Virus record (IMG/VR): IMGVR_UViG_3300035181_002074
Span: 64,001 to 128,000 of that record
Strand: one strand, 5' to 3'
Length of the DNA stretch: 64,000 nucleotides
Source of the DNA: a virus
Shown one piece after another: positions 1 to 64,000 of this stretch; positions within the stretch are counted from its first letter, which is position 1; each line of letters begins with the position of its first letter. The translations under genes and the position numbers were made by a program. The notes beneath the pieces were generated by a model that saw nothing but the letters and a program-made list of their open reading frames with translations, ran no database searches and was not told the origin of the DNA.

Positions 1-509
1 TTGTAATCGTTAATATTTTGTGATAATTTTAACTTAAGGAAATTTAATTCCTCTTTACTTGTTTTAGGGGTTCTTGGTGAAGTTTTATTGTCTGATGTGT
101 AAGATTCCAATTCAGAAGCAACCTGCATGTAGTCTGTTAACGCGCTAGGCTCGCTTACTGATTCAGATAGACTAAACTTGCGCTCAAAACATTCTCCGTA
201 ATATTTTAATCGCTGCCCCATAAACCGCATCATATTTTTATAACTGTATTCGTCTGTACCATGATACTTACCAATATAATATAATGCATAAATATACATC
301 ATTCCAAGGATATCATCATAGCCAATGCCCATGTTAAGCCAATAATTAGCCCCATTATTCCAATGATAACCAGCAGTATATCGAAGCACCTTTTTAGTTT
401 CGGGACTAGCCAATATTAATTCATGCTCGGTGGTTATTTTAAGCTGTCGAAGCCCAGTTTCACGTAAATAAATGGCTTCAAAGTCATCGGTAAAGTTAAA
501 TTTTTTCAT
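1..509 (-). CDS. partial hypothetical protein, possibly sigma-factor-like
   Basis: Not in the ORF track because it runs off the window. ATG at 509 overlaps the primase stop; MKKFNFTDDFEAIYLRE...GIGYDDILGMMYIYA... stays open to position 1. Weak resemblance to sigma region 2. Confidence 0.6.
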   Translation of the reverse strand, partial: MKKFNFTDDFEAIYLRETGLRQLKITTEHELILASPETKKVLRYTAGYHWNNGANYWLNMGIGYDDILGMMYIYALYYIGKYHGTDEYSYKNMMRFMGQRLKYYGECFERKFSLSESVSEPSALTDYMQVASELESYTSDNKTSPRTPKTSKEELNFLKLKLSQNINDY

Positions 510-1474
510 TTTTTCTCCCAGTTTAAAATCAAGTTGTAATATCCAAGCGGTTGTGCTGAGTTCAAGGCTTCAGCTGCCTCTTCAAAAGTACATTCTCCAA
601 AATCGGCTTTTTTATTGGCTAATAGACATCTCTGTTTGCATGAATCAGGCACCGTCAATAAATATGTTGGCACATCGAATTCTCTTGCGAGATTCGACAT
701 CTCTAGTGCAGCATCCCCATCCAGAGCGAGGTATACCTTCTGGGGCTTTTTAGTTTTAATTAGATCAATTTGTTTCTTCGATACGACCTTGCCCATGGTT
801 GCCACAAAATTGCCCACATTATAAAATTTTAATGCATCTACTGGCCCTTCCGCAATAATCACAAATTCATTTTCCTTGACATGGTCTAAAAACATTACTA
901 ACGAGTCTCTTCGAAATCCTTCATTATTCCTGACCTTATCTTTATCGGACACCTTATCGATTGCACGACCTTGATATCCAACAAGTTTTCCATTCAAAAT
1001 CACCGGAAACATTACTCTACGTAAATCCAAAAGGTACTTAATTCCGAAATAATCGCATATCCTTGGGGAAAGCCCTCGTTTTTCAAGATATACAGTCCCG
1101 TCGTTTTTTTCTCCACCGATACTGTACTGATGATGCGGTAAGGGGATCTCTGGGAACTCTTCTGCAAAAGGGTTCCAAGTCTCTTCATTAGTCTTTTTAT
1201 GAACGTCAAATGTAAACTCCTTAAAATAATCCGTCTGATAAATTCTACCCTTGGCCTCAATTACGCTGATTCCCAATGTTTCAGCTACCCAATTTGCAAA
1301 CGGTTGCACTCCCCAATCACAGGAGCCCCTGTAGCAGACTGTTGACCCATTAGCCTTTAAAATAGAAAACTTATCGTCTTTGTGGCACTTTGGACACTCG
1401 GTATGGATAGTTCTGCCTCGTTCTTTAAAAGAGATTCCGTTCTCCTCTAGAATCTTGATAATCTTATCTTCCAT
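506..1474 (-). CDS. dnaG: DNA primase (Zn finger + TOPRIM)
   Basis: CPKC...CYRGSC zinc finger, YLEKRG, FPV...GYQGR, EGPVD, ALDGD. Start set at ATG 1474 (track GTG 1528). Confidence 0.9.
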   Translation of the reverse strand: MEDKIIKILEENGISFKERGRTIHTECPKCHKDDKFSILKANGSTVCYRGSCDWGVQPFANWVAETLGISVIEAKGRIYQTDYFKEFTFDVHKKTNEETWNPFAEEFPEIPLPHHQYSIGGEKNDGTVYLEKRGLSPRICDYFGIKYLLDLRRVMFPVILNGKLVGYQGRAIDKVSDKDKVRNNEGFRRDSLVMFLDHVKENEFVIIAEGPVDALKFYNVGNFVATMGKVVSKKQIDLIKTKKPQKVYLALDGDAALEMSNLAREFDVPTYLLTVPDSCKQRCLLANKKADFGECTFEEAAEALNSAQPLGYYNLILNWEKK

Positions 1475-2129
1475 TGTTGCTCGATAAAAAAATGCTGGTA
1501 TATCGAGCGGTTGCTTGACTTGTTCCACGCATTACAATATTACCATTGTTTCTAGCAAAAGACTCAATCGCACCTTCTTCCCATTTAGTGACTGTATCGC
1601 CATAATTAGAATAGCTTGCTTTAACCCCATTATGTAACGCACCGACAACAGTAATATTTGGCAACTTATATTGCGCTGGATATATATTAGTAAAAAATCC
1701 AAACTGAGTATGGGTATTACCGGCAGACACAATAAATTGAGTTGTTGAAGCTTGTTTCATAAGGCTGTACTCATCTAGCACGAAATCCTCTCCTACTAGT
1801 GACAAATTAATGACTTTTGGTGATAAACTAGTAGCATAAGTTAATGCAGCGAGGTAAGTTTCTAGTACATGCTTATCGGTCGGCATGTTCCAGTATTTCA
1901 CTATTACGATACAATACTTATCAGAAAGATTTTTATCAATGATTCCAGCTATGTGAGTGCCATGGCCATGGTTATCAGTCATTCCAGTGTGTGTAAAATC
2001 TTTATGCCCTGTAGCACATAAGTGGTGGAATCTATTGTCTTTAATATCAAGTCCAGTATCAATTATCACAACTTTTTCGGTTGCGTAAGAAGAGATCAAT
2101 AACTGAGATATTAAAAGAAGTAGCTGCAT
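1464..2129 (-). CDS. subtilisin-like (S8) serine protease with hydrophobic N-terminus
   Basis: Catalytic triad motifs IIDTG, HGHGTH, GTSQA; oxyanion SAGN; signal-peptide-like start. Confidence 0.88.
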   Translation of the reverse strand: MQLLLLISQLLISSYATEKVVIIDTGLDIKDNRFHHLCATGHKDFTHTGMTDNHGHGTHIAGIIDKNLSDKYCIVIVKYWNMPTDKHVLETYLAALTYATSLSPKVINLSLVGEDFVLDEYSLMKQASTTQFIVSAGNTHTQFGFFTNIYPAQYKLPNITVVGALHNGVKASYSNYGDTVTKWEEGAIESFARNNGNIVMRGTSQATARYTSIFLSSNNGR

Positions 2130-2150
2130 TACACAACTATACCACTTTAT

Positions 2151-3269
2151 TTAGATTGCGTCAACCATTTTTTCTGGAGAAATTACGGCGTCAGTGCGAG
2201 ATTGTTTATCTTTATCAAAGATAGCTTTAAGCAGCTGATCTTGAAGAATTTGCTCATCACGAATAGCAGTCAGGCATGCCATTAATCCGCGCCATTGACG
2301 TCCGTTAAATTCATACATAACATTATTCGGTTTAGTAATAATTCCAAGGTTTTTAGCAAGTGTGAATACTTCTTCATATTTGTTAATAATTCCTTTATTA
2401 TAATCGAAAGTGATTTCAGCAGTGCGACCTGCCATACCAAAAGATGTTTCATCAATTCTAAAGCGAATCTTGTGAGCTGTACCAGCCGCCTTGTCCATGA
2501 AATCTTTTGTTCCTGCGTCATCCGCAAATGATTCTCCGCCAAGAGATTCCTTACCGGCTTTACTTTGATTACGTTCAACGTAGGCAAAAATTTCCACCTT
2601 ATGTTTAGTGCTTAACGCACCATTCATTTTGATAGTCTTACCACGCATCTGCTCTTTCATGTCCATCTCTGCACGAGCTTGGGCAACTAAAATTAAAGCA
2701 ATCTTGTGTTTACGGATAATTGGCTTAATACGATCAATACCGTCACTGAGTGTAGCTGCACGGTCACCAATTTGCTGAGTCAGGATTGATGTAGCATTCT
2801 GTGTACGGCGACCAACGATCTCGCTGAGTGAATCAATAACGATCGCTTTAATCTTTGCACCTTCTTGACACATAGCGTCAATATCTTGCTCGATACGGTC
2901 GAATACTAGCTCTGGAGAGTTGACATCAAAGGTAATGTGACGGTCTTGGTCAATACCAAACTTCTTGGTCATATCTTCTGAACCTTGGAACTCACCGCGT
3001 AACTCTGTATTAAAAGTTACGGTAATAGCTTCTGGATCGTCCTTATGGCATTGCCCTAAAAAAGCATTAGCCAGTAATGACTTACCGCATTTCTGTGGGC
3101 CCCATAGAATAATCGATGTTCCGTAAGGAATCCCGTATCCATCAATAGCAAAAGCCCAGTTAATACTTGGACTTGGTGATTGTAGACAATTTTCTAGCGC
3201 CTTAGAGTTTGGATTAACCGCACCGTCTAATTTACGCAACTTATTCATATACTTTTTAACATCTGACAT
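2151..3269 (-). CDS. recA: RecA/UvsX-like recombinase
   Basis: Walker A GPQKCGKS, Walker B IVIDS, QIGDRA, ILVAQAR. Confidence 0.9.
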   Translation of the reverse strand: MSDVKKYMNKLRKLDGAVNPNSKALENCLQSPSPSINWAFAIDGYGIPYGTSIILWGPQKCGKSLLANAFLGQCHKDDPEAITVTFNTELRGEFQGSEDMTKKFGIDQDRHITFDVNSPELVFDRIEQDIDAMCQEGAKIKAIVIDSLSEIVGRRTQNATSILTQQIGDRAATLSDGIDRIKPIIRKHKIALILVAQARAEMDMKEQMRGKTIKMNGALSTKHKVEIFAYVERNQSKAGKESLGGESFADDAGTKDFMDKAAGTAHKIRFRIDETSFGMAGRTAEITFDYNKGIINKYEEVFTLAKNLGIITKPNNVMYEFNGRQWRGLMACLTAIRDEQILQDQLLKAIFDKDKQSRTDAVISPEKMVDAI

Positions 3270-3687
3270 CTGATTCTCCTTTTAATAAAATTAAACCTAA
3301 TAGTGAATAGCAACAAATAGTGGAACCCACTGAATTACTTGCTTTATTAAATACTGATAAATCGTCGCAAACCATGACGAGATTATTCCCGATATCTACC
3401 TGATAGATTTTTTTGGCCGTCTTAAGTTGTTGACAAGAAAACTCAAGTAACTGGTTATTAGGAACCCTTGCTGATTGCTCCCATCTTTTTACTATCTGAA
3501 CGTAAAAATTATAGCGCAATAAACTTTCGGACTCGTACTGTTCAGCACATATTAGATATGCAGTCTCATTTTCGCTAGTCATCTCATAAGCGCAATTGAA
3601 CTGTCTTGTCTTGTCTACTGATGAATCCTTGGATGTGGGAATCCTGTCCAAAAAATCGTCAAACGATAATTTTACCAACTTTTTCAT
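3256..3687 (-). CDS. hypothetical protein
   Basis: 143-aa ORF overlapping both neighbours. Confidence 0.7.
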   Translation of the reverse strand: MKKLVKLSFDDFLDRIPTSKDSSVDKTRQFNCAYEMTSENETAYLICAEQYESESLLRYNFYVQIVKRWEQSARVPNNQLLEFSCQQLKTAKKIYQVDIGNNLVMVCDDLSVFNKASNSVGSTICCYSLLGLILLKGESDVRC

Positions 3688-4286
3688 TTCGACTCTCTGT
3701 AATATCTTACCACATCTTCGTCTACTTTGGGCAAAGTTTCATTTTCACCCATGAAATTATGTTGTGGGTCAGTAGTCGAACCAGCATAAGTATTAATCGG
3801 TGTATATTTAGTTGGCTGGTTGATTAAATTTCTACAACTATAATACGAACGATCAAACAGCTTATGCTTAGCTTCAAGGAATTCCTTGGAGGCTTTCAGC
3901 TTATTTAAAGTATCTAAAGCGGCCTGACAATCTGGATCTCGTGTGATTAAAGCATTACGGTAGTCCTCATTAGGCTTTATACCTAATTCTTTAAGCTTAC
4001 CTGCCTGCTCTGGCACCTTATCCAAAATAACAACAGCTTTGCATAAATCAAATTCTTGCTCAGCCTGTAAGATTTCGTAATTAATCCAGCCTATATATTT
4101 CGCGACAAGGCCAGATGCTTGGTTAAATGCAGAAGTTAATTCCACAGCACTAGTAGGATTCACATAGCTAGTCTCAGGAAGTCTCGATTCAGCCTCGTAG
4201 ACTTTAGACATATCTATTTTAATTGAAGAAAGACCTTTTGTGCCTCGTGGAATCACTAGTACATTACTGTCTAGTGTAAAATCCAT
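3684..4286 (-). CDS. helical hypothetical protein (possible UvsY-like mediator)
   Basis: Coiled-coil-like 200 aa between SSB-like and RecA genes; function inferred from context only. Confidence 0.5.
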   Translation of the reverse strand: MDFTLDSNVLVIPRGTKGLSSIKIDMSKVYEAESRLPETSYVNPTSAVELTSAFNQASGLVAKYIGWINYEILQAEQEFDLCKAVVILDKVPEQAGKLKELGIKPNEDYRNALITRDPDCQAALDTLNKLKASKEFLEAKHKLFDRSYYSCRNLINQPTKYTPINTYAGSTTDPQHNFMGENETLPKVDEDVVRYYRESK

Positions 4287-4549
4287 TACGATTGATCTTT
4301 CTTGTTCCGCTTCTGTTTAAATCCAAAGATACTCTTAGCCTCAGTCTCTGCAGCTGGACTTGCTTCTGCAGCTGGACTTGCTTGTGGAGCAGTAGCTTGT
4401 GACTCAATATATGCTTCGCATTCTTCGCGTGTACCGCAATAGTAAGCATACGGAGATGCCTCGCTAATTACCCAGAATTCTCCGTTACGATCACCTAATG
4501 AATAAGTATTGCTTTTATCTGTAATATGGTTTTTATTTTCAATTTTCAT
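4286..4549 (-). CDS. hypothetical protein
   Basis: AGGAG RBS; internal ASPAAE duplication (18-bp tandem near 4347-4382). Confidence 0.75.
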   Translation of the reverse strand: MKIENKNHITDKSNTYSLGDRNGEFWVISEASPYAYYCGTREECEAYIESQATAPQASPAAEASPAAETEAKSIFGFKQKRNKKDQS

Positions 4550-4558
4550 ATATACTCC

Positions 4559-5614
4559 TTATTTCGCAGCTTTTCCAAAGATTTTCTGAAATTCTTCTTC
4601 GGATAATGTACCGCTAGCCGGTTTGGTAGATAGTCCAATAGATGGTGCTTGAGTAGACTGGGCAGCAGTCACATTAACTCCTAATGATTGAGGTGCTGTC
4701 ATGGTTGGAATCACAACATTCATATTTCCGTTACCTGTAGACTCAACTCGTGGTACTGCTACCGCATTAGTGCCCGGTATGGACACATTTAATGTAGGTT
4801 TTGGAGCTTCTACTTGTGTAGATTTACCAACAATACGATCTACAACCAAAGATCTTGATTCCAATGGAGCATTTGCTAGCATTTCCAAGTCCGATGCGCT
4901 TGGAATGGTAAATTTAGTAGCGAGATCTTCAATTTCAGTCGCAAAACGATTGATAATTTCACTGGTTAGTTCATGAATTTTTGGTTTTTCAACTAATTCT
5001 CCACCAATATTAACCGACTCACGGAAAACATCAACAGAATCACTCACGTCTGCTAGGCGAGCACCAGTTTTTACTCTTTTGAAGTTAAGAAAAATGCCGC
5101 GCATACCAGTAATATCGATACCTTTATTATTATACTCGGACGCTAGCTGTTTAAGCTGCTGAAACGCTTTGGAAGGTAGCGCTAAAGTGCCAAGTTCGTT
5201 ATTTTGGGTGATTACATTCACATAATAGCTCTTACGTGGAGTAAAAGGTTTGATATATGTATTGTAAAACATCGCAAGTTGATCTTCAGTTGCACCGGAT
5301 TGCTTAAGCATGTCTTCTTTTGCTTTATATTCTTTTAATTTTTCAAGTACTGGATCGGCAACACGCAATGTTTTGCTACGCACATCAAATTCTTCGATAC
5401 TAGAGAACCAGCGAGTTTTGCCATTTGAATCAAGCATATTTTGGTACAAAGACCAGTATTTGTAATACTGTCCACGTTCAGCAAGAGAGAACATTGGTGG
5501 CAAGATGCGGAAAATATTGTTGCCTCCGTTATCCAAGTTCAAATAAAAAGTTTTTTGTTTTTTAAATCCGCCGTCATTATTTCCAAATTTAGCGCTTCCG
5601 ATAGCAATAGTCAT
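4559..5614 (-). CDS. ssDNA-binding protein (gp32-like)
   Basis: NIFRILPP and YYVNV motifs, long low-complexity tail, replication context. Confidence 0.6.
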   Translation of the reverse strand: MTIAIGSAKFGNNDGGFKKQKTFYLNLDNGGNNIFRILPPMFSLAERGQYYKYWSLYQNMLDSNGKTRWFSSIEEFDVRSKTLRVADPVLEKLKEYKAKEDMLKQSGATEDQLAMFYNTYIKPFTPRKSYYVNVITQNNELGTLALPSKAFQQLKQLASEYNNKGIDITGMRGIFLNFKRVKTGARLADVSDSVDVFRESVNIGGELVEKPKIHELTSEIINRFATEIEDLATKFTIPSASDLEMLANAPLESRSLVVDRIVGKSTQVEAPKPTLNVSIPGTNAVAVPRVESTGNGNMNVVIPTMTAPQSLGVNVTAAQSTQAPSIGLSTKPASGTLSEEEFQKIFGKAAK

Positions 5615-5628
5615 ATTATGATTCCTTA

Positions 5629-6390
5629 TTAGTTAGTTATATCTGTTTTTTGTTGTGCAGTTTTTGCTGCACGTTTTGTTGGTTGTTTGTTGGTTGTTTC
5701 ACCAGTTAATTTCTCTCTGATTTGTATCAAAGCATCCTTAACTGATTCATCAGTTACTGGTTCATTAATTTCAATCGAGCCTACTGGCTGCGGTAAAAAC
5801 GATGAATTCGTATCTTGATAATTATATATAATGACGGGCAGAATTGTTGCTGCAGACCGTGCATTAAAAGCTTTTGTTGATAATTCCTTTTGGGCAACTA
5901 CGGCATAAAGATCACTACCCATTGTACGTTCAATGAGATCTTTAACCGCGCCAGAAATATCTTGTTGACGATTATGATCGTCAGTACTCAATTGTGGAGC
6001 CGGTAGAACTTCAATACCATAATGGTATTTAATTTTATTTAACTCATCCAATAGCATCCAGTATTCTTGAGCTGCAAAAGTATCTCGTGGAGTTCTATCT
6101 TTAATGGCATCTGAAATACGATTTAACACACCGAGATAATTATGAGTAATTGTTTGATATTTACTTTCTGCGATATCAGCAAATGACTTGGAATATTCAC
6201 CAGTAAGAGCAATAACTTTAATGGATGATTGAACCGCAGATTTATATTGCTCAGTTAATTCAGCAATACGACGCTCGGCATTACGTTTAATAGCAAATGC
6301 TCCTGCTTGTACATTCGGATTCGTTAATTCCGGTTCAATTGCAGCTTCGCTTTCAGCATCCCTAAGTTCTTTTAAAATTTCTTTTAACAT
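5629..6390 (-). CDS. hypothetical protein
   Basis: 253-aa ORF with GAGG RBS and upstream extended -10. Confidence 0.75.
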   Translation of the reverse strand: MLKEILKELRDAESEAAIEPELTNPNVQAGAFAIKRNAERRIAELTEQYKSAVQSSIKVIALTGEYSKSFADIAESKYQTITHNYLGVLNRISDAIKDRTPRDTFAAQEYWMLLDELNKIKYHYGIEVLPAPQLSTDDHNRQQDISGAVKDLIERTMGSDLYAVVAQKELSTKAFNARSAATILPVIIYNYQDTNSSFLPQPVGSIEINEPVTDESVKDALIQIREKLTGETTNKQPTKRAAKTAQQKTDITN

Positions 6391-6409
6391 TTTGTACCTC
6401 TCATAGATA

Positions 6410-9400
6410 TTATACCATATCTAACGTTTTTAATTGTGCCTTCGTTATTAAAGGTACGATTTTTCTAAATCTTAGTCCATATCCATTAAACTGACCAGTT
6501 TTATCTTTTTTCTCGACTGCAGTATATAATACCACACAAATCAATCCTTTGTATCCACTGTCTGCTTTAAATTCACCGTAATTAGGCCAAAGTGTTTCTT
6601 GATAGAATAACCCACCGGCATCCAACGATAGCTCATTACGAGTTTTAGATTTATTTGCATAATCCTTAACCTTCTCGTCGATCACGTATGCCACCATGCC
6701 GATGGTTCTAGGCTTAGTAAATGCACCAGCTTCGGCTTGTGACTTAAAAATCTCAAATTTAGAGCCATCTATAATATCTACCATTTGTTCAGAATGGCCA
6801 TGATAGTAGGTATTAGACTCGTCAGCCCATTTCCATTGCCACCATGAATACCCGTTCTTATTATAATGTTTCCCACCGCGATTAGGTAAAACCGTTGGCC
6901 TTAAATCTTGTGAATAGATTTGGATTAGCTGTTTCTTGATCATATAGCGACCAAGATCACCCAGTCCGATATATTTTTCTGGCACAGACTCTTTCTTGCG
7001 TACCTTGATCTTGGATAAGAGATCCTCGAATAAATCCAGCTTTTCGACTAATGTCATCTCAGCAGGCAGCAGAGAATCAAGTAATCCAGATACTATCATT
7101 TTACGCACAATCTCTTCGGTTACTGGGGATCTACCGTTCGCTCCCTTGGACTGGGTTGATTGCACAAAATGCTCGAAATCTTTATATGGGGCATTACTAA
7201 TAATATGATCGTAAGTTTTTTCGCCTAACCCTTTAATAATGGAAAATGGCGCAACTAACCGGTCACCGATAATTTGGAACTCATCAGATGAATTATTTAC
7301 TGATGGTAAATCAGTGAAATCACAAACATATCTCCAAAATTTTGAAGCTAATTCATCTTTACTGGCATTCGATAAGATAGCTTTCCACCAATGTAGCGGA
7401 TATCGAGTTTTCAAATACATACAGGCATAAGCAGTATAGCTATACGAAATAGCATGACTCTTATTAAAGGAATACTTTGATGAGGCCATGATTTGCTGCA
7501 TTAGTAAGTCTGATTGAGCCGTCGTCCATCCACGTTTAAGGCATTGTTGTTTTAAGCGAAGAGAACAATCTAATAATACTTTTTCATCTTTTTTACTGAT
7601 AGCTCTTCGCACTTCTTCAGCTTCTTCGTAAGATAAGCCACCGATATCACGGAAAATCTGTAAAGTTTGTTCTTGATACAATTGAATCCCAAAAGTTTCT
7701 TTTAAGATATGCTCTAAGTCACCGTGAATATAAGACATTGGCTCACCTTTGGCTCTAGCCACGAAGATTTCAGCCAAAGTACGACCATCTTCGCCTTTAC
7801 TGTCCAGTGTGCCCGGTCTACCCAGAGCAGTAACACCAGCAGTGCCGTCAAGATCCGTTGGTTTAATGTCAATCAATAGTGGACGAACTGTCGGGGTATC
7901 AAACTGAAATACAGTTTCTGTTTTCCCGATCGAGAACATATTCCAACATTCTTTATCATCTGGTAAATTAAATGGGTCTAGGGTGATACCTAATTCAGAT
8001 TTAATAGATTTCAAGCATGACTGAATATCTTTAAGCGTGTTCAATCCAAGGAAGTCAAATTTAATTCCACCAGCTAATTCTACAGATTTTGGACTAAATC
8101 CAGTTACACGGGTACCATTCGTGACGGAAATTGGCATAACATCCTGAATCGGCACTGGAGCTATGATAGTCCCACATGCATGAACACCGCGATTACGTTG
8201 GATTCCTAACGCCTCTTTAACGATTGCCCAAACATCTGGGTTCCGCTTTGCGTATTCTCTTAATTGCTCATTTTGCTCAAAAATACCCCTATGAGATATT
8301 CCTGCCTCATCTTCATATCCAAACACGTATTCGTAATCATTAACCCCTTGCGGCGTCATTGGGAGTGATTTTGTAAGTATTTCTGTCGGTTTACGCACTT
8401 CCCCATGAATGTAACGCTCGGCATCTTTGATAGCAGATTTAAGTCGCAATAATTGATCGGTCGAAATCCTAGCAAACTTGTCCCCATATTTTTGTTCTAA
8501 ATATTTAAACACCGCATCTTGATCAGAAATATCAATATCCAAGTCGGGCATGGATTTACTGATAATACGACCGGGAGTCATGAATCGTTCAAAACTAAGA
8601 TTATGTTTTAATGGATTAATAGCCGAAACTCCTAGTAGATACACTAGTAAGCTACCGCCACCAGAACCACGAAGATTAATTAATATATCATTATTTCTGC
8701 AAAAATTTGCAACATCTTCTACGACGAAAAAATAAGGCATAAGATTAATGCCGTTATTAGTTAATACATCAATCTCTTTTTTTAATCGCTCTACCATTGC
8801 GGGGTTATCCCACTGCATGCGACCATATACATCAATTTTCGCTTTCAGATCTTGCATCCATGTTGGATCTGCAATCTCTAATAACCAGCGATCTTTATTA
8901 GTCGGCATTTTAAAGTCATTAAATTTGCTTCCCCATTCGTATGAATTTTCCACCCATTGCGTGAATGTTTTCTCATCTACTCCAATTTGCTTGTTTAATG
9001 TCTCAAAAGCCTCTTGGCTAGTCACGATACTGTAATCATTGTAAAACTTCCAAGCTTCATCACCATTACTTAAACGAAGATCTTGAATTACTTTTTGCGA
9101 TTTAGTTGCATAATGAGAATCAAGCGACACAAGAATCTTATCGCCATATTTATTGCCCATTGATACCATGAAATTATTGATATACTTTTGCATGTCACCG
9201 TCAGGATACATTCCTGAGCATTCATTTGGCTTGAAAATACCTGTACCAGCTTTACGGGTTACTCCATCTGGTTCATAAACTGGACGAACCCAGTCATGGG
9301 TAATAGTATGGGGAAAAATCTCAATAAAAAAATCATCCTTACCTGATAGCTCGCGTAGCATTAAATAATATTCTTCTGCGAGAGCTGGATTAGGGGCTAG

Positions 9401-9985
9401 AATGCCATCGCGGCTTCCCATCAGGGTTTTGCCGATCATCCCAACCATACAGCTCGAACCAACGGTAATTTTACCTTTTAATGGAGCTAAATCTTCTAGT
9501 GTTGCTACCGGTTTAGACTCACCAAAATGAACGATTGCTCTTTCATTCATTTTTGGAGTTAAGCGACACATATGCTGATACGCATCGTAATCCTTAAAAT
9601 GTACGGTTAAGTGAAAATAAAATTCTGTAGCTTTCTTTTCAATCTCATTTAACACTTTTTCTTCGTTTAGTTTAGCCCATGGATCTTTCAGTCTTGACTT
9701 AAATCTAGGGTCGCGAGATCTCCATGCATTTAGGTAAGCTTGTCTTATTTGATCAACAAATGGATGAGCTAGATATAATTCAATACCAATAATCGGCTTC
9801 AGCCCGTGCTTTGGAGCTTCAGTGTACAGCTTCATCGCAGAGTTTACATTGCCATGTTCAGTTAAAGTTAAATGAGTCGCACCCAATTCAGCGGTACGTT
9901 TGCATAACTGATCAATTGTGGCTGCACCGTCAAGACTATCCTGACTATGTTGATGAACATTCAATAACTGTCTGAAATCACACAT
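6410..9985 (-). CDS. dnaE: DNA polymerase III alpha subunit (PHP + Pol C family)
   Basis: HQHSQDSLDG/TEHG PHP motifs, RGSGGGS, FERF, PDLDID, HACG, KFDFLGL, YQEQ, YSFNKSH. Confidence 0.96.
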   Translation of the reverse strand: MCDFRQLLNVHQHSQDSLDGAATIDQLCKRTAELGATHLTLTEHGNVNSAMKLYTEAPKHGLKPIIGIELYLAHPFVDQIRQAYLNAWRSRDPRFKSRLKDPWAKLNEEKVLNEIEKKATEFYFHLTVHFKDYDAYQHMCRLTPKMNERAIVHFGESKPVATLEDLAPLKGKITVGSSCMVGMIGKTLMGSRDGILAPNPALAEEYYLMLRELSGKDDFFIEIFPHTITHDWVRPVYEPDGVTRKAGTGIFKPNECSGMYPDGDMQKYINNFMVSMGNKYGDKILVSLDSHYATKSQKVIQDLRLSNGDEAWKFYNDYSIVTSQEAFETLNKQIGVDEKTFTQWVENSYEWGSKFNDFKMPTNKDRWLLEIADPTWMQDLKAKIDVYGRMQWDNPAMVERLKKEIDVLTNNGINLMPYFFVVEDVANFCRNNDILINLRGSGGGSLLVYLLGVSAINPLKHNLSFERFMTPGRIISKSMPDLDIDISDQDAVFKYLEQKYGDKFARISTDQLLRLKSAIKDAERYIHGEVRKPTEILTKSLPMTPQGVNDYEYVFGYEDEAGISHRGIFEQNEQLREYAKRNPDVWAIVKEALGIQRNRGVHACGTIIAPVPIQDVMPISVTNGTRVTGFSPKSVELAGGIKFDFLGLNTLKDIQSCLKSIKSELGITLDPFNLPDDKECWNMFSIGKTETVFQFDTPTVRPLLIDIKPTDLDGTAGVTALGRPGTLDSKGEDGRTLAEIFVARAKGEPMSYIHGDLEHILKETFGIQLYQEQTLQIFRDIGGLSYEEAEEVRRAISKKDEKVLLDCSLRLKQQCLKRGWTTAQSDLLMQQIMASSKYSFNKSHAISYSYTAYACMYLKTRYPLHWWKAILSNASKDELASKFWRYVCDFTDLPSVNNSSDEFQIIGDRLVAPFSIIKGLGEKTYDHIISNAPYKDFEHFVQSTQSKGANGRSPVTEEIVRKMIVSGLLDSLLPAEMTLVEKLDLFEDLLSKIKVRKKESVPEKYIGLGDLGRYMIKKQLIQIYSQDLRPTVLPNRGGKHYNKNGYSWWQWKWADESNTYYHGHSEQMVDIIDGSKFEIFKSQAEAGAFTKPRTIGMVAYVIDEKVKDYANKSKTRNELSLDAGGLFYQETLWPNYGEFKADSGYKGLICVVLYTAVEKKDKTGQFNGYGLRFRKIVPLITKAQLKTLDMV

Positions 9986-10195
9986 TTATTCACCCATCGC
10001 GGTTTTGAGTTTTTTAATTGCTTTCTTATATGTCATATCTAATGTCTCCGTCGTCATGTGCATAACTTTACAAATCACCGTATCTGGCACCCCATCTGGA
10101 TATGCTTCCATAAGAGTCTTCAAGCTATTATTATACGCCGGTGCATCAATAAAGTCAACCTCATTTTCAATCCGATCATTATTCTTGGTTTTCAT
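9986..10195 (-). CDS. small HTH protein (sigma region 4-like)
   Basis: DTVICKVMHMTTETLDMTYKKAIKKLK resembles a region 4.2 HTH. Confidence 0.5.
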   Translation of the reverse strand: MKTKNNDRIENEVDFIDAPAYNNSLKTLMEAYPDGVPDTVICKVMHMTTETLDMTYKKAIKKLKTAMGE

Positions 10196-10566
10196 GTCTT
10201 AATCTCGAAAATTTTTAATTTTACTCTTTCTTTTTCTTGTTTCATTAACTCGATCTCTTCTTCTATTTTTGCAATCTCTAGGTTTAGTCCGTTCAGCTTC
10301 AAGTGTAGTACGTTCATGTCATTCGTAATAGAAACAATAGATTTCCTGATCGATTTAGCTTCATTTAACGATACGATTCTTGCTCGCCCAGATAAAAAAT
10401 CCCATGAAGATTGAAGCATTTGTGCGTGAGTATAAGATGATTGCAGCATTGTCTCTACGCTAAATAGCTGATGCTTAATTTTTCGAACATCCGATTCTTT
10501 GGCTTCAATCCTCATCACCAACTGCTCCTCGAAAATATTCGTATAGCTAGGTCTCCACAATCTCAT
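10192..10566 (-). CDS. coiled-coil hypothetical protein
   Basis: ATGA-coupled ORF. Confidence 0.7.
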   Translation of the reverse strand: MRLWRPSYTNIFEEQLVMRIEAKESDVRKIKHQLFSVETMLQSSYTHAQMLQSSWDFLSGRARIVSLNEAKSIRKSIVSITNDMNVLHLKLNGLNLEIAKIEEEIELMKQEKERVKLKIFEIKT

Positions 10567-10847
10567 ATACGCTCTCTATGGTCGCATTTTCTGCAAATTA
10601 TCCAAGTAGTACCTCTGCCAGTCGGTAACATAAATACATCCTTCGATCTGCACTCTTTACATGCTGGCGCAGCTACTGCAGTGTGCGTTTGAGTTTTTGG
10701 GGTACCTGCTATCTTCTTTTTAAGTGCAGATAGTTCTTGCTCCAACGCTTTATTAATTTTTCTAAGCTCCGTATTTTCTTTTTCTAAGTCTATTTCGGTC
10801 TTAAATCCACGTTTCCGTGCCATGAAATGTCCTAAAACTTTTCCCAA
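10563..10847 (-). CDS. coiled-coil + Zn-ribbon protein
   Basis: CKEC...CRKC; true start may be ATG 10823. Confidence 0.7.
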   Translation of the reverse strand: MGKVLGHFMARKRGFKTEIDLEKENTELRKINKALEQELSALKKKIAGTPKTQTHTAVAAPACKECRSKDVFMLPTGRGTTWIICRKCDHRERI

Positions 10848-12100
10848 GGTTTGATAATCTTATCAAGCGATTTATCTTGATCAATTGCAGCATTAACTTT
10901 AATGTATCTCATATCGCCTACAGCATGCCCCGGCACCGATTCAAAGATCCACTGACCGCTATTAGACTCGTTGGTTCCGATACTTACTGCAAACGGATCT
11001 GGTGGCGGTAATCCACCATTACCGATTAATACGGTACCATTACTGAGTTGCACAGTGTGGCCAATATGTGTATGTCCGTAAAGGATGGCTGCATATTCTT
11101 CATCATGAGGAAGAGATGCATTCATCTTGTTAACCTGATTTTCTAATGCCTTTACGTTCACAGTCGAATAAATTCCACCGGGATTAATTACTGTATCAGC
11201 ATGGGTATATCCGATACGCATACCAAAAACATTATAACTACTCATGGGTGTTTTAGGGATATTTACCTTTACGTTTTTCACATTAGCTAGTGCCGACTTT
11301 ACTGCGTAATAAATAATCGTAGCATATGAATCGAATTTCTGATGTACCGCTCTATTTTGATGGCGTGACATATTGCGATCATGATTACCAGTCGCACATT
11401 CTACGTCCACTTCCTCATATTCATTAGCCAAAGCAGTGATAGCTTGAATTAATATATGAATTGCACGGCAAATTTGTTCGGATAATACAGCTCCGGTTCG
11501 TGCATCATGCATAGAATTTTCAATAATATCACCGAGTAGAGCTACAACTAGCTTGGTATTCTTGCGGTATTGCGGTTTATAATCGATAGCTTCTCGTACT
11601 ACCGCTGCAACTCGTCTTGATTCTTCTACTTTACCAAAATCTAGTGCTCCTGTTTCATCTTTTTCAATATCAGCCCCAATATGTAGATCAGACAACATCA
11701 AGGTATGGACACGCTTTAGTTCTATTTTCTTCTTCTTTTTCCCACCATTAATTCTACCCTTAAATACATTTTCAGAAAATTGCTGTATATAATCTAAGAT
11801 ATTACCGGCTTCTATAATCTGCTTATTTGACTTATTAACATCTTTTTTAGTTCCAGTTAGGCGTAACTTCTCAATATCACCCATTACCAGTTCTTGAGGA
11901 ATAAATAAATCTTCCAAGTATGGGGCAATTTTTAATGCCTCGTCTTTAAGGTTATTAATTTTTCCGCCAAAATGGTATTTTATAGTCTCAATTGTTAATC
12001 CAAACTTTTGACAGTCCCTTGCGGAAGCCATCTTATTAAGCTTTCTGCATATCTTAATGTATTGATCTGCAACTTCCTGACTTCTTGTTTTTTTACTCAT
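10832..12100 (-). CDS. calcineurin-like metallophosphoesterase with N-terminal HTH-like region
   Basis: SDLH, GD, GNHD, HAD, GHTH motifs. Confidence 0.85.
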   Translation of the reverse strand: MSKKTRSQEVADQYIKICRKLNKMASARDCQKFGLTIETIKYHFGGKINNLKDEALKIAPYLEDLFIPQELVMGDIEKLRLTGTKKDVNKSNKQIIEAGNILDYIQQFSENVFKGRINGGKKKKKIELKRVHTLMLSDLHIGADIEKDETGALDFGKVEESRRVAAVVREAIDYKPQYRKNTKLVVALLGDIIENSMHDARTGAVLSEQICRAIHILIQAITALANEYEEVDVECATGNHDRNMSRHQNRAVHQKFDSYATIIYYAVKSALANVKNVKVNIPKTPMSSYNVFGMRIGYTHADTVINPGGIYSTVNVKALENQVNKMNASLPHDEEYAAILYGHTHIGHTVQLSNGTVLIGNGGLPPPDPFAVSIGTNESNSGQWIFESVPGHAVGDMRYIKVNAAIDQDKSLDKIIKPWEKF

Positions 12101-12116
12101 TATAACTCTCTTTCAA

Positions 12117-12770
12117 TTAAAGGGACGGTGGCGTTTCTTCATCGCCAGTTATTTTAGCTTCTTTATGTGCGTAGATTTCCTTGATAGTTAGTACCGAATA
12201 AATTCCGGCTTGACTGTCTTTAACGTAGGATACTGATTCCCCAGCTTGTTTTCCTAGTAGATCTTGTTTCAGATCGGAATTGGTCGCTGGTGACCCTAGA
12301 TCAGCTATAACGTATTCAGATAATACACGCGACTTTTCTGGGTTCGTTGTCATAAGTTCGCTGCGTGACAAGATCACTAACGAATCGGCATTCACTGGGT
12401 CGTTTTGCTGTTCAATCACGCCCATCTGAACGAGCGATTGAATCATACGACGCTCTTCTCTATCTTCACCGTCTTGTTTTTTCTTTTGCAATCCTTCAGA
12501 GGTCAGAATCTCACGATCTTCGAGAATTTCTGCCACAGCCCCAACAGTTTTTGCTAATCCGGCAATCGATCCATTGATATCGCGATCTTGTGCCACTAAA
12601 GTCATGATCATTTCAGCAGCTTGCTGCAAAGCAGCCTCAAGCGCTTCTATTCTTTGCGCATTAGCAGTCATTTGCTCAGACAGACTAACGATAAGTGCAA
12701 GACCTTTCTCGTAGTCTGCTGTTTTTTGTTCTGTGGTTTCTAATCTTTCTATTGTTGTCATTCCGCTCAT
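12117..12770 (-). CDS. coiled-coil hypothetical protein
   Basis: GGAG RBS, 217 aa. Confidence 0.75.
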   Translation of the reverse strand: MSGMTTIERLETTEQKTADYEKGLALIVSLSEQMTANAQRIEALEAALQQAAEMIMTLVAQDRDINGSIAGLAKTVGAVAEILEDREILTSEGLQKKKQDGEDREERRMIQSLVQMGVIEQQNDPVNADSLVILSRSELMTTNPEKSRVLSEYVIADLGSPATNSDLKQDLLGKQAGESVSYVKDSQAGIYSVLTIKEIYAHKEAKITGDEETPPSL

Positions 12771-12779
12771 AATATTCTC

Positions 12780-13586
12780 CTATTTTTGTTTTAAAGCATC
12801 AAGAACCGCTGATGATAGATTCACTCCACCGACATTGATTCCTGCTTGACTGTTTGGTTGATTCATTACTAGATCTCTAGGCATTACTAATGCGCTTGGA
12901 TTTCCAGCTTGGGCATAATTCCTAGTTGGGTCTTTTTCACTACCGCTTTTGCGAGTACGGGGTGCTGGCTTAGCCTTTGGCTGCTGGGCTGGGGCTATTG
13001 GTTTGGCTACCACAGGCGCTGGCTTAGTGGCAATTCTTGCGCTAGTTGCTGGGGCTTGAACCTGAGTTAAAGCAGGCTTAGTCGCTGGGGCTTGTGATAT
13101 CGGATTAACCGACGGGGTTCTTTCTACCGGCGCCTCAGTTTTTTGTAATAATCTAGCAGCAATTGATTTAAGGGCGTTGGCTTCTTCTAATGTGAATTGA
13201 TCGTACTGCGGAGCCTTAAATTTCTGGGACTCTTCTTTCATGCCCAGTAAAATTTCTAATCTTTCTACGGCAAACGATTTAATTTCTTGCTCTACTTGGT
13301 GCATGATTTCTGGCCTAGCGGAGTTCGGTGAAAACAAACTGTGATTAATCAAAGTTTGATATAAACTAGCTTGCTCGATACGTTTCAAAGCCTCGCTGAT
13401 TACCCCTTCATTATGGGACGTTGGATCTTGCAATTCTTCACCGGTAATGAAAGATTCTAATTGCTCATCCGTGAATTCTTCATCAGATGCTGTGCCATGG
13501 GCATCATAATCATAATCACCCTGATCACCTTCAATCGAATTCTGAATATGTGCAGGCAGTTTTGGTGCCCATTTAATGTTACTCAT
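12780..13586 (-). CDS. hypothetical protein, Pro/Ala-rich C-terminal half
   Basis: GGAG RBS, upstream ATGGTATTAT. Confidence 0.75.
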   Translation of the reverse strand: MSNIKWAPKLPAHIQNSIEGDQGDYDYDAHGTASDEEFTDEQLESFITGEELQDPTSHNEGVISEALKRIEQASLYQTLINHSLFSPNSARPEIMHQVEQEIKSFAVERLEILLGMKEESQKFKAPQYDQFTLEEANALKSIAARLLQKTEAPVERTPSVNPISQAPATKPALTQVQAPATSARIATKPAPVVAKPIAPAQQPKAKPAPRTRKSGSEKDPTRNYAQAGNPSALVMPRDLVMNQPNSQAGINVGGVNLSSAVLDALKQK

Positions 13587-13616
13587 AAGTACTCTCCGAA
13601 TGATAATACCATATAA

Positions 13617-14315
13617 TCATCTCCAACGACCTTTACTGGTCTTTTTAAATGAATATGGCCCATCATGACCACGTTTAGCGGCTAAATCTTTGTCGGAAAC
13701 CTTAACCATTGGTTTTTCTGGTATTCCTATTACACCTGAAATATAGGATTGAATACATTGGAAAACTGTAAATGGATCTTTTTGGGTTTGGAATCCAATG
13801 GATTTTAATAACGGGTTCAATGTAATTGCGTACTCGGTATGATCATGTGGATATGCATCTCTATGTGGATATTGCACTAAAATCACTGGACTTTTATGGA
13901 TATGATGTAATTTGGACAATTTATCAAAATCCTTTGTTGCAAAGAAACGCTTAATACTAGCATAAGTACTAAGATCGTGGCGATTATTCCACCAGCTATA
14001 TTTTGATGATGGTATAAAAACTTTATTGGCATTCATGGCATCAATTAGTTTTGATTCCGAATAAAAATAGTGGCCCATAAATATTACAAACGGATACACC
14101 TCACCGCAGAATAATAAAATACGTCCTTTGAGATCATCATCTTTATTCGAATAGTACTCACTGGGCATACTGGTAATAGTTTCGTAAGTATCAATATCGG
14201 CAATCTTAGTGGGACAAGGTAATCTAGATTCGGCACGATTATAGACTATTGTCTTATCAATACCATAAGCAGAAGCAGAATCGTAATAGTCATGCATTTT
14301 TCCAGTAATCAACAT
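13617..14315 (-). CDS. hypothetical protein (leaderless)
   Basis: Start reassigned to ATG 14315, 6 nt after a TATACT -10 box. Confidence 0.75.
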   Translation of the reverse strand: MLITGKMHDYYDSASAYGIDKTIVYNRAESRLPCPTKIADIDTYETITSMPSEYYSNKDDDLKGRILLFCGEVYPFVIFMGHYFYSESKLIDAMNANKVFIPSSKYSWWNNRHDLSTYASIKRFFATKDFDKLSKLHHIHKSPVILVQYPHRDAYPHDHTEYAITLNPLLKSIGFQTQKDPFTVFQCIQSYISGVIGIPEKPMVKVSDKDLAAKRGHDGPYSFKKTSKGRWR

Positions 14316-14321
14316 AGACAC

Positions 14322-14350
14322 AGTATAGCACGACACGGGTCTGCTGTCAA
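14322..14350 (-). promoter_or_regulatory. sigma70-type promoter
   Basis: TTGACA-17 nt-(TG)TATACT. Confidence 0.8.
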
Positions 14351-14356
14351 CCTGAT

Positions 14357-14866
14357 TTATTTAATGGATCTCATCTGTTTGATCAAGTCAGATATAGCAA
14401 TAAATTCCTGATATGTGTATCGATTACCTTTAGCTTGATTACATTCCCAACAGCATGGAACGCAATTTGAATATAAATACCCTTTATCGTTATTCTTCCT
14501 GTCAAGAAAATATCCACGATACCCAAGTTCCCCTCTTTTTGTGGATCGTCTAATCTCAGTGTCGCAATAATGACAATCAGTCATAGTACAAAATGCTATA
14601 AATTCATCATAAGACATGACATCAACCCATCCTTTTCTGCGGTGGGCTCCTAGCATTTGCGTATATGCAGATTGGAATGGTTGTTTCTTTTGTGAACAAG
14701 ATGCACACAACCCAGTGTGTTTTTTATGGTATCCATGTTGCGTAGATATGTCAATCTGACATTTAAGGCAATTAAAATGATGTATAAAATACTTAAGTCC
14801 GGTTTTAGTATATCTAACTTCTTTAAATGTAGCTTTCTTTAAATCTAACATTTTTACAGACCGCAA
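14357..14866 (-). CDS. HNH endonuclease (putative free-standing homing endonuclease)
   Basis: CHYC...LDRKNNDKGY...NCVPCCWECNQAKG; N-terminal CxxC pairs. Confidence 0.85.
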   Translation of the reverse strand: MRSVKMLDLKKATFKEVRYTKTGLKYFIHHFNCLKCQIDISTQHGYHKKHTGLCASCSQKKQPFQSAYTQMLGAHRRKGWVDVMSYDEFIAFCTMTDCHYCDTEIRRSTKRGELGYRGYFLDRKNNDKGYLYSNCVPCCWECNQAKGNRYTYQEFIAISDLIKQMRSIK

Positions 14867-16482
14867 ACCCCATTAAGACAGGAATTTTCAACTTCTTCAA
14901 AAACAATTCCTTCTTGAGATAAAGCTTCTGACAAATCTACTCTGGTAAGTGGTTGACCACCTCTCGATCCATCTGGATAGCATGTAAATCCACGCAGTCT
15001 TTTAGCATATTTCAGCAAAATTCTAGAATTCACTTTCAATGTTTCTTCGTTATTGCCTTCACTGCCCCATGGCGGTAAATTACATGTACTGGAAATCGAC
15101 ATATCAACATAATCCTGAACATCTGCCTGAAATTTAACCCGTTGCTTAAAAGTAAGATCATATGCATCTTTAATATCTTCCATTTTGATTCCTTGGGCTA
15201 ATAAGCGTTTAACCGCGCCATCTACAACATATTGATATTTCCATGTATTATCTTTTAAATAGCGGCGCTTATACGCCTTACAGAATAATGGTTCAATGCC
15301 GGTAGTTGTCTCTGCGATAATACCAATAGTGCCGGTTGGTGCTATTGCTCTCACACCTTTCGGGACAGATACTCCCAATTGACGTGCGGTAATAAATGCT
15401 GATGAATCGGATTCATGCTCATAAATGCTAAGCCATTTATGCAATTCGGGGGTAACTTCGTAGTCATATCCACGAGCCATTAACCATTCATGCATACCGC
15501 CCAAACCCAACCCGATACGATTATTTTTATTTCCTATAAGTTTAATTTTTTCAGTTGGAACATCAGAATAAATTCCACCGCAAATTAAAAACTTGGTTGC
15601 GAATTTAACGACAAGAGCTAGTTCATCTTTATCTTTAATGCGATTGATCCATACCGTGCCCAGATTACATTTATCGCTATCATCCTCACTTACTACCTCG
15701 GTACACGCGTTACGTAAGTTTTCATCATCTTTCATAAAATTAAAAGCCATTCCGGGCTCTGCTGTGCTAAATGCTTTTAAGCAGTTTTCCTGCCAAACTT
15801 CTTTAGCTTGCTTGTAATCCGTATGTTTGGAATCTTCCATTGCAATAAAAAAATTCGTATCGTAATCAACAGAAATATTTGTTCCTTCCATTGGAAGTGG
15901 GAAATTAAAATCCTTCTCTTTTAGAGAACGGAGATCGGCTGACCAATCCTTTAATTTAAGGAATTTTGGTATATCGGCATGTGACCAGTTCAATCCTGCC
16001 CAGATAGCAGATCGACGCTGACCCCCTTGCATAATATATCTTCCTGCTTCATTGACCATATTCATAAGAGCTATTGGCCCAGTAGAAGTGCCGCCTGTCC
16101 GTTTAATAATTGAACCTTCTGGTCTAATTAATGAATAATTAACACCAATCCCCCCGCCAGTCATTAAGCCTGCACTGGATTTCTGGAGAATATCTGACCA
16201 TCCTTCACGACTATCTTCCGCTCGGAATAAGAAACAGTTATTAACTTGATGTAGTGGGCGCCCCGATGCATAAAGATATCTTCCACCGGGAATAAATTTA
16301 CGTTCTAGCATAAACTGGTAAATCTGTGCCTGTTCATCCTTAGATAAATATTGACCAGTAACACTGGATACTACACGTTTGCATGTATCTGCCCATGATT
16401 CCTGACCATCCTTAGAATATTTTTGAAGATATATGTCTTGTGAATATTTAGAACCAAATACGTCAAACTCGTCTTTTTTCAT
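14854..16482 (-). CDS. nrdJ: class II (B12-dependent) ribonucleotide reductase
   Basis: FIPGGR, NNCF, GGGIG, RRSA, NACTE, APTGT, C-terminal CLNGVCGL; no small-subunit gene nearby. Confidence 0.88.
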   Translation of the reverse strand: MKKDEFDVFGSKYSQDIYLQKYSKDGQESWADTCKRVVSSVTGQYLSKDEQAQIYQFMLERKFIPGGRYLYASGRPLHQVNNCFLFRAEDSREGWSDILQKSSAGLMTGGGIGVNYSLIRPEGSIIKRTGGTSTGPIALMNMVNEAGRYIMQGGQRRSAIWAGLNWSHADIPKFLKLKDWSADLRSLKEKDFNFPLPMEGTNISVDYDTNFFIAMEDSKHTDYKQAKEVWQENCLKAFSTAEPGMAFNFMKDDENLRNACTEVVSEDDSDKCNLGTVWINRIKDKDELALVVKFATKFLICGGIYSDVPTEKIKLIGNKNNRIGLGLGGMHEWLMARGYDYEVTPELHKWLSIYEHESDSSAFITARQLGVSVPKGVRAIAPTGTIGIIAETTTGIEPLFCKAYKRRYLKDNTWKYQYVVDGAVKRLLAQGIKMEDIKDAYDLTFKQRVKFQADVQDYVDMSISSTCNLPPWGSEGNNEETLKVNSRILLKYAKRLRGFTCYPDGSRGGQPLTRVDLSEALSQEGIVFEEVENSCLNGVCGL

Positions 16483-16548
16483 AATTATGTTTCCCCTTCG
16501 ATGATGTTGTTTTTCTATTTAATATTACCACGAAAAGTGGTGATGATT

Positions 16549-17142
16549 TTAAAAAATATCGGACAAGTTCAGATCTTTTTTCTTCACTGTAAAACTCTTG
16601 GTAAAGCCATACCAAGCTATGCAGCAGGCGTCAGCGATGTCATTATCTTTTAATAGTAGTTCTAGGCCAAATTTCTCATTCACCCAGTTAACGCTAAGAT
16701 GCTTCCAAGTGATTTTACCTTTGGCAGTTTTACGACTGACTTTTTTATTATGGGCACGTTGCTCTGTACTTAATTTAATTCCAAGGGTTCTGCGCCACAT
16801 AGAAGTATCAACGTAGCTTACCTTGTTTGCAGCACCGTATTCGCGCAACATTTCAAGAACTGCATAATGAACAAATTCCAATTGTTTTTGTGAGGTTCTA
16901 AATGAACCGGTATTCGTTTGCTCAATATAAACATGATCAAACTTAATGATTGCCTCATGAAGAATGATTACCGATTTAATCTGATTAGCTATTTCTTTGG
17001 CACGTAGCAATTGATCATAATCAGGAACTAACTCATAGTTATTGGTACTAGGCGCTTCAATAAATCCATAAATAGGCTTATTATCATCTTCAATAATCGC
17101 CCAACCTGTTTTTGTGGATAAATCGAGCGCCAATACCTTCAT
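16549..17142 (-). CDS. RuvC-like Holliday junction resolvase
   Basis: LALDLSTKTGWA, YIEQ, DIADA. Confidence 0.8.
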   Translation of the reverse strand: MKVLALDLSTKTGWAIIEDDNKPIYGFIEAPSTNNYELVPDYDQLLRAKEIANQIKSVIILHEAIIKFDHVYIEQTNTGSFRTSQKQLEFVHYAVLEMLREYGAANKVSYVDTSMWRRTLGIKLSTEQRAHNKKVSRKTAKGKITWKHLSVNWVNEKFGLELLLKDNDIADACCIAWYGFTKSFTVKKKDLNLSDIF

Positions 17143-17144
17143 GT

Positions 17145-17444
17145 TTAGGCTAGTTTACCGCGTTCTTTGAGTACTTGAACACTGAGTCCGCGCTTGAGGC
17201 GAATTGCCTTCAGGGGATCGGAATAGGTCTGATTGGCAGTCTTGAGTTCTTCTTTAATGCGTTCCAAGTCAGCATCTGCCTCTTTTGCTGCTTCAATATC
17301 AGCTTGATGGGATGCCATCTGAACTAATTTCTCTTTTAAAGCTTCATCTGACATAGAGTAAACTTCTGATGCGAAGGTAGCATCAACTGCGTTTACTTTA
17401 TCCCATAGAGTCGGTGGACCTTTTTTGCCTTTACCTTTTGCCAT
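17145..17444 (-). CDS. hypothetical protein
   Basis: 99 aa, AAGGA RBS. Confidence 0.75.
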   Translation of the reverse strand: MAKGKGKKGPPTLWDKVNAVDATFASEVYSMSDEALKEKLVQMASHQADIEAAKEADADLERIKEELKTANQTYSDPLKAIRLKRGLSVQVLKERGKLA

Positions 17445-17642
17445 ATTATTTTCCTTTTCCGTTATTATTTTGAATCAAATCTGATACATTGAATGATGTT
17501 GAAGCACCCACTGGGGTAACCGAAGTAATTCCAGCTGTGTTAGTATATCCAACTGTACTACCGTACAGCATGTCACTTGATATATTGCTTGCCGATCCCC
17601 AAGCAGCACCTCTATGGGTACCATTCAGGGTGAGATATGAAG

Positions 17643-17688
17643 GGGTCACTGTAAGGTTGTTACCAACCAGTGACCCTACTAAAAAGGG
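17643..17688 (-). promoter_or_regulatory. programmed -1 ribosomal frameshift signal
   Basis: In-frame C CCT TTT (17688-17682), 5-nt spacer, stem GGGTCACTG/CAGTGACCC with upper GTTG-GTAA-CAAC. Confidence 0.8.
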
Positions 17689-17888
17689 CGTACAATAACC
17701 TCAATCAACTCAAGGCGATCAACATATTGTTCTGGGATTTGACGAGCTACGAGCATTCCCACTTGTTTTTCATCTTTAGCTAAAAGCGTAGTAGGTTTAG
17801 TTAAGATTGTGGTCTTGCCAGTTGTTTGTCCGTCTTTACCGGCTTTTGGGTGCAATAGAATTGCGTATTCAAATAATTTCATTTTCAT
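17679..17888 (-). CDS. small hypothetical protein (69 aa, ends VRPF); -1 frameshift form predicted to extend to 17446
   Basis: AAGGA RBS and ATGGTATAAT upstream support ATG 17888; see findings. Confidence 0.8.
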   Translation of the reverse strand: MKMKLFEYAILLHPKAGKDGQTTGKTTILTKPTTLLAKDEKQVGMLVARQIPEQYVDRLELIEVIVRPF

Positions 17889-17910
17889 AATTTCGTTTCC
17901 TTCTGATCTA

Positions 17911-18336
17911 TTATACCATGTAATTTTGATAATTCGTCCAAAGAGTGTCAATAATGGTCATTTTATTTGAAATCATTGTGCAAGTAGACATTTTCATGAA
18001 TTTACCGACGTTCTTAGTTCGCAGATCATCCATAAACTGGATTAATTCTTGATACCCCATAGAAGACGTCTTAACGCTGGATGGCGGAAATTTATTTTTA
18101 TGAGCCACATAGTTCGCGTAAAACTCGGCTTCATCTCGATCAATGAAAGCTCTGTAAGTAAAAACTTGATTCTCATCCATCTCGTAACATAAAGCGGTTT
18201 TACCGGCAGCTTGTAAAAAAACTAAGTATAATGAGCCATTTTCATGAAGAACGTCGAAATACTCCGTTAAAAGTTCTCTAGACGGTGGAACTTTGATAAA
18301 TTCGTTACGCTTTGATAAAACTGCATTTTCCATCAT
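17911..18336 (-). CDS. hypothetical protein
   Basis: 141-aa ORF, GAGG RBS. Confidence 0.7.
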   Translation of the reverse strand: MMENAVLSKRNEFIKVPPSRELLTEYFDVLHENGSLYLVFLQAAGKTALCYEMDENQVFTYRAFIDRDEAEFYANYVAHKNKFPPSSVKTSSMGYQELIQFMDDLRTKNVGKFMKMSTCTMISNKMTIIDTLWTNYQNYMV

Positions 18337-20014
18337 ATGTTACCTCAATCACGTTGTCAAAACTTTCCTTGATTTCGGTCGAATGATCGATTATAATCAA
18401 AGTCCCGCTTATTTTTGGCTTCAAAGCTTCAATTGCTGCACGTTTAGACTCAACATCTAGCCCATCCATGCCTTCGTCTAATATCATCCACCCTAATGGA
18501 GATCCAGTGCGTCGCTTCACTACTTCGGCAATCGCTAAATCAACGCAAAGTTCGATCGCACATTGCTGCCCACCGCTTAAACTTTTACGCGAAATGATTT
18601 CAGATTGGCGATAAAGATTAATAGCTATGTTCTTCTTAATACTACCACCCTTAGTGATCGAATTAGATTCAAATTTCAAATAAATATGATTCACATTTTC
18701 AAATGAAGTCATGAAATCGTTTGTCTTTTGCTCGATTTCGGCTAAAACATTACTAAAAATTACGGACATGAAGCCAGATTTACTAAAAATATTCGCAATA
18801 TGCTTCTGTTTTTCTAGTAATTGGCTTGATGCAATCAGCTTGGATTTTATTTCCGCTTGTTTCGAGATGTTTGCCTCATGTGTGCGTAGTCCATTTTCTT
18901 CTGACTGCAATACTTGTATAGCCATAGACAATACTTGCTGGGTTCTGGACACCTCTTGGCCGATATTCGACAGCTGGGTATTCTTTTGTGCTAAGTTTAG
19001 TTCCAATTCTGGCAATCTATCAATTTCTAGCTGCACTTTTGGGATCATATCAATTAATGCCTGACGCCTTGCCAATAATTGACCCCCTTCTGTTTGTTTT
19101 TGCTCTAGTAAAAGGGAATTGTTGTCCCATTTTTGATTACATGTAAAACATTTTTGCTCGTTCAAGTGGTTAATCTCGCTAGCCAATGACGTTAATTTCG
19201 ATGTAATGCTAGATACTTCACTAGAATATAAAACAAGGTCTCTTTGGAATCCGCGAAGCTTGTTTATTTCATTTTTACTGTTATTGATCTCAAAAATTAA
19301 TGATTCTGGCACTTGATTGTTTAATTTTGCTGCGTCGTATTTAATCTGCGCATCAGCCACTTGAGTTTTTGCTGCGGCAATGAACTCTGAGCGATCCTGA
19401 GACATATTTATGATATCACTTACGGCGGTATATGAAGATTTAAATCCTTCGGTTAATCTTTCGGTGTTTTTTAAATCTAATTCAGCTTTTTCACACGCCT
19501 TTTCTAGATCGTCCAGTCCTAACACGCTACTAAGGAAATCTTTTTTGTATTGATCATTTGAATTAACGAATCGACCAAAACTTCGTTGTGATCTATAAGT
19601 CAGAGCTTCTACAATATTTAATGGAGTTTTTAATAATTCAACTAGCTTTTCTTCCGCAGCAACAGATTGCGACACATATGGCACACCATTAATAATAAGA
19701 GAGAGTTTGGGCGTCCTGCAAATAATAAATTCATTTGTGCCGTCAGATAATGTCAACTTAACGGACATTTTATCACTATCCCAGTTTTTTAATTCCGTTG
19801 CAGGTAGATCACAGAATCCAAGAGCAAAAGCTATTGCTTGAACAATGCTAGATTTACCGGTACCAGAAGTTACAGCACAGTCGGTGCGTTTACCGGTTAA
19901 TAAAATTGTAGTAGCGGAAAATTCGATAGATGTATAATGCTTAAATGAACGAAAACCTTCTAGCTCTAACCTAACTGGACGAAGAGTCGTATTATTTTTA
20001 AGATTCTGTATCAT
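18305..20014 (-). CDS. sbcC: SbcC/Rad50/gp46-like ATPase
   Basis: LEGFRSF, Walker A GTGKS, coiled coils with CFTC zinc hook, LSGGQ, ILDE, IIDH. Start set at ATG 20014. Confidence 0.9.
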   Translation of the reverse strand: MIQNLKNNTTLRPVRLELEGFRSFKHYTSIEFSATTILLTGKRTDCAVTSGTGKSSIVQAIAFALGFCDLPATELKNWDSDKMSVKLTLSDGTNEFIICRTPKLSLIINGVPYVSQSVAAEEKLVELLKTPLNIVEALTYRSQRSFGRFVNSNDQYKKDFLSSVLGLDDLEKACEKAELDLKNTERLTEGFKSSYTAVSDIINMSQDRSEFIAAAKTQVADAQIKYDAAKLNNQVPESLIFEINNSKNEINKLRGFQRDLVLYSSEVSSITSKLTSLASEINHLNEQKCFTCNQKWDNNSLLLEQKQTEGGQLLARRQALIDMIPKVQLEIDRLPELELNLAQKNTQLSNIGQEVSRTQQVLSMAIQVLQSEENGLRTHEANISKQAEIKSKLIASSQLLEKQKHIANIFSKSGFMSVIFSNVLAEIEQKTNDFMTSFENVNHIYLKFESNSITKGGSIKKNIAINLYRQSEIISRKSLSGGQQCAIELCVDLAIAEVVKRRTGSPLGWMILDEGMDGLDVESKRAAIEALKPKISGTLIIIDHSTEIKESFDNVIEVTYDGKCSFIKA

Positions 20015-20255
20015 CTGAAGTCTCAGGGGTAAATTTATCTGAATCTTGCTGGTCAATCTCATTAATATCTGACAATCGTTCTACAGCTCTGGCCATTAGA
20101 CCGTTATCTAATCTGTCTACTACCCGAACAGTCCCTGACTTAAATACATTTGGACAAGTAGCACCGCATTTATCACATTTCCATGTTTTTAATCGGGTAC
20201 CAGCTAAAATGCCAAAAGCTCCATGATCGGGACATTCATAAGTAAATATTGGCAT
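19998..20255 (-). CDS. FmdB-like zinc ribbon protein
   Basis: MPIFTYECPDHG...CDKCG. Confidence 0.75.
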   Translation of the reverse strand: MPIFTYECPDHGAFGILAGTRLKTWKCDKCGATCPNVFKSGTVRVVDRLDNGLMARAVERLSDINEIDQQDSDKFTPETSDDTES

Positions 20256-20256
20256 A

Positions 20257-22026
20257 TTAGTTCACCGAACCTCTATCACCAACAGCCATTTCGTACTTAC
20301 GAATCGCGTGAGCTTCTTTCGCATCTTCCTCGGTATTGCGCCCAAAAGCGATAACTCCGCCAATTGTCCCTAGAAGGGAAGCGATTGATAAACTATTACG
20401 AATTGCCTCCACCACAGCAGGAACGGAATCAAGTAATTCATGTTTTGGAACCCATTTCTCTTCCGAAATATCGAAAGCTTCATTTTCATTTTTAAGCATA
20501 GATACTAGCTGTAATTCAGTATCTGCTGCATTATATCCATAATTCTTATAAATTGCACGAACTGGTTCAAGTAAAGCATCAGACAATGCAAGCATAGCCA
20601 ATCTTGCAACGTTACCATACGCGGTTGATGTGCTCATGCCCAATAATTCAGAAGACAGCTTAACTAATACGAACCCACCACCGGGACATGCTCCACTTTT
20701 AATTGCGCCACGAATAGCCATCCAAGCATCTTCAGCGCGGTCTCTTTTTTCTCTAGTTTCACCTTGAGAAGAACCGTAAATATTTAAACGCGCAATGCCG
20801 CTAGTAAGTTTTCCAATACGAACAGGGATAACTCGTTTTTCGTATTCAGATTCAGCTTTGGATAGCTGAGCCTTTAATTCATCAACACGCATTTGAATTG
20901 CTTCCAAGTCTTCTTTGGCAACAATAGAAGTCTTAAATCTCGATGCCTCAAAAGAAATCACTTTATTGTTTCTGTAGATAGATTCAGCGTTTACATCTGC
21001 AAATGGGCGATCAATCGGATTAAATACCGGACACCCAGTATAAGCTTGCATGTCGTACAGTGTTTGAGTAGAGTGGTTTCTTAAACCATTCTGCTCAGTA
21101 GCAACTGGGTATAACTTAACGTCAGATTTCCCGTTATTCCAGTTAAAGTGTAATGAACCAAGCACAGAATCATTAAATCCATGGGCTACAAGAGCTATTG
21201 CAATTGGCTGATTATTTTCTCTGGCGTAGTTCGCTAGCACATCAATACCTGTGGTAATTTGACTCAGATCATTGATAATACCGTCATATAAAACAATGAT
21301 TGGTTTATCCATTTTTACGGCAGTGCCGCCACGATCATTCACAAACCCGTTACTAAAATTACGACAAGACTCTTCATGGCCAGTTTCTACAGTGTAGCCA
21401 TGGATTCTTTCAACTTTATATTGTGAACCTTCGGTACCATCTCCGCGTTCTACGATGGTCATGTTTCCTTCATCGCCAACAACATTGAAGGCTTCAATTA
21501 CTGCATCCGCTAAAGCTTCATCACCATTGCCAGATAGAATTGCAACACGTCTTAGAATTGATTCATTATTGGCATCAATAGAGTGGGATTTAACCTTTTG
21601 CTCAATAAACGGCATCAGTTTCTGTAACTCCCGCACTATTCTTTGGGGGCTCAATTTACTATTAGTTTTAATGATATGATTTACATGCCTCGTAATGGCC
21701 GCAGAAAGGATTGTAGCGGTGGTAGTCCCATCGCCAGCGTCAATGGCAGTTCGCCCCGCTGCGTCACGCGCAGCCTCTAGAATAAGCTGTTGGATAGAGT
21801 CTTGATAGCCAAGATTACGGATCACTGTAACGCCATCTTTGGTGATGATGGGTTTCATTCCGATTTCTGCTCGCTCAATGAGTACTTGTCGCCCACCGGG
21901 CCCTAATGTATGGCCAGCCATTTCGGCCATATTATCCAATGTGCGTATAACGACATCATCCAGACTGTCTGAGGCTGGTAACATAATTTTTGCTGCTGAT
22001 TTAGGCTTCATTGCTTGAAAAGACAT
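20257..22026 (-). CDS. groEL: chaperonin GroEL
   Basis: TLGPGG, ITKDGVTV, AGDGTTTAT, GGG; lacks the GGM tail. Confidence 0.93.
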   Translation of the reverse strand: MSFQAMKPKSAAKIMLPASDSLDDVVIRTLDNMAEMAGHTLGPGGRQVLIERAEIGMKPIITKDGVTVIRNLGYQDSIQQLILEAARDAAGRTAIDAGDGTTTATILSAAITRHVNHIIKTNSKLSPQRIVRELQKLMPFIEQKVKSHSIDANNESILRRVAILSGNGDEALADAVIEAFNVVGDEGNMTIVERGDGTEGSQYKVERIHGYTVETGHEESCRNFSNGFVNDRGGTAVKMDKPIIVLYDGIINDLSQITTGIDVLANYARENNQPIAIALVAHGFNDSVLGSLHFNWNNGKSDVKLYPVATEQNGLRNHSTQTLYDMQAYTGCPVFNPIDRPFADVNAESIYRNNKVISFEASRFKTSIVAKEDLEAIQMRVDELKAQLSKAESEYEKRVIPVRIGKLTSGIARLNIYGSSQGETREKRDRAEDAWMAIRGAIKSGACPGGGFVLVKLSSELLGMSTSTAYGNVARLAMLALSDALLEPVRAIYKNYGYNAADTELQLVSMLKNENEAFDISEEKWVPKHELLDSVPAVVEAIRNSLSIASLLGTIGGVIAFGRNTEEDAKEAHAIRKYEMAVGDRGSVN

Positions 22027-22056
22027 TTGTGATTCTCCAGTACTATACTACCATAA

Positions 22057-23142
22057 CTATCCGTGCTGTCTGAGCATTTTAATATATAATCTCGATTGCC
22101 AGTCAGGGTCGCTCTTATCAATATAGTTTTTATCGGATTTGTTAATAAGCTCAGGCTTGTTGAAATACATTACCTGCTCGTCTGGTAAGCATTCAATATC
22201 GGTATTGATATAGTATTGTGTTCCTAATATGTCAAGACCTTCTTTGTCACCAATTTCTGCCTTTAATTTCAATTGCTTATACATATCCTTCACTTCGAAA
22301 TCATAAATCAACGGATGAGTATCGGATTGTTCTGACACATATTGATCATAAAGATTTGCAAACGGATTCGGGGTTTCAATCTCTTCGAGTGATAAAGGCG
22401 ATGGTATCATTCCCGCTTTGTAGCCTTCTTCCAATCCCATCCCAATCGCATAGCAATTTTTCATCGCTTTGATTCGAGCTTCTTCACTGCGACCTAATTT
22501 TTCTAGTACAGAGTTTTGTATCACTTCAGGTCTATTTAATCTTGAATATTCAAATACATTCAATGGTATGGCATCGAAATTAATAGTTTCTGTAGGTGGC
22601 CTAAAGTCAAATCTGAAAGGCTTATTTTTACGAGAATTAGGATTAACTTTAACCGCCGGAACCGTATAACCATTTTTTGCTATGATTCTGTGACAACGAA
22701 TAATGCGAAAGGTTAAACGTTTCTTAAGAGTCGTCAATACCACTTTTTCACCTTTATCATCAACCATCATTTCCAGTGTTTCTGGATCTCTTTGAATTAT
22801 TGGTGTATGTCGAATACCGTCATGATATTCGGTAGTTATAAACCCCTGCTTTTCTAGCTGGGCAATATATGTTGTAATTTGTCTTGCGCTTACGCCGATT
22901 AGCTTAGCCAAGTCTGCATTCTTAAATACACAATCACCTTTTCGCTCCCACGCACGAACCTCAAGTAACTGTAAACATTTATTCAGATTATTATTACGCT
23001 TCCCTCGCTTATTAAAATGAACGCGACGATACGGAACGTAATTAATTGTATTAAAGGCAACATGACGCTCGACTTCGGTTAAGCCGCGTATCTTACGTTT
23101 ATAAGGAACCTCTTCAATTTTCTTACTCATACTCATAATCAT
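22057..23142 (-). CDS. winged-HTH DNA-binding protein, candidate replication initiator
   Basis: KNADLAKLIGVSARQITTYIAQLEKQGFI HTH; adjacent to AT-rich inverted repeat. Confidence 0.65.
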   Translation of the reverse strand: MIMSMSKKIEEVPYKRKIRGLTEVERHVAFNTINYVPYRRVHFNKRGKRNNNLNKCLQLLEVRAWERKGDCVFKNADLAKLIGVSARQITTYIAQLEKQGFITTEYHDGIRHTPIIQRDPETLEMMVDDKGEKVVLTTLKKRLTFRIIRCHRIIAKNGYTVPAVKVNPNSRKNKPFRFDFRPPTETINFDAIPLNVFEYSRLNRPEVIQNSVLEKLGRSEEARIKAMKNCYAIGMGLEEGYKAGMIPSPLSLEEIETPNPFANLYDQYVSEQSDTHPLIYDFEVKDMYKQLKLKAEIGDKEGLDILGTQYYINTDIECLPDEQVMYFNKPELINKSDKNYIDKSDPDWQSRLYIKMLRQHG

Positions 23143-23153
23143 ACTACCATAGA

Positions 23154-23250
23154 AAATAATTCTTCTACCAATAAGGATTAAACTATTATTATATTATATA
23201 TTATAAAGAAAGAATGGTATATTAAATCCTTATTCATAGAACAATTATTT
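23154..23250. repeat. 29-bp inverted repeat with AT-rich spacer (candidate origin/operator)
   Basis: 23154-23182 matches the reverse complement of 23222-23250 at 25/29; lies at the strand switch. Confidence 0.75.
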
Positions 23251-23336
23251 ATTTAAAAGAGCCAATTATCCTAAAAAGCGAAGTAATCTCAGGTTCCGCC
23301 CCAATTAATGTTGTTTTTATGGTACTATTAATGTAG

Positions 23337-24797
23337 ATGGATAAAATGATTTTAACTGAACCTACACGTCTTTTATTACCTTCCGATTCGGAAGAAGTAA
23401 AACGTTTTCTTACTTATCAAGACAAGCAAGTGCAGTTTCAGGTATCCAGAATGAAAAGAAATTTCAGATGGAAAGCATCTGACCCTGAAAAATACATCGA
23501 ACAGATGAATAAGCTCAAAGAAGAAACAAAACAATGTTTGATTCAGTATGAGAATGGACAAGCATATACTTTTTCAGGACTGTGGAAAGATTTACATAAT
23601 CGGTTTGGATGGGAAGTTGAAAATAGAATTGAGTACCCAGTTGAACCAAGAGATATTCCATGGAAGACACCACCGAAATATGATCTCAGGTATTACCAAG
23701 AAAATGCGGTAAATGCTTTATTAGCTGCTCGACATGCAGCTATTTCACTCCCGACAGGTAGCGGGAAATCTGCCGTAATATCTTCTATTTGCAAAAGAAA
23801 TCCCGTCAAAACCGTGATCATGGCTCCTCTTGCTAGTATTGCCGAGCAACTATATCAACAGTTTTTAAGTCAGTTCGGCAAGAAATACGTTGGCAAGTTT
23901 GGTGACGGTAAAAAAGAATCTGATAAATTATTTACGGTAGCCGTAGCCCAATCTCTAACACGAATTGAAAAAGGTTCCAAAGCGTGGACAGATTTTCAAA
24001 AGGTAGATCAATTCATATCGGATGAATCACATACGGTACCAGCGGATACTTTTGAGGCAGTATGTTCTGATCTTCTGAAAAACGCACCCAATAGATTCTT
24101 TGTATCAGCTACTCAGCTGCGTAGCGACGGCTCCGAATTACTGTTAAAAGGAATCACCGGTCCTATCGTGTACAGTAAAGGTTTCCGTGATCTAGTGGAT
24201 GAAGGATTTCTAGCTAATCCAATTTTTAAGATTTTTAAAGTACCCTGCACTTATGGGGTAGGACGAAAAGACGCCAAAGAAGAAACCCGACTTCAGTTAT
24301 ACCGTAATCCATCGGTTAATGCTCTAGCCGCTAAGATTGCTGCCCAGATGGTGAATTCCTTAAACTTGCAAGTTATTATTTTAATTGATGAATTTAAGCA
24401 ATTTGAATTACTTAAGAATTACTTAACGGTGCCATTTTCATTTGCTCATGGCGGTGCAACAGCTGATCATAAAGAGTTTTTACCGGAAGAATATTGGAAA
24501 CCAGATAATGAACAAATTGTAAAAGATTTTAATTCTGGAAAAATTAGATGTTTGATTGGTACCAGTGCTATTTCTACCGGAGTAGATTTACTTCCAGTCG
24601 GATGCGTGATTTATCTTCAAGGTGGGACGTCGGAAATTAAGGTTAAGCAAGGAATTGGCAGGGGGACTCGTCTAGTGGAAGGCAAAAAAGATTTTTATGT
24701 AGTCGATTTCTTGGTTGAAGGAAGCCCCACGATGGAGCGGCATCTAGCAGAAAGGAAGGAAATCTATGAGTGCATGGGACCAGTCACCGAACACTAA
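23337..24797 (+). CDS. SF2 DEAD/H helicase (UvsW-like)
   Basis: LRYYQ, PTGSGKS, DESH, SAT, GVD, QGIGRGTR. Confidence 0.92.
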   Translation: MDKMILTEPTRLLLPSDSEEVKRFLTYQDKQVQFQVSRMKRNFRWKASDPEKYIEQMNKLKEETKQCLIQYENGQAYTFSGLWKDLHNRFGWEVENRIEYPVEPRDIPWKTPPKYDLRYYQENAVNALLAARHAAISLPTGSGKSAVISSICKRNPVKTVIMAPLASIAEQLYQQFLSQFGKKYVGKFGDGKKESDKLFTVAVAQSLTRIEKGSKAWTDFQKVDQFISDESHTVPADTFEAVCSDLLKNAPNRFFVSATQLRSDGSELLLKGITGPIVYSKGFRDLVDEGFLANPIFKIFKVPCTYGVGRKDAKEETRLQLYRNPSVNALAAKIAAQMVNSLNLQVIILIDEFKQFELLKNYLTVPFSFAHGGATADHKEFLPEEYWKPDNEQIVKDFNSGKIRCLIGTSAISTGVDLLPVGCVIYLQGGTSEIKVKQGIGRGTRLVEGKKDFYVVDFLVEGSPTMERHLAERKEIYECMGPVTEH

Positions 24798-25773
24798 AGA
24801 CCACTTTCAAAAGTTTGTAAAAAATATGAACAAGATCCTCAGAGATCTTGAAGCTAATGGTTTAGATATTCAAAAGAATTTATTAAATGATTTGTACAGT
24901 AGAGAATGTCAATTTAGGGATATTCTTGGCAAATCACGAGTAGGCAATGAGACTTATTCCGCTTTTGTGAAATTTATCATGGAAGAACAGGGCAATTCCC
25001 TTAAAAGTCGTATTTATTTTAGAGAAAGACAAAATGTTTTCTCTTCTAAGGTGGCTAAAGCTCTAAAAGGCAACGATATTGAGGCTATTAAGAAATTTAA
25101 GATTAATTATCAGTTTTGCAGGTGGGTAATCAATCGAAAAAACCCCAAATTGCCAAAATCATTAACAAAATTGTATGATAAAATTGTTGAATTGCGTAAA
25201 AACGTGTGCGAGCAATCTTTACCGTCCGCAATTCATAAGTCTAAAATTTTTTACTATGGAGTTAGTCATTCTCAGTTGAGCTATATGGATATGATTCAGC
25301 TATCAACTGAAGGTCTTTTAACGGCCATTGATAAATTTGAATTACCGTATCAGGATAACTTTGGTAACGTGGTCTATGGCCGTATGACTTTGCAAGTGGC
25401 TGATGCCCATAATGACACAATGCTAAAAATTCCTGCAAATGATCGCCGTATCTTGCAAAGAGTTAAAAGGGCGAGACAGAAATTTACGGACGATGCTGAC
25501 ATTTTAAAATTTGTGAAAGAGTCATTTCCGTCTGCCAGCGTGGAGCAGATTAATCAAGTCTTGAGCGCAGAATTACCTTCTGCATTGGATAGCGGTGACG
25601 ATGAAACACAAAAAATAGTGGATAAAATGTCTACAGGTGAAACGCCGGAGAGCACCGCCGTTCTTGTAGATAATAGGCAAAAATTATTGTTTGCGATGCA
25701 AAAATTAAATTACGTAGAATCAAAAACGGTCACCCTTAAGTTTGGTGATACAATTTATTTATTGATTAAATAG
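24766..25773 (+). CDS. phage RNA polymerase sigma factor
   Basis: DMIQLSTEGLLTAIDKFE matches sigma70 region 2.2-2.3; region 4 appears truncated. Confidence 0.75.
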   Translation: MSAWDQSPNTKDHFQKFVKNMNKILRDLEANGLDIQKNLLNDLYSRECQFRDILGKSRVGNETYSAFVKFIMEEQGNSLKSRIYFRERQNVFSSKVAKALKGNDIEAIKKFKINYQFCRWVINRKNPKLPKSLTKLYDKIVELRKNVCEQSLPSAIHKSKIFYYGVSHSQLSYMDMIQLSTEGLLTAIDKFELPYQDNFGNVVYGRMTLQVADAHNDTMLKIPANDRRILQRVKRARQKFTDDADILKFVKESFPSASVEQINQVLSAELPSALDSGDDETQKIVDKMSTGETPESTAVLVDNRQKLLFAMQKLNYVESKTVTLKFGDTIYLLIK

Positions 25774-25781
25774 GAGTATAT

Positions 25782-26072
25782 ATGATTAAGACTGTTAATA
25801 AGCTTGTAGCAACATTACCCCCAGTTGTAGATAAATTAGAAGAGAAAAGATCTGCCGGTGGATTAATGCTGCCGGGTCAAAAAACCTCGCTGATTGAGTT
25901 AACATTGGTATTTGCATATGAACTTGGCGGCAAGGTATATCCTAAAGGATCTAAAATTCTTGTAAACGGTGAAATCGTTGGATTTGATTATGCCAAGCGG
26001 GTGTATTCATTTAAGACCGATCATTTTGTTTTAATCCCTGAAGAACGAATCGTGGCAATCAATGAAGAATAA
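25782..26072 (+). CDS. groES: GroES-like co-chaperonin
   Basis: 96 aa, EEKRSAGGLMLPG mobile loop, C-terminal LIPEERIVAI. Confidence 0.75.
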   Translation: MIKTVNKLVATLPPVVDKLEEKRSAGGLMLPGQKTSLIELTLVFAYELGGKVYPKGSKILVNGEIVGFDYAKRVYSFKTDHFVLIPEERIVAINEE

Positions 26073-27066
26073 CATATTATTTATTGGTGACATGCATGTT
26101 AAGAAAGATAATCTAATTGAATCAGACAGATTAATTGATTTTGCTATTGAGACTGCTGTTGAGAATAACGCATATATTATATTTTCTGGTGATCAGTATA
26201 ATGATCACAGTATCATTCACGCATCGGTTTTAGATTTTTGGAAAAAAGCGTATGCGAAAATCAAAGCGGTTGATATTGATTCGTGTTCATTAGTCGGCAA
26301 TCATGATCTTTCATCCGACTATAAGCACAGCCCAATGTTCAGTCATTCTGATTATACTAAAGTAATACTGGAGCCTTGTCAAATCAGTCGTAATATTGGT
26401 GGCGTTGGATACGTGAAGAACCACGAGGATTTTATCACGCAGGTAATGGGGCTTTATAATGGCGGAGTTAGGTTAGTTTTTTGTCATGCAGAGTTTGATG
26501 GAGCTTCCTTTGATAATGGGTTTTATATCCCCAATGGTATTAAAATCAGTGATTTCCCGTCTGATTTAACTTTTGTTTCTGGTCATATTCACAGTCGTCA
26601 AGAATTATCCTCGAATGGGGTAGTCCGTGTTTACTACTCTGGCACCCCAAGAATGCTTACTAGATCTGATCTAAGCAAGGAAAAAACGATTATGCTGATT
26701 GATCCTTCTAATGTCAATAAAGTAAGATACATTCCAGTTCCTCCTCATGTATGTGAGCCGTTCACTCATGTAGTCGTAACATGTCTAGAAGATCTAGCTA
26801 ATATTCCTGACTCTGATCGTTCCTATGTAGATATTAAAGGTTCAAAAGAGTTTATCGCCAGTGTAATTGATAAAATTCCCGAAAGTGTTAAGGTCAGAAC
26901 CATTCCTGATACTGAGAAGCTAGTCGCTAGCTCCATTAACGAGACAGACGGTATTAATGTAGCTTTTGCTGGATATCTGAATGAATACATTAAAGAGCAT
27001 AAGATCGAAGATGATCAATTCTTGACCCAAATATTTGATTACTTGCCAAGCTGGAGGAACGCATGA
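26062..27066 (+). CDS. sbcD: SbcD/Mre11/gp47-like nuclease
   Basis: GDMH, GD, GNHD, CH, SGHIH. Confidence 0.88.
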   Translation: MKNNILFIGDMHVKKDNLIESDRLIDFAIETAVENNAYIIFSGDQYNDHSIIHASVLDFWKKAYAKIKAVDIDSCSLVGNHDLSSDYKHSPMFSHSDYTKVILEPCQISRNIGGVGYVKNHEDFITQVMGLYNGGVRLVFCHAEFDGASFDNGFYIPNGIKISDFPSDLTFVSGHIHSRQELSSNGVVRVYYSGTPRMLTRSDLSKEKTIMLIDPSNVNKVRYIPVPPHVCEPFTHVVVTCLEDLANIPDSDRSYVDIKGSKEFIASVIDKIPESVKVRTIPDTEKLVASSINETDGINVAFAGYLNEYIKEHKIEDDQFLTQIFDYLPSWRNA

Positions 27067-27365
27067 ACCCAATAGATCAATTGAAATATCTGAAGACGTT
27101 AACTATCACTACGAACTCAGTTCATGATGCTCAAATTCATCAACTGAAAAACTACCCGCTGGTAATCCCTAATATTTTAAGTGCAACCGTCAGTATTGAT
27201 ATCGAAACTAAGCTTATCGAATATAACTTGACCTTTAAGGATGATAAGGCTCCGCGCAAGACCAAAGCATTAAAAAAGAGTTTAACTAGTATCACCCAAT
27301 GGGTGCAGTACATCTTATGGGACGACGCTAATGTTGTCTTTAAGAATCACGAAATCAAATTATGA
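27063..27365 (+). CDS. hypothetical protein
   Basis: ATGA-coupled 100-aa ORF. Confidence 0.7.
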   Translation: MNPIDQLKYLKTLTITTNSVHDAQIHQLKNYPLVIPNILSATVSIDIETKLIEYNLTFKDDKAPRKTKALKKSLTSITQWVQYILWDDANVVFKNHEIKL

Positions 27366-27997
27366 GTAATGAATTAATTGACATCACGCCAGAGGAAACT
27401 TTTGAAGATAAAGCAAAAAGGTTATTATCGATTCCCGATAATAATATGCTAGTTGCGTATATCGAAGCCGGTAAGCATCCTCTTGCTCCAGAAACCGCAT
27501 CCAACTTTTATGGCCTATTCCTTACTGGTAACTCGGTAGGTGAAATTCATCGCCTAAACAAGGCTTTTCCGTATGAATCAATCTTATGGGCTGCAATTAA
27601 GTATGACTGGCACCAGAAACGCGATGAATACGCTTTAGAGTTACAGTCACAGACAGCACAAAAAGTAATGCATGCCCAATTAGAGACAGCGGGACTAATG
27701 TCTGATCTGCTTATTGCATCGACGAAAAAGCACGGGGCGAGAATCAAGAAATATTTACAGTCAGGTAACGAAGCTGATCTTGGCGACGGGTTAAGTATTG
27801 ATTCCTTGCAAAATTTAATGCGTATTGCTGAAAGTCTCCAAAAAGTGACTGGTCAGGCTAATACAGTTAAAGTTAAAACAGAAAACGTTAACACCCAGAA
27901 TGTGAATGTAAGTCTCACCTCGGATGGTAAATCGATGGATGCAGATACCGCTGCAGCAATTTTAAAAGTCGTAGCTGAATCTAGGAAGGGGAAATAA
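27362..27997 (+). CDS. putative terminase small subunit
   Basis: Upstream of TerL; HTH-like region ending KYDWHQKR, then helices. Confidence 0.5.
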   Translation: MSNELIDITPEETFEDKAKRLLSIPDNNMLVAYIEAGKHPLAPETASNFYGLFLTGNSVGEIHRLNKAFPYESILWAAIKYDWHQKRDEYALELQSQTAQKVMHAQLETAGLMSDLLIASTKKHGARIKKYLQSGNEADLGDGLSIDSLQNLMRIAESLQKVTGQANTVKVKTENVNTQNVNVSLTSDGKSMDADTAAAILKVVAESRKGK

Positions 27998-28140
27998 TGA
28001 AGAATTGTAAAAGTTCAACCTGTCTCCAGATAAACCCCCAGCCGTTTGAAGAATTTTATAATACCAATAGATTTAAGGATAGCGCAGTTATATTACATAA
28101 TGCCTTGGAATATATAAAACGGCATCAATTAGGTGTTTAA
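27997..28140 (+). pseudogene. 47-aa internally deleted endonuclease VII-like homing endonuclease remnant
   Basis: MKNCKSSTC...PFEEFYNTNRFKD joined directly to SAVILHNALEYIKRH. Confidence 0.6.
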
Positions 28141-30087
28141 ATGAATGACATTAGTACCCCCATTAATAAAACGCTGGCTGATGCATTTCTGGTGGAAATA
28201 CAGAGCCCAAGGCACATGAGAGACTGGATTGAAACCTATATAGGTATTCGATTCCCTGATACATATATAGACCCAGCCTCAAATAGTTCTCCGATTGAGG
28301 CTATGTATCGTGCATATGCCGATTATCGAGATGACAAGTGCTTGCAAACGCCCGGTTACATCTGGATGTCTGGCCGCGATTTGGGAAAAACGCTATGTGG
28401 ATCAATTTTGAATGTCCTATTAATGGTACATTTTAAAGCCAGTATTGCCCATTTTGCGGCAATCAAGCCACAATCGGAAAAATGTTTGCAATATGTAAGT
28501 GGATTTATTCGTAAAATTACCCCATATTTGGAATATCATGGTAGAAGCGTCATTGGGTCTGCAAAATCAAAAATTCAGATTGAAAATGAAGATAAAACCG
28601 TCAGCTATATAACCGTGATCGTAGCTAACATGGCGGGTGGTAATTCCGAACATTGTCCTGTTGTCTCATTTGATGAATTAGAAGTATTATCGGCAGAAGG
28701 ACTAAAAGGTTACAAAGAAGCAAAACTGATTGCTACGCGGTTTAAAAATAAAGGCCCGCTAGTAATCAAATATTCAACCCGTAAATTTGCGGGTGGTATT
28801 TTTGAAAAAGAGATCCAAAACGCCAAAAACACCGGTGAGATTGTTTTGAGTTGGAATATTGTGGATATGACAGAGAAATGCTTACCAGAGAGGTATAAAC
28901 CCGACCAGCCTAAAATTAAACGATATATTGCCAAAGAATTACCCCTACGTCAAATTACGCCAGATGAATTTGCTATGTTATCAGATAAGGATAGGCTCGA
29001 TTACGATGCTATTGATGCTTATGCTGGCTGCGTGACTTGTCCTTTGTTACCTGTTTGCCGTACAAGGCTTGCGGATCGCCCCGTGGAAGATACAGGTGGG
29101 TTTTTTAAGTCAATTGACCACACTATCCGTCAATTCAAAATTACCGATGCGGAAACCGCCATGGCACAACTTCTATGCTGGAAGCCATCTACTCAAGGAA
29201 TGGTATACCCTAGATTTTTACCGAAGGATGACGGCACGGGGAACACTTTAACAATGAAGCAGGCATGGGAAAGCTTTACAGGAACAGATGCACCCAGAAA
29301 TCTGTCTTTACCTAATTTGATTAAAAAGATGCTGGACAGTGGCGTCAGATTTCATTGTGGTCTTGACTGGGGATATAGAAACTGTTACAGTATCGTCGTT
29401 GGAGCGAAACTAGCAAATGGGGAAATGTGGCTATTAGATACCTATGCGATTAGCGGATTGGAATGGGATGCTCAGCTTGCTTTAGCTAAGCAAGTGAGAG
29501 ATATATATAAACCTGCAAAATGGTTTTGCGATACCGCATATCCGGGTAGTATAAAAACTTTTTCTAAAAATGGAATGCCATGCGGTAAATTCACAAAAGA
29601 TATTTCAGCGGGGATTAACGCCGTCAGAACTCAAATTGTAGATGCTTCGGATCGTCGAAAACTAAAGGTTGTTATCCATGAGCGGAACAATCTTATGCTA
29701 AAAATGTTTGCTGAGAACTGTTTTAAGATGGACGCGCTAGGGAATATCATTTTTGAGGAACGGGAAACTGATGTAGTGGATATCGGAGATGCCACTCGCT
29801 ATCTATTTCAGAACCTTTTTGCCCCAAAACGTGAAGGCATGAAGCATAATATCGATACTAATATTTACGCTTCGATGGATACATCCACAGAAACCTTTGA
29901 AAGTTGGCAAGAGCAGAAACTTAAGGCAGCCAGACAAGAAGATCAACTACAGGATTCCAAAGGGTTATCGCATGATGGTAACCTGTTTTGGGATTTTGGC
30001 GGACTAGACAAAACTGACGATGATCTGAGTGATCGGCCTAATATTATAGAGGAAGCCGAAGAAATCGAAAAGCTTAAAGGACAATAA
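28141..30087 (+). CDS. terminase large subunit
   Basis: SGRDLGKT, VSFDE, YST coupling motif, GLDWG nuclease, DIGDATRY. Confidence 0.9.
   Translation: MNDISTPINKTLADAFLVEIQSPRHMRDWIETYIGIRFPDTYIDPASNSSPIEAMYRAYADYRDDKCLQTPGYIWMSGRDLGKTLCGSILNVLLMVHFKASIAHFAAIKPQSEKCLQYVSGFIRKITPYLEYHGRSVIGSAKSKIQIENEDKTVSYITVIVANMAGGNSEHCPVVSFDELEVLSAEGLKGYKEAKLIATRFKNKGPLVIKYSTRKFAGGIFEKEIQNAKNTGEIVLSWNIVDMTEKCLPERYKPDQPKIKRYIAKELPLRQITPDEFAMLSDKDRLDYDAIDAYAGCVTCPLLPVCRTRLADRPVEDTGGFFKSIDHTIRQFKITDAETAMAQLLCWKPSTQGMVYPRFLPKDDGTGNTLTMKQAWESFTGTDAPRNLSLPNLIKKMLDSGVRFHCGLDWGYRNCYSIVVGAKLANGEMWLLDTYAISGLEWDAQLALAKQVRDIYKPAKWFCDTAYPGSIKTFSKNGMPCGKFTKDISAGINAVRTQIVDASDRRKLKVVIHERNNLMLKMFAENCFKMDALGNIIFEERETDVVDIGDATRYLFQNLFAPKREGMKHNIDTNIYASMDTSTETFESWQEQKLKAARQEDQLQDSKGLSHDGNLFWDFGGLDKTDDDLSDRPNIIEEAEEIEKLKGQ
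30037..30044 (+). promoter_or_regulatory. putative late promoter CCTAATAT
   Basis: Same motif at 27168, 34176, 44199 (CCTAATAC), 54432, 55376 and 59600, each upstream of a gene start in the late region. Confidence 0.65.
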
Positions 30088-30090
30088 CCA

Positions 30091-31056
30091 TTGAAAAAGC
30101 AAGTACTTAATATAATAACTCAAATTTTAGCATATGACGGAGCCAATGGGGTTTCGGATCAACCTTTAATGAAAGCTTTCGACTGGACACGGAGAATGTC
30201 ATCTTTGCCATTGACCAATGCTCAATCCGATTCTTTCGTTTTGGCTGCAGGCGAAAGCAGAGCTTTGTTTAGCGGTGCAAAAGCTAATCCCCTTGATAAT
30301 ACCTCAGTTCTATCTATTACTCCATTAAGTCAAGGTAATTATAGACTTTCTGTGACTGCCGGTACTTCTGGATTCAGAACTCCAAGAACCGTAAACGTAA
30401 CGACTTGCCAAGTTACCGTTAATAATAATGCATTGGCGGTATTTGATTTTGGAGCTGGTACGGTTACTGGTGTGATCGCCGGTGATACTATGCGAATCAA
30501 TAGCCAGATCATGGGAGACACTGGCCCATTTACGTTTAACCCGTTAAATGCGGGACTATGGACGGTAGTTGGTACAAATGGCACCAAAATTTCATGCACT
30601 CGTCCAATTGGCTCTGGATTTCAAGGCTCTAATGAAACCATAAGCGCCGTTAATAATAATGTTCAAATTTACTCATCTTCCGGCATCACTAAAAGTGATA
30701 AAATGAAAATTACTGGTGGATTTAGTACTGTTTCACAAAAAACATTTGAAATCAAAGAAGTAACCCCAACAACAATAGATTTTATTTCAACTGCTGCCCT
30801 GCCATCCGAATCTTTGATATCTAACACTACAAATATGATTCAGTTTTTTTCAACCTCCAAACGTTATTTTTATTTAGAATGCGATCAGGAAACTGTGGTA
30901 TTATTAAATGGTACGGATAGCACTAAAGTTGTTCCAGTTCAGGCTGGAAATTCTTTATTGCCGGGTTTTTTACATCAAACAGGAGATATTTACTCGTGTT
31001 CTGTGACGAATCAGTCCATTAACACTTTGAATATTAGAATATTCACTGGGGAATAA
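30091..31056 (+). CDS. beta-rich putative virion structural protein
   Basis: Thr/Ser/Gly-rich; lies between TerL and portal. Confidence 0.6.
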   Translation: MKKQVLNIITQILAYDGANGVSDQPLMKAFDWTRRMSSLPLTNAQSDSFVLAAGESRALFSGAKANPLDNTSVLSITPLSQGNYRLSVTAGTSGFRTPRTVNVTTCQVTVNNNALAVFDFGAGTVTGVIAGDTMRINSQIMGDTGPFTFNPLNAGLWTVVGTNGTKISCTRPIGSGFQGSNETISAVNNNVQIYSSSGITKSDKMKITGGFSTVSQKTFEIKEVTPTTIDFISTAALPSESLISNTTNMIQFFSTSKRYFYLECDQETVVLLNGTDSTKVVPVQAGNSLLPGFLHQTGDIYSCSVTNQSINTLNIRIFTGE

Positions 31057-31254
31057 ATGAAAAAGCTGTCTAAATTACTGGATGAAACATTTACAACCTT
31101 GGATCAAACCTCTGATTTAGAGAATACCACGGTTTTAAATAAAATGCAAGCCGTAATTTTGGAAGCTAAAGGGTACGATGGAATTGCTTCATCAGAAACC
31201 TTTAAAGAGTTTAAAAGTTTATTCAAAGCCCTTCAGAAAAGGTCGGAGAGATAA
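31057..31254 (+). CDS. hypothetical protein
   Basis: Coupled small ORF. Confidence 0.6.
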   Translation: MKKLSKLLDETFTTLDQTSDLENTTVLNKMQAVILEAKGYDGIASSETFKEFKSLFKALQKRSER

Positions 31255-33296
31255 TGTCAGATAATAATAATACGCCTAGTTTGCCGAAATCAAGTGAGAG
31301 ACAGGTTTATACTGTTGATCATGAAGGCAAAGATTTGCAAAAAGTTGATACCACAGCCGTTGCTAAAGTTGAAGGTGAAGATTATCTTGGCCAAATTTTA
31401 AAATCCCTAAAAGATCAGCAAGTAGCACAGCGAGTTGCTTTCGAAGTTGATCCAAGTAATGTCCAAGGCGTTTCTTCTTACGGAGCCCTTTATGTACAAA
31501 AAACTAAACTTACGCCTGATTGGGTTATTAAAGCCTTAACCGGCCCTGGCGGAGATGAATTATTAAATCAAATTCTTCAAGCACGATCAAATGTAATCGC
31601 TTCTTTTGGTAGACCGAAATCAGATCGATTTTCAGTTGGTTTTGAGTTTTTACCAATTAACAAGTCCACTGAAATTGACAAGGATGCGGATAAAGCTGCA
31701 GCAGTAAAAGATCTCATCGAGAAAGCCAAAGAGATTTTCTGGAACTGTGGATATGCTGGATTAAAAGAAGACCAAACTACCAATCTTTCTCAGTTTTTAA
31801 AGATGATTGTTCGCGATGGTTTACGTTTTGGACGTTGCGCTATCGAAGTGATTCATGCTGTTGACCCAACCTCGGAAAGTGGCGAAAAAGTACATTCTTT
31901 CCGTCCAGTAGACTCTGGAACTATTTATAGAATTAAACCTAAGTCTGAAACAGACCAGTCTGTCCGTAATTCGGCAATCAAACTGTTACAAGAATTAAAA
32001 AACGAAAAAATTGATGTTACAAAATACAAAAAAGATGAATATAAATGGGTTCAAGTGGTTGATGGTAAACCAATCCAAGCATTTTCTGATAAAGAATTAA
32101 TTGTTTATAATTTTTATCCAACCACTAACGTGGAATACAGCGGATACCCATTAACTCCGATTGATCAAGCTATTAGCGCGATCATGACTCATATTAATAT
32201 CACTTTGCACAATAAACTCTATTTCCAGCATGGCCGCGCTACTCGTGGTATGCTAGTTTTCAATTCTGAATCAATGGATGAAATGTCAGCGCAAAAAATC
32301 CGTTTACAGTTCAATCAAACTATTAATACGGTACACAATAGCTGGCGTATGCCGGTTTTCGTAGTAGGTGAAACTGAGAAAGTTACTTGGCAGCCGATCG
32401 ATCAAGGCGGCAGAGATATGGAATTCCAATATCTCATGGATAATAATAGCCGTATCATTATGGGTGCATTTCAAATGTCTCCAGATGAATTGCCGGGCTA
32501 TAATCACCTATCTCGTGGTACCAATACTCAAGCATTAAGCGAAAGTTCGAATGAATGGAAAATGACTGCATCTCGCGATACAGGATTACGTCCATTAATT
32601 TACGATATTCAAGATCTATTTAATACCCATTTATTTCCAAGATTCTTACCAAATCTTTCTGAATCTCATCAGATGATCTTTTCTGGCTTAGATAAAGAAG
32701 ATCCAGAAAAAGAATCTACTCGTTTACAGCAAGATATGAATGTTCATTTAACATACAATGACATCCTTAAAAAAGTTGAAAAAGATATTTTGCCTGCGGC
32801 TTTTGGTGCAGATTTTCCTCTTAATCCACAATTCCAGCAAGTTGTTGAAAAGTACATGACTTTTGGTGAAATCCAAGAAAACTTTTTTGGTAAAAAAGGT
32901 GCAGCCCAAGATCCTAGAAATCAATGGTATGCTAATCCAATGTGGATGCAACAGCAACAAATGCTTGTCCAAAATGCACAGATTGCTATGCAAAATCAAA
33001 TGCAAGCCCAACAAATGGTTGCCCAAGCCATGAATCCACAGCCACAACAAGATCCTAATGCCCCTCAACAAGAAGGTGACGGTGGGGAACCTACGCAGAA
33101 ATCTGAAAAAGATTTTTATGGTGAAATATTCCAAAAGAATATGCAAAATATTCAAACTAATCATAACACGATCAGTAATATGATTCTAGCTAGACATTCT
33201 GCTATTACTAAAAAGCATTCAGATGATTTCCAAAAGCAATCTAAAAAAGCTGCTGAAAAATTAACAGCCGGACTGATTAAAAAGAAGAAAAAATAA
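31254..33296 (+). CDS. portal protein
   Basis: FRPVDSGTI, GYPLTPI, YFQHG...RGML, DMEFQ, FQMSPDEL, GLRPL. Confidence 0.9.
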   Translation: MSDNNNTPSLPKSSERQVYTVDHEGKDLQKVDTTAVAKVEGEDYLGQILKSLKDQQVAQRVAFEVDPSNVQGVSSYGALYVQKTKLTPDWVIKALTGPGGDELLNQILQARSNVIASFGRPKSDRFSVGFEFLPINKSTEIDKDADKAAAVKDLIEKAKEIFWNCGYAGLKEDQTTNLSQFLKMIVRDGLRFGRCAIEVIHAVDPTSESGEKVHSFRPVDSGTIYRIKPKSETDQSVRNSAIKLLQELKNEKIDVTKYKKDEYKWVQVVDGKPIQAFSDKELIVYNFYPTTNVEYSGYPLTPIDQAISAIMTHINITLHNKLYFQHGRATRGMLVFNSESMDEMSAQKIRLQFNQTINTVHNSWRMPVFVVGETEKVTWQPIDQGGRDMEFQYLMDNNSRIIMGAFQMSPDELPGYNHLSRGTNTQALSESSNEWKMTASRDTGLRPLIYDIQDLFNTHLFPRFLPNLSESHQMIFSGLDKEDPEKESTRLQQDMNVHLTYNDILKKVEKDILPAAFGADFPLNPQFQQVVEKYMTFGEIQENFFGKKGAAQDPRNQWYANPMWMQQQQMLVQNAQIAMQNQMQAQQMVAQAMNPQPQQDPNAPQQEGDGGEPTQKSEKDFYGEIFQKNMQNIQTNHNTISNMILARHSAITKKHSDDFQKQSKKAAEKLTAGLIKKKKK

Positions 33297-33314
33297 TCTT
33301 ATTCGGAGAATTCA

Positions 33315-34163
33315 ATGAATCTATCTACCGATCAAGAAGAACTAATCAAAATAACCTTACAGGCTTTGTTTGAAACTATCAAAGCCAAGTTTCTTGGTAA
33401 TTTTTACAAAGGACCATCGATTTATTTTGAATTAGCTACTAAGCAAAATCCACTAGATACCGTTGGTGGTATTTTTGAGTACGCATTGAGAGCAACCACG
33501 AAAAATCCCGTTATCGATCATGACCTCATTAGTAAGCTTGCGAATACATCAGAAAATTATATCGAAGCCGAAAAACAACGCACAATGGAACGGATTTTAA
33601 CCGGCGCCGAAACAGTTACAAATCCCGACGACCTGAAAGATCTTATTCAAACGTCTATTGATAAATCGAGCAAATATATTGACTTATTAATGGCAACGGA
33701 AACTCGCAATGTACAAGCGTGGGGTGAAATGTCTGGAATTCAGCAGGTTGGTGCATCTTTGGGCGTAGATGATCCAACTATCGCTCGCTTAGGTGTATGG
33801 GATGATAAGATTTGCGATGCTTGCCTGAAATTATGGCACCAACCGGATAATCAAAAAATACCACGTGTATGGAAAATGTCAGAGCTTCAAAGTGGGTATA
33901 ATACCGATCAAAAGAATCCCGTGCCAACCGTATCAAGTACGCACCCCCGGTGCAGACATATCCTGACAATTGTTCCACCCAGTTTTGGGTATGACGAAAA
34001 CGGGCGAATTAAGTTTATTCGGTTCGGTTATGATATCTATGATGATCAAAAGGGTATTCATAAAAATGAACGATCTTTCCGTACAGGTGGTACGACTGAC
34101 GATGTGGAAGAATTTATTAATCTGCATCTAGCAGAAAGCTGTTGTAATCATTCAGGAACTTGA
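33315..34163 (+). CDS. head morphogenesis protein (SPP1 gp7/Mu F-like)
   Basis: CDAC...HPRCRH; follows portal. Confidence 0.75.
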   Translation: MNLSTDQEELIKITLQALFETIKAKFLGNFYKGPSIYFELATKQNPLDTVGGIFEYALRATTKNPVIDHDLISKLANTSENYIEAEKQRTMERILTGAETVTNPDDLKDLIQTSIDKSSKYIDLLMATETRNVQAWGEMSGIQQVGASLGVDDPTIARLGVWDDKICDACLKLWHQPDNQKIPRVWKMSELQSGYNTDQKNPVPTVSSTHPRCRHILTIVPPSFGYDENGRIKFIRFGYDIYDDQKGIHKNERSFRTGGTTDDVEEFINLHLAESCCNHSGT

Positions 34164-34219
34164 TTAAGCCTTAAGCCTAATATTTTAGGTAGTCACTGCA
34201 GGGTAAGGATTAATTTACA

Positions 34220-36199
34220 ATGAAAATATACGGAATAGGCGCCAGTCAAGCCATTGATTCTTCAGGGGAAATCTTAATGATCGACGGTGTCGATCTATCC
34301 GATGTTCATGCTGGAAAAGCCTTCTTCAATTGGGAGCACAGTAACGATGGCGCCGATACCTGCGTCGGAAGCCTGACTTTTGCCAAAAAAATCTATTCTG
34401 AAAAAGACTGTGAAAATCCAAAACAATTAGAATGCTGGAATGAAACCCTTTTACCAATGATTTACATTGAAGGGGTTCTCTTTGATAAAGAAGGACATGT
34501 TGGGGCAATTTGCTTGGCCGCTATGTTTCGTTCATTTGTAGCCAGAAATCAAAAAATTGAAATCGGTTCTTCCATTGAAGGTTCTACCATGGAACGTGGA
34601 AAAGGCGAAGAGCACCATGTTCTTAAAAGAACTGTAGCCCGCCGTTGGGCAATTACCCTCAGACCGTGTAACAAGCAATGTTTCCTTAAGGTATTGGCAG
34701 ACGATACTGCTGATGTAATGAAATCGGAAATCGACTGGGATTCTATCAGTCATGATCGTGCCCCAAAACATGGATTCATCGAAATCGACGACCCAATCGA
34801 AGATATTTACCACACTATTAATGAATTAAATAAAACCCTAACAGCTGGATCGTCTAATGTTGCACCAAGTCAAATGGTTGGCGGATCTGCACTTACCCGT
34901 GAAAATCTAGTACCTAAAATGCAAAACGTTGGGATGCAAACTAGACTGAAAGCATCATTCAAGCGTTGGAATAAAAAGAAACCACTTAAGGAGCACCTTA
35001 AATCTGAGCTTGAAGATGTATCAGAGGAGTATATAGATAACTTCGCTAAACTCGCTGATGAACTCCATATTAAGAAATCTGAAGAATCAATGCATACTTG
35101 GCAACAAGTTTGGAATAATATGAAAGATTTCCATACTGGTTCAGTTAATGAAAAAGATGCACCCCATATGCACAAAGATGCGCAAAAATATGAGCATTAT
35201 AAACTTAGAAAAATCCCACTATCAAGTTTACATCATGGATCTGATACGCCCGATAAACCATTAGATCGCGAAGATGAAGCGCATGCACATCATTACGCTA
35301 AATTAGATACCCAAGCGCCACCAATCACTCTGCACCCAAAAGAAACTGGTTACCATATCGTAGATGGTCGTCATCGTGCTAGAGCTGCATACCTGAGAGG
35401 CGACAAAGATATTCTAGCTTACGTTGGTACTCCTATTCAAGCATTCACTAAATCTGAATCCCCTATTCGTATAGACCAGTCAATTGGTAATGATCGCGCA
35501 AATGCAGACCAGAAAGCTTTAATTGCAGGTATAGTTGTGCCAGCCAATGGCGGACAAAATATTCAAGTCATGAATGATTACGGCCAATCATCCCATATCA
35601 AGCCTTCTGCCCTGACCGAATCAGGTGGAGAAACCGCTAAAAATGCTTCTGCATATTATGCTGCAGCAAAAGATTTTTTCGACTTGGGCGAGCATGTTCC
35701 AGTATCAGCCTATTTTGCACACCAGACGGCACCACAAGAAGGGGCACCATTATTTCTAGCCACCGAGCATGTATCTGGTAAGCCATCGCTCATGGGTTCA
35801 TTGTTTGAGGATTCTATCGGTAAAGATAAAAATCTTATGCATAAAATTGCATTAATGGATACTATTTTGGGAAATTCACACAGAAACCATGGTAATATTA
35901 TATTGGGAGATACACCAAAGCTGATTGACAACGAACACGCTTTCGAATATAAACAAAAACCAGCGTTTCACATCAATCAATCCGGTGCCGACATTATTTC
36001 CGAAGATGTTCGTAATTGGTTAACTAGTAAGGATGCCAAGAAATTGGCTGGCTTGCTTGCATCACATAGAATCGGTATAGACCGTATTAAGAAAGCTATT
36101 TTTGCATTGAAGACTGCACAAAAAATGAATCATCATCCGATAGGTACCATTTTAGAGAACGTCCACTTTGTGGAACCTTCTCCAGAGGTAGCACAGTAA
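34220..36199 (+). CDS. prohead protease fused to ParB/Srx-like and PI3/4-kinase-like domains
   Basis: GIGAS..IDSSGE, NWEH, GSSIEG, AITLRPCN (protease); IVDGRHRARA (ParB); DTILGNSHRNHGN..IDNEHAF (kinase-like). Confidence 0.82.
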   Translation: MKIYGIGASQAIDSSGEILMIDGVDLSDVHAGKAFFNWEHSNDGADTCVGSLTFAKKIYSEKDCENPKQLECWNETLLPMIYIEGVLFDKEGHVGAICLAAMFRSFVARNQKIEIGSSIEGSTMERGKGEEHHVLKRTVARRWAITLRPCNKQCFLKVLADDTADVMKSEIDWDSISHDRAPKHGFIEIDDPIEDIYHTINELNKTLTAGSSNVAPSQMVGGSALTRENLVPKMQNVGMQTRLKASFKRWNKKKPLKEHLKSELEDVSEEYIDNFAKLADELHIKKSEESMHTWQQVWNNMKDFHTGSVNEKDAPHMHKDAQKYEHYKLRKIPLSSLHHGSDTPDKPLDREDEAHAHHYAKLDTQAPPITLHPKETGYHIVDGRHRARAAYLRGDKDILAYVGTPIQAFTKSESPIRIDQSIGNDRANADQKALIAGIVVPANGGQNIQVMNDYGQSSHIKPSALTESGGETAKNASAYYAAAKDFFDLGEHVPVSAYFAHQTAPQEGAPLFLATEHVSGKPSLMGSLFEDSIGKDKNLMHKIALMDTILGNSHRNHGNIILGDTPKLIDNEHAFEYKQKPAFHINQSGADIISEDVRNWLTSKDAKKLAGLLASHRIGIDRIKKAIFALKTAQKMNHHPIGTILENVHFVEPSPEVAQ

Positions 36200-36816
36200 T
36201 GAAAGTTTTAAGAGTTACTTCTGATTATGTTGACGTACCACTATTAGAAGTACGTACTGATGGTAATAAAATTGAAATTATCGTTGATAATAGTAATGGC
36301 AAGATCAGCAAGGAATTGGATGACACCCTAGCTTCTTTACATGATTATGTTAAACATTCATCCCATTTAAAACTAACTGAACCAGATGAGCCAGCCGCAC
36401 ATTTACTTCGTTACGTTTTAGAGAATGGTGATGTTGCAGAAGTTACGACCGATGGTGCTACGTGTGTATTGAATAATAAACTTTTATCACGCCAAGAAAA
36501 AGCAGCCTTTTTTGATGCTTTATCATCTGGTCAAATTAAAGTTGCTCGCAAGGCTGATATTCAAACTCCAATTCCCGTGCCTGCTGGAACGAAAAGACAA
36601 CCGCAACCAAATGAGCCTAAAAAGGTTAAATTGGATATGCATATATTAGAGCAATACAATGATCAGCAGCGTGAAAAAAAGAAGAAGCAAGAAGATCAAG
36701 CTCTAAGAGGTGAGGCTGATTTTGGTGATGCGACGTTTGAAATACCGTCTACTGATATACCATTTGCTCAAAGTATTGCTCAAGTCATAGCGAAGGACAA
36801 GTATGCCAACAAATAA
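36199..36816 (+). CDS. hypothetical late protein
   Basis: TAATG-coupled to the protease gene. Confidence 0.7.
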   Translation: MKVLRVTSDYVDVPLLEVRTDGNKIEIIVDNSNGKISKELDDTLASLHDYVKHSSHLKLTEPDEPAAHLLRYVLENGDVAEVTTDGATCVLNNKLLSRQEKAAFFDALSSGQIKVARKADIQTPIPVPAGTKRQPQPNEPKKVKLDMHILEQYNDQQREKKKKQEDQALRGEADFGDATFEIPSTDIPFAQSIAQVIAKDKYANK

Positions 36817-39800
36817 TGATAACGTGCCTGATATTGACATACGTCAAGCTACTCCGCCAGCGATGGAACAGCCCCAAGCGATCAATGAAGAATTATCTCC
36901 AGAAACTGATGCGGAACCTACTTGGCAGCCGCATGGAGATCATTGGCGTAACTTATCAGACCAAGATGCTACTCCAGAATATTTAGATAGCGTAGCTCAA
37001 CAGCATATTGCTAACCCTGATTTTATTGATAAGTACGACTCCGAAAAGCTAGCCGAACATCCAAATATCACGCCGGAGACCTTAAATAACTTATATAATC
37101 ATTATTCACAAGATCCTGATAAACATAAATATTTAGAGCAGCTGGCTGCTATTCATGGTAATCCAAATGCCCCAGCCGCTATACATAACACGACTTTAGA
37201 TAACTGGCTAGCGCAACCTAATTCTGATACCGCATCTAATGCTTCTAATCCGATATTAAACGCTGCATTAAACCATCCCAACGTCCCGCAAGAAAAAGTT
37301 CATCAAGTACTGGATCGAGTAATTAGTGACCCTAAGAATAATAACCATCTTGATGCATCAAGAGCTGATCCAGCTTGGTTGCAAAATAAATATAACGAAG
37401 CTAAACAAGCACATGATGATAATTTTCATGAGCTTTCCGTTTCCGGTCGATTACGCGACTCTCAGAAAAAGATTAGCCATTATGGCAATGAATTGATCGA
37501 TCACCCAAATCATACGCCAGAATCATTAAGCGCACTCCATAATCAGATCACTACTCAAGGCAATGGCAGCGCTGCTGAACGATTACTGGAAAAACAGCCA
37601 AACTTATCGCATAATCAAGTCGAAGATCTATATAATAAATTTAAACCAGAAGAAGGCAGCTGGTCTAATATTACCTCTAGAGCTTTTGGTCATAATAATA
37701 TTGACCCAGCTTTTTTGGCGCACAAGGCGCTGACCGGTAACGATCAAGAAAAGGAAGAGGCTCTTCAGTCTGAAAAACTTCCGCATGAAACGCAAAAGAA
37801 GATTACGGAAGATGCCATTGCTAGTGGTGATAGCAACACTCTAGCACAGCTATTAGAAAATAAATCCTTACCTTCCGAGTTAGTACATCAAATCTATAAT
37901 AATAGTGCTAATGAAGGTGACTATGCTCGCCGTAAGGCTTTTAATCATGGTAACTTTCCAGAGCATGAAGTGGAAAATGCGTGGAATTCATCAGATAAAA
38001 GTCGTGAAACTACAAAACAGTTTTTGCAACGCGATGTGTTGCCAAAATCCGTTTTAGCTGATATCATTACTAAAGGTAAGCCCGTTGATGCAGCTAAAGC
38101 GGTTGGCCATAAAAGTACCGATAAAGATATTTTAGATATTGCCGCCAAACGTAAATCTAAAGATGTTAAAGCTGCTATTGCTAGGCATCCTTTAGCTGCC
38201 GAATCCAATGTTCAGGATTATATTAAATCTGGCCATGTTCCTGCTGATCAATATTGGGCAAAATTTGACAGCAAATTACCACCCGAAGATCAAGCAAAAA
38301 TGCATCAGCATTACTTTGATAAATTAATGACCGCTGCACCAAATAAAAAAACGGACGGGCTTGCCGGAAAATCCGCTATCAATTTGTACAATTCGCCTCA
38401 TCTCACTGCTGAGCAAAAAAATAAAATTACGGAAAAAGCATTGCACGAGAGCGATTCATATAATTATGGTTATGATGATCGCAGAGCATTTCTGAAAGTT
38501 ATAGGTCAGGCAGCCAATGATGGCAATGAAGAGGCCATTAAAAAAACATTTTCCGGTCGTGGTAGTATTGAGGCGTTACAATTAGAAAAAGCGCATAACC
38601 CAAAAGTGATCAGCACTGCACTAGATATAGCCATGGGTAGGGCAGAGGATGACCGATATAGTGATAATGACAGATCTGGAATCGCTTCTAAAATAATTGC
38701 AAATCCAAACTTAAGTGACGATCACGTGCATTCGTTACTATCTAACGAAGACTTAGATCTGACTGTCGCAGTGGCGGATGGCGCAATTTCCAAGCATTTA
38801 GAAACGAAGACTCCAGAGCAGCAACAACAGTTCTTGAATAATTTAGCTCAATCAGGAGATCATGGTAAAGCATTAGTGATTGCTAATCCATCCACACCGA
38901 TTGAGATGAAAAATCAGCATATTAATTCTCTCGATAGCGATCATATTGCTGCTTTAGCGTATACCATGGGTACTAGATTTGGCGAAATGGCCAAAGGTTT
39001 ACCAGAAGATACTAAATTAAAGCTGTATTCCATGCCAACCAGTAGTCGGACACCGATGTTTGATCGGATGAAAGAGGCTTTTTCACCGGAACAAACTCCG
39101 TTAAGCACTTTACTTTCCAGCGTACCGTCAACTGATATGCGTCACATACTTAAGTATAGTATTTCCGATAAATATAAATTCACGGCAGATGCAGTTCCAG
39201 TAGTATTACAAAAAAGTCCAGAAGCTTTTGATACATATTTCGATAGAATGGTATCCCAGCATCCACATTATAGTGTCCGTCGAGATCATCCAGCTCATAA
39301 TCATATGAAAGATACCATTAATTCTATACTACCCCACTTAAATGAGGATAATGGTGTTCATGCCATCATTGGTATGATGACGTCTGAAGCTACTAGACAT
39401 AGTTCAGAAAGCGCCAAAGGTGCCTTTAACTTTTTACTAGATCCAGCCCAAAGCCCATTTTTAGACCCAGCAGCTAGGGAAGAATTAATCCCAATGGCTT
39501 TGAAGCGTGATCTTTTCGATGACGAGACCAAGAAACAAATTTTTAGTGATCCAGCTTATCAAGCCACGTTAATTGCTAATGCTAGTACGCCACCAGCAGT
39601 GAAAGCTAATTTAATTCAAAGTAATCTAGCATCTGGGCAAGCTTCCGATGCAATCTGGAATGCTATTAAAACTGAACCGAGAGTATTTGGAAGTCTTGAT
39701 CGTGATAGCGATGAGCAGATGTTTAAAAGTATCATTAATGAGGGTGCTCGTCGTGCAGATCATGATACGGTTGCCAATACTTTTAAAGAGTTTTTAGATT

Positions 39801-42800
39801 CCAAATCTGCTAGTTCAATGGCTATTACATCAGCAATGCAAAACATCCAACGCAATCCAGCCATGGGTGAGCAAGAAAAGAATAAGTTAATTTTAGATTC
39901 CTATAATCAAATGTCGAAAAGCAGAACAAACGCTACTTTTTTCAGGGATCGCGTAGCTCCGGCATTAGACGAAACAGTTGCGAATGCTATGATGGCAACA
40001 AATGACATGAGGTCATTGTTTAATATCGCAGCCGATAAAAATTCATCCGATATTTTCAAGGATACCATCAACAAGATCGCTGTTAATGCTGACTCTTTGA
40101 ATGACGATCAGCTTGGAAGCATGCTTGATCAGATGCAGGATAATGCATCGCACTTAGCTAACTTAACTCCGAAAAATTTCATTAATGTTGTCAATGCTTC
40201 ACTGCGTAAAGATGATGTGACGGCAATCGCGGGTACTAATGCGTTATCATCTGGAATTAAATACTCCAAAGGGCGTAATTTACAGACGTTAAGTAAAGCT
40301 GGACTCCAACGATTAGATGTGTTGTCGCAACAATTAGTTGTGCCACCAGCTGCCGACGATATAAACGGCCAAGAAATTTACAAGAATAAACAAACAGTTC
40401 ACTCTGGACTTGCTCAGACGATCATGCAAACATCGACCGATCTTGATACGCAAGTGAAGGCTGGATTACAGATTCCTGATGATTACGAAGGTCGTGTAAT
40501 TAGACTTAATAGTGATTTCTTGAATTCTGGTGATTTTTTAACCAAATTTTCTGGTAAAAAATGGGCTGGATTAGCAGCTGCCTCTTATTTTAATCAATTT
40601 GATCGGACGAATCAATCTGCTGCGGCAGATTTTCTCGTCAAAAACTATTTGCCGTTTAAAGAAGACTCTGGCGAACACGTCGGAATGATTTTATCATCAT
40701 TTAGTGGAAGCGCACAGAATATAGACCCAGAATTCGTACATAAATTATTTGATTCCCAGAATTTTGATCAGCAACTTAATGCAATGAATAGAATGATCAA
40801 TCATGGTCAAAAATACGGCTTTCAAAACCTGCCGATAGAGCATATCATCGATAAGTTTCATTCTAATGTAGAACAATTAGTGAATGGGATAGATGCAACT
40901 ACTGGAGCTAAATACGATGCGACCCATCCAGAATACCATAATAAGATAGCATCAGCAATCAAGGCGTTAATACCTGCTAGCGTGTACGGCGGATATAATA
41001 ATGAGCAATCCGCAGAAAAAAGACAAGAAGCAATTGCTAAGTCATCAGCCCTTGCTAATAAAGTCCTGAGTAATCCAAACACTCCGATAGATGTAAAACA
41101 GTCAATAGCAAATTCGGCGCATGCTATCTTTGACATGCATGACGGTATATCAAAAATACCGGAAGAATCATTGAACGACCTGATTGCAAATATTGTTGAT
41201 CATACGACTGTAACAACAAACTTGTCGGATATGATTCGGACTCCAAAAGTAAGCGCATCTAATACTGAAAAAATCCTAACGAAATCTCCAGAACAAGCAC
41301 GTTTCATGACAGATAACCCGCAAATGACGCCGGAAAGAATGTCATTAATTGGTAAACACGTGTTACCTAATTTATCTGAATTTGGACATCACCATATATC
41401 TGAAATGTCGAATGAAATTCTCACACATGCGCAAACTGCGGGTACAATTGATCTTGCTATACCTTTAGTGGGTGACATGATTTCCCAGTCAGGTGCTGGC
41501 GGGAATAATTTAAAATACGTGATCAAGGATCTATCCCCTCTGAGTGATGATCATACCCAAACTCTGATTCGTAAGTACGGATTTGATGCCGAGCAAATGT
41601 TGATGGCTGGTCACGGTGGTCAAAAAACCTATGATGATTATGTAATTTCAGGTTCCACTCCAAGTAATGTACATGCATTTATTCAACATCCATTGTTTGA
41701 TGATCGTGGCGTTGATCTGGTGATGAATAACGGCAGGAATGTAACTGATAATATCGCTCGGATCGTAAAAGCAGGAACCAAGGTATCAGAAGCGAAGTTT
41801 AATCAATTAACTAAAGAGCATTCAGATGTGTTCGAAAAGAATCCTAACCTATTAACTTCGTCACCGTATGTAACGTATGAGAAATTAAATGAGCTGCATA
41901 AGAAAATTGCACCAACTTTTGATAAATTTATCCGACCGGGTGAGGCGTTCCCACCAACTTATACTAATATTAAATACGGTTCAAAAGTATTCCGTGAAAA
42001 TTATCCACAAGAATTGCCACGCGGAATGACTACCTTATCTAATGGTGATATTTTAAAGTCACATTCAGCAAGGCCAGAAGCCGACAGGCTCCAGAAAGCA
42101 ATGCAAGTTATTCCACCGGAAGGAATAGCTTGGGCTCAATTTAAAAAACTACATAAACAAATGGAAAACTGGCCAGAGGTTAAGGCATTATTTATGTCTA
42201 AGAATAATAAGCCGGTTATGCCGGAAGATGTAGCAAATGAAATCGCCAAAAAACCGGAACAGCAATTTCATATCAGCTATTCCACATGGGATGGTGGCCA
42301 AAGACATTCGCAGGCTAATAACTTAGTTGTTCAAGTAAATACAGGAGAATTTTTCGATAAAGAGCTAGGTCAAGACCAAAAGTTATGGCAATTCTATCAA
42401 ATGATTCAACAATCTGCTAATGGTGCTGCCGGTGGACATGCAGGCAGTCATCCAGTAACTCCTCATACGATTGGATGGGTTCGCATTGATGTTTCAAGTC
42501 CAGAAAGTTTTATCGTAGAGGAATTCCAATCTGATTTCAATCAAAAATTGAAAAAGAAGGTTCGTGATTCATTAGGAAGCCGAGATTCTTTCGAATATGG
42601 CGGAGAAAGGTATACCGCAAAAGAAGCTGAGCAGTACGTGGATAAGATATCAGAATTGTTTAAGCATTTTAATCCCATCTCTTATGATATCGTAGAGAAA
42701 CTGGCAAGACAGCAAGGCATCAAACAGATTTATATACATGGACAAGGTGTTCGCCGTTATTTATCTGGAGTAAACGAAGATCAACATATCGCAGCATTCG

Positions 42801-42931
42801 ATGAGGCGTATACCAAATTGCCGAAACAGAACGGTTATTCTGAATGCAATTACGAAGATTACCCGAATCACAGCAACAGAACATCAAGTGCTATTAAGAA
42901 TCATCAATGCTGGGTTAAAAAGCTCAGCTAA
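36803..42931 (+). CDS. giant (2042 aa) LRV/HEAT-like repeat protein, putative internal virion protein
   Basis: Many (H/N)PN(L/T)P-type helical repeats; globular C-terminus with GWVR...IVEEFQSD. Confidence 0.65.
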   Translation: MPTNNDNVPDIDIRQATPPAMEQPQAINEELSPETDAEPTWQPHGDHWRNLSDQDATPEYLDSVAQQHIANPDFIDKYDSEKLAEHPNITPETLNNLYNHYSQDPDKHKYLEQLAAIHGNPNAPAAIHNTTLDNWLAQPNSDTASNASNPILNAALNHPNVPQEKVHQVLDRVISDPKNNNHLDASRADPAWLQNKYNEAKQAHDDNFHELSVSGRLRDSQKKISHYGNELIDHPNHTPESLSALHNQITTQGNGSAAERLLEKQPNLSHNQVEDLYNKFKPEEGSWSNITSRAFGHNNIDPAFLAHKALTGNDQEKEEALQSEKLPHETQKKITEDAIASGDSNTLAQLLENKSLPSELVHQIYNNSANEGDYARRKAFNHGNFPEHEVENAWNSSDKSRETTKQFLQRDVLPKSVLADIITKGKPVDAAKAVGHKSTDKDILDIAAKRKSKDVKAAIARHPLAAESNVQDYIKSGHVPADQYWAKFDSKLPPEDQAKMHQHYFDKLMTAAPNKKTDGLAGKSAINLYNSPHLTAEQKNKITEKALHESDSYNYGYDDRRAFLKVIGQAANDGNEEAIKKTFSGRGSIEALQLEKAHNPKVISTALDIAMGRAEDDRYSDNDRSGIASKIIANPNLSDDHVHSLLSNEDLDLTVAVADGAISKHLETKTPEQQQQFLNNLAQSGDHGKALVIANPSTPIEMKNQHINSLDSDHIAALAYTMGTRFGEMAKGLPEDTKLKLYSMPTSSRTPMFDRMKEAFSPEQTPLSTLLSSVPSTDMRHILKYSISDKYKFTADAVPVVLQKSPEAFDTYFDRMVSQHPHYSVRRDHPAHNHMKDTINSILPHLNEDNGVHAIIGMMTSEATRHSSESAKGAFNFLLDPAQSPFLDPAAREELIPMALKRDLFDDETKKQIFSDPAYQATLIANASTPPAVKANLIQSNLASGQASDAIWNAIKTEPRVFGSLDRDSDEQMFKSIINEGARRADHDTVANTFKEFLDSKSASSMAITSAMQNIQRNPAMGEQEKNKLILDSYNQMSKSRTNATFFRDRVAPALDETVANAMMATNDMRSLFNIAADKNSSDIFKDTINKIAVNADSLNDDQLGSMLDQMQDNASHLANLTPKNFINVVNASLRKDDVTAIAGTNALSSGIKYSKGRNLQTLSKAGLQRLDVLSQQLVVPPAADDINGQEIYKNKQTVHSGLAQTIMQTSTDLDTQVKAGLQIPDDYEGRVIRLNSDFLNSGDFLTKFSGKKWAGLAAASYFNQFDRTNQSAAADFLVKNYLPFKEDSGEHVGMILSSFSGSAQNIDPEFVHKLFDSQNFDQQLNAMNRMINHGQKYGFQNLPIEHIIDKFHSNVEQLVNGIDATTGAKYDATHPEYHNKIASAIKALIPASVYGGYNNEQSAEKRQEAIAKSSALANKVLSNPNTPIDVKQSIANSAHAIFDMHDGISKIPEESLNDLIANIVDHTTVTTNLSDMIRTPKVSASNTEKILTKSPEQARFMTDNPQMTPERMSLIGKHVLPNLSEFGHHHISEMSNEILTHAQTAGTIDLAIPLVGDMISQSGAGGNNLKYVIKDLSPLSDDHTQTLIRKYGFDAEQMLMAGHGGQKTYDDYVISGSTPSNVHAFIQHPLFDDRGVDLVMNNGRNVTDNIARIVKAGTKVSEAKFNQLTKEHSDVFEKNPNLLTSSPYVTYEKLNELHKKIAPTFDKFIRPGEAFPPTYTNIKYGSKVFRENYPQELPRGMTTLSNGDILKSHSARPEADRLQKAMQVIPPEGIAWAQFKKLHKQMENWPEVKALFMSKNNKPVMPEDVANEIAKKPEQQFHISYSTWDGGQRHSQANNLVVQVNTGEFFDKELGQDQKLWQFYQMIQQSANGAAGGHAGSHPVTPHTIGWVRIDVSSPESFIVEEFQSDFNQKLKKKVRDSLGSRDSFEYGGERYTAKEAEQYVDKISELFKHFNPISYDIVEKLARQQGIKQIYIHGQGVRRYLSGVNEDQHIAAFDEAYTKLPKQNGYSECNYEDYPNHSNRTSSAIKNHQCWVKKLS

Positions 42932-43158
42932 TATTCAAACATTCCACGTTTTTCACCCAAATGTATCTGAGTGTACTCATGGTAAATCGTTAATGTTTTC
43001 CCGTCAATAATAACTTCATGAAGCGGTGGCATAAGTATATGTAACGCTTCAGGCACTTTAATGCCAAGCCGAGCACTCTGTTCATATTCTTTGAATACCA
43101 TGGTATGCAAAAATACTAACAAGGTATTTTGCAATTTAGTATTATTTGGTGGCAGCAT
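42928..43158 (-). CDS. hypothetical protein
   Basis: Last gene of the reverse mini-operon; start set at ATG 43158. Confidence 0.5.
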   Translation of the reverse strand: MLPPNNTKLQNTLLVFLHTMVFKEYEQSARLGIKVPEALHILMPPLHEVIIDGKTLTIYHEYTQIHLGEKRGMFEY

Positions 43159-43402
43159 TTTGAGTAAACAGCATATAACCACGCTTGAATCTTTGCTCAC
43201 CAGCATCATCTACCAAAGTAGTCTCTACTTGAGCCAGCACGTATGGAGTATTGTTACGTTCAAGGCGGCTTTCGACTTCTTCTATGTCTCCCATGGACAT
43301 TGGTTCAGTATAAGCATCTATTTCTCGGATGAAAATCTTTTGATTTAAAAGATCATGTGAATCTTCGATAATTTTTACATTTTTGTATTGTTGTGCTGCC
43401 AT
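43142..43402 (-). CDS. hypothetical protein
   Basis: 86 aa, starts 1 nt after the upstream stop. Confidence 0.65.
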   Translation of the reverse strand: MAAQQYKNVKIIEDSHDLLNQKIFIREIDAYTEPMSMGDIEEVESRLERNNTPYVLAQVETTLVDDAGEQRFKRGYMLFTQNAATK

Positions 43403-43403
43403 A

Positions 43404-44045
43404 TTATGCTGCCTTTCCTTCTGCTACGTTAAACTTAAAGATATTCTTAATTGCGAATCTTGGGATACGGATAGTCATTTCAGCTTTTCCTAAAGCTACG
43501 TTAAGGTCTTCAACTCTCTTAATTTTCTTGGCTTTTGCGCAAACTGGGCCAATTCCAAGGGCAATTGAATTCTCGTCAGTCAATTTCAATCCACAGATAC
43601 CACAGTGGCAAACTCTTTTGTAAGAAGTAACCACGCGAGCAGTAACAGAACTGTAATTTTCGCTAATAACTTCAAGTACTTCTACGTTGTGGAACTTCTT
43701 CTCAAAACCAGCTTGAAGGCCAATTTTTACAGCCATCATGTGGTTTACGGTAATAATGTCGCCAACCGCCACAGAAGCGTCAGGATTAGCAGCTTTCACC
43801 GGAGTGGTTACTTCACCTTGGGACTGTAAAGTGCGTAAAGTAATATTGTTTACTACGCTTTGGGAAGCTGCAAGTTGTGCAGGAGATAAGATCCAACCTT
43901 TTGCAACATACGCAGCCATTCTTGCGAGAAAGCTATTTCTTTTGCTGTGCTCGGAAATCGCAGCGAAAAGCTCTTGGTTGGCTTCTAGGTAGAGAGCCTT
44001 AGTTTCAGATTGTTCAGCAGTTACTGGATTAATAATAAATTTCAT
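43404..44045 (-). CDS. DUF6011-type zinc-binding protein
   Basis: CGICGLKLTDENSIALGIGPVCA; ATG 44045 with AAGGA RBS (the track TTG start is the -35 box). Confidence 0.75.
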   Translation of the reverse strand: MKFIINPVTAEQSETKALYLEANQELFAAISEHSKRNSFLARMAAYVAKGWILSPAQLAASQSVVNNITLRTLQSQGEVTTPVKAANPDASVAVGDIITVNHMMAVKIGLQAGFEKKFHNVEVLEVISENYSSVTARVVTSYKRVCHCGICGLKLTDENSIALGIGPVCAKAKKIKRVEDLNVALGKAEMTIRIPRFAIKNIFKFNVAEGKAA

Positions 44046-44067
44046 AGTATGTGTTTCCTTCTTATAT

Positions 44068-44096
44068 AGATTATCACTATTCGAATCAGAAGTCAA
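44068..44096 (-). promoter_or_regulatory. sigma70-type promoter
   Basis: TTGACT-17 nt-(TG)TAATCT. Confidence 0.7.
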
Positions 44097-44261
44097 TAAA
44101 TAGTTTTGAGATAATGCATATTATTTTTACCAATAAAAACAAATGTTTATAAAATCAAAGCTAACTCCATAATAATATACACTTTTTGAGAAATCTATCC
44201 TAATACTCTTTGGTGTACGGGCGAATTATGCCCACAATAAACTTTTAAGGAGTTAAAACCT

Positions 44262-44717
44262 ATGTCAGTTTTCAAAGCTGCCGCTCACGTAAGAGAGCTA
44301 AAACAAAGATTGTCAATTTTATTGCCATCTTCCACTATTTCTGAATCATCTGATACAGATACAATGCCAACCCTCACTATTCAAACTGGTACTGAATACC
44401 AAAATTTGAAAATCAGTGTTGATGGAAACCAAGGACGTGTTGATGGTCTCGGACTTTCTCAACGTGCTTATTCACCACATGTTTGTCAACTAATCCAAGA
44501 GTCTGCTGCTGCTGCTGATGCTGCAAAAGCGTCCGCTCGTGCTAAAGTACTTGCAGGTTGTGCAAAACTGGGCATGAAAATTACTCTACAGCAAGCTGCT
44601 GATGCTGGATTATCTGCTAACTGGACTGCTGCTGTAGCTGCTGTAGCTGCTGACTCAGGTGCGACTACTATCGTATTACCAAGTGATGAAATCAATCCAT
44701 TAACATCTTCTCAATAA
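44262..44717 (+). CDS. putative virion/head protein
   Basis: Strong AAGGAG RBS, first gene of the capsid operon. Confidence 0.55.
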   Translation: MSVFKAAAHVRELKQRLSILLPSSTISESSDTDTMPTLTIQTGTEYQNLKISVDGNQGRVDGLGLSQRAYSPHVCQLIQESAAAADAAKASARAKVLAGCAKLGMKITLQQAADAGLSANWTAAVAAVAADSGATTIVLPSDEINPLTSSQ

Positions 44718-44728
44718 GGAGCTTCTAA

Positions 44729-45547
44729 ATGAAATTCTCCGATATAGAAATAGATCAACTATTAGCATCCGTAGAAGATGCTATGGCACAAGCTAGTAAG
44801 CTTGCTAAGTCTCAGCCGATGCAAAAAGATGCAGACGCTGATCAAGACGATCAGCAAGCTGCTCCAGCAATGGATGCCCAAGCTCCTGAAAGCGCTCCAG
44901 CAATGGACGCTGCTCCAGCTGCTGATGCACAAGCTGCTCCTGATCAAGACCAAGGACAAGACCAAGCCCCAGAAGGTTCACCAGAAGATCAAATCCAAGA
45001 TGAAGGACAAGATCAAGGCGAAATTTCTGATGAAGAACTTCACCAAATCTATGCGAGCATGGATGAAAATGAACTTCATAGGCATTTGACTGCTATTGAA
45101 GCAGCTCTAGGTGGTGGACAAGATCAAGGCCAAGAACAAGAACAACAAGCTCCAGAACAAGCGCCAGCAGCTGCTCCGGCACCTGCGTCAATGACTGACC
45201 AAATGGCGATGAAATCTGAACAAACTGTAAGTGACCTCAATAAATCTGAAACTAAAAAGCTTCAAGATGAAAATGATGCACTTAAAAAGTCACTTGATAA
45301 AGTAATTTCAGCAATGGGTAAAGCTTTTCAGCCAACTCGTAAAGCTGTAACCGATATCGAGTATATCCAAAAATCAGAGTCTCAAACCGACGAGCGTCCG
45401 CTCACTAAGTCTGAAACTGTGGCACAACTCAACAAAATTGTAAAATCTAACAGCCTCTCAAAAGCCGATAGACAAGCAATCAACGATTACATCCTTGCGG
45501 ATGGATCACAAGAACAAGTCAAAAAAATTCTCAAAGGGGGAAAATAA
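44729..45547 (+). CDS. scaffolding protein
   Basis: Acidic, low complexity, many KS(E) sites, directly upstream of the capsid gene. Confidence 0.75.
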   Translation: MKFSDIEIDQLLASVEDAMAQASKLAKSQPMQKDADADQDDQQAAPAMDAQAPESAPAMDAAPAADAQAAPDQDQGQDQAPEGSPEDQIQDEGQDQGEISDEELHQIYASMDENELHRHLTAIEAALGGGQDQGQEQEQQAPEQAPAAAPAPASMTDQMAMKSEQTVSDLNKSETKKLQDENDALKKSLDKVISAMGKAFQPTRKAVTDIEYIQKSESQTDERPLTKSETVAQLNKIVKSNSLSKADRQAINDYILADGSQEQVKKILKGGK

Positions 45548-45550
45548 ATA

Positions 45551-46939
45551 ATGGACTTAATTAAGCAACTAGAATCCCTAGTTAAAACCTTAGAGGCTGG
45601 AAGTTACAATTCAGCACCGGGACAATTAGTACAAGGATCTGCGCTTCAATCTGAAGATCTGTCAGCTGTTATGCATAATGTGTGTATCGCTTCAGATGAG
45701 ATTAAATTGCAGAAACTTTTCGGTAAGAAAAAAGCAAAATCTCTTACCATCCAATTCAATCGTCAGTTATCATACGGACGTTTGGGTGGAGCAGCTCAGC
45801 GCGAAGGCGCGGTTGGTAATACCAACGTAGGCGACTACGTTCGTGCTACAGTACCTATGTGCTTCTATTCAGAAGTACGCAGAGTGACTGAAGCAGCTAA
45901 CTTGATCGAAGCATTTGATGGTATCAAAGCAGAAGATCGCGAAGCTGAAAACGCAGCTGAAGTAATTGCTATGAACATTGAGTTCGACCTTTTCAAAGGT
46001 AAAGCAGACTTCTCTAACGCAGGTGTATTTGATGGTCATCCAGCAGCTATGCCTGAATTACCAAACATGCTTGGAGTTGACTCTCAAATTCGTCAATCTG
46101 ACATGCTTGTAACTACTCAAGACCTTATGTTCGCGTCTTACGGATCTAATCAATCTGTAGTTCTTGCTCAGAACGCTGCTCTTGACCAGATCGTAATTGA
46201 AGATGCTCGTCTTCGTGCAAAGTTGAACTTTTCACAAGCTAAGAATCTTTATGTAGATCCTGTAATCATGACTAGCTACAACAAAAAAGTTGCACTTGGT
46301 ACTGGTACTAACAGTATTCAACGTATTCAACTCGCTGGTTCTGCTCAAGACGTTTCTGGAGCTTCTCTCCGTCGTCAATGGACAGCTCACGGTGATGTTA
46401 ATCTTGAAGAGTCTCACTTCTTACGCGGTAAGACTTCTCCACTTCGTCCAAACATTGGTGGGCCTTCTGCTCCAGCAATCACTACTCAACCATCTTTCGG
46501 TGGTTCTGGTTCATTGATTACTGCGGGTACTTATGTTTACCTAGTAACTGCTCAAAGTGAAATCGGCGAAAGCCCTGCTACTGCTACTAACACAGTTTCT
46601 CCTACTACTGGCACAGTTGTTACTATGACAATTACTGCTCAGTCTGGAGTTAAGTTTTACAGCATCTATCGCGGAACTAATGCTAAGAATGCTAAGTTCA
46701 TCGGTAACGTTGCTGCAACTGGTGGAAACGTAGTATTTACTGACCTTGGTAATAAGGCTCCGGGATTCGTCACAGGGTACCTCCTAGACGAGAAGACTTG
46801 GGAAATGCATGATCTTGCCGCTTACAGTCGTAAGAAACTTGCTCAATCCGATCTTTCTACTCCAGAGGCCCATTATACCTTCACAACTGTGGCAGGATAC
46901 CAACCTCGTAAAAATGTAATTATCGATAATTTAATTTAG
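45551..46939 (+). CDS. major capsid protein (SPO1/Twort-like, with inserted Ig/FN3-like domain)
   Basis: KTLEAG...GSALQSEDL N-terminus, IEFDLFKG, TYVYLVTAQSEIGES insertion; strong codon bias; followed by a terminator. Confidence 0.9.
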   Translation: MDLIKQLESLVKTLEAGSYNSAPGQLVQGSALQSEDLSAVMHNVCIASDEIKLQKLFGKKKAKSLTIQFNRQLSYGRLGGAAQREGAVGNTNVGDYVRATVPMCFYSEVRRVTEAANLIEAFDGIKAEDREAENAAEVIAMNIEFDLFKGKADFSNAGVFDGHPAAMPELPNMLGVDSQIRQSDMLVTTQDLMFASYGSNQSVVLAQNAALDQIVIEDARLRAKLNFSQAKNLYVDPVIMTSYNKKVALGTGTNSIQRIQLAGSAQDVSGASLRRQWTAHGDVNLEESHFLRGKTSPLRPNIGGPSAPAITTQPSFGGSGSLITAGTYVYLVTAQSEIGESPATATNTVSPTTGTVVTMTITAQSGVKFYSIYRGTNAKNAKFIGNVAATGGNVVFTDLGNKAPGFVTGYLLDEKTWEMHDLAAYSRKKLAQSDLSTPEAHYTFTTVAGYQPRKNVIIDNLI

Positions 46940-46968
46940 TTAATAATCTAATAAAACAATAATTTAGG

Positions 46969-47001
46969 AAGCCTACTAGTCTATGATTAGTAGGCTTTTT
47001 T
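46969..47001 (+). terminator. rho-independent terminator
   Basis: AAGCCTACTAGTC-TAT-GATTAGTAGGCTT followed by T run. Confidence 0.9.
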
Positions 47002-47016
47002 GTTGACGAAAAGCGG

Positions 47017-47045
47017 TTGACTTGTCTTAATATTAATGGTATAAT
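47017..47045 (+). promoter_or_regulatory. sigma70-type promoter
   Basis: TTGACT-17-(TG)TATAAT. Similar 17-nt-spaced promoters at 47274-47302, 47888-47916, 48420-48448, 50778-50806 and 52364-52392. Confidence 0.85.
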
Positions 47046-47051
47046 ACTAAT

Positions 47052-47318
47052 ATGAAGAAGCCAGTCTTTATACCCAAAAAAATTGCAACCATGACTAAAG
47101 AAGCTGAAATTGTGTCAGCCCTTGCTGCACAGGGATTAAATACCCAAGCAATAATTAAAGCTTCTGGTTTATATAAAGATATTGTCAGAGCTGTTGCATA
47201 TCATTTCAATATTGTACTGCCAAAACATATTGCACCAGAGCGCAAACAAAAAGAATCAGAATTCCTAGAGAGGTTGACATCTTTCCATTTTCATGCTACA
47301 CTCCTATTAGGAGCCTAG
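47052..47318 (+). CDS. hypothetical protein (leaderless)
   Basis: ATG 6 nt after TATAAT. Confidence 0.65.
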   Translation: MKKPVFIPKKIATMTKEAEIVSALAAQGLNTQAIIKASGLYKDIVRAVAYHFNIVLPKHIAPERKQKESEFLERLTSFHFHATLLLGA

Positions 47319-47475
47319 TCATCGAAACTTTTAGTATTTATCACACCAATCAATTTTCTGGAAACGATACTTGGTTATACCAAGTATTATCTTTTAAATG
47401 GATTGAAAGTAGATATGGTGGTTACTGGCTTCGGTCGGGTAGAGACTGGAGAATTAGCTACGTAGAGGAGAAATT

Positions 47476-47643
47476 ATGTACCAAATAAAAACTGTTATTA
47501 ATGGCGAAGAAGTAATTAAAATGACTTGCGATGATCTGGGCGAAACCCAGAAATGGCTGTTACTTTACGAAAGCAGTTACGACACCTTTATTTATTACCC
47601 GCCGCACAGAGACCCATCCTTGAATGAAAGCTACGAAGGATGA
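47476..47643 (+). CDS. 55-aa hypothetical protein
   Basis: GAGGAG RBS; MYQIKTVING...; below track cutoff. Confidence 0.6.
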   Translation: MYQIKTVINGEEVIKMTCDDLGETQKWLLLYESSYDTFIYYPPHRDPSLNESYEG

Positions 47644-47771
47644 ACTACCTAGTTTATTTCTATAACCTCAGAGAGATGAGGAAATCATCGTATTATATCT
47701 GCTATACTTCTGACCGTAGTGCAACATGGGGAACTAAGGCTACTAATAAATGGTATATTATCACAGATTAG
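47640..47771 (+). CDS. 43-aa hypothetical protein
   Basis: ATGA overlap; MNYLVYFYN...KWYIITD. Confidence 0.5.
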   Translation: MNYLVYFYNLREMRKSSYYICYTSDRSATWGTKATNKWYIITD

Positions 47772-47777
47772 GAATTC

Positions 47778-47891
47778 ATGAAAACTAAAAAACTATTCCG
47801 TATTCGCATAAAGGGTAACTATTATAGTACCCACGCCTTATCTTATAAACAGGCAGCATTTTTTATTCGATGGCGATTAAATAAGTCTTGA
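47778..47891 (+). CDS. 37-aa basic hypothetical protein
   Basis: AGGA RBS; MKTKKLFRIRIKG... Confidence 0.5.
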   Translation: MKTKKLFRIRIKGNYYSTHALSYKQAAFFIRWRLNKS

Positions 47892-47931
47892 CTTCTGGGG
47901 TGATACATAGTAAACTACTATAGAGGTAGTT

Positions 47932-48423
47932 ATGGAAATTATCAAAGATCAAAACGGTTGGAAGTTAGGCAAGAAAGACAATGTTTTTTATCTAATCTGC
48001 CAAGATGGTGAAGAAATTCGCTATGGAACGTCTAAAGATAACGCCTTCCAGTGGTTTGATCGGGTCATAGAAAAAGGCTGGACACACCTAACTCGAAACT
48101 ATTACACCGTCACTGTGACCAACGGTAAGATTATTACTGGCAAACACCAAAACAATAGCGTAAGAAGCGATAAGCTCGATCAGTGGAGCAGCAGCGTGTA
48201 TTTGACCGCAGAAGAGGCCAAAGCTGCGATTAGCTTGGTATTACCCAAAGCCAAAGAAAAGTTTGAAGCCTGTCAAAGTGCCTACTTAGCTCTGCACAAA
48301 GAAATGGGGTTCTCTTCTGGTTGTAATTATGATGGCGACACCCATGGCATCTATAATGAATATGAATATATTTCGTTTCAGATGGATGGATTTCATTTCG
48401 AGTTTCCCCTAAATTGTTCTTGA
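47932..48423 (+). CDS. hypothetical protein
   Basis: GAGGT RBS, own promoter. Confidence 0.75.
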   Translation: MEIIKDQNGWKLGKKDNVFYLICQDGEEIRYGTSKDNAFQWFDRVIEKGWTHLTRNYYTVTVTNGKIITGKHQNNSVRSDKLDQWSSSVYLTAEEAKAAISLVLPKAKEKFEACQSAYLALHKEMGFSSGCNYDGDTHGIYNEYEYISFQMDGFHFEFPLNCS

Positions 48424-48454
48424 CTTCTTCCAAAGAAAGGTGTAAGATTTATAT

Positions 48455-48577
48455 ATGAGTGATATAGACAGTCCATTTTGGGATATTTTGTTTGATAATA
48501 ACCAGTTCTTTTTTTGCCACGATCCAATTGGTGAAAACGGTAATAGCTATCCGATGCTAGCAGTAGGAGATTGTTAA
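48455..48577 (+). CDS. 40-aa hypothetical protein (leaderless)
   Basis: ATG 6 nt after TAAGAT; stop overlaps next ATG (TAATG). Confidence 0.55.
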
Positions 48578-49020
48578 TGACCCCAAAACAACTTAAATTA
48601 ATCTTAGACCAGCACCTTTTATGGTTACAAACTGACCCGAAGGGCATCCGTGCCAACCTTAGTGGAGCCGACCTTCGTGTAGCCAACCTTAGTGGAGCCG
48701 ACCTTCGTGGAGCCAACCTTAGTGTAGCCGACCTTCGTGGAGCCAACCTTAGTGGAGCCCACCTTCGTGGAGCCCACCTTAGTGGAGCCAACCTTAGTGG
48801 AGCCAACCTTAGTGGAGCCCACCTTCGTGGAGCCCACCTTAGTGGAGCCCACCTTAGTGGAGCCATAGGCATCCAAGTTTTTTGTTTGATGCAAAACGCA
48901 AAAACCTACGATTTATCCAAACAATATATTAAAATCGAATATTGTCAATATTATTCGGCTAAAAATCTGGTAAATATCAACAAAGTTTACAATGTTAGTG
49001 TAGTGGAGGAAGTAATATAA
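48577..49020 (+). CDS. pentapeptide repeat protein
   Basis: ILDQHLLWL...G.RA leader, then 14 A(N/D/H)L(S/R)(G/V) units. Confidence 0.9.
48652..48861 (+). repeat. 14 x 15-bp tandem repeat
   Basis: GCC(A/G/C)ACCTT(A/C)GTG(G/T)A units. Confidence 0.95.
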
Positions 49021-49196
49021 TGGAAATTATAGTAATCATTTTATTCATAGTAGTTATTGCTTTACTGAGAACCGATACCCCATCCTTTAAAAAGGTGCCG
49101 CATTGTAAATCGCATAAATGGGCTTACACTGAAGATAACCAACTTAAGTGTGATGTTTGTCATTACACCGCTGGACAGGATTCTGGTCGTGAGTAA
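49020..49196 (+). CDS. 58-aa membrane-anchored Zn-finger-like protein
   Basis: GGAGG RBS; [16 protein letters not shown] + CKSH...CDVC. Confidence 0.65.
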   Translation: MEIIVIILFIVVIALLRTDTPSFKKVPHCKSHKWAYTEDNQLKCDVCHYTAGQDSGRE

Positions 49197-49874
49197 GCTT
49201 GTAAGATTATATGGCGTATTTTCTGGGGAAACAAAATATATGATTCATTGCAATTATGCACAATACTCTTGGAGTGAATTTGTATTAGTATCGGATTCAA
49301 AATGCAGCTATACATCACCAGCTAGCATAGCCCATCGTTTATGGAATATACAAGTTTATGAGGGATGAATATTATATTCAAGTATGGCAAAGTGAACCGA
49401 TGATTACTATCACTAAGAATAGCGTTGAGTGGCATCGATGGGTGATCAGGTTTTTATGAAATCTTACTATTACATCCGAAAGCACACGTATGCAGACGCT
49501 GGCGACTTCCCTTATCACACGAATGCCATAGCATACTACCAGATTTTTAAGACACCCCAAGGTTTTTTGGGATCACAATCTAAGATTTGGTACAGGATAA
49601 ACATTTATGACGAGAATTAGGCCATCATTTCGGATTTTTAAGTATGACAATGGTGTTTATCGAGTTGTTGATAAACCATGGCATGACTACATGCCACATT
49701 CGTGGGCTTTTTGTGCTGGAAAAAAATGGAAAATTTCATATGCATCTTAAATGGAGTGTTTTCCGATTATCACAAGATGACAGAACGGTATATTATCAAA
49801 TCCATAAGTTTCGTAAAAATAAAAAAGGCGTATATGTTTATGCAGGCCACTTTTTCAGGATTGAATTTATATGA
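49189..49874 (+). other. chain of five overlapping aromatic-rich micro-ORFs
   Basis: 49189-49368, 49358-49459, 49456-49620, 49607-49750, 49740-49874. Confidence 0.5.
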
Positions 49875-50566
49875 TATTTAAAATAATGGAAGCCAAAATC
49901 AGACCAACCCGTGAAATGCCCTCCCAATGGCCAGATGTGTTACCAAATAATCCTGATGGAACTCCGCAGCGCATGCCGAAATATTACTGGGAAACAATAG
50001 ATGAATCCACCATTCCTGTAGATTCCGATTTATTTAGATTTTGGAAATTGATTACTGCTTTTTTAGACTCAGGCGCTTTTTTAGCTGGTGGATTCATGGT
50101 GGATTCATGGATGAGTAAGACACCGAAAGATATTGATTTGTACTTTAATTGCACTGAAGCCGTCAGAAAAACTCTTCGCCAAGCGTATGAATTTGGTTAT
50201 CATGTGACGGAAGAGCATTTATCTGCATTAGAAAATGGTGCTATGCAAATTATTTTAACTCATGATAATGGCTACATCCCGATTAATATCGTCAATGCTG
50301 AATACCGGAGCACCGTTCAGTCGTTCATGGAGCGCTTTGATTTAACTGCTTGCATGATCGGAATGCAGAAAGTTAAGGGGCAGTATCAAATCATAGCTGC
50401 CAGCGATTGGCAAATAAATTTTGATATTAAAATAATGAAATACAATTTTATTCATAACTGGATGGCCACCAAAAAAAGAACTTTAAAATATTCAATAAAA
50501 GGTTTTAAACTTGAGGAAAGTAACGGAATGGTAGTCTTAGGCGATGGAACCTCAAAATATTACTAA
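49871..50566 (+). CDS. nucleotidyltransferase (PolyA pol/CCA-head-like)
   Basis: FLAGG...PKDIDLYF...RFDLT. Confidence 0.7.
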   Translation: MIFKIMEAKIRPTREMPSQWPDVLPNNPDGTPQRMPKYYWETIDESTIPVDSDLFRFWKLITAFLDSGAFLAGGFMVDSWMSKTPKDIDLYFNCTEAVRKTLRQAYEFGYHVTEEHLSALENGAMQIILTHDNGYIPINIVNAEYRSTVQSFMERFDLTACMIGMQKVKGQYQIIAASDWQINFDIKIMKYNFIHNWMATKKRTLKYSIKGFKLEESNGMVVLGDGTSKYY

Positions 50567-50569
50567 ATT

Positions 50570-50803
50570 ATGATCAATACCCAAGATAAACTATTAGAAC
50601 TAATTGGAAATGTGTTTAAGGAATACAAGGACAAGCAGAAAAAGGCCCAGTATGCTTACCTACATGTTCACCCATCACTATTCGCACTGCTGCCAATTGA
50701 AGGAGATTATATTGCATTCCCGCAAGGACTTGAAACCATTGTTGTTTCCGATCCGTCGGTTTTTATTCAAATAACGGTTGACAAACCACTTAGCATGAGG
50801 TAA
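50570..50803 (+). CDS. hypothetical protein
   Basis: 77-aa ORF. Confidence 0.6.
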   Translation: MINTQDKLLELIGNVFKEYKDKQKKAQYAYLHVHPSLFALLPIEGDYIAFPQGLETIVVSDPSVFIQITVDKPLSMR

Positions 50804-50812
50804 TATTATTAT

Positions 50813-51973
50813 ATGAGTTTAAGCGTATTAGAAGATAGCATTATTTACTTACTCCACACTGAACCTTTCTATGCCCATCTCTTAATGAGAATGCGTCGCA
50901 TGAAAACGACTAAGATCGAAACCGCAGGTGTTCGTATTACCGACGGAATCGACCTTCTTTATAATGAAAACTATCTGATTAAGCAAAAAACTGCCCACGG
51001 CATTAAAGCCCCTGCTGGGATTCTTAAGCATGAGTGCGAGCATGTGTTATTCCTACACTTGGGCGGACGTCAAGAAGGTTTCGAACACAAGAAATTCAAT
51101 ATCGCTGCTGATTGCTCTATTAACCAATTTAATTCCCTGATTGACGGTATGAAAGAGGATATTGTTACCCTTGATAACTTTAAGAAGCTCGTGGAAAATC
51201 CAAATGTGGAAGCTCAACAAACTCTTGAATATTACTATGGCCTTCTTCAGAAAAAATCTGACGAGAAAAAAGGTGACCCAGAATTTCAGAAAATGCTTGA
51301 CCAGATGTCTGAGTCTTTAGACGACCACGGCACATGGGATGAATCAGTTTGTGGTGAAGCCCAAAAACGTATTGCTCAATATGCGGTTAATCAGGCTGCT
51401 ACGTCAACTGGCAGAGGCAACCTTCCCGCTAATATTGCCAAACAAATTGAAACAATGAACAAAGAAACCCTTAACTGGAAATCCATCTTAAGGCGCTTCT
51501 GGAGTCGTGGAGTAACTGTAGAAATTAAATCCACTAGAATGCGCGTAAATCGTCGTTGGGGTATCGCTCAACCGGGTAAACGCACAAATCCATTGGTTCA
51601 CGTTGCAATGGTTATCGATACTTCTGGCTCTATGGGAGATGACGACATTGATGCAATTTTTTGTGAAGCGAAACGTATTCACGACACTGGTGCTACTGTA
51701 ACGATTATTGAATGTGATACAGAAGTGCATAAAACATGGACTTATCAAGGTAAAAATAATGTAGAAGTGCATGGCCGTGGCGGTACCAGTTTCCAGCCCG
51801 GTTTGGATGCTGCAGCAAAAGCTGATGCAGATGTTTGTATTTATTTTACGGATGGGGACGGCGAACAAGATTTTAAACTCCCTAAAATGCCAGTACTTTG
51901 GGTATTGACCCGCGAAGGCCACTCTGGAACAGTTCCAGAAAAAGGACTTAAAGTATGGATGAAAACGAAGTAA
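50813..51973 (+). CDS. metallopeptidase + vWA protein (DUF2201-like)
   Basis: HECEH, NIAAD..IN, DTSGSM MIDAS, GRGGTSF, YFTDG. Confidence 0.88.
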   Translation: MSLSVLEDSIIYLLHTEPFYAHLLMRMRRMKTTKIETAGVRITDGIDLLYNENYLIKQKTAHGIKAPAGILKHECEHVLFLHLGGRQEGFEHKKFNIAADCSINQFNSLIDGMKEDIVTLDNFKKLVENPNVEAQQTLEYYYGLLQKKSDEKKGDPEFQKMLDQMSESLDDHGTWDESVCGEAQKRIAQYAVNQAATSTGRGNLPANIAKQIETMNKETLNWKSILRRFWSRGVTVEIKSTRMRVNRRWGIAQPGKRTNPLVHVAMVIDTSGSMGDDDIDAIFCEAKRIHDTGATVTIIECDTEVHKTWTYQGKNNVEVHGRGGTSFQPGLDAAAKADADVCIYFTDGDGEQDFKLPKMPVLWVLTREGHSGTVPEKGLKVWMKTK

Positions 51974-52356
51974 GAAAAAGACTTCATCGTTTTAGCGGAT
52001 TAATGGCTAGCACTGTGCATGCTATCTACATGAACGAGATTATACATTCTAGCAAACCAAAACCTGAATTATACAATGATCTAGTGCTTGTTGATTATCC
52101 AGCCATACAAATTGGAATTATTCATATTTTGCCAGTACCAGAAGAAATATTAGCTTTTCTTGTAGATTATCCAAGCACGTCTGAAGCTGTAAGGCTCGAA
52201 ATTGCTTCGAAAACCACTAGTCATGACCTTATTCTGAAACTACACCAGTCTGCGAGTCATGTGGTCTCACGCGCCGCTCTTTACAACAAGAACGCTCCTG
52301 CTAATATCCAAATGCTCAGAATTAAAGACGAATTAGTAATGAAAATTAATAAATAA
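51955..52356 (+). CDS. hypothetical protein with LRV-like repeats
   Basis: VRLEIASK...SRAALYNKNAP. Confidence 0.55.
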   Translation: MDENEVRKRLHRFSGLMASTVHAIYMNEIIHSSKPKPELYNDLVLVDYPAIQIGIIHILPVPEEILAFLVDYPSTSEAVRLEIASKTTSHDLILKLHQSASHVVSRAALYNKNAPANIQMLRIKDELVMKINK

Positions 52357-52428
52357 AAAAGGGTTGACTAAAACAATAAACCCTGATAGTATTAAAGTAA
52401 CAACAACCCCGAAAGGAAAACTTGACCG

Positions 52429-53508
52429 ATGAAGATTAGTGAAATTAAAAGAGGATTACCCCACCTGATTGCCGCAAAAGTTCCAGCATTACTTATTGGA
52501 CACCACGGCTTAGGTAAAAGTTCTGTAATGAGACAAATTGCAGATGAATCTGGAATGACATTTTTTGATGTACGCCTTGGAACTATGTGCGATCCGGGCG
52601 ATTTACTTGGACTTATGATCGAGCGCCAAGATGCTGAAGGCAACAAATCTTTTGAACACGTGCTACCAGCTTGGTGGCCTAAAGCCGGTGAACGCAAAAT
52701 GATCTTTATCGACGAGATCAATCGTGCTCGCCCAGATATGCTCCAAATGGTATTCCAATTAATCCTTGATCGTCGTATCCATACCCATGTATTGCCAGAA
52801 GGCTGTACTGTGCATGCTGCGATGAATCCAGACAGCAATGATTACAAAACTACCAATATTGACGATGCCGCTTTATTGAGTCGTTTTTGCCAAATTAAGT
52901 TTACTCCATCCCAAGAAGAATTTCTTGAATATGCTCGCAGTAAACCAAAATTTGATTCTACTTTCCTTGGCTTCGTAGCAGAAAATATGCAAATGGTTGA
53001 CTGCACTGGCCTTGAATCATTCGAAGTAAAAGCGAAACCAGATCGTCGTGCTATCGTAAGAGCTGAAGAAGTGCTTTCTTCGGGATTACCAGAAGATCTT
53101 TGGATTGAGATGCTTGGCGGAATGCTTGGTTACGAAATGGCTGTAAAATACGTTGAATACGTAAAGTCAAACGAAATCAAACCACTTACTTTTGAACAAG
53201 TAGTTGGTGCATACAATAAACACAGCCATGTTGTTGCTGCTATGATGAAAAAAGAACGTCATGATGTAGTGACTGTAACCGTGGACAATGTATTGTCGGA
53301 GCTTTTCAAGCGTAAAGATTTGACTAAGAAAGAATCATTGAATATTAGATCATTCTTGCTTGATATCCCTAAAGATATTACTCAAGGTTTCATCAACAGA
53401 TTCCTTTCTGATTCTCCAAGTCATGCGAATAATCCAGTAAGCATTAACATCAATAAATATGTTCTTGATGACGCTTTCGTGGAAACGTTCTCAGCGAAAG
53501 TGAAATAA
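52429..53508 (+). CDS. MoxR-like AAA+ ATPase
   Basis: GHHGLGKS, FIDEINRA, AMNP, DAALLSRF. Confidence 0.9.
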   Translation: MKISEIKRGLPHLIAAKVPALLIGHHGLGKSSVMRQIADESGMTFFDVRLGTMCDPGDLLGLMIERQDAEGNKSFEHVLPAWWPKAGERKMIFIDEINRARPDMLQMVFQLILDRRIHTHVLPEGCTVHAAMNPDSNDYKTTNIDDAALLSRFCQIKFTPSQEEFLEYARSKPKFDSTFLGFVAENMQMVDCTGLESFEVKAKPDRRAIVRAEEVLSSGLPEDLWIEMLGGMLGYEMAVKYVEYVKSNEIKPLTFEQVVGAYNKHSHVVAAMMKKERHDVVTVTVDNVLSELFKRKDLTKKESLNIRSFLLDIPKDITQGFINRFLSDSPSHANNPVSININKYVLDDAFVETFSAKVK

Positions 53509-53509
53509 T

Positions 53510-53713
53510 ATGGATTTTGCACTTTGGATTTTAGTAATGCTACTCTTATTTAAGGCGTCATCTTTAGATGATGAACTGGAGCTTTCTCGCCAAGAATCCA
53601 AGGCATCTTTAGAACAGCATACTAAAGAGATCGCGGTTTTAAATGAAAAATGTGCCAACTTGACTGAGGATCTTGATGCAGTGAAGCTAAGGCTCAGAGT
53701 AAAAGGTAAATAA
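53510..53713 (+). CDS. small membrane-anchored coiled-coil protein
   Basis: Hydrophobic N-terminus, coiled coil. Confidence 0.6.
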   Translation: MDFALWILVMLLLFKASSLDDELELSRQESKASLEQHTKEIAVLNEKCANLTEDLDAVKLRLRVKGK

Positions 53714-53786
53714 TATAAAGGGGTAGCGCTTGATGGGTGCTACCCTGCTATAATCACAACAAAGATAGTAAAGCATCGAGGGATCT

Positions 53787-53963
53787 GTGAAAAAAATAAA
53801 GGAAGGCGATGTGGTTACGATCACACAAGCCATTAAAAGTATGCTTGGCACGGAAGTTCAGCCTATCGGAACGGTCGTAGGAGTATTTGGAGATCAGCTC
53901 ACCGTACTGCTCGGCAATAATGATATTTGGATTGGAAGCGCTAAGTTTGTATTTAAACAGTAG
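53787..53963 (+). CDS. 58-aa KOW/SH3-like protein
   Basis: GAGGG RBS, GTG start, MKKIKEGDVVTI...GTVVGV. Confidence 0.6.
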   Translation: MKKIKEGDVVTITQAIKSMLGTEVQPIGTVVGVFGDQLTVLLGNNDIWIGSAKFVFKQ

Positions 53964-53976
53964 ATAAGGAAAAGGT

Positions 53977-54294
53977 ATGAAAAGAAAAAAACGGATTGAA
54001 TTAAGTAGACTTTTAGATAGAAAATTGGATATTTTGGGTGTAGCTAACGAGCCAAAATTAAGACAGATCGGTAATAAACCGATTTTAACTATCAAAGATG
54101 AAAAAATTGTAGAAGGCACCGCACCGGTGTACCAGTTGCATAACCTTCGTAGACAAATGATTTCAAAGATCCTTGAGGGTGGTGAGGGTGCTGCAAGGGC
54201 ATTTCTCGCGATGGATAATCAAGCCCTTAAAGGTGCATTAGTGCCTCAAACTGACGAGTCCCCAACTCCGTCAGCCGAAGAAGCTAATGATTAA
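53977..54294 (+). CDS. hypothetical protein
   Basis: AAGGA RBS. Confidence 0.7.
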   Translation: MKRKKRIELSRLLDRKLDILGVANEPKLRQIGNKPILTIKDEKIVEGTAPVYQLHNLRRQMISKILEGGEGAARAFLAMDNQALKGALVPQTDESPTPSAEEAND

Positions 54295-54436
54295 TGCCCT
54301 GCTCACGGTAGCAGCATTAGGAGCTACGGTCTTATTCGTGTATCAAGCGGTTGTTGTAAATCAATGTAATTATTCGCTTTTGTTTGTTATCCTAGCGAAT
54401 TTACTGATAATGCGCTTAAGATCGTGGCTCCCCTAA
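54287..54436 (+). CDS. 49-aa two-TM membrane protein
   Basis: MINALLTVAALGATVLFVY...SLLFVILANLLIM. Confidence 0.5.
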   Translation: MINALLTVAALGATVLFVYQAVVVNQCNYSLLFVILANLLIMRLRSWLP

Positions 54437-54455
54437 TATTTGTCATGAGGGTAAA

Positions 54456-54755
54456 ATGGATAAAACAAGGTATGAATTTACCGTTACCGTTTCCGCAGAA
54501 GTACTTAGCGGCTTCCCTATGCCTATTTACGATGAATCAGGCAAAATCATCGGGGCATTTACCCAGCACTATACAAACTCATTACGCTGCTTTGTAGCAG
54601 CAACCGGATGGGGTGATTCAATTCATCTCGAAGATCAATTCTGGTTTACCCCTACATTAAATGAATCCAATATCGTTGTCTCTGGCCATATTTCCGCCAT
54701 TGAGCATTCTAATCAATCCATCAAAGTAAAAGGTGCAGGGAGAAACTATGAGTAG
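54456..54755 (+). CDS. hypothetical protein
   Basis: GAGG RBS, preceded by CCTAATAT. Confidence 0.65.
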   Translation: MDKTRYEFTVTVSAEVLSGFPMPIYDESGKIIGAFTQHYTNSLRCFVAATGWGDSIHLEDQFWFTPTLNESNIVVSGHISAIEHSNQSIKVKGAGRNYE

Positions 54756-55380
54756 ACCAAGACAAATGCGGAAACCACCAAATGACTCTGATCAAATCTG
54801 GGTAACTCATTTTGATGATGAAGGTTTAGAAGATTTTTACGAAAAATTCATGGAATTAGAAAATGACCCATCTATTTCAATTATCTCAATAATTGTAAGC
54901 AGTTATGGTGGTGATGTGGCCATAATGAACTCCATGAGAGATTTGATTAAGTCATCCCATAAGCCTGTATCCACCTTGGCACTGGGTAAAGCGATGTCAG
55001 CTGGCATTTGCCTGTTAGCGTCTGGCACAAAGGGATATCGTTTTGCGGCACCTAATTCATCCTTAATGTTTCATGAAGTTAGTACGATGCATCACGGGAA
55101 GGCCACTGATCTGGAAACATCATCACTTAATACGACCCAGATTAATAAATTATTGATTAGAAATTTCGCGCATGATACCGATAATACAGTCAAAGAGATT
55201 GAGAATGAAATGCATGCGCGGGGTAATAGTGATTGGTTTCTGACACCACAAGAAGCTCTTAATTGGGGTATCATCGATCAAATTGCAATTCCACGTGTTG
55301 TGACGCAGCATTCTCCATCTACCTTAGCTATCGTTAAAACTGTCCCAAAGCCACTATCCAAGAAAAAGAGAAAAGCCTAA
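54733..55380 (+). CDS. clpP: ClpP-like protease
   Basis: SSYGG, GKAMSAG (Ser), MFHE (His), DWFLTPQEALNWGIID (Asp); true start probably ATG 54748. Confidence 0.88.
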   Translation: MQGETMSRPRQMRKPPNDSDQIWVTHFDDEGLEDFYEKFMELENDPSISIISIIVSSYGGDVAIMNSMRDLIKSSHKPVSTLALGKAMSAGICLLASGTKGYRFAAPNSSLMFHEVSTMHHGKATDLETSSLNTTQINKLLIRNFAHDTDNTVKEIENEMHARGNSDWFLTPQEALNWGIIDQIAIPRVVTQHSPSTLAIVKTVPKPLSKKKRKA

Positions 55381-55393
55381 TATTTTCTAAGGA

Positions 55394-55825
55394 TTGGAAG
55401 TACGAATGCGCTACGGTTTCATACTCTTAGATAATGTTTATAATGTAAATTCCTTTGATAAAACTGAAAACCTCAATATTATCAACGGGAACCTCACGAC
55501 CATTTACTTTAGATTGGTAACAATCAAAGGTAATTCCGGTGATATCGACCATGACACCTTGCGATTCATTCCAGCCGCTGGAACCCAAGCTTACGTTTCT
55601 TTTGCGAGTATTGATGATGCAGCTGCAATTACCGACCGCCCAGCATCTCAACCATACCCAACCCAAGATACCTCTATTTTTTCTGTTACCTTAGCAGCTG
55701 ACGAAAGTATCGCACAAAATTCCATGTCGGTTAAATTTAACGACGGCGTGAATACATTTTACGCAGAACGTTTATCTGATATTACACAACAAGACATTAA
55801 TTCAAAGGACAGATTTTTCTGTTAA
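55394..55825 (+). CDS. putative virion protein
   Basis: Beta-rich, preceded by CCTAATAT; start probably ATG 55406. Confidence 0.55.
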   Translation: MEVRMRYGFILLDNVYNVNSFDKTENLNIINGNLTTIYFRLVTIKGNSGDIDHDTLRFIPAAGTQAYVSFASIDDAAAITDRPASQPYPTQDTSIFSVTLAADESIAQNSMSVKFNDGVNTFYAERLSDITQQDINSKDRFFC

Positions 55826-55831
55826 AGTTAC

Positions 55832-56710
55832 ATGGCAGATTTAAGTAAAGCAAAAAAAGGCATTTATGCCGTATCACCCGAAGGTACCATTGACTCAGCG
55901 CAATCATTTGAGACAATGGAGCCTATTTACAATGGCAGGGATGTGCGCGAGAATTTTCTTTTCGGCGTACCGATGACTGCTCCATTAACAGGTGAAAAAT
56001 TAACTGATCGTATGTTGGATAAGTACGTTAAACGCGCTATCAATCTTGTGGAAACGGAATCAAAAATTGATATTCAGCCGCGAGTTAAAAGAACACGCCA
56101 GCCGTTTCATAGCAAAGATTACACACATTATATTCACTTGGAAATTCCACATAAGCCGATTCGTAAAGTTATTAGTATTTCTATTTCTGCTGCAAATTAT
56201 GCAGATACACCTGACCAGAATGAACAATTTCCGAATGGTTTGAAACTTTATACTATGCCTAACGAATGGGTAGATATGGCGAATGCTACTAGAGGGGTAT
56301 TAAATATTAACCCGTTTTCACCAGCATTTTCGCCGGTAGGGGCAGCCGCTGAATTTGGTACTGCAGGTGCAACACCGATCACCCATTTTCTTGGACAGAT
56401 GTCTTTTATTCCGGGCTTTTGGAATATTGAAGTACTGTGCGGAGTTGGATGCGAAAAAACCGGCATGATTCCTGTTAGTTTTAACGAATTACTGGGAATG
56501 AAGGCAGCAATGCTTGCTTTAGATAATTTAATTCCAATGTTTCGCGTAAGCTCTCAATCGTTAGGTGTTGACGGTTTAAGTCAAAGCGTGAATGATAATC
56601 TTTTTACTTTGCTAGCAAATAAACGTAAACAACTAGAAGCTGATTACGATAAACTTTTAAAATCACTGAAGACTAATTACTCACAACGGTTCTTCATGAC
56701 GAGCGTCTAA
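55832..56710 (+). CDS. head-tail adaptor/neck protein
   Basis: SQSLGVDGLSQS motif, context. Confidence 0.65.
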   Translation: MADLSKAKKGIYAVSPEGTIDSAQSFETMEPIYNGRDVRENFLFGVPMTAPLTGEKLTDRMLDKYVKRAINLVETESKIDIQPRVKRTRQPFHSKDYTHYIHLEIPHKPIRKVISISISAANYADTPDQNEQFPNGLKLYTMPNEWVDMANATRGVLNINPFSPAFSPVGAAAEFGTAGATPITHFLGQMSFIPGFWNIEVLCGVGCEKTGMIPVSFNELLGMKAAMLALDNLIPMFRVSSQSLGVDGLSQSVNDNLFTLLANKRKQLEADYDKLLKSLKTNYSQRFFMTSV

Positions 56711-56724
56711 GAGGGGAAATAATC

Positions 56725-57975
56725 ATGACCCCAAAAGATAATATTACAATTCAAAAAACTATCGCCGACTACTTCAGCACATTGCCTGTAACGAGTCAGA
56801 CATTAATAGTTCAGGCGATTAATGATCAAGTATCACCGTTATTGGCTACATATGCCAACCAATTAGGAATGAGCCCAGCAGATTATACTATTAATTTAGC
56901 TATTAATCAATCAATCCAAGAGGCAACCAAATCGTTAGCTAAATCCGAATCACTATATTCTATAGTACTGACAAACAGCCATACCTCTACACAAGATATT
57001 CAAAATCTTGTTGATGAGTTGGTATATAAAAGTTATTTCAATAATCAGGAACTTAATAAAAGCTTAAAGAATGCTGCAATCGGATTAGGAATGGCGGCAA
57101 TGTTTGCTAATCCTAGTGCTGCTCAGGGGTTAAAAGTTCAGAGCCCATCAAAAGCGACTTCTTATTTAACTCATTCCGCACCAAAAACTGCAGATATGCG
57201 TACAACGTTTGAACCAGAGCCGTGGGGCAGTCAACCAGAAGATGCTTTTTTACATAACACCATGCAACTCGAAACAAGCGGCGGCAAGAATACCCAGCAT
57301 AAAAAAATCACCTCCGGTCCACAAGCCGGACAGACAGCTATTGGTAGGTGGGCATTATTGCCCAACACTATCCGTGAAATGCATAATCGAAATAAAGGCC
57401 ACTGGGGGCATCCAGATTTAGAGCGTCTTGGCAGCATGAATGATACCCAAATGTCTAAATATTTACAATTAAATCCGGGCATTGAATTACATATTGCCCG
57501 TACTCTGGCTAAATTCGTAAATAAGAAGCAATGCGGCGATAAACTGAAATGTGCATATTCTTGGAAATTTGGCCATAATTTATCACCGAACGATATCGGC
57601 GCAGATAAATTAAATAATAGTTATGTGCAAGACTACCATAAATTACAGCAAGGTAAGTCACCTCGCGGATTGAGACCAGCATCGTTTGGATTTCCGTTAC
57701 AGCCAGCAAAAACACTAACCCCTAAACAACCGTTCCAGATCCTTAAAAGTGAAGCAGCTGATTTTGCTCCACGATTGAAACAATGGATCAAAGCTCGCGA
57801 AGACAAAGAGCAAGATACTATTTCAAATACTATGAAGCAGTATGATGATTTACGTGCAGTATCAGCCGTACCCGATAGTGGTACCAAGCCAGATGATCGA
57901 TTGAATCTTGATTTAGATAATCCCATGGATCGTATTAAACTTGCTATCAGAAAAGTTGTAGGTAAAGACGAATGA
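56725..57975 (+). CDS. virion protein with lytic transglycosylase/lysozyme-like domain
   Basis: QLETSGG...AIGRWALLPNT...AYSWKFG...YV. Confidence 0.65.
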   Translation: MTPKDNITIQKTIADYFSTLPVTSQTLIVQAINDQVSPLLATYANQLGMSPADYTINLAINQSIQEATKSLAKSESLYSIVLTNSHTSTQDIQNLVDELVYKSYFNNQELNKSLKNAAIGLGMAAMFANPSAAQGLKVQSPSKATSYLTHSAPKTADMRTTFEPEPWGSQPEDAFLHNTMQLETSGGKNTQHKKITSGPQAGQTAIGRWALLPNTIREMHNRNKGHWGHPDLERLGSMNDTQMSKYLQLNPGIELHIARTLAKFVNKKQCGDKLKCAYSWKFGHNLSPNDIGADKLNNSYVQDYHKLQQGKSPRGLRPASFGFPLQPAKTLTPKQPFQILKSEAADFAPRLKQWIKAREDKEQDTISNTMKQYDDLRAVSAVPDSGTKPDDRLNLDLDNPMDRIKLAIRKVVGKDE

Positions 57976-58478
57976 ATATAGCAGCTAATCAAATTCAAGA
58001 AAAGAAACTTGCTGGCGTTTGTAAAAATGGCCCAGTTGTGTATATCCTTACTAAAGGAGGACTCCACAGCATGTTCTCACGTGATGGAAAAGGTGATATA
58101 GTATCACTTGCCGCCGCCCCACACCGAGCGATTTGTACTTTTTTTGCTGAAAAGAAAGATCCTAGTATTAAGTGGCACAGTGATTTTTTATCTAAAACTG
58201 ATGGAACTGAAATTGACTTAATTAAGAACGAAGAAGATCAATTTCAAAAATATCGTAAAATGATTTGGTTTCAAACTGAAGATTTCTATAAATCGGAAGC
58301 GTCCGATATTTATTTCGTATATGATACATCATCAAATGATATCTGGATCTCTGATTTGAATGAAATTAAAGAAGATTTACAAAAGAATGAAATTAACCGA
58401 AATTGTATAGTTCGACCAATCGATCTCAGTGCTCCGCCAAGAATGCTGGATCTTTGTGATGAATTCAAAGTGGAATAA
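57972..58478 (+). CDS. hypothetical late protein
   Basis: Coupled ORF with K(S/N)E motifs. Confidence 0.7.
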   Translation: MNIAANQIQEKKLAGVCKNGPVVYILTKGGLHSMFSRDGKGDIVSLAAAPHRAICTFFAEKKDPSIKWHSDFLSKTDGTEIDLIKNEEDQFQKYRKMIWFQTEDFYKSEASDIYFVYDTSSNDIWISDLNEIKEDLQKNEINRNCIVRPIDLSAPPRMLDLCDEFKVE

Positions 58479-58727
58479 ATGACTTCGCTAGAACGTCGTT
58501 TTTTACTGTTTTGTTCGTTGCAAGATAAACAAGGCTACGGCATAAAACCTTATGCAATGACTATTGTTCGTCAATTATTGAATCGGATGAAACATATTAT
58601 TATTGAACATGACTGCGAAGTATATGAGTTTACAAAGTTCGGTGAAATGATTTATATCGTATATCGATACGAGAATTCTCGTTTTGTATATCAGTCGAGA
58701 TTAAAGGTAGATTATGGCAGAAAATAA
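58479..58727 (+). CDS. hypothetical protein
   Basis: 82 aa. Confidence 0.6.
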   Translation: MTSLERRFLLFCSLQDKQGYGIKPYAMTIVRQLLNRMKHIIIEHDCEVYEFTKFGEMIYIVYRYENSRFVYQSRLKVDYGRK

Positions 58728-59598
58728 ATTAGGACCAAGAGGGAGAAAATCAAAAGCGCCCAGTGGTAATCAGCTAATCAACGGATTAGTTAATTATCAG
58801 GTTAGTTTTGATAAAGCTGCATTCGATCATTTAATCAGATCGCAAGGCGTAGCTATGACTCATTACAGAGCAATTCCCGACCCACGCGGAATGTCTTCTC
58901 GTGGAGACAGTCATGCCGTAGGAACCGCTAGACAATCCGTAGATGGATACATTTATAAAGAAGCAGGTACTATTACCGCATTTTTTAGTAATAATAGCAA
59001 TAATCCCAAGGCAGCTGAATCCAGTGTGCTTGAACATGCTACTGCCTATATTACTGCCCCAGATTTTTATGATGACAAGCCTGAATGTCCTGTATTGTTT
59101 AGTCCATGGGACAGACTTTTCCTTAAAGATATCGAAATCCGTGTAGTTACTTCTCAGGAATTAGAAGCATCTCAAACCGGTATTGATATCCTGCAATTCC
59201 CTGCTACATGTGTTGAACACTTAATAGATGCCCATGGCGTTGAATATATTGAAGGAGTGGATTTTGAAATTACCACCGAAGGGCATATTCAATGGATAAG
59301 CCAAAATAGACCCGGATTCGATCCAGAGCTTGGCAGAGGACGAGTGTTTGCCGTTAGGTTCCGTTATACCCCTTTTTTCGTCGTTGATCGCCTATTACAT
59401 GAAATCCGCGTCAGTCAGGTGACCAATCCAAGAACAAATAAGCGCAGCCTAGAACGCATGCCTTATCAAGTATCTGTTGTTCGAGAGTATGTATTCAGGG
59501 ATATGAACCGTAATAACTCAAAAGACGAAAATACCGACCATTCCCGCTTCCAAGATGCTCCATCCCCAGCTGGCCGAATGGGCCCGAAAGACTATTAA
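58714..59598 (+). CDS. head closure/neck protein
   Basis: FDHLIRSQG..., WDRL, YIEGVDF..., FVVDRLLHEIR; context. Confidence 0.55.
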   Translation: MAENKLGPRGRKSKAPSGNQLINGLVNYQVSFDKAAFDHLIRSQGVAMTHYRAIPDPRGMSSRGDSHAVGTARQSVDGYIYKEAGTITAFFSNNSNNPKAAESSVLEHATAYITAPDFYDDKPECPVLFSPWDRLFLKDIEIRVVTSQELEASQTGIDILQFPATCVEHLIDAHGVEYIEGVDFEITTEGHIQWISQNRPGFDPELGRGRVFAVRFRYTPFFVVDRLLHEIRVSQVTNPRTNKRSLERMPYQVSVVREYVFRDMNRNNSKDENTDHSRFQDAPSPAGRMGPKDY

Positions 59599-59625
59599 CC
59601 CTAATATTTTCACTAAGGAAACCTT

Positions 59626-59964
59626 ATGGCAATACAATCATATCAATCACCAAAAAAACCCTCATCGGTCGTCCAAGGTGGTAATTCTAATCATGTTGGT
59701 ATCTTATCTCCTGTCGGCGATTTGACGGCAGCTAAATCAGTTGGCGAAAATTGCATTATTGCATGCTTTAATAGTACCAATCAGGTTCAATTTATTCGTA
59801 CCGGTGATAACACTGTTACAATTGGTACCAGCTATGTAGATAATATCCCTGTCCCACCGGATAGTTATATATATATAAATACCGGCGGCTATCGATTTAT
59901 AATCGGATCTTCTGGCATGTATGGTTACAAATTAATGGATGAATCTGCCCCAAGTTACGAGTAA
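59626..59964 (+). CDS. putative virion protein
   Basis: AAGGA RBS, preceded by CCTAATAT. Confidence 0.55.
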   Translation: MAIQSYQSPKKPSSVVQGGNSNHVGILSPVGDLTAAKSVGENCIIACFNSTNQVQFIRTGDNTVTIGTSYVDNIPVPPDSYIYINTGGYRFIIGSSGMYGYKLMDESAPSYE

Positions 59965-59967
59965 GCT

Positions 59968-60534
59968 ATGTCAAACAACGACGATCTTAAATGCAAAACA
60001 ATGGGGAACAGGCTTTTTAAAAAACAACGCGCCGCTTTATCTAAAGCTAAATTGAATGAAGCTCCATCAGGTGCTGCAATACCCAAATTACCATCCATGC
60101 CTAAATTACCAGTAGCTCCAGTAGCTCCGGGTAAAAATCCTGCAGGCCAAGCAGCTAAGCAATCAATGCAAGCAGCTAAAGGTCAAAATACTAAAGTTGC
60201 CCAAGCACCAAAAGCTCCAAAATCGTTACAAACTCCGAAGGCTCCAACGACTCCGAAGATCGGAAAATCAGAATTACGCTTGAGTGAAAAAGAATTATAT
60301 ACCGATTGTGAACATTGCGGAACGCCACAATTTACGAAAACAGCGGCAGGACCAGAATATGCTCCATGCGCATGTTTCATGGTAACTAAGTCTGAAAAAT
60401 TTGTTACACTTAGTAAAAATGAATCAGGTTACTCTTTAGACTTCAATCCGAAATCAGATCCAGAATCTGTTAAGGCATTCCTTTTAGCTTTGAAAGCAAA
60501 ATTACTAGTTACGAAAAAATTTGGGGATCAATAA
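59968..60534 (+). CDS. Pro/Lys-rich protein with C-terminal Zn finger
   Basis: CEHC...CAC flanked by KSE motifs. Confidence 0.7.
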   Translation: MSNNDDLKCKTMGNRLFKKQRAALSKAKLNEAPSGAAIPKLPSMPKLPVAPVAPGKNPAGQAAKQSMQAAKGQNTKVAQAPKAPKSLQTPKAPTTPKIGKSELRLSEKELYTDCEHCGTPQFTKTAAGPEYAPCACFMVTKSEKFVTLSKNESGYSLDFNPKSDPESVKAFLLALKAKLLVTKKFGDQ

Positions 60535-61689
60535 ATGGATAACCTTTGGTGTGCAATGGTGAGTAAGCAAATAGCCGACTCGATCCGTAAAGACCTTGAT
60601 GGTGGTCGATTTGCGGATGCTACCAATGCTACTAACCTACTTAAAGCATTCCAACAAAACATTTCCAATATGTGCCAGCAAAACGGTGGACGTGTTCACG
60701 TATTTTTGCCTGAATGGATGGTAATGGAATGTCCACAATCCGTTGCGGAACAAATCCCACAATTATTGGCAAGCTTCAATGAGCAAATTGGTCATTCAAT
60801 GGCCTGCGGTATAGGCTTAGATTTTTCAGAAGCCGTGAAAGCTGTTCATCAGTCTGAACGTAGTGGTGAAATCTGCTTATACGAAGAAAAGACCTTGAAG
60901 TCGGAAGGATTATCTATTCCGCCCAATCTTTTTGATTACACCGATCAATCAGTAGCTAATAATGATGGAACTAACGCAGAAGAGCAAGAATTTGCCTCTG
61001 CACCAGATTTCCAGAATTCAGTTAAATTAGCGCAAGCCCAAATCCAAGCAATCATCCAGCAATTAGGCGGAGATGCCCAAGAAAAAGCTCAACAACAAAT
61101 TCAGCAGATTCAACAACAACAAGCACAGGCGCAACAAGCTCAGCAACAGCCACGTGATCTTACGGAAGCGTTACATGGCCAACAAATCCAAGGTCGCAAT
61201 CCATACAGTGGTGATTCAGCTAAACCAGAAGATAAAAAAGAATCTAAATCCGATTCTAAAGAAACTAAAAAAGACGAACCAGAAGCATCCGAAGAAGATG
61301 ATGGAAACGACGAAGTCCAGCAAAAACTTGGCGCCGCATTATTACATATCAAACAGCAAATTCCACAACTAATGGATCTCGCTGAAAAGAATCCAGATGC
61401 ATTCAAACAGTCAATGTCACTTGTTCAAAAACTTTTGAATCTCACAAAAAAGACCAAAGGTCAAGTTGAGAAAAGTGAAATGGAAATCTTGACTGAGGAT
61501 TTAAATAAAAAAATTATCCATTTACCGGTTGGCACAATCAAAGACCGCAAGAAAAAAGTATTAGTAAATGGAAAAGCTGTATGGCGCAGTATCATCAGTG
61601 GAGAGGTCCGCGATTTACAAGGCCAGCCTGTTTCTGTGAAGTCATCTAATCTCTCCGCATCCAAAGGCAAGCAAGCCGGAGAGAAATAA
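60535..61689 (+). CDS. protein with degenerate mCpol/GGDEF-like N-terminal domain and Gln/acidic linker
   Basis: QQNGGRV...ACGIGLDFSEAVKA...SG pattern. Confidence 0.55.
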   Translation: MDNLWCAMVSKQIADSIRKDLDGGRFADATNATNLLKAFQQNISNMCQQNGGRVHVFLPEWMVMECPQSVAEQIPQLLASFNEQIGHSMACGIGLDFSEAVKAVHQSERSGEICLYEEKTLKSEGLSIPPNLFDYTDQSVANNDGTNAEEQEFASAPDFQNSVKLAQAQIQAIIQQLGGDAQEKAQQQIQQIQQQQAQAQQAQQQPRDLTEALHGQQIQGRNPYSGDSAKPEDKKESKSDSKETKKDEPEASEEDDGNDEVQQKLGAALLHIKQQIPQLMDLAEKNPDAFKQSMSLVQKLLNLTKKTKGQVEKSEMEILTEDLNKKIIHLPVGTIKDRKKKVLVNGKAVWRSIISGEVRDLQGQPVSVKSSNLSASKGKQAGEK

Positions 61690-61693
61690 TCTC

Positions 61694-62632
61694 ATGGCTG
61701 ATTCATTTAAAATCGGATGTAACGCCGAAGAAATAGCAACCCAGCTCGGAGTAGCAGTCGAAGAAGTCCAAGGCCAGCTCCAAAGCGCCATGGAAAATCT
61801 ATCTGCATCTACTCATGCATTCATCGTACAAAAAGCCAATACCGACCTTGCACATAATGATTATCTTCGTAATGCATTCTTAGGTAAAGGCGATAAAATC
61901 ACACATAATTTACAATCTGATCAGCATCCATTAGTATCACCCGATGCTAAGAATCTTCGTTGGAATAAGCTCGGTAATAATATGTGGGTAGTTGAACTTG
62001 ATGAAAGCGCTGCTTATATTAATGATGGTCGTGCGCGTATGTCCATGGCTACCGCCGAGTGGTTACTGAAGCCGAACGATAAACTACGTAGAGCTAAAGA
62101 TGGTTCAACTTATAAGGTTATCCCGATGCCTGCTGGTGGCGCGTCGCAACATGATGGTGGTGCCCAAATGGGTGCCTCAATGTTCTTGAAACATTCACTT
62201 AAGGCTGCTATTAAAAAAGCAGGGGTGAATATGAAGAAAATCGAAAACGACGAATTCGGTAAACCTAAAATGGGCATCCTTCATCATTTAGATACAAGTA
62301 AGTTTGAAGAAAAGGGACGCTCTATTCAGGGAGCTTATTCAAAACCAAGATCACCATCCGAAGCGGCTGCTACTGGACTCAAAGCCCATAGCGGAAATTT
62401 CATGATCGGGGGCGCTGCTGTTATTCAAAGAGCGGCTACCAATAAAGCAGGGGCAACTAAAGAAGCCGTAGTATTCCGCGTAGTATCCTCTAAGCATCAA
62501 GGAGAAGACCGATGGATGGCTCCAGAAGTACACGGCATTAAAGCCGTTGAAGCAGCATACGATTGGGCTCAAAAGGAATGGTCTGATATTCTTAAGCAGA
62601 TCGAAGAAGATTTTGCTAAGAAGATGACATAG
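61694..62632 (+). CDS. putative neck/tail-completion protein
   Basis: YKVIP, FRVVSSK...WMAP motifs. Confidence 0.5.
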   Translation: MADSFKIGCNAEEIATQLGVAVEEVQGQLQSAMENLSASTHAFIVQKANTDLAHNDYLRNAFLGKGDKITHNLQSDQHPLVSPDAKNLRWNKLGNNMWVVELDESAAYINDGRARMSMATAEWLLKPNDKLRRAKDGSTYKVIPMPAGGASQHDGGAQMGASMFLKHSLKAAIKKAGVNMKKIENDEFGKPKMGILHHLDTSKFEEKGRSIQGAYSKPRSPSEAAATGLKAHSGNFMIGGAAVIQRAATNKAGATKEAVVFRVVSSKHQGEDRWMAPEVHGIKAVEAAYDWAQKEWSDILKQIEEDFAKKMT

Positions 62633-62651
62633 TTATGGTATATATAGATAT

Positions 62652-63569
62652 ATGCCCAGTCATAAACTCAAAGTATTTGATTTGTTTAGCGGCATTGGTG
62701 GGTTTTCCAAAGGTTTAGAGCAAACCGGTTTATTTGAAACAGTTGGTTTTTGTGAAATTGAGCCATATTGCCAACAAGTCATCAAGAAGCATTGGCCACA
62801 CGTCAAGATCTTTGACGATATCAAATCTTTATCTAACAAAACTCCAGAACTTTCAGGTATAGATGTTTTATGCGGTGGATTTCCATGTCAAGATATCTCA
62901 ATCGCGGGTAAAGGTAAAGGCATAACCGGTGAAAGATCTGGATTATGGCAAGAATACAAGAGGGTAATTAATGAAGTAAGACCAAAATACGCAATTATTG
63001 AAAACGTCAGCGCACTCCTTGGCAGAGGACTTGAAACAGTCTTACAAGACCTTGCCGAAATCGGGTACGATGCGACTTACACGACCTTTGACAGCCAATT
63101 CTTCGGAGTCCCACAACGTAGACGTAGAGTGTACATTCTCGCAGTCCGCGATGGAATCTTGCCCGAATCCGATATCTTCGAGCTTGGAAAACGTGATAGT
63201 GAACAACTCGGACGAGAAATGGCAGCTATCAAAGAAGGCAGCGAGTGGAATTTTACGCAGAGAGATAGAAAGCAATATTCCTTTGCCTATTTTACTCGCC
63301 AACGCTCTGATCAGTATTCGTGCTGCGGAGTAAGCGGCACTTTAGCAAAAAGAGACTATAAAAGTTATACTGATCTGGTAGTGGATAATCATGGAGTACG
63401 CAGAGTGACACCACAAGAAAGAATGCTTTTACAGGGGCTTCCGGCTGATTGGCTAGATGGGTGCGGATTAACGAATATGCAAATGTTTTTATGTAATGGA
63501 ATGACCGTTCCTGTGGTATCATATATAGGGAATCGTTTATATGAATACAATCAAACAGCTCGAATTTAA
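62652..63569 (+). CDS. DNA cytosine-C5 methyltransferase
   Basis: DLFSGIGG, GGFPCQ, ENV, PQRRRR, RMLLQG, NG. Confidence 0.95.
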   Translation: MPSHKLKVFDLFSGIGGFSKGLEQTGLFETVGFCEIEPYCQQVIKKHWPHVKIFDDIKSLSNKTPELSGIDVLCGGFPCQDISIAGKGKGITGERSGLWQEYKRVINEVRPKYAIIENVSALLGRGLETVLQDLAEIGYDATYTTFDSQFFGVPQRRRRVYILAVRDGILPESDIFELGKRDSEQLGREMAAIKEGSEWNFTQRDRKQYSFAYFTRQRSDQYSCCGVSGTLAKRDYKSYTDLVVDNHGVRRVTPQERMLLQGLPADWLDGCGLTNMQMFLCNGMTVPVVSYIGNRLYEYNQTARI

Positions 63570-64000
63570 CGGAATTACTGTTGGTGATTTATTCTGTGGT
63601 GCTGGCATTGGTGGATTAGGGGCTAAACTAGCTGGAATCAAAACAGTGTATGCCTTTGATAATAATCGCATTGCGGTAGATACTTTTAATCGGAATGTAG
63701 AACCAGTAGCATATCTCGCGGACGCTAATCAGATAGAGGCTTCTCTTCTTCCTTATACTGACATTATTACTGCTGGGTTTCCTTGCAAGCCGTTTTCTGT
63801 CGCCGGTAAAGGTTTAGGAATTAAAGATCAGAAATACGGTAATTTAGGTACCATCGCGGTTAATATCATTTTGAACAAACAGCCCAAGGCTTTCTTATTA
63901 GAGAATGTAAAGGGAATTTTATCTAAATCAAATATGCCATCATTTGAAGCTTTATTGTTACCTCTCACCAAAGACTATAATATTACTTGGCAGTTGATCG
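63541..64000 (+). CDS. second DNA cytosine-C5 methyltransferase (partial)
   Basis: Translated by hand: DLFCGAG, AGFPCKPFS, FLLENVKG; runs off the window. Confidence 0.92.
   Translation, partial: MNTIKQLEFNGITVGDLFCGAGIGGLGAKLAGIKTVYAFDNNRIAVDTFNRNVEPVAYLADANQIEASLLPYTDIITAGFPCKPFSVAGKGLGIKDQKYGNLGTIAVNIILNKQPKAFLLENVKGILSKSNMPSFEALLLPLTKDYNITWQLI

Follow-up and report, generated by a model that had tools for sequence, protein, structure and literature searches.

Comparative evidence for programmed -1 ribosomal frameshifting at the end of a small non-structural phage gene

A small gene within the window, the term used here for the whole stretch of 64,000 nucleotides that was analysed and which is part of the 160.6-kb IMG/VR record of an uncultured virus, ends in what is most probably a programmed -1 ribosomal frameshift site. 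This reading, to which a probability of about 0.86 is attached, rests on the comparison of related loci and on no experiment, and confidence is held at that level because there is as yet no reporter assay, peptide or ribosome profile behind it. Two products are predicted, one of 69 aa from the 0 frame and the other of 147 aa after a -1 slip. The gene is present as one copy in the whole 160.6-kb record, with no paralogue. Across its relatives, comparison at the level of sequence is sufficient to demonstrate that selection acts family-wide on the signal, on the open frame and on the tail, and that the tail is found in the same polypeptide in relatives. The mode of slippage, either tandem or P-site-only at the stop, along with its efficiency and the function of the protein, are inferred.

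How would such a site operate? When the ribosome reaches C CCU UUU a tRNA-Pro would lie in the P site and a tRNA-Phe in the A site, with the stem-loop that starts 5 nt further on inferred to hold the ribosome at the heptamer, and with the GAGG located 10 nt upstream and the adjacent stop possibly assisting the pause. Some ribosomes would then slip back by one base to CCC UUU, read UUA and add 78 codons to give the protein of 147 aa. The remaining ribosomes would stop at UAG and produce the 69-aa isoform that ends in RPF. Both isoforms would thereby share a compact N-domain, to which the long form would add a tether rich in Ser, Thr, Gly and Asn together with a terminal motif. The ratio of short to long form is inferred to be set by the efficiency of the frameshift.

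The shift site and its setting in the window

The features of the site and of the surrounding genes are collected in Table 1. A preliminary description of this DNA had located the end of the gene, the heptamer, the 5-nt spacer and the 9-bp stem, and had proposed that a -1 frame of 78 codons fills the gap to the next gene and leads to the two product sizes given above; these coordinates and sizes were all confirmed on the sequence. On its 5' side the -1 frame is closed by a TGA (17703-17701), after which it is open from 17700 to 17449, representing 84 codons from stop to stop with 78 of them lying after the slip. The frame opens 6 codons ahead of the first extension codon and so overlaps the shift site. 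By comparison, the 0 frame beyond the tandem TAG codons runs into a TGA after 9 more codons and then into more stops. Within the extension the residues Ser, Thr, Gly and Asn are abundant.

Table 1. Coordinates of the shift site, its predicted products and the neighbouring genes in the window.
Feature	Position	Strand	Remarks
0-frame ORF, short isoform P0001	17682..17888	-	69 aa; ATG 17888; C-terminus VRPF
Last codons of the 0 frame	CGC 17690-88, CCT 17687-85, TTT 17684-82, TAG 17681-79, TAG 17678-76	-	
SD-like AAGGA	17898..17902	-	9 nt 5' of ATG 17888; role inferred
SD-like GAGG	17699..17702	-	10 nt 5' of heptamer; dnaX-like spacing
Slippery heptamer C CCT TTT	17682..17688	-	X XXY YYZ phase
Tandem 0-frame stops TAG TAG	17676..17681	-	abut heptamer; first five bases form the spacer
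Stem-loop with 9-bp basal stem	17643..17676	-	begins 5 nt 3' of heptamer
-1 extension P0002	17449..17682	-	78 codons; first codon TTA re-reads T17682
TAA stop of -1 frame	17446..17448	-	one base short of next gene's ATG 17444
Conserved C-terminal tail module	17449..17526	-	...STSFNVSDLI... in the window; defined by family alignment
SbcC-like ATPase	18305-20062	-	
141-aa gene, function unknown	17911-18336	-	overlaps the end of the SbcC-like gene
99-aa gene	17145-17444	-	starts one base past the extension stop; no family match
RuvC-like resolvase	16549-17142	-	
B12-type class II ribonucleotide reductase	14854-16482	-	

The stem-loop is the probable downstream stimulator of the frameshift. Its arms, GGGTCACTG (17676-17668) and CAGTGACCC (17651-17643), are paired in the minimum-energy structure of RNAfold, which has a predicted energy of -20.7 kcal/mol and a z of -3.07, with equal folding reached in 2 of 200 shuffles. 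The preliminary description had capped the stem with GUUG-[GUAA]-CAAC, a GNRA loop, and here the basal stem survives but the apex does not, with RNAfold drawing instead an apical helix of GGU/ACC closed by the loop AACA. The GNRA version is an alternative apex of similar size that is not conserved in relatives. As a terminator the hairpin was rejected, as it has no U tail and is not reported by a terminator scan. On the other side of the heptamer, the GAGG motif is a possible upstream stimulator, with a role that is inferred.

The region from 14854 to 20062 on the minus strand forms a block of recombination and nucleotide metabolism genes. The non-structural setting that had been put forward for the gene holds, both in the window, with its SbcC-like, RuvC-like and ribonucleotide reductase (RNR) genes, and in relatives, where a lysin, thioredoxin, clamp loader, SNF2 helicase and metallophosphoesterase are found as neighbours. 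The neighbours vary by locus, with the recognisable ones belonging mostly to replication, recombination or nucleotide metabolism. A conserved neighbour that might have served as a clue to function was looked for and the idea rejected, since the downstream genes differ among loci. The product of the 99-aa gene located past the extension in the window begins with a stretch rich in Lys and Gly (MAKGKGKKG...) and contains a probable coiled coil, and the downstream gene at one other locus (L032) likewise starts with MAKHKKDK, although this neighbour is not conserved generally. The closest RNR from an isolate phage, that of Roseobacter phage CRP-3, is only about 52% identical to the RNR of the window.

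The gene family and the conservation of the shift site

A word-based search with the short protein returned four homologues with 57-68% identity, all of which end in VRPF. A family profile was built from these and P0001, five sequences in total, and searched against 1.84 billion representatives, giving 742 cluster representatives at E<=1e-3. The representatives are mostly 62-75 aa in length with the domain extending to the C-terminus, and RPF is the C-terminus in 125 of the best 150 of the 742, which bears out the earlier suggestion that similar small phage proteins end in this way. No match to Pfam or PHROG was found for P0001 or for the extension, nor to Rfam for this region of the window. 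When 119 family members were compared with PHROG, no PHROG family matched more than one member and the E-values were only 0.004-0.009. Against 50,697 phage records no match was obtained by blastn of 17100-18400 or by tblastn of P0001, and two other members used as queries matched only the uncultured 735-kb LR756501 and LR756503. The searches run, with these three members as queries, hence returned no family member from isolate phages, and a profile scan of genome contigs revealed no prophage copy. A literature search found no paper describing this frameshift family, and the gene family may be new and not previously described.

In LR756501, a 735-kb uncultured huge phage, the gene ends CGC CCT TTT TAA and is followed by a -1 frame of 188 codons. 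The record (locus L066:1693-2267) is without annotation, and the -1 frame encodes collagen-like Gly-X-Y repeats (GTS/GSS), after which there is a clean intrinsic terminator.

For the comparison, loci were gathered without regard to their C-terminus or slip site, through either whole-protein similarity or an N-terminal peptide pattern. The pattern alone gave 49 IMG/VR loci, contigs of close homologues were added, and the total including the window amounts to 48 distinct loci that range in GC from 27 to 67%. The presence of an open -1 frame in homologues, an expectation of the preliminary description, is met in 48/48 of these loci. The open length is 44-154 codons, with the contig of one locus (L009) ending after 44, and in the window and many relatives only a few nt separate its stop from the gene that follows. 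In the 49 loci found by the pattern the +1 frame reaches 44 codons in 3 and the 0 frame in 5.

Homologues were also examined for slippery nucleotides and not only for the amino acids RPF, and the nucleotides too are kept. A perfect X XXY YYZ heptamer is present at 42/48 loci, made up of CCCTTTT (24), CCCTTTC (14), AAATTTT (3) and CCCTTTG (1), with the other 6 imperfect at the first base. With the sole exception of CCCTTTG, the perfect heptamers conform to the H_HH.U_UU.Y pattern (H = U, C or A). In E. coli such sites belong to the most efficient motifs, and the tetramers U_UU.C and U_UU.U also shift readily by themselves given a stimulator (PMC4066793), which is in keeping with the imperfect sites as well as with the main heptamers. 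At the terminal Pro position CCT is used in 44/44 loci, compared with 30/163 (18%) for the other Pro codons of those genes, and in the GC-rich loci the corresponding values are 21/21 at the terminal position versus 8/87 elsewhere. Similarly, the terminal Arg codon is CGC in 39/47 loci against 18/91 (20%) elsewhere. Genes whose product ends in RNF rather than RPF carry CGA or AGA and then AAT TTT, creating A AAT TTT, another perfect heptamer; these RNF variants are an instance of covariation of the slip-site codons. The 0-frame stop lies directly 3' of the heptamer at 47/48 loci. The stop itself is TAG at 35/48, TAA at 9 and TGA at 4, and the first predicted residue of the extension is Leu except for Val in L032 and L046, with the second often Ala or Val.

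The sequences on either side of the heptamer also show features in common. A GGAG, GAGG or AGGA is found 6-14 nt upstream of the heptamer in 16/48 loci, against about 11% of control windows, and this SD-like motif may stimulate the frameshift, although it is absent from the other loci and its role is an inference. Downstream, a hairpin within a few nt of the heptamer is mostly kept in homologues but with a different sequence in each lineage, as had been anticipated. When six lineages were folded singly a stem-loop appeared 3-7 nt past the heptamer in each, with unrelated sequences, and compact stems of about 7-13 bp, again unrelated in sequence, occur in many or most loci. Compared with 70-nt windows taken elsewhere in the respective locus, the 70 nt that follow the heptamer fold more stably over the 48 loci (mean z = -1.0; t-test p = 2e-7). 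A minority lack a convincing hairpin, for example L040, L043 and L055. Compensatory changes of base pairs are seen between close relatives, such as C-G to U-A in L012 vs L025 and several pairs among L033, L023 and L035, and the RNAalifold consensus has double changes in 2/4 pairs.

The tail, its presence in one polypeptide and other explanations

Five natural members of the family carry the tail in frame (P0041, P0061, P0081, P0096 and P0153). These in-frame tails have a like composition and end in the same module, with for instance TQSFNAQDL in P0096 and STSFNVSDL in the window. They are not the outcome of one-base homopolymer errors, because none of them continues RPF-L. The genes for these long forms fall into two arrangements. 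In L060 and L062 the equivalent position reads CGA or AGA followed by CCA TTT, which is non-slippery, and a separate short paralogue of 66-67 aa without a slippery site lies directly downstream, so that the tandem pair looks like a two-gene replacement for the frameshift. Here the long form (L060:922-1459 and L062:206-728) overlaps the start of the short paralogue by 20 nt, and the paralogues end in RKF or RQF. In L061 (1501-1878), L063 (626-1030) and L064 (307-747) the in-frame long form retains the site, as CGC CCT TTT with the full C CCT TTT in the first two and as GCG CCT TTT in the last, and the -1 frame meets an immediate stop after it (TGA, TGA and TAG, respectively). A slip at these loci would therefore yield the short form, ending in RPF or, for L064, APF. 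Both isoforms appear to be needed, a judgement drawn from gene structure and made because three gene layouts supply short and long forms.

What is the nature of the two parts of the protein? The AF2 model of the N-domain is a beta-beta-alpha-alpha-beta fold with a pLDDT of 92.7. With this model as query, Foldseek found no match in PDB or BFVD at E<=1e-3, and a wide VIA-align search gave a best Z of 6.2, to PurS, eukaryotic ribosomal large-subunit proteins and PaaB, which is below a meaningful level. In the ESM Atlas only hypothetical viral clusters were recovered for the N-domain, and the fold searches support no function. In the AF2 model of the in-frame protein P0096 the pLDDT of the tail is 53-59, a short helix covers the terminal motif, and the tail is not confidently docked on the N-domain. 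The tail is probably disordered. The tail module has the family consensus N-Y-T...S-x-S-Y/F-N/T-A-A/S-x-L/I/V. In a leave-one-out search with an HMM of the tail the -1 ORF of the window ranks first of 944 six-frame ORFs of the window, with a weak E-value, and family tails come out on top with E-values of only 0.1-1.

The tail evolves rapidly. Differences between L013 and L016 number 18/19/19 by codon position in the tail and 3/0/8 in the N-domain; L016 and L017 differ at 18 nucleotides in the tail and at none in the N-domain. Fast divergence without an excess at third positions fits either a disordered linker or diversifying selection. Classical purifying selection is not seen in the extension outside the C-terminal module because of this near-neutral pattern of codon positions, and outside the last ~25 residues the constraint seems to be that the frame is kept open and the composition maintained, as for a disordered tether. 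The conserved terminal motif is inferred to be a docking peptide for an unidentified partner, with the function of the protein unknown.

Several points count against a frameshift, namely the lack of experimental evidence of any kind, the almost neutral evolution of the tail outside its C-terminal module, the weak HMM scores of that module, the imperfect first position of the heptamer in 6/48 loci, the minority of loci without a convincing hairpin, the restriction of the SD-like motif to a third of the loci and the existence of GTG 17649 within the extension. The last of these raises the question of whether the 78-codon frame is a separate gene, initiated independently at this GTG or, by coupling to termination at the TAG, at a non-canonical codon, and with the heptamer conserved only since the protein needs RPF. 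Codon 12 of the extension is indeed a GTG in the window, L007 and L008 have one at codons 12-13, and in L002 a GTG overlaps the stop and one gene caller reports a separate 65-aa ORF in the tail region. In none of the called genes examined is the trans-frame product present, and the tail region otherwise stands as a gap without annotation. However, when GTG 17649 was checked as an alternative start, a possibility already raised in the preliminary description, it turned out not to be conserved: the first start codons are scattered in position among loci, the extensions of L040 and L042 lack ATG, GTG and TTG altogether, that of L011 lacks them for 48 codons, and in the window the GTG is placed in the 3' arm of the stem without an SD. 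Moreover, a requirement for RPF cannot account for the invariant CCT, for the prevalence of CGC or for the switch to A AAT TTT, and the in-frame fusions join the tail to the N-domain, all of which makes an independent gene very improbable. Slippage by RNA polymerase, which would add one U at the T5 run and so produce the same RPF-L... fusion, is credited with no greater likelihood. The T5 homopolymer and the identity of the product, which is a reading of the sequence rather than a result, leave room for it, but the slippage-prone runs known in bacteria are usually far longer than five bases. There is also only T3 in the 14/48 loci with CCCTTTC and no long conserved run, and an event in transcription does not depend on the conserved CCC, on the covarying A AAT TTT or on a hairpin.

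It is also conceivable that the downstream frame is not translated at all, being open by chance or for some reason at the RNA level, with the hairpin acting as a terminator or processing site and only the 69 aa being made. The near-neutral codon positions, the tail pLDDT of 53-59 and the lack of a family match would be in keeping with this. Against it, chance openness is excluded because the frame is open in 48/48 loci that have no detectable nucleotide similarity, in the window, as in many relatives, the frame stops only a few nt from the following gene, the hairpin has neither a U tail nor a hit in the terminator scan, and proteins with the tail in frame have been called. An untranslated frame is accordingly rated as marginally less credible than the two preceding explanations. 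Readthrough or reassignment of the TAG, which would extend the 0 frame, is refuted by the sequence. TAG is the stop at the majority of loci (35/48) and its reassignment is known in some uncultured phages, but relatives also use TAA and TGA and their 0 frame is short, and in the window neither process can explain the gap because the 0 frame closes after 9 codons. Programmed -1 frameshifting during translation remains the favoured reading.

Known recoding systems and the significance of the family

The mechanism proposed is that of a canonical -1 frameshift; the novelty lies in the gene family and its breadth, in the non-structural setting and in the three layouts. The nearest parallel is with the gpG/gpGT frameshift of lambda, a feature that long-tailed phages have conserved (Xu, Hendrix and Duda 2004, via PMC5009743). 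As in lambda, a -1 shift at a heptamer towards the 3' end of a small gene leads to short and C-terminally extended products, the arrangement is conserved over widely diverged proteins, and a fixed ratio of isoforms that share an N-domain is the likely purpose. In contrast to lambda, the present gene is not located between the major tail and tape-measure genes, the heptamer C CCU UUY directly adjoins the stop, and the family, with its N-domain of ~65 aa, has no Pfam or PHROG match; in these same databases no homology to tail assembly chaperones was found for either P0001 or the extension.

The dnaX gene of E. coli, which gives tau and gamma, offers a second comparison through its combination of a heptamer, a downstream stem-loop and an SD-like element some 10 nt upstream. 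The layout of L061, L063 and L064 is dnaX-like, in that the 0 frame is long and a -1 slip leads to an immediate stop and a short product. In the window and most of the family the polarity is opposite, with the slip giving the long form. The dnaX heptamer is A AAA AAG and its protein unrelated, and the SD-like element is found here in only a third of the loci. The T7 gene 10A/10B pair and other extensions of phage structural proteins are similar in having a minor, C-terminally extended isoform that is made by recoding at the end of a gene. They differ in that they are capsid or tail proteins, whereas nothing here indicates a virion role, and in that the tail of the present family is a fast-evolving, low-confidence linker with a short motif rather than a folded domain. 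Conserved frameshifts of tailed phages are known almost only in tail assembly chaperones, with a few in capsid or tail genes (PMC5009743; PMC10885494).

A broader interpretation, for which the odds are put at slightly below even, is that this is an undescribed large family of at least 742 clusters at 50% identity, recovered in the present searches only from uncultured phage and metagenome sequences and including a 735-kb phage, which depends on two isoforms supplied via three interchangeable layouts, and in which the rapidly diverging tether and its conserved terminal peptide serve for docking to a partner of the host or the phage. If the interpretation is true, this partner may belong to replication or recombination, or may be engaged in an arms race with the host. 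To our knowledge, annotation pipelines join frames only in the tail and capsid genes referred to above, and the annotation of hundreds of phage genomes would need to be corrected. Research on recoding would gain a natural series of variants in heptamer, spacer and hairpin that spans a GC of 27 to 67%, and the three alternative layouts would in themselves argue, by comparison, that the isoform ratio matters. The family would represent a second recoding family of equal depth of conservation, in this case in early or replication-type neighbourhoods, and a small protein with a tethered peptide motif would be flagged for functional study.

Follow-up and report, generated by a model that had tools for sequence, protein, structure and literature searches.

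The window, a stretch of 64,000 nucleotides, is part of a contig of 160,612 bp (160.6 kb) that represents a 99%-complete phage genome (G000) and was analysed as a whole. The phage is a myophage of about 160 kb and a large relative of Myxococcus phage Mx1, in a family that has been little studied. Mx1 (OR576727.2) is the only cultured relative, with 49% identity in the capsid protein and 33% in the sigma factor. The gene order helicase–sigma–x–SbcD-like–x–x–terminase–x–portal is common to both genomes, whereas GC content is 55.5% in Mx1 and 39.6% here.

According to PHROGs scans and homologues, the plus strand carries genes for baseplate, fibres, portal, capsid, protease, a sheath homologue and endolysin, and the minus strand those for a DnaE-like polymerase, primase, DnaB, ribonucleotide reductase, a UvsX-like protein, an SbcC-like protein, dUTPase and a GroEL-like protein. 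A phage sigma70-family factor of 335 aa, comprising regions 1.2, 2, 3, 3.2 and 4.1, is encoded at 24766..25773 (plus strand) within a block of helicase, sigma, GroES-like and SbcD-like genes that lacks the box described below. On the minus strand, immediately ahead of the DnaE-like DNA polymerase gene, lies the gene for an acidic mini-protein of 69 aa (9986..10195), whose C-terminus bears a putative helix-turn-helix of LuxR/sigma-4.2 type. A further candidate DNA binder is a protein of 361 aa (22057-23142, minus strand) that weakly resembles a winged helix-turn-helix, and the PHROGs scan gave a weak clamp-loader match to an ATPase (52429-53508). For five large proteins (1,094-2,132 aa) Pfam gave no match; PHROGs assigns two of them to the genes for baseplate and tail.

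Sigma70-type promoters point towards the minus strand, with 18 intergenic TTGACA-N16-18-TATAAT-like sites facing minus-strand genes versus 4 facing plus-strand genes, and an unbiased 7-mer search upstream of minus-strand genes recovered the sigma70 promoter pieces TATGGTA and GGTTGAC. Upstream of plus-strand genes the same kind of search ranks CCTAATA first (19/94, P 2e-21). Only two upstream motif classes, the sigma70-type promoter and the CCTAATAT box, were found in this genome.

A strand-specific box ahead of virion and lysis genes

The plus strand of the contig has 23 copies of CCTAATAT and the minus strand none, against about 3.4 per strand expected by chance. The word is the most over-represented 8-mer of the contig (3.44 copies expected under an order-3 Markov model, Poisson P 3e-12), and none of 200 simulated genomes reached 23 copies (mean 3.5, largest 14). 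Eighteen of the copies are intergenic, although intergenic DNA makes up only 6.1% of bases, and 20 lie 0-100 nt ahead of a plus-strand ORF start, as do 6.5% of positions (P 3e-21). Spacing between box and start codon is variable (7-89 nt) and keeps no constant register. The preliminary description had proposed a whole-genome motif scan, and the scan reveals a non-random distribution and a signal much stronger than that of the 64-kb window alone, in which the excess is marginal (7 copies against 3.1 expected, with at least 7 in 3 of 100 shuffles). One-mismatch variants of CCTAATAT are not enriched genome-wide (92 plus, 66 minus), and neither is the variant CCTAATAC (2 plus, 1 minus). Where genes switch from minus to plus strand (ORFs of at least 80 aa), the box occupies the short gap at 6 of 12 switches; it is absent from the other 6, which include those leading into the helicase-sigma block and a nucleotidyltransferase/HNH block. 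Several copies lie between co-directional genes and would be inside read-through transcripts.

The extended box of this genome reads a-a-S-CCTAATAT-T-Y-t. Within it, TAATAT preserves the two letters usually captured by a sigma region 2, namely the A at -11 and the last T at -7, and is flanked immediately by a fixed C-C on the upstream side and T-T on the downstream side. At 7-8 nt past the box, a Y-A is in the majority in all five genomes. The preliminary description had reported no -35 box, and this is borne out: information content at -45 to -4 reaches at most 0.41 bit, under the random 99th percentile (0.43), a TTGACA-like hexamer at 16-18 bp spacing occurs at only 1 of 20 sites, and no conserved upstream element was found between -45 and -4 in this genome. 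The box is supported as a strand-specific, single-element, promoter-like signal before virion and lysis genes.

All seven plus-strand sites first listed in the window are present, six as exact copies and the one at 44199 as CCTAATAC, as had been noted. Six are indeed close to a start (10-55 nt) and the seventh, at 27168, is 186 nt away against the roughly 190 nt given, but an exact copy at 22223 had been missed. The box at 30037..30044 falls within the terminase large-subunit ORF, at its 3' end and 46 nt ahead of the TTG of ORF 30091-31056, and a box also stands ahead of the homologues of this ORF (d = 31 in G002, 48 in G003 and 6 in Mx1). At 34176..34183 an intergenic copy is found 36 nt ahead of ORF 34220-36199, whose 659-aa product is homologous to that of an Mx1 gene carrying the annotation 'putative prohead protease'; here the homologues have their box at d = 60 (G002) and 24 (G003). 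The intergenic variant CCTAATAC at 44199..44206, past a minus-strand ORF, is 55 nt from ORF 44262-44717, the first of an operon with the major capsid gene (45551-46939). This operon has only the variant, in which the presumed key final T is altered; upstream of the homologue of ORF 44262 in G003 the box is canonical (d = 50), and the variant is probably a late promoter even though its last letter deviates.

Further along, the intergenic box at 54432..54439 marks a minus-to-plus gene switch, 16 nt ahead of ORF 54456-54755, after which comes the head maturation protease gene (54733-55380). The TAA stop of that protease gene is overlapped by the box at 55376..55383, which lies 10 nt from a TTG at 55394 or 22 nt from an ATG at 55406 and recurs ahead of the homologues (d = 4 in G002, 22 in G003, 18 in Mx1). 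The last, intergenic at 59600..59607, precedes ORF 59626-59964 by 18 nt, with boxes at d = 20 (G002) and 25 (G003) before its homologues. Two exact plus-strand copies are of a different character. That at 27168..27175 lies within ORF 27063-27365, ahead of ORF 27362-27997, and its status is doubtful: the equivalent position is box-free in G002, G003 and Mx1, and the copy, with 186 nt to the next start, may have arisen by chance or else be a lineage-specific internal promoter. The copy at 22223..22230, antisense within the minus-strand ORF 22057-23142 and 1106 nt from the next plus-strand start, is probably due to chance. The terminase gene is box-free upstream in every genome examined, so the packaging block, which the preliminary description had counted among those served by the motif, is not really covered by it.

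The box in related phages

The comparison drew mainly on G001, G002, G003 and Mx1, with G006, G008 and G010 in addition; all relatives were retrieved through their sigma factor, so that a box-bearing genome without the sigma could not surface. De novo searches in four relatives recovered the box with small letter changes, giving a family consensus of C-Y-Y-A-A-T-M-T-T. In G003 it takes the form CCTAATCT (24 of 87 upstream regions, P 8e-32) and in G002 CTTAATCT (15 of 80, P 4e-20). G001 retains CCTAATAT, with 13 plus and 2 minus copies, 8 of the 13 being intergenic ahead of plus-strand ORFs. The Mx1 box YCAATCTT (12 plus, 0 minus), the top 7-mer upstream of plus-strand ORFs, differs from the one here in two letters (T to C, A to C). 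In G010 all 13 copies of CCTAATCTT lie on a single strand, and no clear preference for either strand is seen for the family pattern in G006 and G008.

The box also tends to precede homologous genes, in 14 of 15 cases for G003 (Fisher P 3.4e-9), 8 of 13 for G002 (P 7e-5), 5 of 9 for Mx1 (P 0.007) and 3 of 7 for G001 (P 0.019). Mx1 has a second oriented word, GTAGATCAAC, ahead of its minus-strand genes, which hints that promoter classes beyond two may exist in the family and that the sigma could serve another of them. A term search of the Mx1 genome announcement (PMC10720576) gave no mention of promoter, late or transcription.

A phage sigma factor without region 4.2

The profile of the sigma family matches SigA/RpoD from region 2.1 on with E 4.6e-11 (E 0.0057 for the single sequence), and all 50 Foldseek matches listed are sigma chains (best E 3e-4). 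The alignment with SigA spans region 3.0 ('LKIP...'), the acidic linker and 'LKFG', indicating that region 3 and the region 3.2 linker are present, and it stops at residue 564 of E. coli sigma70, just past the 'LKFG' of region 4.1. All ten homologues (313-359 aa) stop at the same point. The region 4.2 helix-turn-helix, which reads the -35 element, is absent from the protein; the following ORF encodes a GroES-like protein and not region 4, and a six-frame search with Pfam Sigma70_r4 gave 0 matches anywhere in the genome at E <= 1. The earlier proposal of a region-4-truncated sigma at 24766 therefore stands, as a sigma70-family protein without region 4.2. Pfam Sigma70_r2 does not match the ORF at E <= 1 and matches 5 of 10 family members (best E 0.023), and residues of regions 2.3 and 2.4 deviate from sigma70, which makes binding of this sigma to a -10-like element an assumption.

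The mini-protein is kept at the same spot beside the polymerase gene in G001, G002, G003 and Mx1, and belongs to a family of 286 representatives, nearly all of 61-120 aa. Its profile (58 members) weakly matches NarL (E 0.0055), region 4.2 of WhiG (E 0.076) and region 4.2 of sigma28/FliA (E 0.13-0.35). The structure model, of three helices (pLDDT 80.5), found no match in Foldseek; in VIA it reached Z of at most 3.7, with several sigma domain 4 chains at Z 2.3-3.1 only. We tentatively regard the mini-protein as a candidate partner of the truncated sigma.

How the box may be read

In our assessment the box probably serves as a late promoter made of one -10-like element, and host core polymerase probably reads it together with the truncated phage sigma. 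We infer that this sigma reads the box from the co-occurrence of the two, the lack of a -35 element and the lack of a detectable phage RNA polymerase. Early and replication genes on the minus strand would use ordinary sigma70-type promoters, and a plus-strand block without a late box of its own would yield the phage sigma, which would then take the place of the host sigma on host core RNA polymerase. The polymerase so loaded would be directed to about 20 boxes before baseplate, sheath, fibre, head and endolysin genes. Transcription would probably start 7-8 nt past the box, at the conserved pyrimidine-A, so that some late mRNAs would be leaderless or nearly so. Where region 4.2 is missing, for instance at the beta flap, the mini-protein may take its place.

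Phage phiEco32 (Kuravirus) offers a precedent, its gp36 being described as a sigma without homology to region 4 that uses the single element tAATGTAtA, with starts 6-8 bp downstream (PMC8948821). On that account, both systems combine a single element with a phage sigma lacking the C-terminal, -35-reading part, and a TAAT core is common to both boxes. The phage family and the box itself (CCTAATAT, or the family consensus) are nevertheless unrelated, the phiEco32 system includes the helper protein gp79, and the sigma here retains regions 3 and 4.1. The preliminary description had turned instead to T4 gp55, and the parallel holds for the single-box late promoter, though it is looser than that with phiEco32 gp36. 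The T4 late consensus is TATAAATA, which differs from the box. In two accounts, T4 late promoters have only a -10-like element with an unconserved -35 region and are recognised by a diverged member of the sigma family on host core, gp55 acting with the sliding clamp gp45 and with the small gp33, which sits on the beta flap at the place of region 4 (PMC7892883, PMC2988020). On that description the position of gp33 parallels the possible role of the mini-protein, but gp55 is minimal (region 2 and a helix-loop-helix) whereas the 335-aa sigma here keeps regions 1.2-2-3-4.1, which makes phiEco32 gp36 the closer precedent. Matches from the PHROGs scan include neither a gp33 homologue nor a phage sliding clamp, only the weak clamp-loader match of the ATPase.

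Another protein of the phage might instead remodel the host sigma70 holoenzyme to read the box, as a late promoter or an activator site, leaving the truncated sigma to another (middle) class, a reading that we consider unlikely but worth weighing. TAATAT agrees with the sigma70 -10 hexamer at its three strongest positions, the genome encodes other candidate DNA binders in the 361-aa protein and the mini-protein, and the further oriented word ahead of minus-strand genes in Mx1 would suit it. However, the invariant C-C and T-T flanks are foreign to host -10 elements, the missing -35 element fits the missing region 4.2, and with two motif classes and one phage sigma in this genome a one-to-one pairing of sigma and box is simpler. 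We give only a slim chance to the proposal that an unrecognised phage RNA polymerase, for example within a protein of 1,000-2,100 aa that matches no family, uses the box as its promoter. Any of the five large Pfam-less proteins could hide a very divergent polymerase, but six-frame searches with PF00623 and PF00562 were empty while control genomes matched (with PF00940 the controls were silent too), two of these proteins fall among baseplate and tail genes, and the retention of a sigma by the phage implies that it works with host core polymerase.

The box might also act in RNA, as an mRNA processing site or as a translation or stability signal in late 5' leaders, which would accord with its strict strand-specificity, its transcribed orientation just before start codons and the position of several copies between co-directional genes, where they would be part of read-through transcripts. 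We think this similarly improbable, since the distance to the start codon is variable, six copies occupy short gaps after minus-strand genes, where a promoter is needed and no other conserved element is present, and what is conserved corresponds to a -10 element, followed by the Y-A at start-site distance. That the word is a compositional accident or a polar DNA signal outside transcription is very unlikely and the least probable of the readings considered. A strict one-strand 8-mer is the signature of Chi and KOPS words as well, but the concentration of copies in the 6% of intergenic DNA, the simulated genomes, none of which held 23 copies, and the retention of place before homologous genes while letters drift all speak against it.

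We also infer a promoter role and late timing for the box. Switches of this kind are known, and this one would be an instance from the little-studied family of Mx1-like phages.

Strand layout and a probable late box

The window covers positions 64001-128000 of one phage contig, 160,612 bp long (GC 0.396, rated 99% complete). All or part of it is present in four DNA sequencing runs, the phage-bearing samples coming from sediment and mat habitats, and there is no RNA run among those listed. PHROGs and Pfam scans reveal that the genes separate cleanly by strand. Terminase, portal, head protease, the major capsid protein, an endolysin, baseplate and fibre proteins and a protein homologous to the tail sheath of Mx1 are encoded on the plus strand, while on the minus strand are a DnaE-like polymerase, primase, DnaB-like helicase, ribonucleotide reductase, UvsX-like recombinase, SbcC-like protein, dUTPase, GroEL-like protein and many small ORFs. 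Myxococcus phage Mx1 is the only cultured relative found, with identities of 49% for the capsid protein and 33% for sigma, and shares with this contig the gene order helicase-sigma-x-SbcD-like-x-x-terminase-x-portal. No match to window 28141-36100 was found in the phage nucleotide collection.

The preliminary description had proposed a single-box late promoter, and the sites that it listed are all present, the one at 44199 as the variant CCTAATAC. The window holds seven exact copies of the box, CCTAATAT, all on the plus strand and including one at 22223 that had been missed; within the window this excess is weak (3.1 expected, with seven reached in 3 of 100 shuffles). A scan of the whole contig bears out a non-random distribution, with 23 copies on the plus strand and none on the minus strand, making CCTAATAT the most over-represented 8-mer of the genome (3.44 expected under an order-3 Markov model; Poisson P 3e-12). 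None of 200 simulated genomes reached 23 copies, their maximum of 14 being above what the Poisson tail predicts. One-mismatch variants, at 92 on plus and 66 on minus, are not enriched. The second rank among over-represented 8-mers is held by words of a 15-bp tandem repeat, CCTTAGTGGAGCC..., at window 48571-49020 (+), which codes for a pentapeptide-repeat-like ORF of 149 aa.

The position of the box relative to genes was assessed with simple greedy, non-overlapping ORF calls of at least 45 aa. Eighteen of the 23 copies are intergenic, against 6.1% of the genome, and 20 lie 0-100 nt upstream of a plus-strand ORF start (background 6.5% of positions; P 3e-21); the three remoter copies, at genome positions 41836, 86223 (window 22223) and 91168 (window 27168), are as many as expected by chance. 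With its flanks, the box reads a-a-S-CCTAATAT-T-Y-t, and the absence of a -35 box is confirmed, as positions -45 to -4 show no conservation and a TTGACA-like hexamer occurs at the right spacing in only 1 of 20 sites. The suggestion that the boxes also cover the packaging block did not hold: G002, G003 (whole contigs of Mx1-like relatives) and Mx1 all lack a box upstream of the terminase gene, and site 27168 has no counterpart in any of them. Site 44199 differs in its last letter, but the homologue of window ORF 44262 in G003 carries a canonical box, which supports regarding the site as a probable member of the set.

When 7-mers in the 80 nt upstream of ORF starts were ranked by enrichment, with no preset motif and for each strand apart, two classes of putative promoter emerged. 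For plus-strand genes the top word is CCTAATA (19/94, P 2e-21), and for minus-strand genes the enriched words (TATGGTA, GGTTGAC) are fragments of sigma70 promoters. Scanning for TTGACA-N16-18-TATAAT with at most two mismatches gives 18 intergenic sites facing minus-strand genes and four places facing plus-strand genes. Where minus-strand genes give way to plus-strand genes (ORFs of at least 80 aa), an exact box lies in the short gap at 6 of 12 switches. Among the switches where it is missing are those to the capsid operon, which has the CCTAATAC variant instead, to a nucleotidyltransferase/HNH/ATPase block and to the helicase-sigma block; the absence of a late box from the block of helicase and sigma genes fits with earlier expression.

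In three cases a minus-strand sigma70-like site directly adjoins a late box in back-to-back orientation, the -35 hexamer of the divergent early promoter giving TGTCAA-n-CCTAATAT, at L002:17405-17442, L004:5652-5691 and L005:18207-18244 (stretches of the same contig; genome 35405-35442, 59652-59691 and 144207-144244). Each would comprise about 40 bp competed for or shared by early and late polymerases. A near-perfect sigma70 promoter, TTGACT-17-TATAAT, is found on the plus strand at window 47017-47045, 6 nt upstream of the small ORF 47052-47318 (+), which by its promoter is a predicted early-type gene amid the late genes of the structural region. The 361-aa protein encoded at window 22057-23142 (-), whose gene diverges from the helicase-sigma block, has weak winged helix-turn-helix matches (HTH_36, Crp-like; E about 1e-4) and is a candidate regulator.

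Conservation of the box among Mx1-like phages

Ten sigma homologues were found in the protein collection, and a profile of them retrieves 66 related IMG/VR loci ranging in GC from 31% to 69%; searching for such loci with the single sigma sequence retrieved nothing, so that the alignment was required. About 20 of the loci belong to contigs longer than 130 kb. Matches to CCTAATAT or to the degenerate family pattern within about 21 kb surrounding the sigma gene, summed over all 66, number 168 on the plus strand and 120 on the minus strand (control 137 and 123), which is uninformative, and family counts were therefore taken from whole contigs. G001 (GC 40%, 68% complete) has 13 copies of CCTAATAT on plus and two on minus, 8 of the 13 being intergenic and 9-74 nt upstream of plus-strand ORFs; its k-mer ranking is dominated by the word family GCGAACCTGCCAGT / CCTGCTCG, at 25-53 copies against 1-6 expected. 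Exact CCTAATAT is not enriched in G002, G003, G004 or G005, and two of these have a variant box: de novo searches return CCTAATCT(TA) in G003 (24/87 plus-strand upstream regions, P 8e-32) and (A)CTTAATCT in G002 (15/80, P 4e-20). In Mx1 the corresponding word is CAATCTT (9/106, P 7e-8), with YCAATCTT occurring 12 times on plus and never on minus.

The boxes of the relatives therefore give a family consensus C-Y-Y-A-A-T-M-T-T, in which A-A-T and T-T are invariant and the varying letters are A/C at one position and T/C at another. The two genomes with 'A' are sister lineages, so that the A/C letter represents one evolutionary event. Among further contigs, CYYAATMTT counts are 15 versus 4 in G010 (among them 13 copies of CCTAATCTT, all on the same strand), 7 versus 1 in G009 and 5 versus 2 in G007, and there is no clear strand bias in G006 and G008.

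Genes boxed in this genome tend to be boxed in relatives. When those with a homologue in a relative were taken and the homologues bearing that relative's own box were counted, the result was 14 of 15 for G003 (Fisher P 3.4e-9), 8 of 13 for G002 (P 7e-5), 5 of 9 for Mx1 (P 0.007) and 3 of 7 for G001 (P 0.019), and the sheath gene is boxed in all five genomes. As a cis-element the box is well supported.

Other words were seen in this family. The top k-mers per locus are mixed, AAACTCTAT standing out in the loci L011-L013. There, about 20 kb contain 8-9 copies of AAACTCTA(T), confined to one strand, and this word may be a different box of that lineage. On the minus strand of Mx1, GTAGATCAAC is enriched upstream of ORFs (8/112, P 7e-7) and may represent a further promoter or operator class.

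A truncated sigma and its likely target

The ORF at window 24766-25773 (+) had been described as a sigma factor truncated in region 4, and this proved correct. Its 335 aa can be aligned with SigA over regions 2.1 to 3, the linker and region 4.1 as far as 'RYG', where the protein ends. The family profile matches SigA/RpoD with an E of 4.6e-11 and stops at E. coli sigma70 residue 564, and 10 of 10 family members share this end point. In Mx1 the protein bears the annotation 'putative RNA polymerase sigma factor'. The Pfam models for regions 2, 3 and 4 barely detect the protein or miss it; its AlphaFold2 model (pLDDT 70.9) retrieves sigma chains only among the 50 Foldseek matches listed. The public gene call is 315 aa, starting 20 codons downstream of the longest-ORF start (window 24766-24826). 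The extended N-terminus, which contains a conserved D-H-F and whose coding sequence runs into the end of the helicase ORF, is common to 7 of 10 homologues, making 24766 the likelier start. Pfam searches of the genome found no RNA polymerase domain, and a PF00940 search is uninformative, as the control genomes were silent.

The simplest reading is that the box would act as a -10-like single-element promoter. At sigma70 promoters, sigma region 2 flips out the bases at -11 and -7. Between TAATAT and CAATCT the second-place A and the final T are invariant, and these we take to correspond to the flipped bases. A majority pyrimidine-A lies 7-8 nt downstream of the box in all five genomes, which matches the spacing between element and start site reported for phiEco32 gp36 promoters (PMC8948821). 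Five boxes end only 7-12 nt upstream of a start codon (L004:5684-5701; window 55376-55396; L005:3253-3273 and 8602-8624; L002:17435-17455), the endolysin box 7 nt, and the short spacing recurs in Mx1 and G002 at the homologue of one such gene. Messages from these five would be late mRNAs with almost no leader, or none at all. The absence of a -35 box is consistent with a sigma without region 4.2, and we infer that the phage sigma reads the box.

A detached region 4.2 possibly accompanies the Mx1-like sigma. The ORF at window 25782-26072 (+), immediately 3' of the sigma gene, is ruled out for this role, being GroES-like (Cpn10 E 0.068); counting the nearby GroEL-like gene on the opposite strand (window 20257-22026 (-), phrog_5725 E 7e-78), the phage seems to have a GroES/GroEL chaperonin pair of its own. 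A 69-aa mini-protein encoded at window 9986-10195 (-) keeps its place just 5' of the DnaE-like gene in G001, G002, G003 and Mx1, and its family numbers 286 representatives, almost all of which measure 61-120 aa. Its C-terminal half weakly resembles LuxR/sigma-4.2 helix-turn-helix domains (NarL E 0.0055, WhiG E 0.076, FliA E 0.13-0.35). The single sequence reaches only E 0.43 against solved structures, and its three-helix model gave no Foldseek match and a VIA Z of at most 3.7. It is conceivable, if rather doubtful, that Mx1-like late transcription uses a natural two-piece sigma, in which a factor of regions 1.2 to 4.1 reads C-Y-Y-A-A-T-M-T-T and the region-4.2-like mini-protein occupies the beta flap and reads no -35 element. 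The mini-protein would be co-transcribed with the DNA polymerase gene, which would couple the firing of late genes to replication-module expression, and several late messages, endolysin included, would start at or within a few nt of the AUG.

Relation to known systems and significance

One -10-like element read by a phage sigma lacking region 4 is a known kind of late system: phiEco32 gp36 is such a sigma (PMC8948821, on phiEco32 and 7-11) and T4 gp55 with gp33 and gp45 forms the same kind of single-element system (PMC7892883). What is new is the phage family, the box and a sigma that, unlike gp36 and gp55, retains regions 3 and 4.1, perhaps together with a separate region 4.2. Literature searches found no paper describing an Mx1-like box-sigma system, full-text matches to CCTAATAT included no phage-promoter paper among those listed, and a term search of the Mx1 genome announcement (PMC10720576) returned no 'promoter', 'late' or 'transcription' in the text covered.

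These results delimit a predicted late regulon of about 20 promoters in this genome, together with its likely reader, for a large and almost unstudied family that spans 66 related IMG/VR loci of 31-69% GC and has Mx1 as its one cultured member. Mx1 grows on Myxococcus xanthus, making the prediction directly testable. The box helps to annotate gene starts and operons in Mx1-like phages and possibly offers an orthogonal promoter-sigma pair. As its letters drift while its positions stay fixed, the family provides a natural series on DNA recognition by a sigma without region 4.2.

Follow-up and report, generated by a model that had tools for sequence, protein, structure and literature searches.

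The short motif phi-x-K-S-E, in which phi is L, M, I, V, or F and Ala, Gly, Asn, or Thr sometimes replaces the Ser, is quite likely the recognition and cleavage site of a phage's own capsid protease, namely the first 165 residues of a 659-aa polyprotein encoded in the window analysed here (64,000 nucleotides, positions 64,001 to 128,000 of IMG/VR record IMGVR_UViG_3300035181_002074). The scissile bond, judged from the register of the motif, is most likely Lys-Ser. The features concerned are collected in Table 1.

Table 1. Motif sites and associated features, numbered by position in the window (canonical, fitting phi-x-K-S-E)
Feature	Positions	Strand	Residues or motif	Remarks
KSE662 of DnaE-type polymerase	7994..8002	-	S-I-K-S-E	no hydrophobic at -2
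Portal	31254..33296	+	680 aa	Pfam Phage_portal and PHROG portal matches
Portal KSE230	31941-31949	+	K-P-K-S-E	no hydrophobic at -2
Portal KSE616	33099-33107	+	T-Q-K-S-E	no hydrophobic at -2
Putative MuF/SPP1-gp7-like minor head protein	33315..34163	+		adjoins portal in all six complete genomes
Variant site of MuF-like protein	34062-34070	+	aa 250, I-H-K-N-E	aligned to V-H-K-S-E of G001
Predicted protease domain	34220..34714	+	aa 1-165 of 659	AF2 pLDDT 95.4
KSE168	34721..34729	+	V-M-K-S-E, canonical	directly after protease domain; pLDDT drops from >90 to <50 at 166-173
MCP N-arm copy	34796..34981	+	aa 193-254	own-genome match to MCP aa 3-61, 42% identity, E 8e-6
KSE261	35000..35008	+	H-L-K-S-E, non-canonical	inside conserved helix
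KSE286	35075..35083	+	I-K-K-S-E	conserved phi-K-K-(S/N/G/A)-E in alignment of 70 homologues
ParB_N/Srx-like segment, weak	35201..35425	+	aa 328-402	PHROG ParB-like 2.4e-5
KSE411	35450..35458	+	F-T-K-S-E, canonical	398-411 disordered, confident domain from 412
Protein-kinase-fold domain	35453..36184	+	aa 412-655	pLDDT >90
Scaffold-position protein	44729..45547	+	272 aa	four KSE; N-half acidic, low-complexity
Scaffold KSE162, KSE172	45212-45220, 45242-45250	+		motif count
Scaffold KSE215, KSE227	45371-45379, 45407-45415	+		motif count
Major capsid protein (MCP)	45551..46939	+	462 aa	zero KSE; PHROG major head protein 2e-35
DUF2201 zinc peptidase/VWA protein and MoxR ATPase	50813-53508			putative metallopeptidase in late module
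416-aa head-module protein	56725..57975	+	416 aa	KSE73 (56941-56949), KSE341 (57745-57753), both canonical
168-aa protein	57972..58478	+	168 aa	KSE107 (58290-58298)
188-aa protein	59968..60534	+	188 aa	KSE100 (60265-60273), KSE141 (60388-60396), both canonical
384-aa protein	60535..61689	+	384 aa	KSE122 (60898-60906); KSE313 (61471-61479), canonical

Within the window, an exact recount reproduced the tally of the original prediction, namely 17 KSE in seven late proteins (portal, two; protease polyprotein, four; scaffold-position protein, four; and the 416-, 168-, 188-, and 384-aa proteins, two, one, two, and two, respectively) and a single replication-arm copy in DnaE, which we take to be a chance occurrence. 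Most sites had also been said to carry a hydrophobic residue two positions before the Lys; this holds for 12 of the 17 in late proteins (L, M, I, V, or F), leaving five without. When residues were shuffled inside each late protein for 20,000 rounds, KSE arose 3.16 times on average and 11 times at most, so that the enrichment that the prediction implied (17 observed vs 3.2 expected) survives correction for composition. KSE further shows the strongest late/early skew among 1000 tripeptides (17 vs 1, p 6.5e-5), and tripeptides with K, S, and E in other orders occur 2-10 times each. Across the complete 160-kb genome, ten head-module proteins, including three just outside the window, contain 24 of the 28 KSE, and no KSE was found in the genome's first 64 kb.

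The pattern recurs in the relatives that we compared, namely Myxococcus phage Mx1 (MCP identity 49%, GC 55%) and 80 IMG/VR relatives (GC 31-66%), the complete genomes being G000, G001, G002, G004, G005, and Mx1. In Mx1, 17 of 19 KSE fall in ten head-module proteins. In the pooled relatives, KSE ranks first among over-represented tripeptides (481 vs 146 expected, z 27.7), and RSE, KSD, and KSQ show no enrichment. The sole information added around KSE is the hydrophobic residue at -2 (L, M, I, V, or F in 80-82% of family sites vs a background frequency of 27%), and the flanks abound in E, K, S, P, and D, a composition like that of exposed linkers. The sites use all six Ser codons and 23 of 24 codon combinations, which shows that it is the peptide that is under selection. 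In four pooled genomes, KSE reaches 4.1x inside the head modules and 0.27x outside them (9 vs 33.6 expected), a depletion that depends on crude ORF calls and stands beside a span of 0.42-1.6x for 17 control tripeptides. Single sites turn over fast among relatives. The LxKS, KA, KT, and KNE variants listed by the original prediction fared unevenly: family-wide, the number of K-A/T/N-E tripeptides is barely enriched, but their -2 position is hydrophobic in 45-56% of cases (vs 80% for KSE), they stand in for KSE at orthologous positions, and K-A/G-E takes the place of the scarce KSE in high-GC relatives. We therefore consider it refuted, with a probability of practically nil, that KSE reflects chance or the composition of charged, Ser-rich linkers; its carriers are indeed rich in K, S, and E, but shuffling never attains the observed count, neither permutations nor one-letter variants are enriched, and the pattern recurs in more than 80 genomes of widely differing GC.

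The enzyme that would act on this motif is predicted from an AF2 model and structure searches, which bear out the earlier naming of the polyprotein as the protease. Residues 1-165 match the VZV protease (Z 10.7, rmsd 3.0, 111 aligned) and T4 gp21 (Z 10.3, rmsd 2.6, 122 aligned), with the next unrelated match at 4.9, and the best 50 Foldseek matches are all assemblins or gp21. His40 and Ser118, the candidate catalytic residues, in the motifs N-W-E-H and S-I-E-G, are invariant in 35-38 homologues, and the gene adjoins the portal and MuF-like genes in six of six complete genomes. We therefore assign this domain, on its modelled fold, as a predicted assemblin/gp21-fold capsid-maturation serine protease (MEROPS clan SH). 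It has no Pfam match even at E 10, no PHROG protease match, and no PDB sequence match, which makes it a separate, unmodelled family by sequence. HK97 gp4 is the classic assemblin-fold capsid protease, and the domain has no detectable sequence similarity to it (E 0.19).

Four KSE sites follow in the same polyprotein. KSE168 is, from its place in the model, a probable self-release site, and many protease homologues carry a KSE at aa 160-200. Beyond it lies a copy of the N-arm of the MCP, for which hhalign gave a probability of 97.4% (E 1.5e-11), with reciprocal matches in Mx1; the similarity makes this segment a candidate tether for procapsid co-assembly, and it is the only recognisable loading device among the KSE proteins, present in the protease protein alone. 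KSE286, for which an orthologue has L-K-K-G-E, closes the conserved N-terminal half, beyond which the C-terminal domains vary (GGDEF, kinase, HEAT, and acetyltransferase among homologues). KSE261 is doubtful as a cleavage site, and it and KSE286 both lie within predicted helices. A ParB_N-like segment (Pfam ParB_N E 0.003, under the cut-off; pLDDT about 30, poorly modelled) is flanked by KSE286 and KSE411, and KSE411 directly precedes a kinase-fold domain whose nearest relatives are type II PI4-kinases (Foldseek 4hnd, E 9.5e-7; weak PF00454, which is precomputed for many protease homologues).

The kinase-like domain on many family proteases, together with the strict requirement for both Lys and Glu, could suggest that KSE is a modification site, either for Ser phosphorylation by the fused domain or for a Lys/Glu cross-link. 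We regard this as hardly credible: Ala, Gly, and Asn replace Ser at orthologous sites, which excludes a phospho-Ser requirement, and many relatives without the kinase domain (with GGDEF, HEAT, or other C-termini) keep KSE.

Among the virion proteins proper, KSE behaves like a prohead-protease site, a reading supported by its multiple copies in the scaffold, its place after the protease domain and near the portal C-terminus, and its absence from the MCP. The scaffold-position protein has 2-8 KSE in nearly all of the 80 relatives, and in its orthologues the sites are retained or changed to K-A/N-E. Portal KSE616 has counterparts near the C-terminus in Mx1 (KSE639) and G005 (KSE680). Some KSE sites are probably uncut, namely that at portal aa 230 and a G-G-K-S-E within a Nudix box in Mx1. 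No KSE was observed in 120 MCP homologues (8.3 expected), and the MCP N-terminal region has no canonical variant site. The minor head protein is named as MuF-like from the HPHCRC motif of its relatives.

In the 416-aa protein, which is homologous to the C-terminal part of a KSE-rich 1479-aa protein of Mx1, KSE73 and KSE341 flank a possible SLT lytic-transglycosylase-like module (Atlas structure rows, TM 0.64-0.65 by row). The 168-aa protein has the variants L-I-K-N-E at aa 85 (aligned to I-K-K-S-E of G001) and L-Q-K-N-E at aa 138; the 188-aa protein has L-S-K-N-E at aa 150 and a Cys-rich stretch immediately N-terminal of KSE141. In the 384-aa protein, a possible mCpol/GGDEF-palm-like domain (aa 1 to ~120; Atlas structure rows, TM 0.72-0.73 by row, residues 1-118/124) ends at KSE122. 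Separately, a possible GNAT-like module was seen among the neighbouring genes. Thus the original prediction that the motifs sit at domain borders is borne out at KSE168 and KSE411 and has leads at KSE122 and KSE73/KSE341, with KSE261 and KSE286 lying in helices, and its kinase-like, ParB_N-like (weak), SLT-like, and mCpol-like domain guesses hold as leads.

That prediction further took the motif to be an encapsidation tag, which we did not find upheld: comparing every KSE-delimited segment and tail with all the others revealed no targeting peptide common to the KSE proteins, and N-terminal sites are no more frequent than internal or C-terminal ones. A related possibility is that KSE is an uncut docking motif recruiting proteins to the procapsid via the protease, scaffold, portal, or capsid interior. 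It would fit the restriction of KSE to head-module proteins and its occurrence in exposed linkers, yet it is improbable, since it leaves unexplained the up to eight copies per scaffold, the copy after the protease domain, the strict avoidance by the MCP, and the match with the HK97 cleavage register, and its carriers share no position or flanking peptide.

Cleavage by another enzyme is highly improbable. The late module does encode a putative metallopeptidase, the DUF2201 protein with its MoxR ATPase, but only G000 and G001 have this pair; it is absent from G002, G004, G005, and Mx1, whose head proteins are nonetheless KSE-rich; a host protease common to the family is unlikely because the hosts span GC 31-66%.

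We therefore return to the phage's own protease and to the bond it would cut. HK97 protease cuts at F-N-K103↓S104 (arrow, scissile bond), and the Delta domain of gp5 contains L-T-K-S and L-I-K-S (PMC10275583); reading these sites directly confirmed the Lys-Ser specificity stated in the original prediction, as phi-x-K↓S (PMC10275583). By this analogy, phi-x-K↓S-E may best be read as the HK97-type K↓S rule plus a Glu at P2'. The same protease and substrates could instead involve a cut after Glu (K-S-E↓), with a glutamyl specificity like that of T4 gp21 and phiKZ/SPN3US. The Glu is as invariant as the Lys, with KSD and KSQ unenriched, which is typical of P1; T4 gp21 (Z 10.3) is structurally as close as any assemblin; and T4-type and phiKZ-type proteases do cut in this way (PMC5694885). 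We nevertheless consider a cut after Glu unlikely, as it would place the hydrophobic residue at P5, whereas it is at P3 for the T4, herpesvirus, and HK97 enzymes, while the middle position accepts small residues only (S, then A, G, N, and T), typical of P1', and HK97 phi-x-K↓S has the matching register.

With cleavage between Lys and Ser, maturation could proceed as follows. The protease would be made as a polyprotein comprising (i) the protease, (ii) the MCP N-arm mimic and helices, (iii) the ParB_N-like segment, and (iv) the PI4K-like kinase, and would enter the procapsid with the scaffold, portal, MuF-like protein, and multi-domain head-internal proteins. Once activated, it would cut the motifs in exposed linkers, most likely at Lys-Ser, thereby dicing the scaffold, detaching itself from its tether, and possibly trimming the portal tail. 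The cuts would also separate enzyme-like modules that remain in the head, with the kinase-fold domain released at KSE411, and such packaged modules might be ejected into the host. More tentatively, the very large, uncultured Mx1-like family (~1,400 MCP clusters) may as a whole use phi-x-K↓S-E to address varied enzymes to the capsid interior, with the protease as the first cargo module, entering via MCP N-arm mimicry, and the rest of the proteome purged of the motif; such purging would imply that the protease is able to reach non-head proteins. If this were true, the head cargo of any family member could be read straight from its sequence.

Compared with known systems, the proposed site resembles that of HK97 in its hydrophobic P3, P1 Lys, and P1' Ser, and in a scaffold that would be cut at several sites. 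HK97 differs in having Leu, Gly, or Trp at P2', where Glu is obligatory here; the present phage has, in addition, a separate scaffold protein, a siteless MCP, a protease fused to cargo domains, and a dozen extra head-module proteins among its candidate substrates. In T4, the prohead core holds gp21, the gp22 scaffold, and the internal proteins IPI-III and Alt, which have capsid targeting sequences (PMC5694885, PMC9026906), and a many-cut scaffold, protease self-cutting, and cut internal proteins are known from T4 and SPN3US (PMC5694885, PMC10052503). The KSE carriers match this substrate pattern, which counts for the protease-site reading. As in T4, a single short protease motif would label the scaffold and the internal or ejected proteins as well as the enzyme; however, the T4 motif is L/I-x-Glu↓, the T4 MCP is trimmed whereas the MCP here is siteless, and T4 cargo has a removed N-terminal targeting peptide, of which no counterpart was found here.

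The phiKZ gp175 and SPN3US gp245 systems also come from large myophages and process many of their head proteins at a defined motif; there, the protease self-cleaves at its C-terminus and propeptides have multiple sites (PMC10052503, PMC5694885). They differ in their motif (A/S/G-x-Glu↓), in substrates that lose N-terminal propeptides, and in a protease unfused to enzyme domains. Finally, Iyer et al. (2017) described polyvalent proteins, which are late multi-domain proteins with ParB-like, kinase, GGDEF/NTase, GNAT, and peptidoglycan-hydrolase domains, which they predict to be carried in the virion and passed to the host (PMC5512222). The combination of a protease, a ParB_N-like segment, and a kinase fold in one late protein beside virion genes is alike. 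Whereas those authors ascribe processing to in-cis zincin-like peptidases (PMC5512222), the linkers here bear the motif attributed to the prohead protease itself, which also forms the start of one polyprotein.

The window phage (~39% GC; record of 160,612 bp, of which bases 64001-128000 form the window) carries its replication genes, including that for a 1191-aa DnaE-type polymerase, on the minus strand in the left arm of the window, and its terminase, portal, head, and neck genes follow on the plus strand from ~23.3 kb. The original prediction had counted 17 Lys-Ser-Glu (KSE) tripeptides in seven late proteins and one in DnaE, mostly with a hydrophobic residue two positions before Lys (position -2). 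The tally was exact, and Leu, Met, Ile, Val, or Phe occupies position -2 in 12 of the 17 late sites and is missing from the DnaE site. The predicted enrichment over composition was also borne out, with 17 KSE observed in the late proteins versus 3.2 expected; across 20,000 within-protein shuffles the mean was 3.16 and the maximum 11. Among 1000 tripeptides KSE was the most late/early-skewed, while the other orders of K, S, and E occurred 2-10 times each. Chance or composition is thus ruled out by the shuffles, permutations, and one-letter variants, and the KSE excess is real and highly significant. Genome-wide, ten head-module proteins account for 24 of 28 KSE, five of them in a 1249-aa protein just past the window end, and the first 64 kb of the genome contain none.

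The closest deposited phage, Myxococcus phage Mx1 (169.6 kb, 55.5% GC, MCP 49% identical), shares with the window phage the gene order helicase to terminase, portal, protease, MCP, and downstream virion genes. In Mx1, ten proteins of the portal-to-tail-sheath interval account for 17 of the 19 KSE, with two in the portal and three in the protein directly upstream of MCP. Among 80 IMG/VR loci (MCP 47-83% identical, GC 31-66%), the scaffold-position protein contains 2-8 KSE in nearly all and MCP none. Many scaffold homologues (loci L016-L046 and others) end in I-S-H-L-L-K, and others run a few residues past H-L-L; this conserved C-terminal element is presumably the capsid-binding end.

Encoded between protease and scaffold (36803-42931), a 2042-aa protein has no KSE, no Pfam match, and no homologue in the Mx1 head module (the first 41 kb of that sequence); its counterpart in a relative (L014; 1929 aa) begins M-T-D-T-P-E-K-S-E. 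A 149-aa ORF (48571-49020, plus strand) contains a tandem repeat (48652-48865; unit 15/30 bp, 14 copies, 87-92% matches) that on this strand would encode A-N-L-S-G/A-H-L-R-G units, the pattern of a pentapeptide-repeat protein, and is overlapped by an opposite-strand ORF. A C-5 cytosine DNA methylase (62652-63569; Pfam E 4e-57) is encoded on the late strand amid virion-module genes, and a single-sequence IMG/VR search with the protein starting at 58714 gave no match.

In pooled, dereplicated relatives (423,000 residues), no tripeptide is more over-represented than KSE (481 observed versus 146 expected, z 27.7), and RSE, KSD, and KSQ show no enrichment. Of the flanking positions, -2 alone carries information (L 33%, M 20%, I 14%, V 9%, F 6%), and E, K, S, P, and D are abundant in the site flanks. 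The sites are encoded variably, by 23 of 24 codon combinations and with all six Ser codons; selection therefore acts on the amino-acid sequence, and with both Ser codon classes in use a DNA-level motif is ruled out. Across four complete genomes (ORFs of at least 100 aa), head modules contain 78 KSE versus 18.9 expected (4.1x). Outside the head modules of the window phage, Mx1, and two further complete genomes (G001 and G002; ORFs of at least 100 aa), there are 9 versus 33.6 expected (0.27x, P 5e-7), below all 17 control tripeptides (0.42x-1.6x). Avoidance of the motif thus seems to extend across the whole non-head proteome, and this approximately four-fold depletion suggests selection against accidental protease sites in non-head proteins.

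Individual sites turn over fast between relatives, like short linear motifs in linkers. A 576-aa protein of G001 (82004-83734, minus strand) contains four L-P-K-S-E (aa 172, 248, 331, and 539) and an E-E-K-S-E at aa 547, and looks like a series of tandem modules, each closed by the same site; one L-P-K-S-E is common to this protein and a 415-aa protein of the window phage just past the window end. Small-residue variants (K-[G/N/T/A]-E) behave as minor sites, with a hydrophobic residue at -2 in 45-56%, versus 80% for KSE and a 27% background for L/M/I/V/F. At orthologous positions, I-H-K-N-E replaces V-H-K-S-E in the MuF-like protein, and A-M-K-S-E pairs with L-L-K-A-E, and L-N-K-S-E with L-L-K-N-E, in the scaffold. 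In high-GC members (G005, L047, L057, L059, L068, and L076; GC 0.64-0.66), KSE is scarce and the scaffolds carry phi-x-K-A-E and phi-x-K-G-E beside it (phi, L/M/I/V/F), which argues that the small residue tolerated there shifts with mutational bias.

The label "protease" given earlier to the 659-aa product of 34220-36199 proved right, since the fold of its first 165 residues matches the assemblins and T4 gp21. Pfam and PHROGs returned only a ParB-like match for the full protein, and the protease domain went unrecognized in Pfam, PHROG, and PDB sequence searches, being a family without an existing sequence model. The N-terminal ~160 residues are conserved among 70 homologues, with the motifs D-S-S-G-E, N-W-E-H, S-I-E-G-S, and R-P-C-N-K and invariant H40 and S118. 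An AF2 model of residues 1-165 (pLDDT 95.4) matched VZV protease (Z 10.7), T4 gp21 (10.3), HCMV protease (7.4), and KSHV protease (5.8), with unrelated folds from 4.9, and the Foldseek top 50 were assemblins or gp21 throughout.

Segments of the protease polyprotein encoded at 34220-36199
Segment	Residues	Window coordinates	Basis
Protease domain	aa 1-165		full-length AF2 model
Linker holding KSE168	after aa 165		low confidence in full-length model
Copy of the MCP N-arm motif	aa 193-254	34796-34981	matches MCP aa 3-61 (45557-45733)
Helices holding KSE261 and KSE286	after the N-arm copy		full-length model
Disordered stretch, weak ParB_N signal	ends at KSE411		full-length model and profile matches
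Protein-kinase fold, closest to type II PI4-kinases	aa 412-655		confident model; E 9.5e-7

The N-arm copy (hhalign probability 97.4%, E 1.5e-11) is conserved and has the motif L-x-K-T-L-[TE]-A-G ... A-P ... G-[GS]-A-L-x-x-E, and the match is reciprocal between the window phage and Mx1. It suggests a loading mechanism: as a mimic of the capsid protein, the copy may bring the protease, together with its cargo, into the procapsid. The C-terminal part is swapped in homologues for PI3/4-kinase, GGDEF, HEAT, acetyltransferase, or other domains, and a conserved phi-K-K-[S/N/G/A]-E (KSE286 here) marks the boundary between the constant and variable halves.

Candidate readers of the motif were compared. 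The late module encodes a putative metallopeptidase/VWA protein of the DUF2201 type (50813-51973) and a MoxR-type AAA ATPase (52429-53508), which would make a zinc peptidase conceivable, but this pair occurs in only two of six complete genomes (the window phage and G001), and is ruled out as a family-wide reader by its absence from the other four. The assemblin-fold protease adjoins the portal and the MuF-like gene in all six, and is therefore the only universal candidate. The best explanation is that KSE is a family-specific cleavage code, read by an HK97/T4-type prohead protease; the same code would also punctuate polyproteins of head-internal enzymes, among them the one whose first domain is the protease.

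Some KSE are probably not substrates. Cleavage is unlikely at portal aa 230 and, judging from the model, at KSE261, which lies in a conserved helix. It is also unlikely at G-G-K-S-E (aa 955) in a 1479-aa Mx1 protein (24404-28843), which falls inside a Nudix box; KSE lacking the -2 hydrophobic residue can, as here, be ordinary structural or catalytic sequence. In MCP, 0 of 120 homologues contain KSE versus 8.3 expected, and the sole recurrent variant, M-G-K-A-E, lies at about aa 228, within the conserved core; trimming of MCP at the motif is thus unsupported in the family, and a non-canonical site, K-A-K63-S64-L, is possible.

Four smaller carriers (starting at 56725, 57972, 59968, and 60535) had no Pfam or PHROG matches, and KSE-delimited modules gave only sub-threshold Pfam matches. 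In the ESM Atlas, where scores were below 0.9 and serve as leads only, the KSE73-KSE341 module of the 56725 protein resembles SLT lytic transglycosylases, and residues 1 to ~120 of the 60535 protein, ending at KSE122, resemble mCpol/GGDEF palm domains. The 1249-aa protein gave a weak GNAT match in one of its modules. These SLT-like, mCpol-like, and GNAT-like modules fit the "polyvalent protein" repertoire described by Iyer et al. (PMC5512222). Bracketing of the 56725 module by KSE in both phages holds on the right side only, the left site in the Mx1 1479-aa protein being that of the Nudix box. The proposal that the motif itself tags proteins for encapsidation found no support: no peptide common to the KSE proteins, and so a candidate for a general targeting signal, turned up in their heads, tails, or internal segments. 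The enzyme-like modules are putatively packaged and ejected.

To our knowledge, prohead-protease motifs are experimentally established in only a few model phages (HK97, T4, and phiKZ/SPN3US), and the literature searched yielded no paper linking KSE to proheads. So unusually sharp a code would make likely substrates and head-internal proteins predictable from sequence, in a very large and almost entirely uncultured family (the protein database contains ~1,400 MCP clusters, many of them from contigs of 130-175 kb). Since Mx1 is cultured and has the same KSE pattern, the cleavage-code reading is directly testable. Processing of "polyvalent" effector polyproteins was earlier ascribed to other peptidases (PMC5512222); here the prohead protease would be linked to them directly.

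As to the scissile bond, natural termini are uninformative: proteins ending in phi-x-K are in excess only through one scaffold subfamily ending in H-L-L-K, and M-S-E starts show no excess. T4 and phiKZ cut after Glu (PMC5694885). A scaffolding domain of 103 residues is removed from HK97 gp5 (PMC10275583) at a junction that reads, from the genome, T-F-N-K103↓S104-L-G, and the Delta domain of gp5 also contains L-T-K-S and L-I-K-S. This phi-x-K↓S register is that of the KSE motif and, together with the tolerance of small residues after Lys, makes K↓S-E a good deal more probable than a cut after Glu, with Glu as a probable P2' requirement added to the HK97 specificity.
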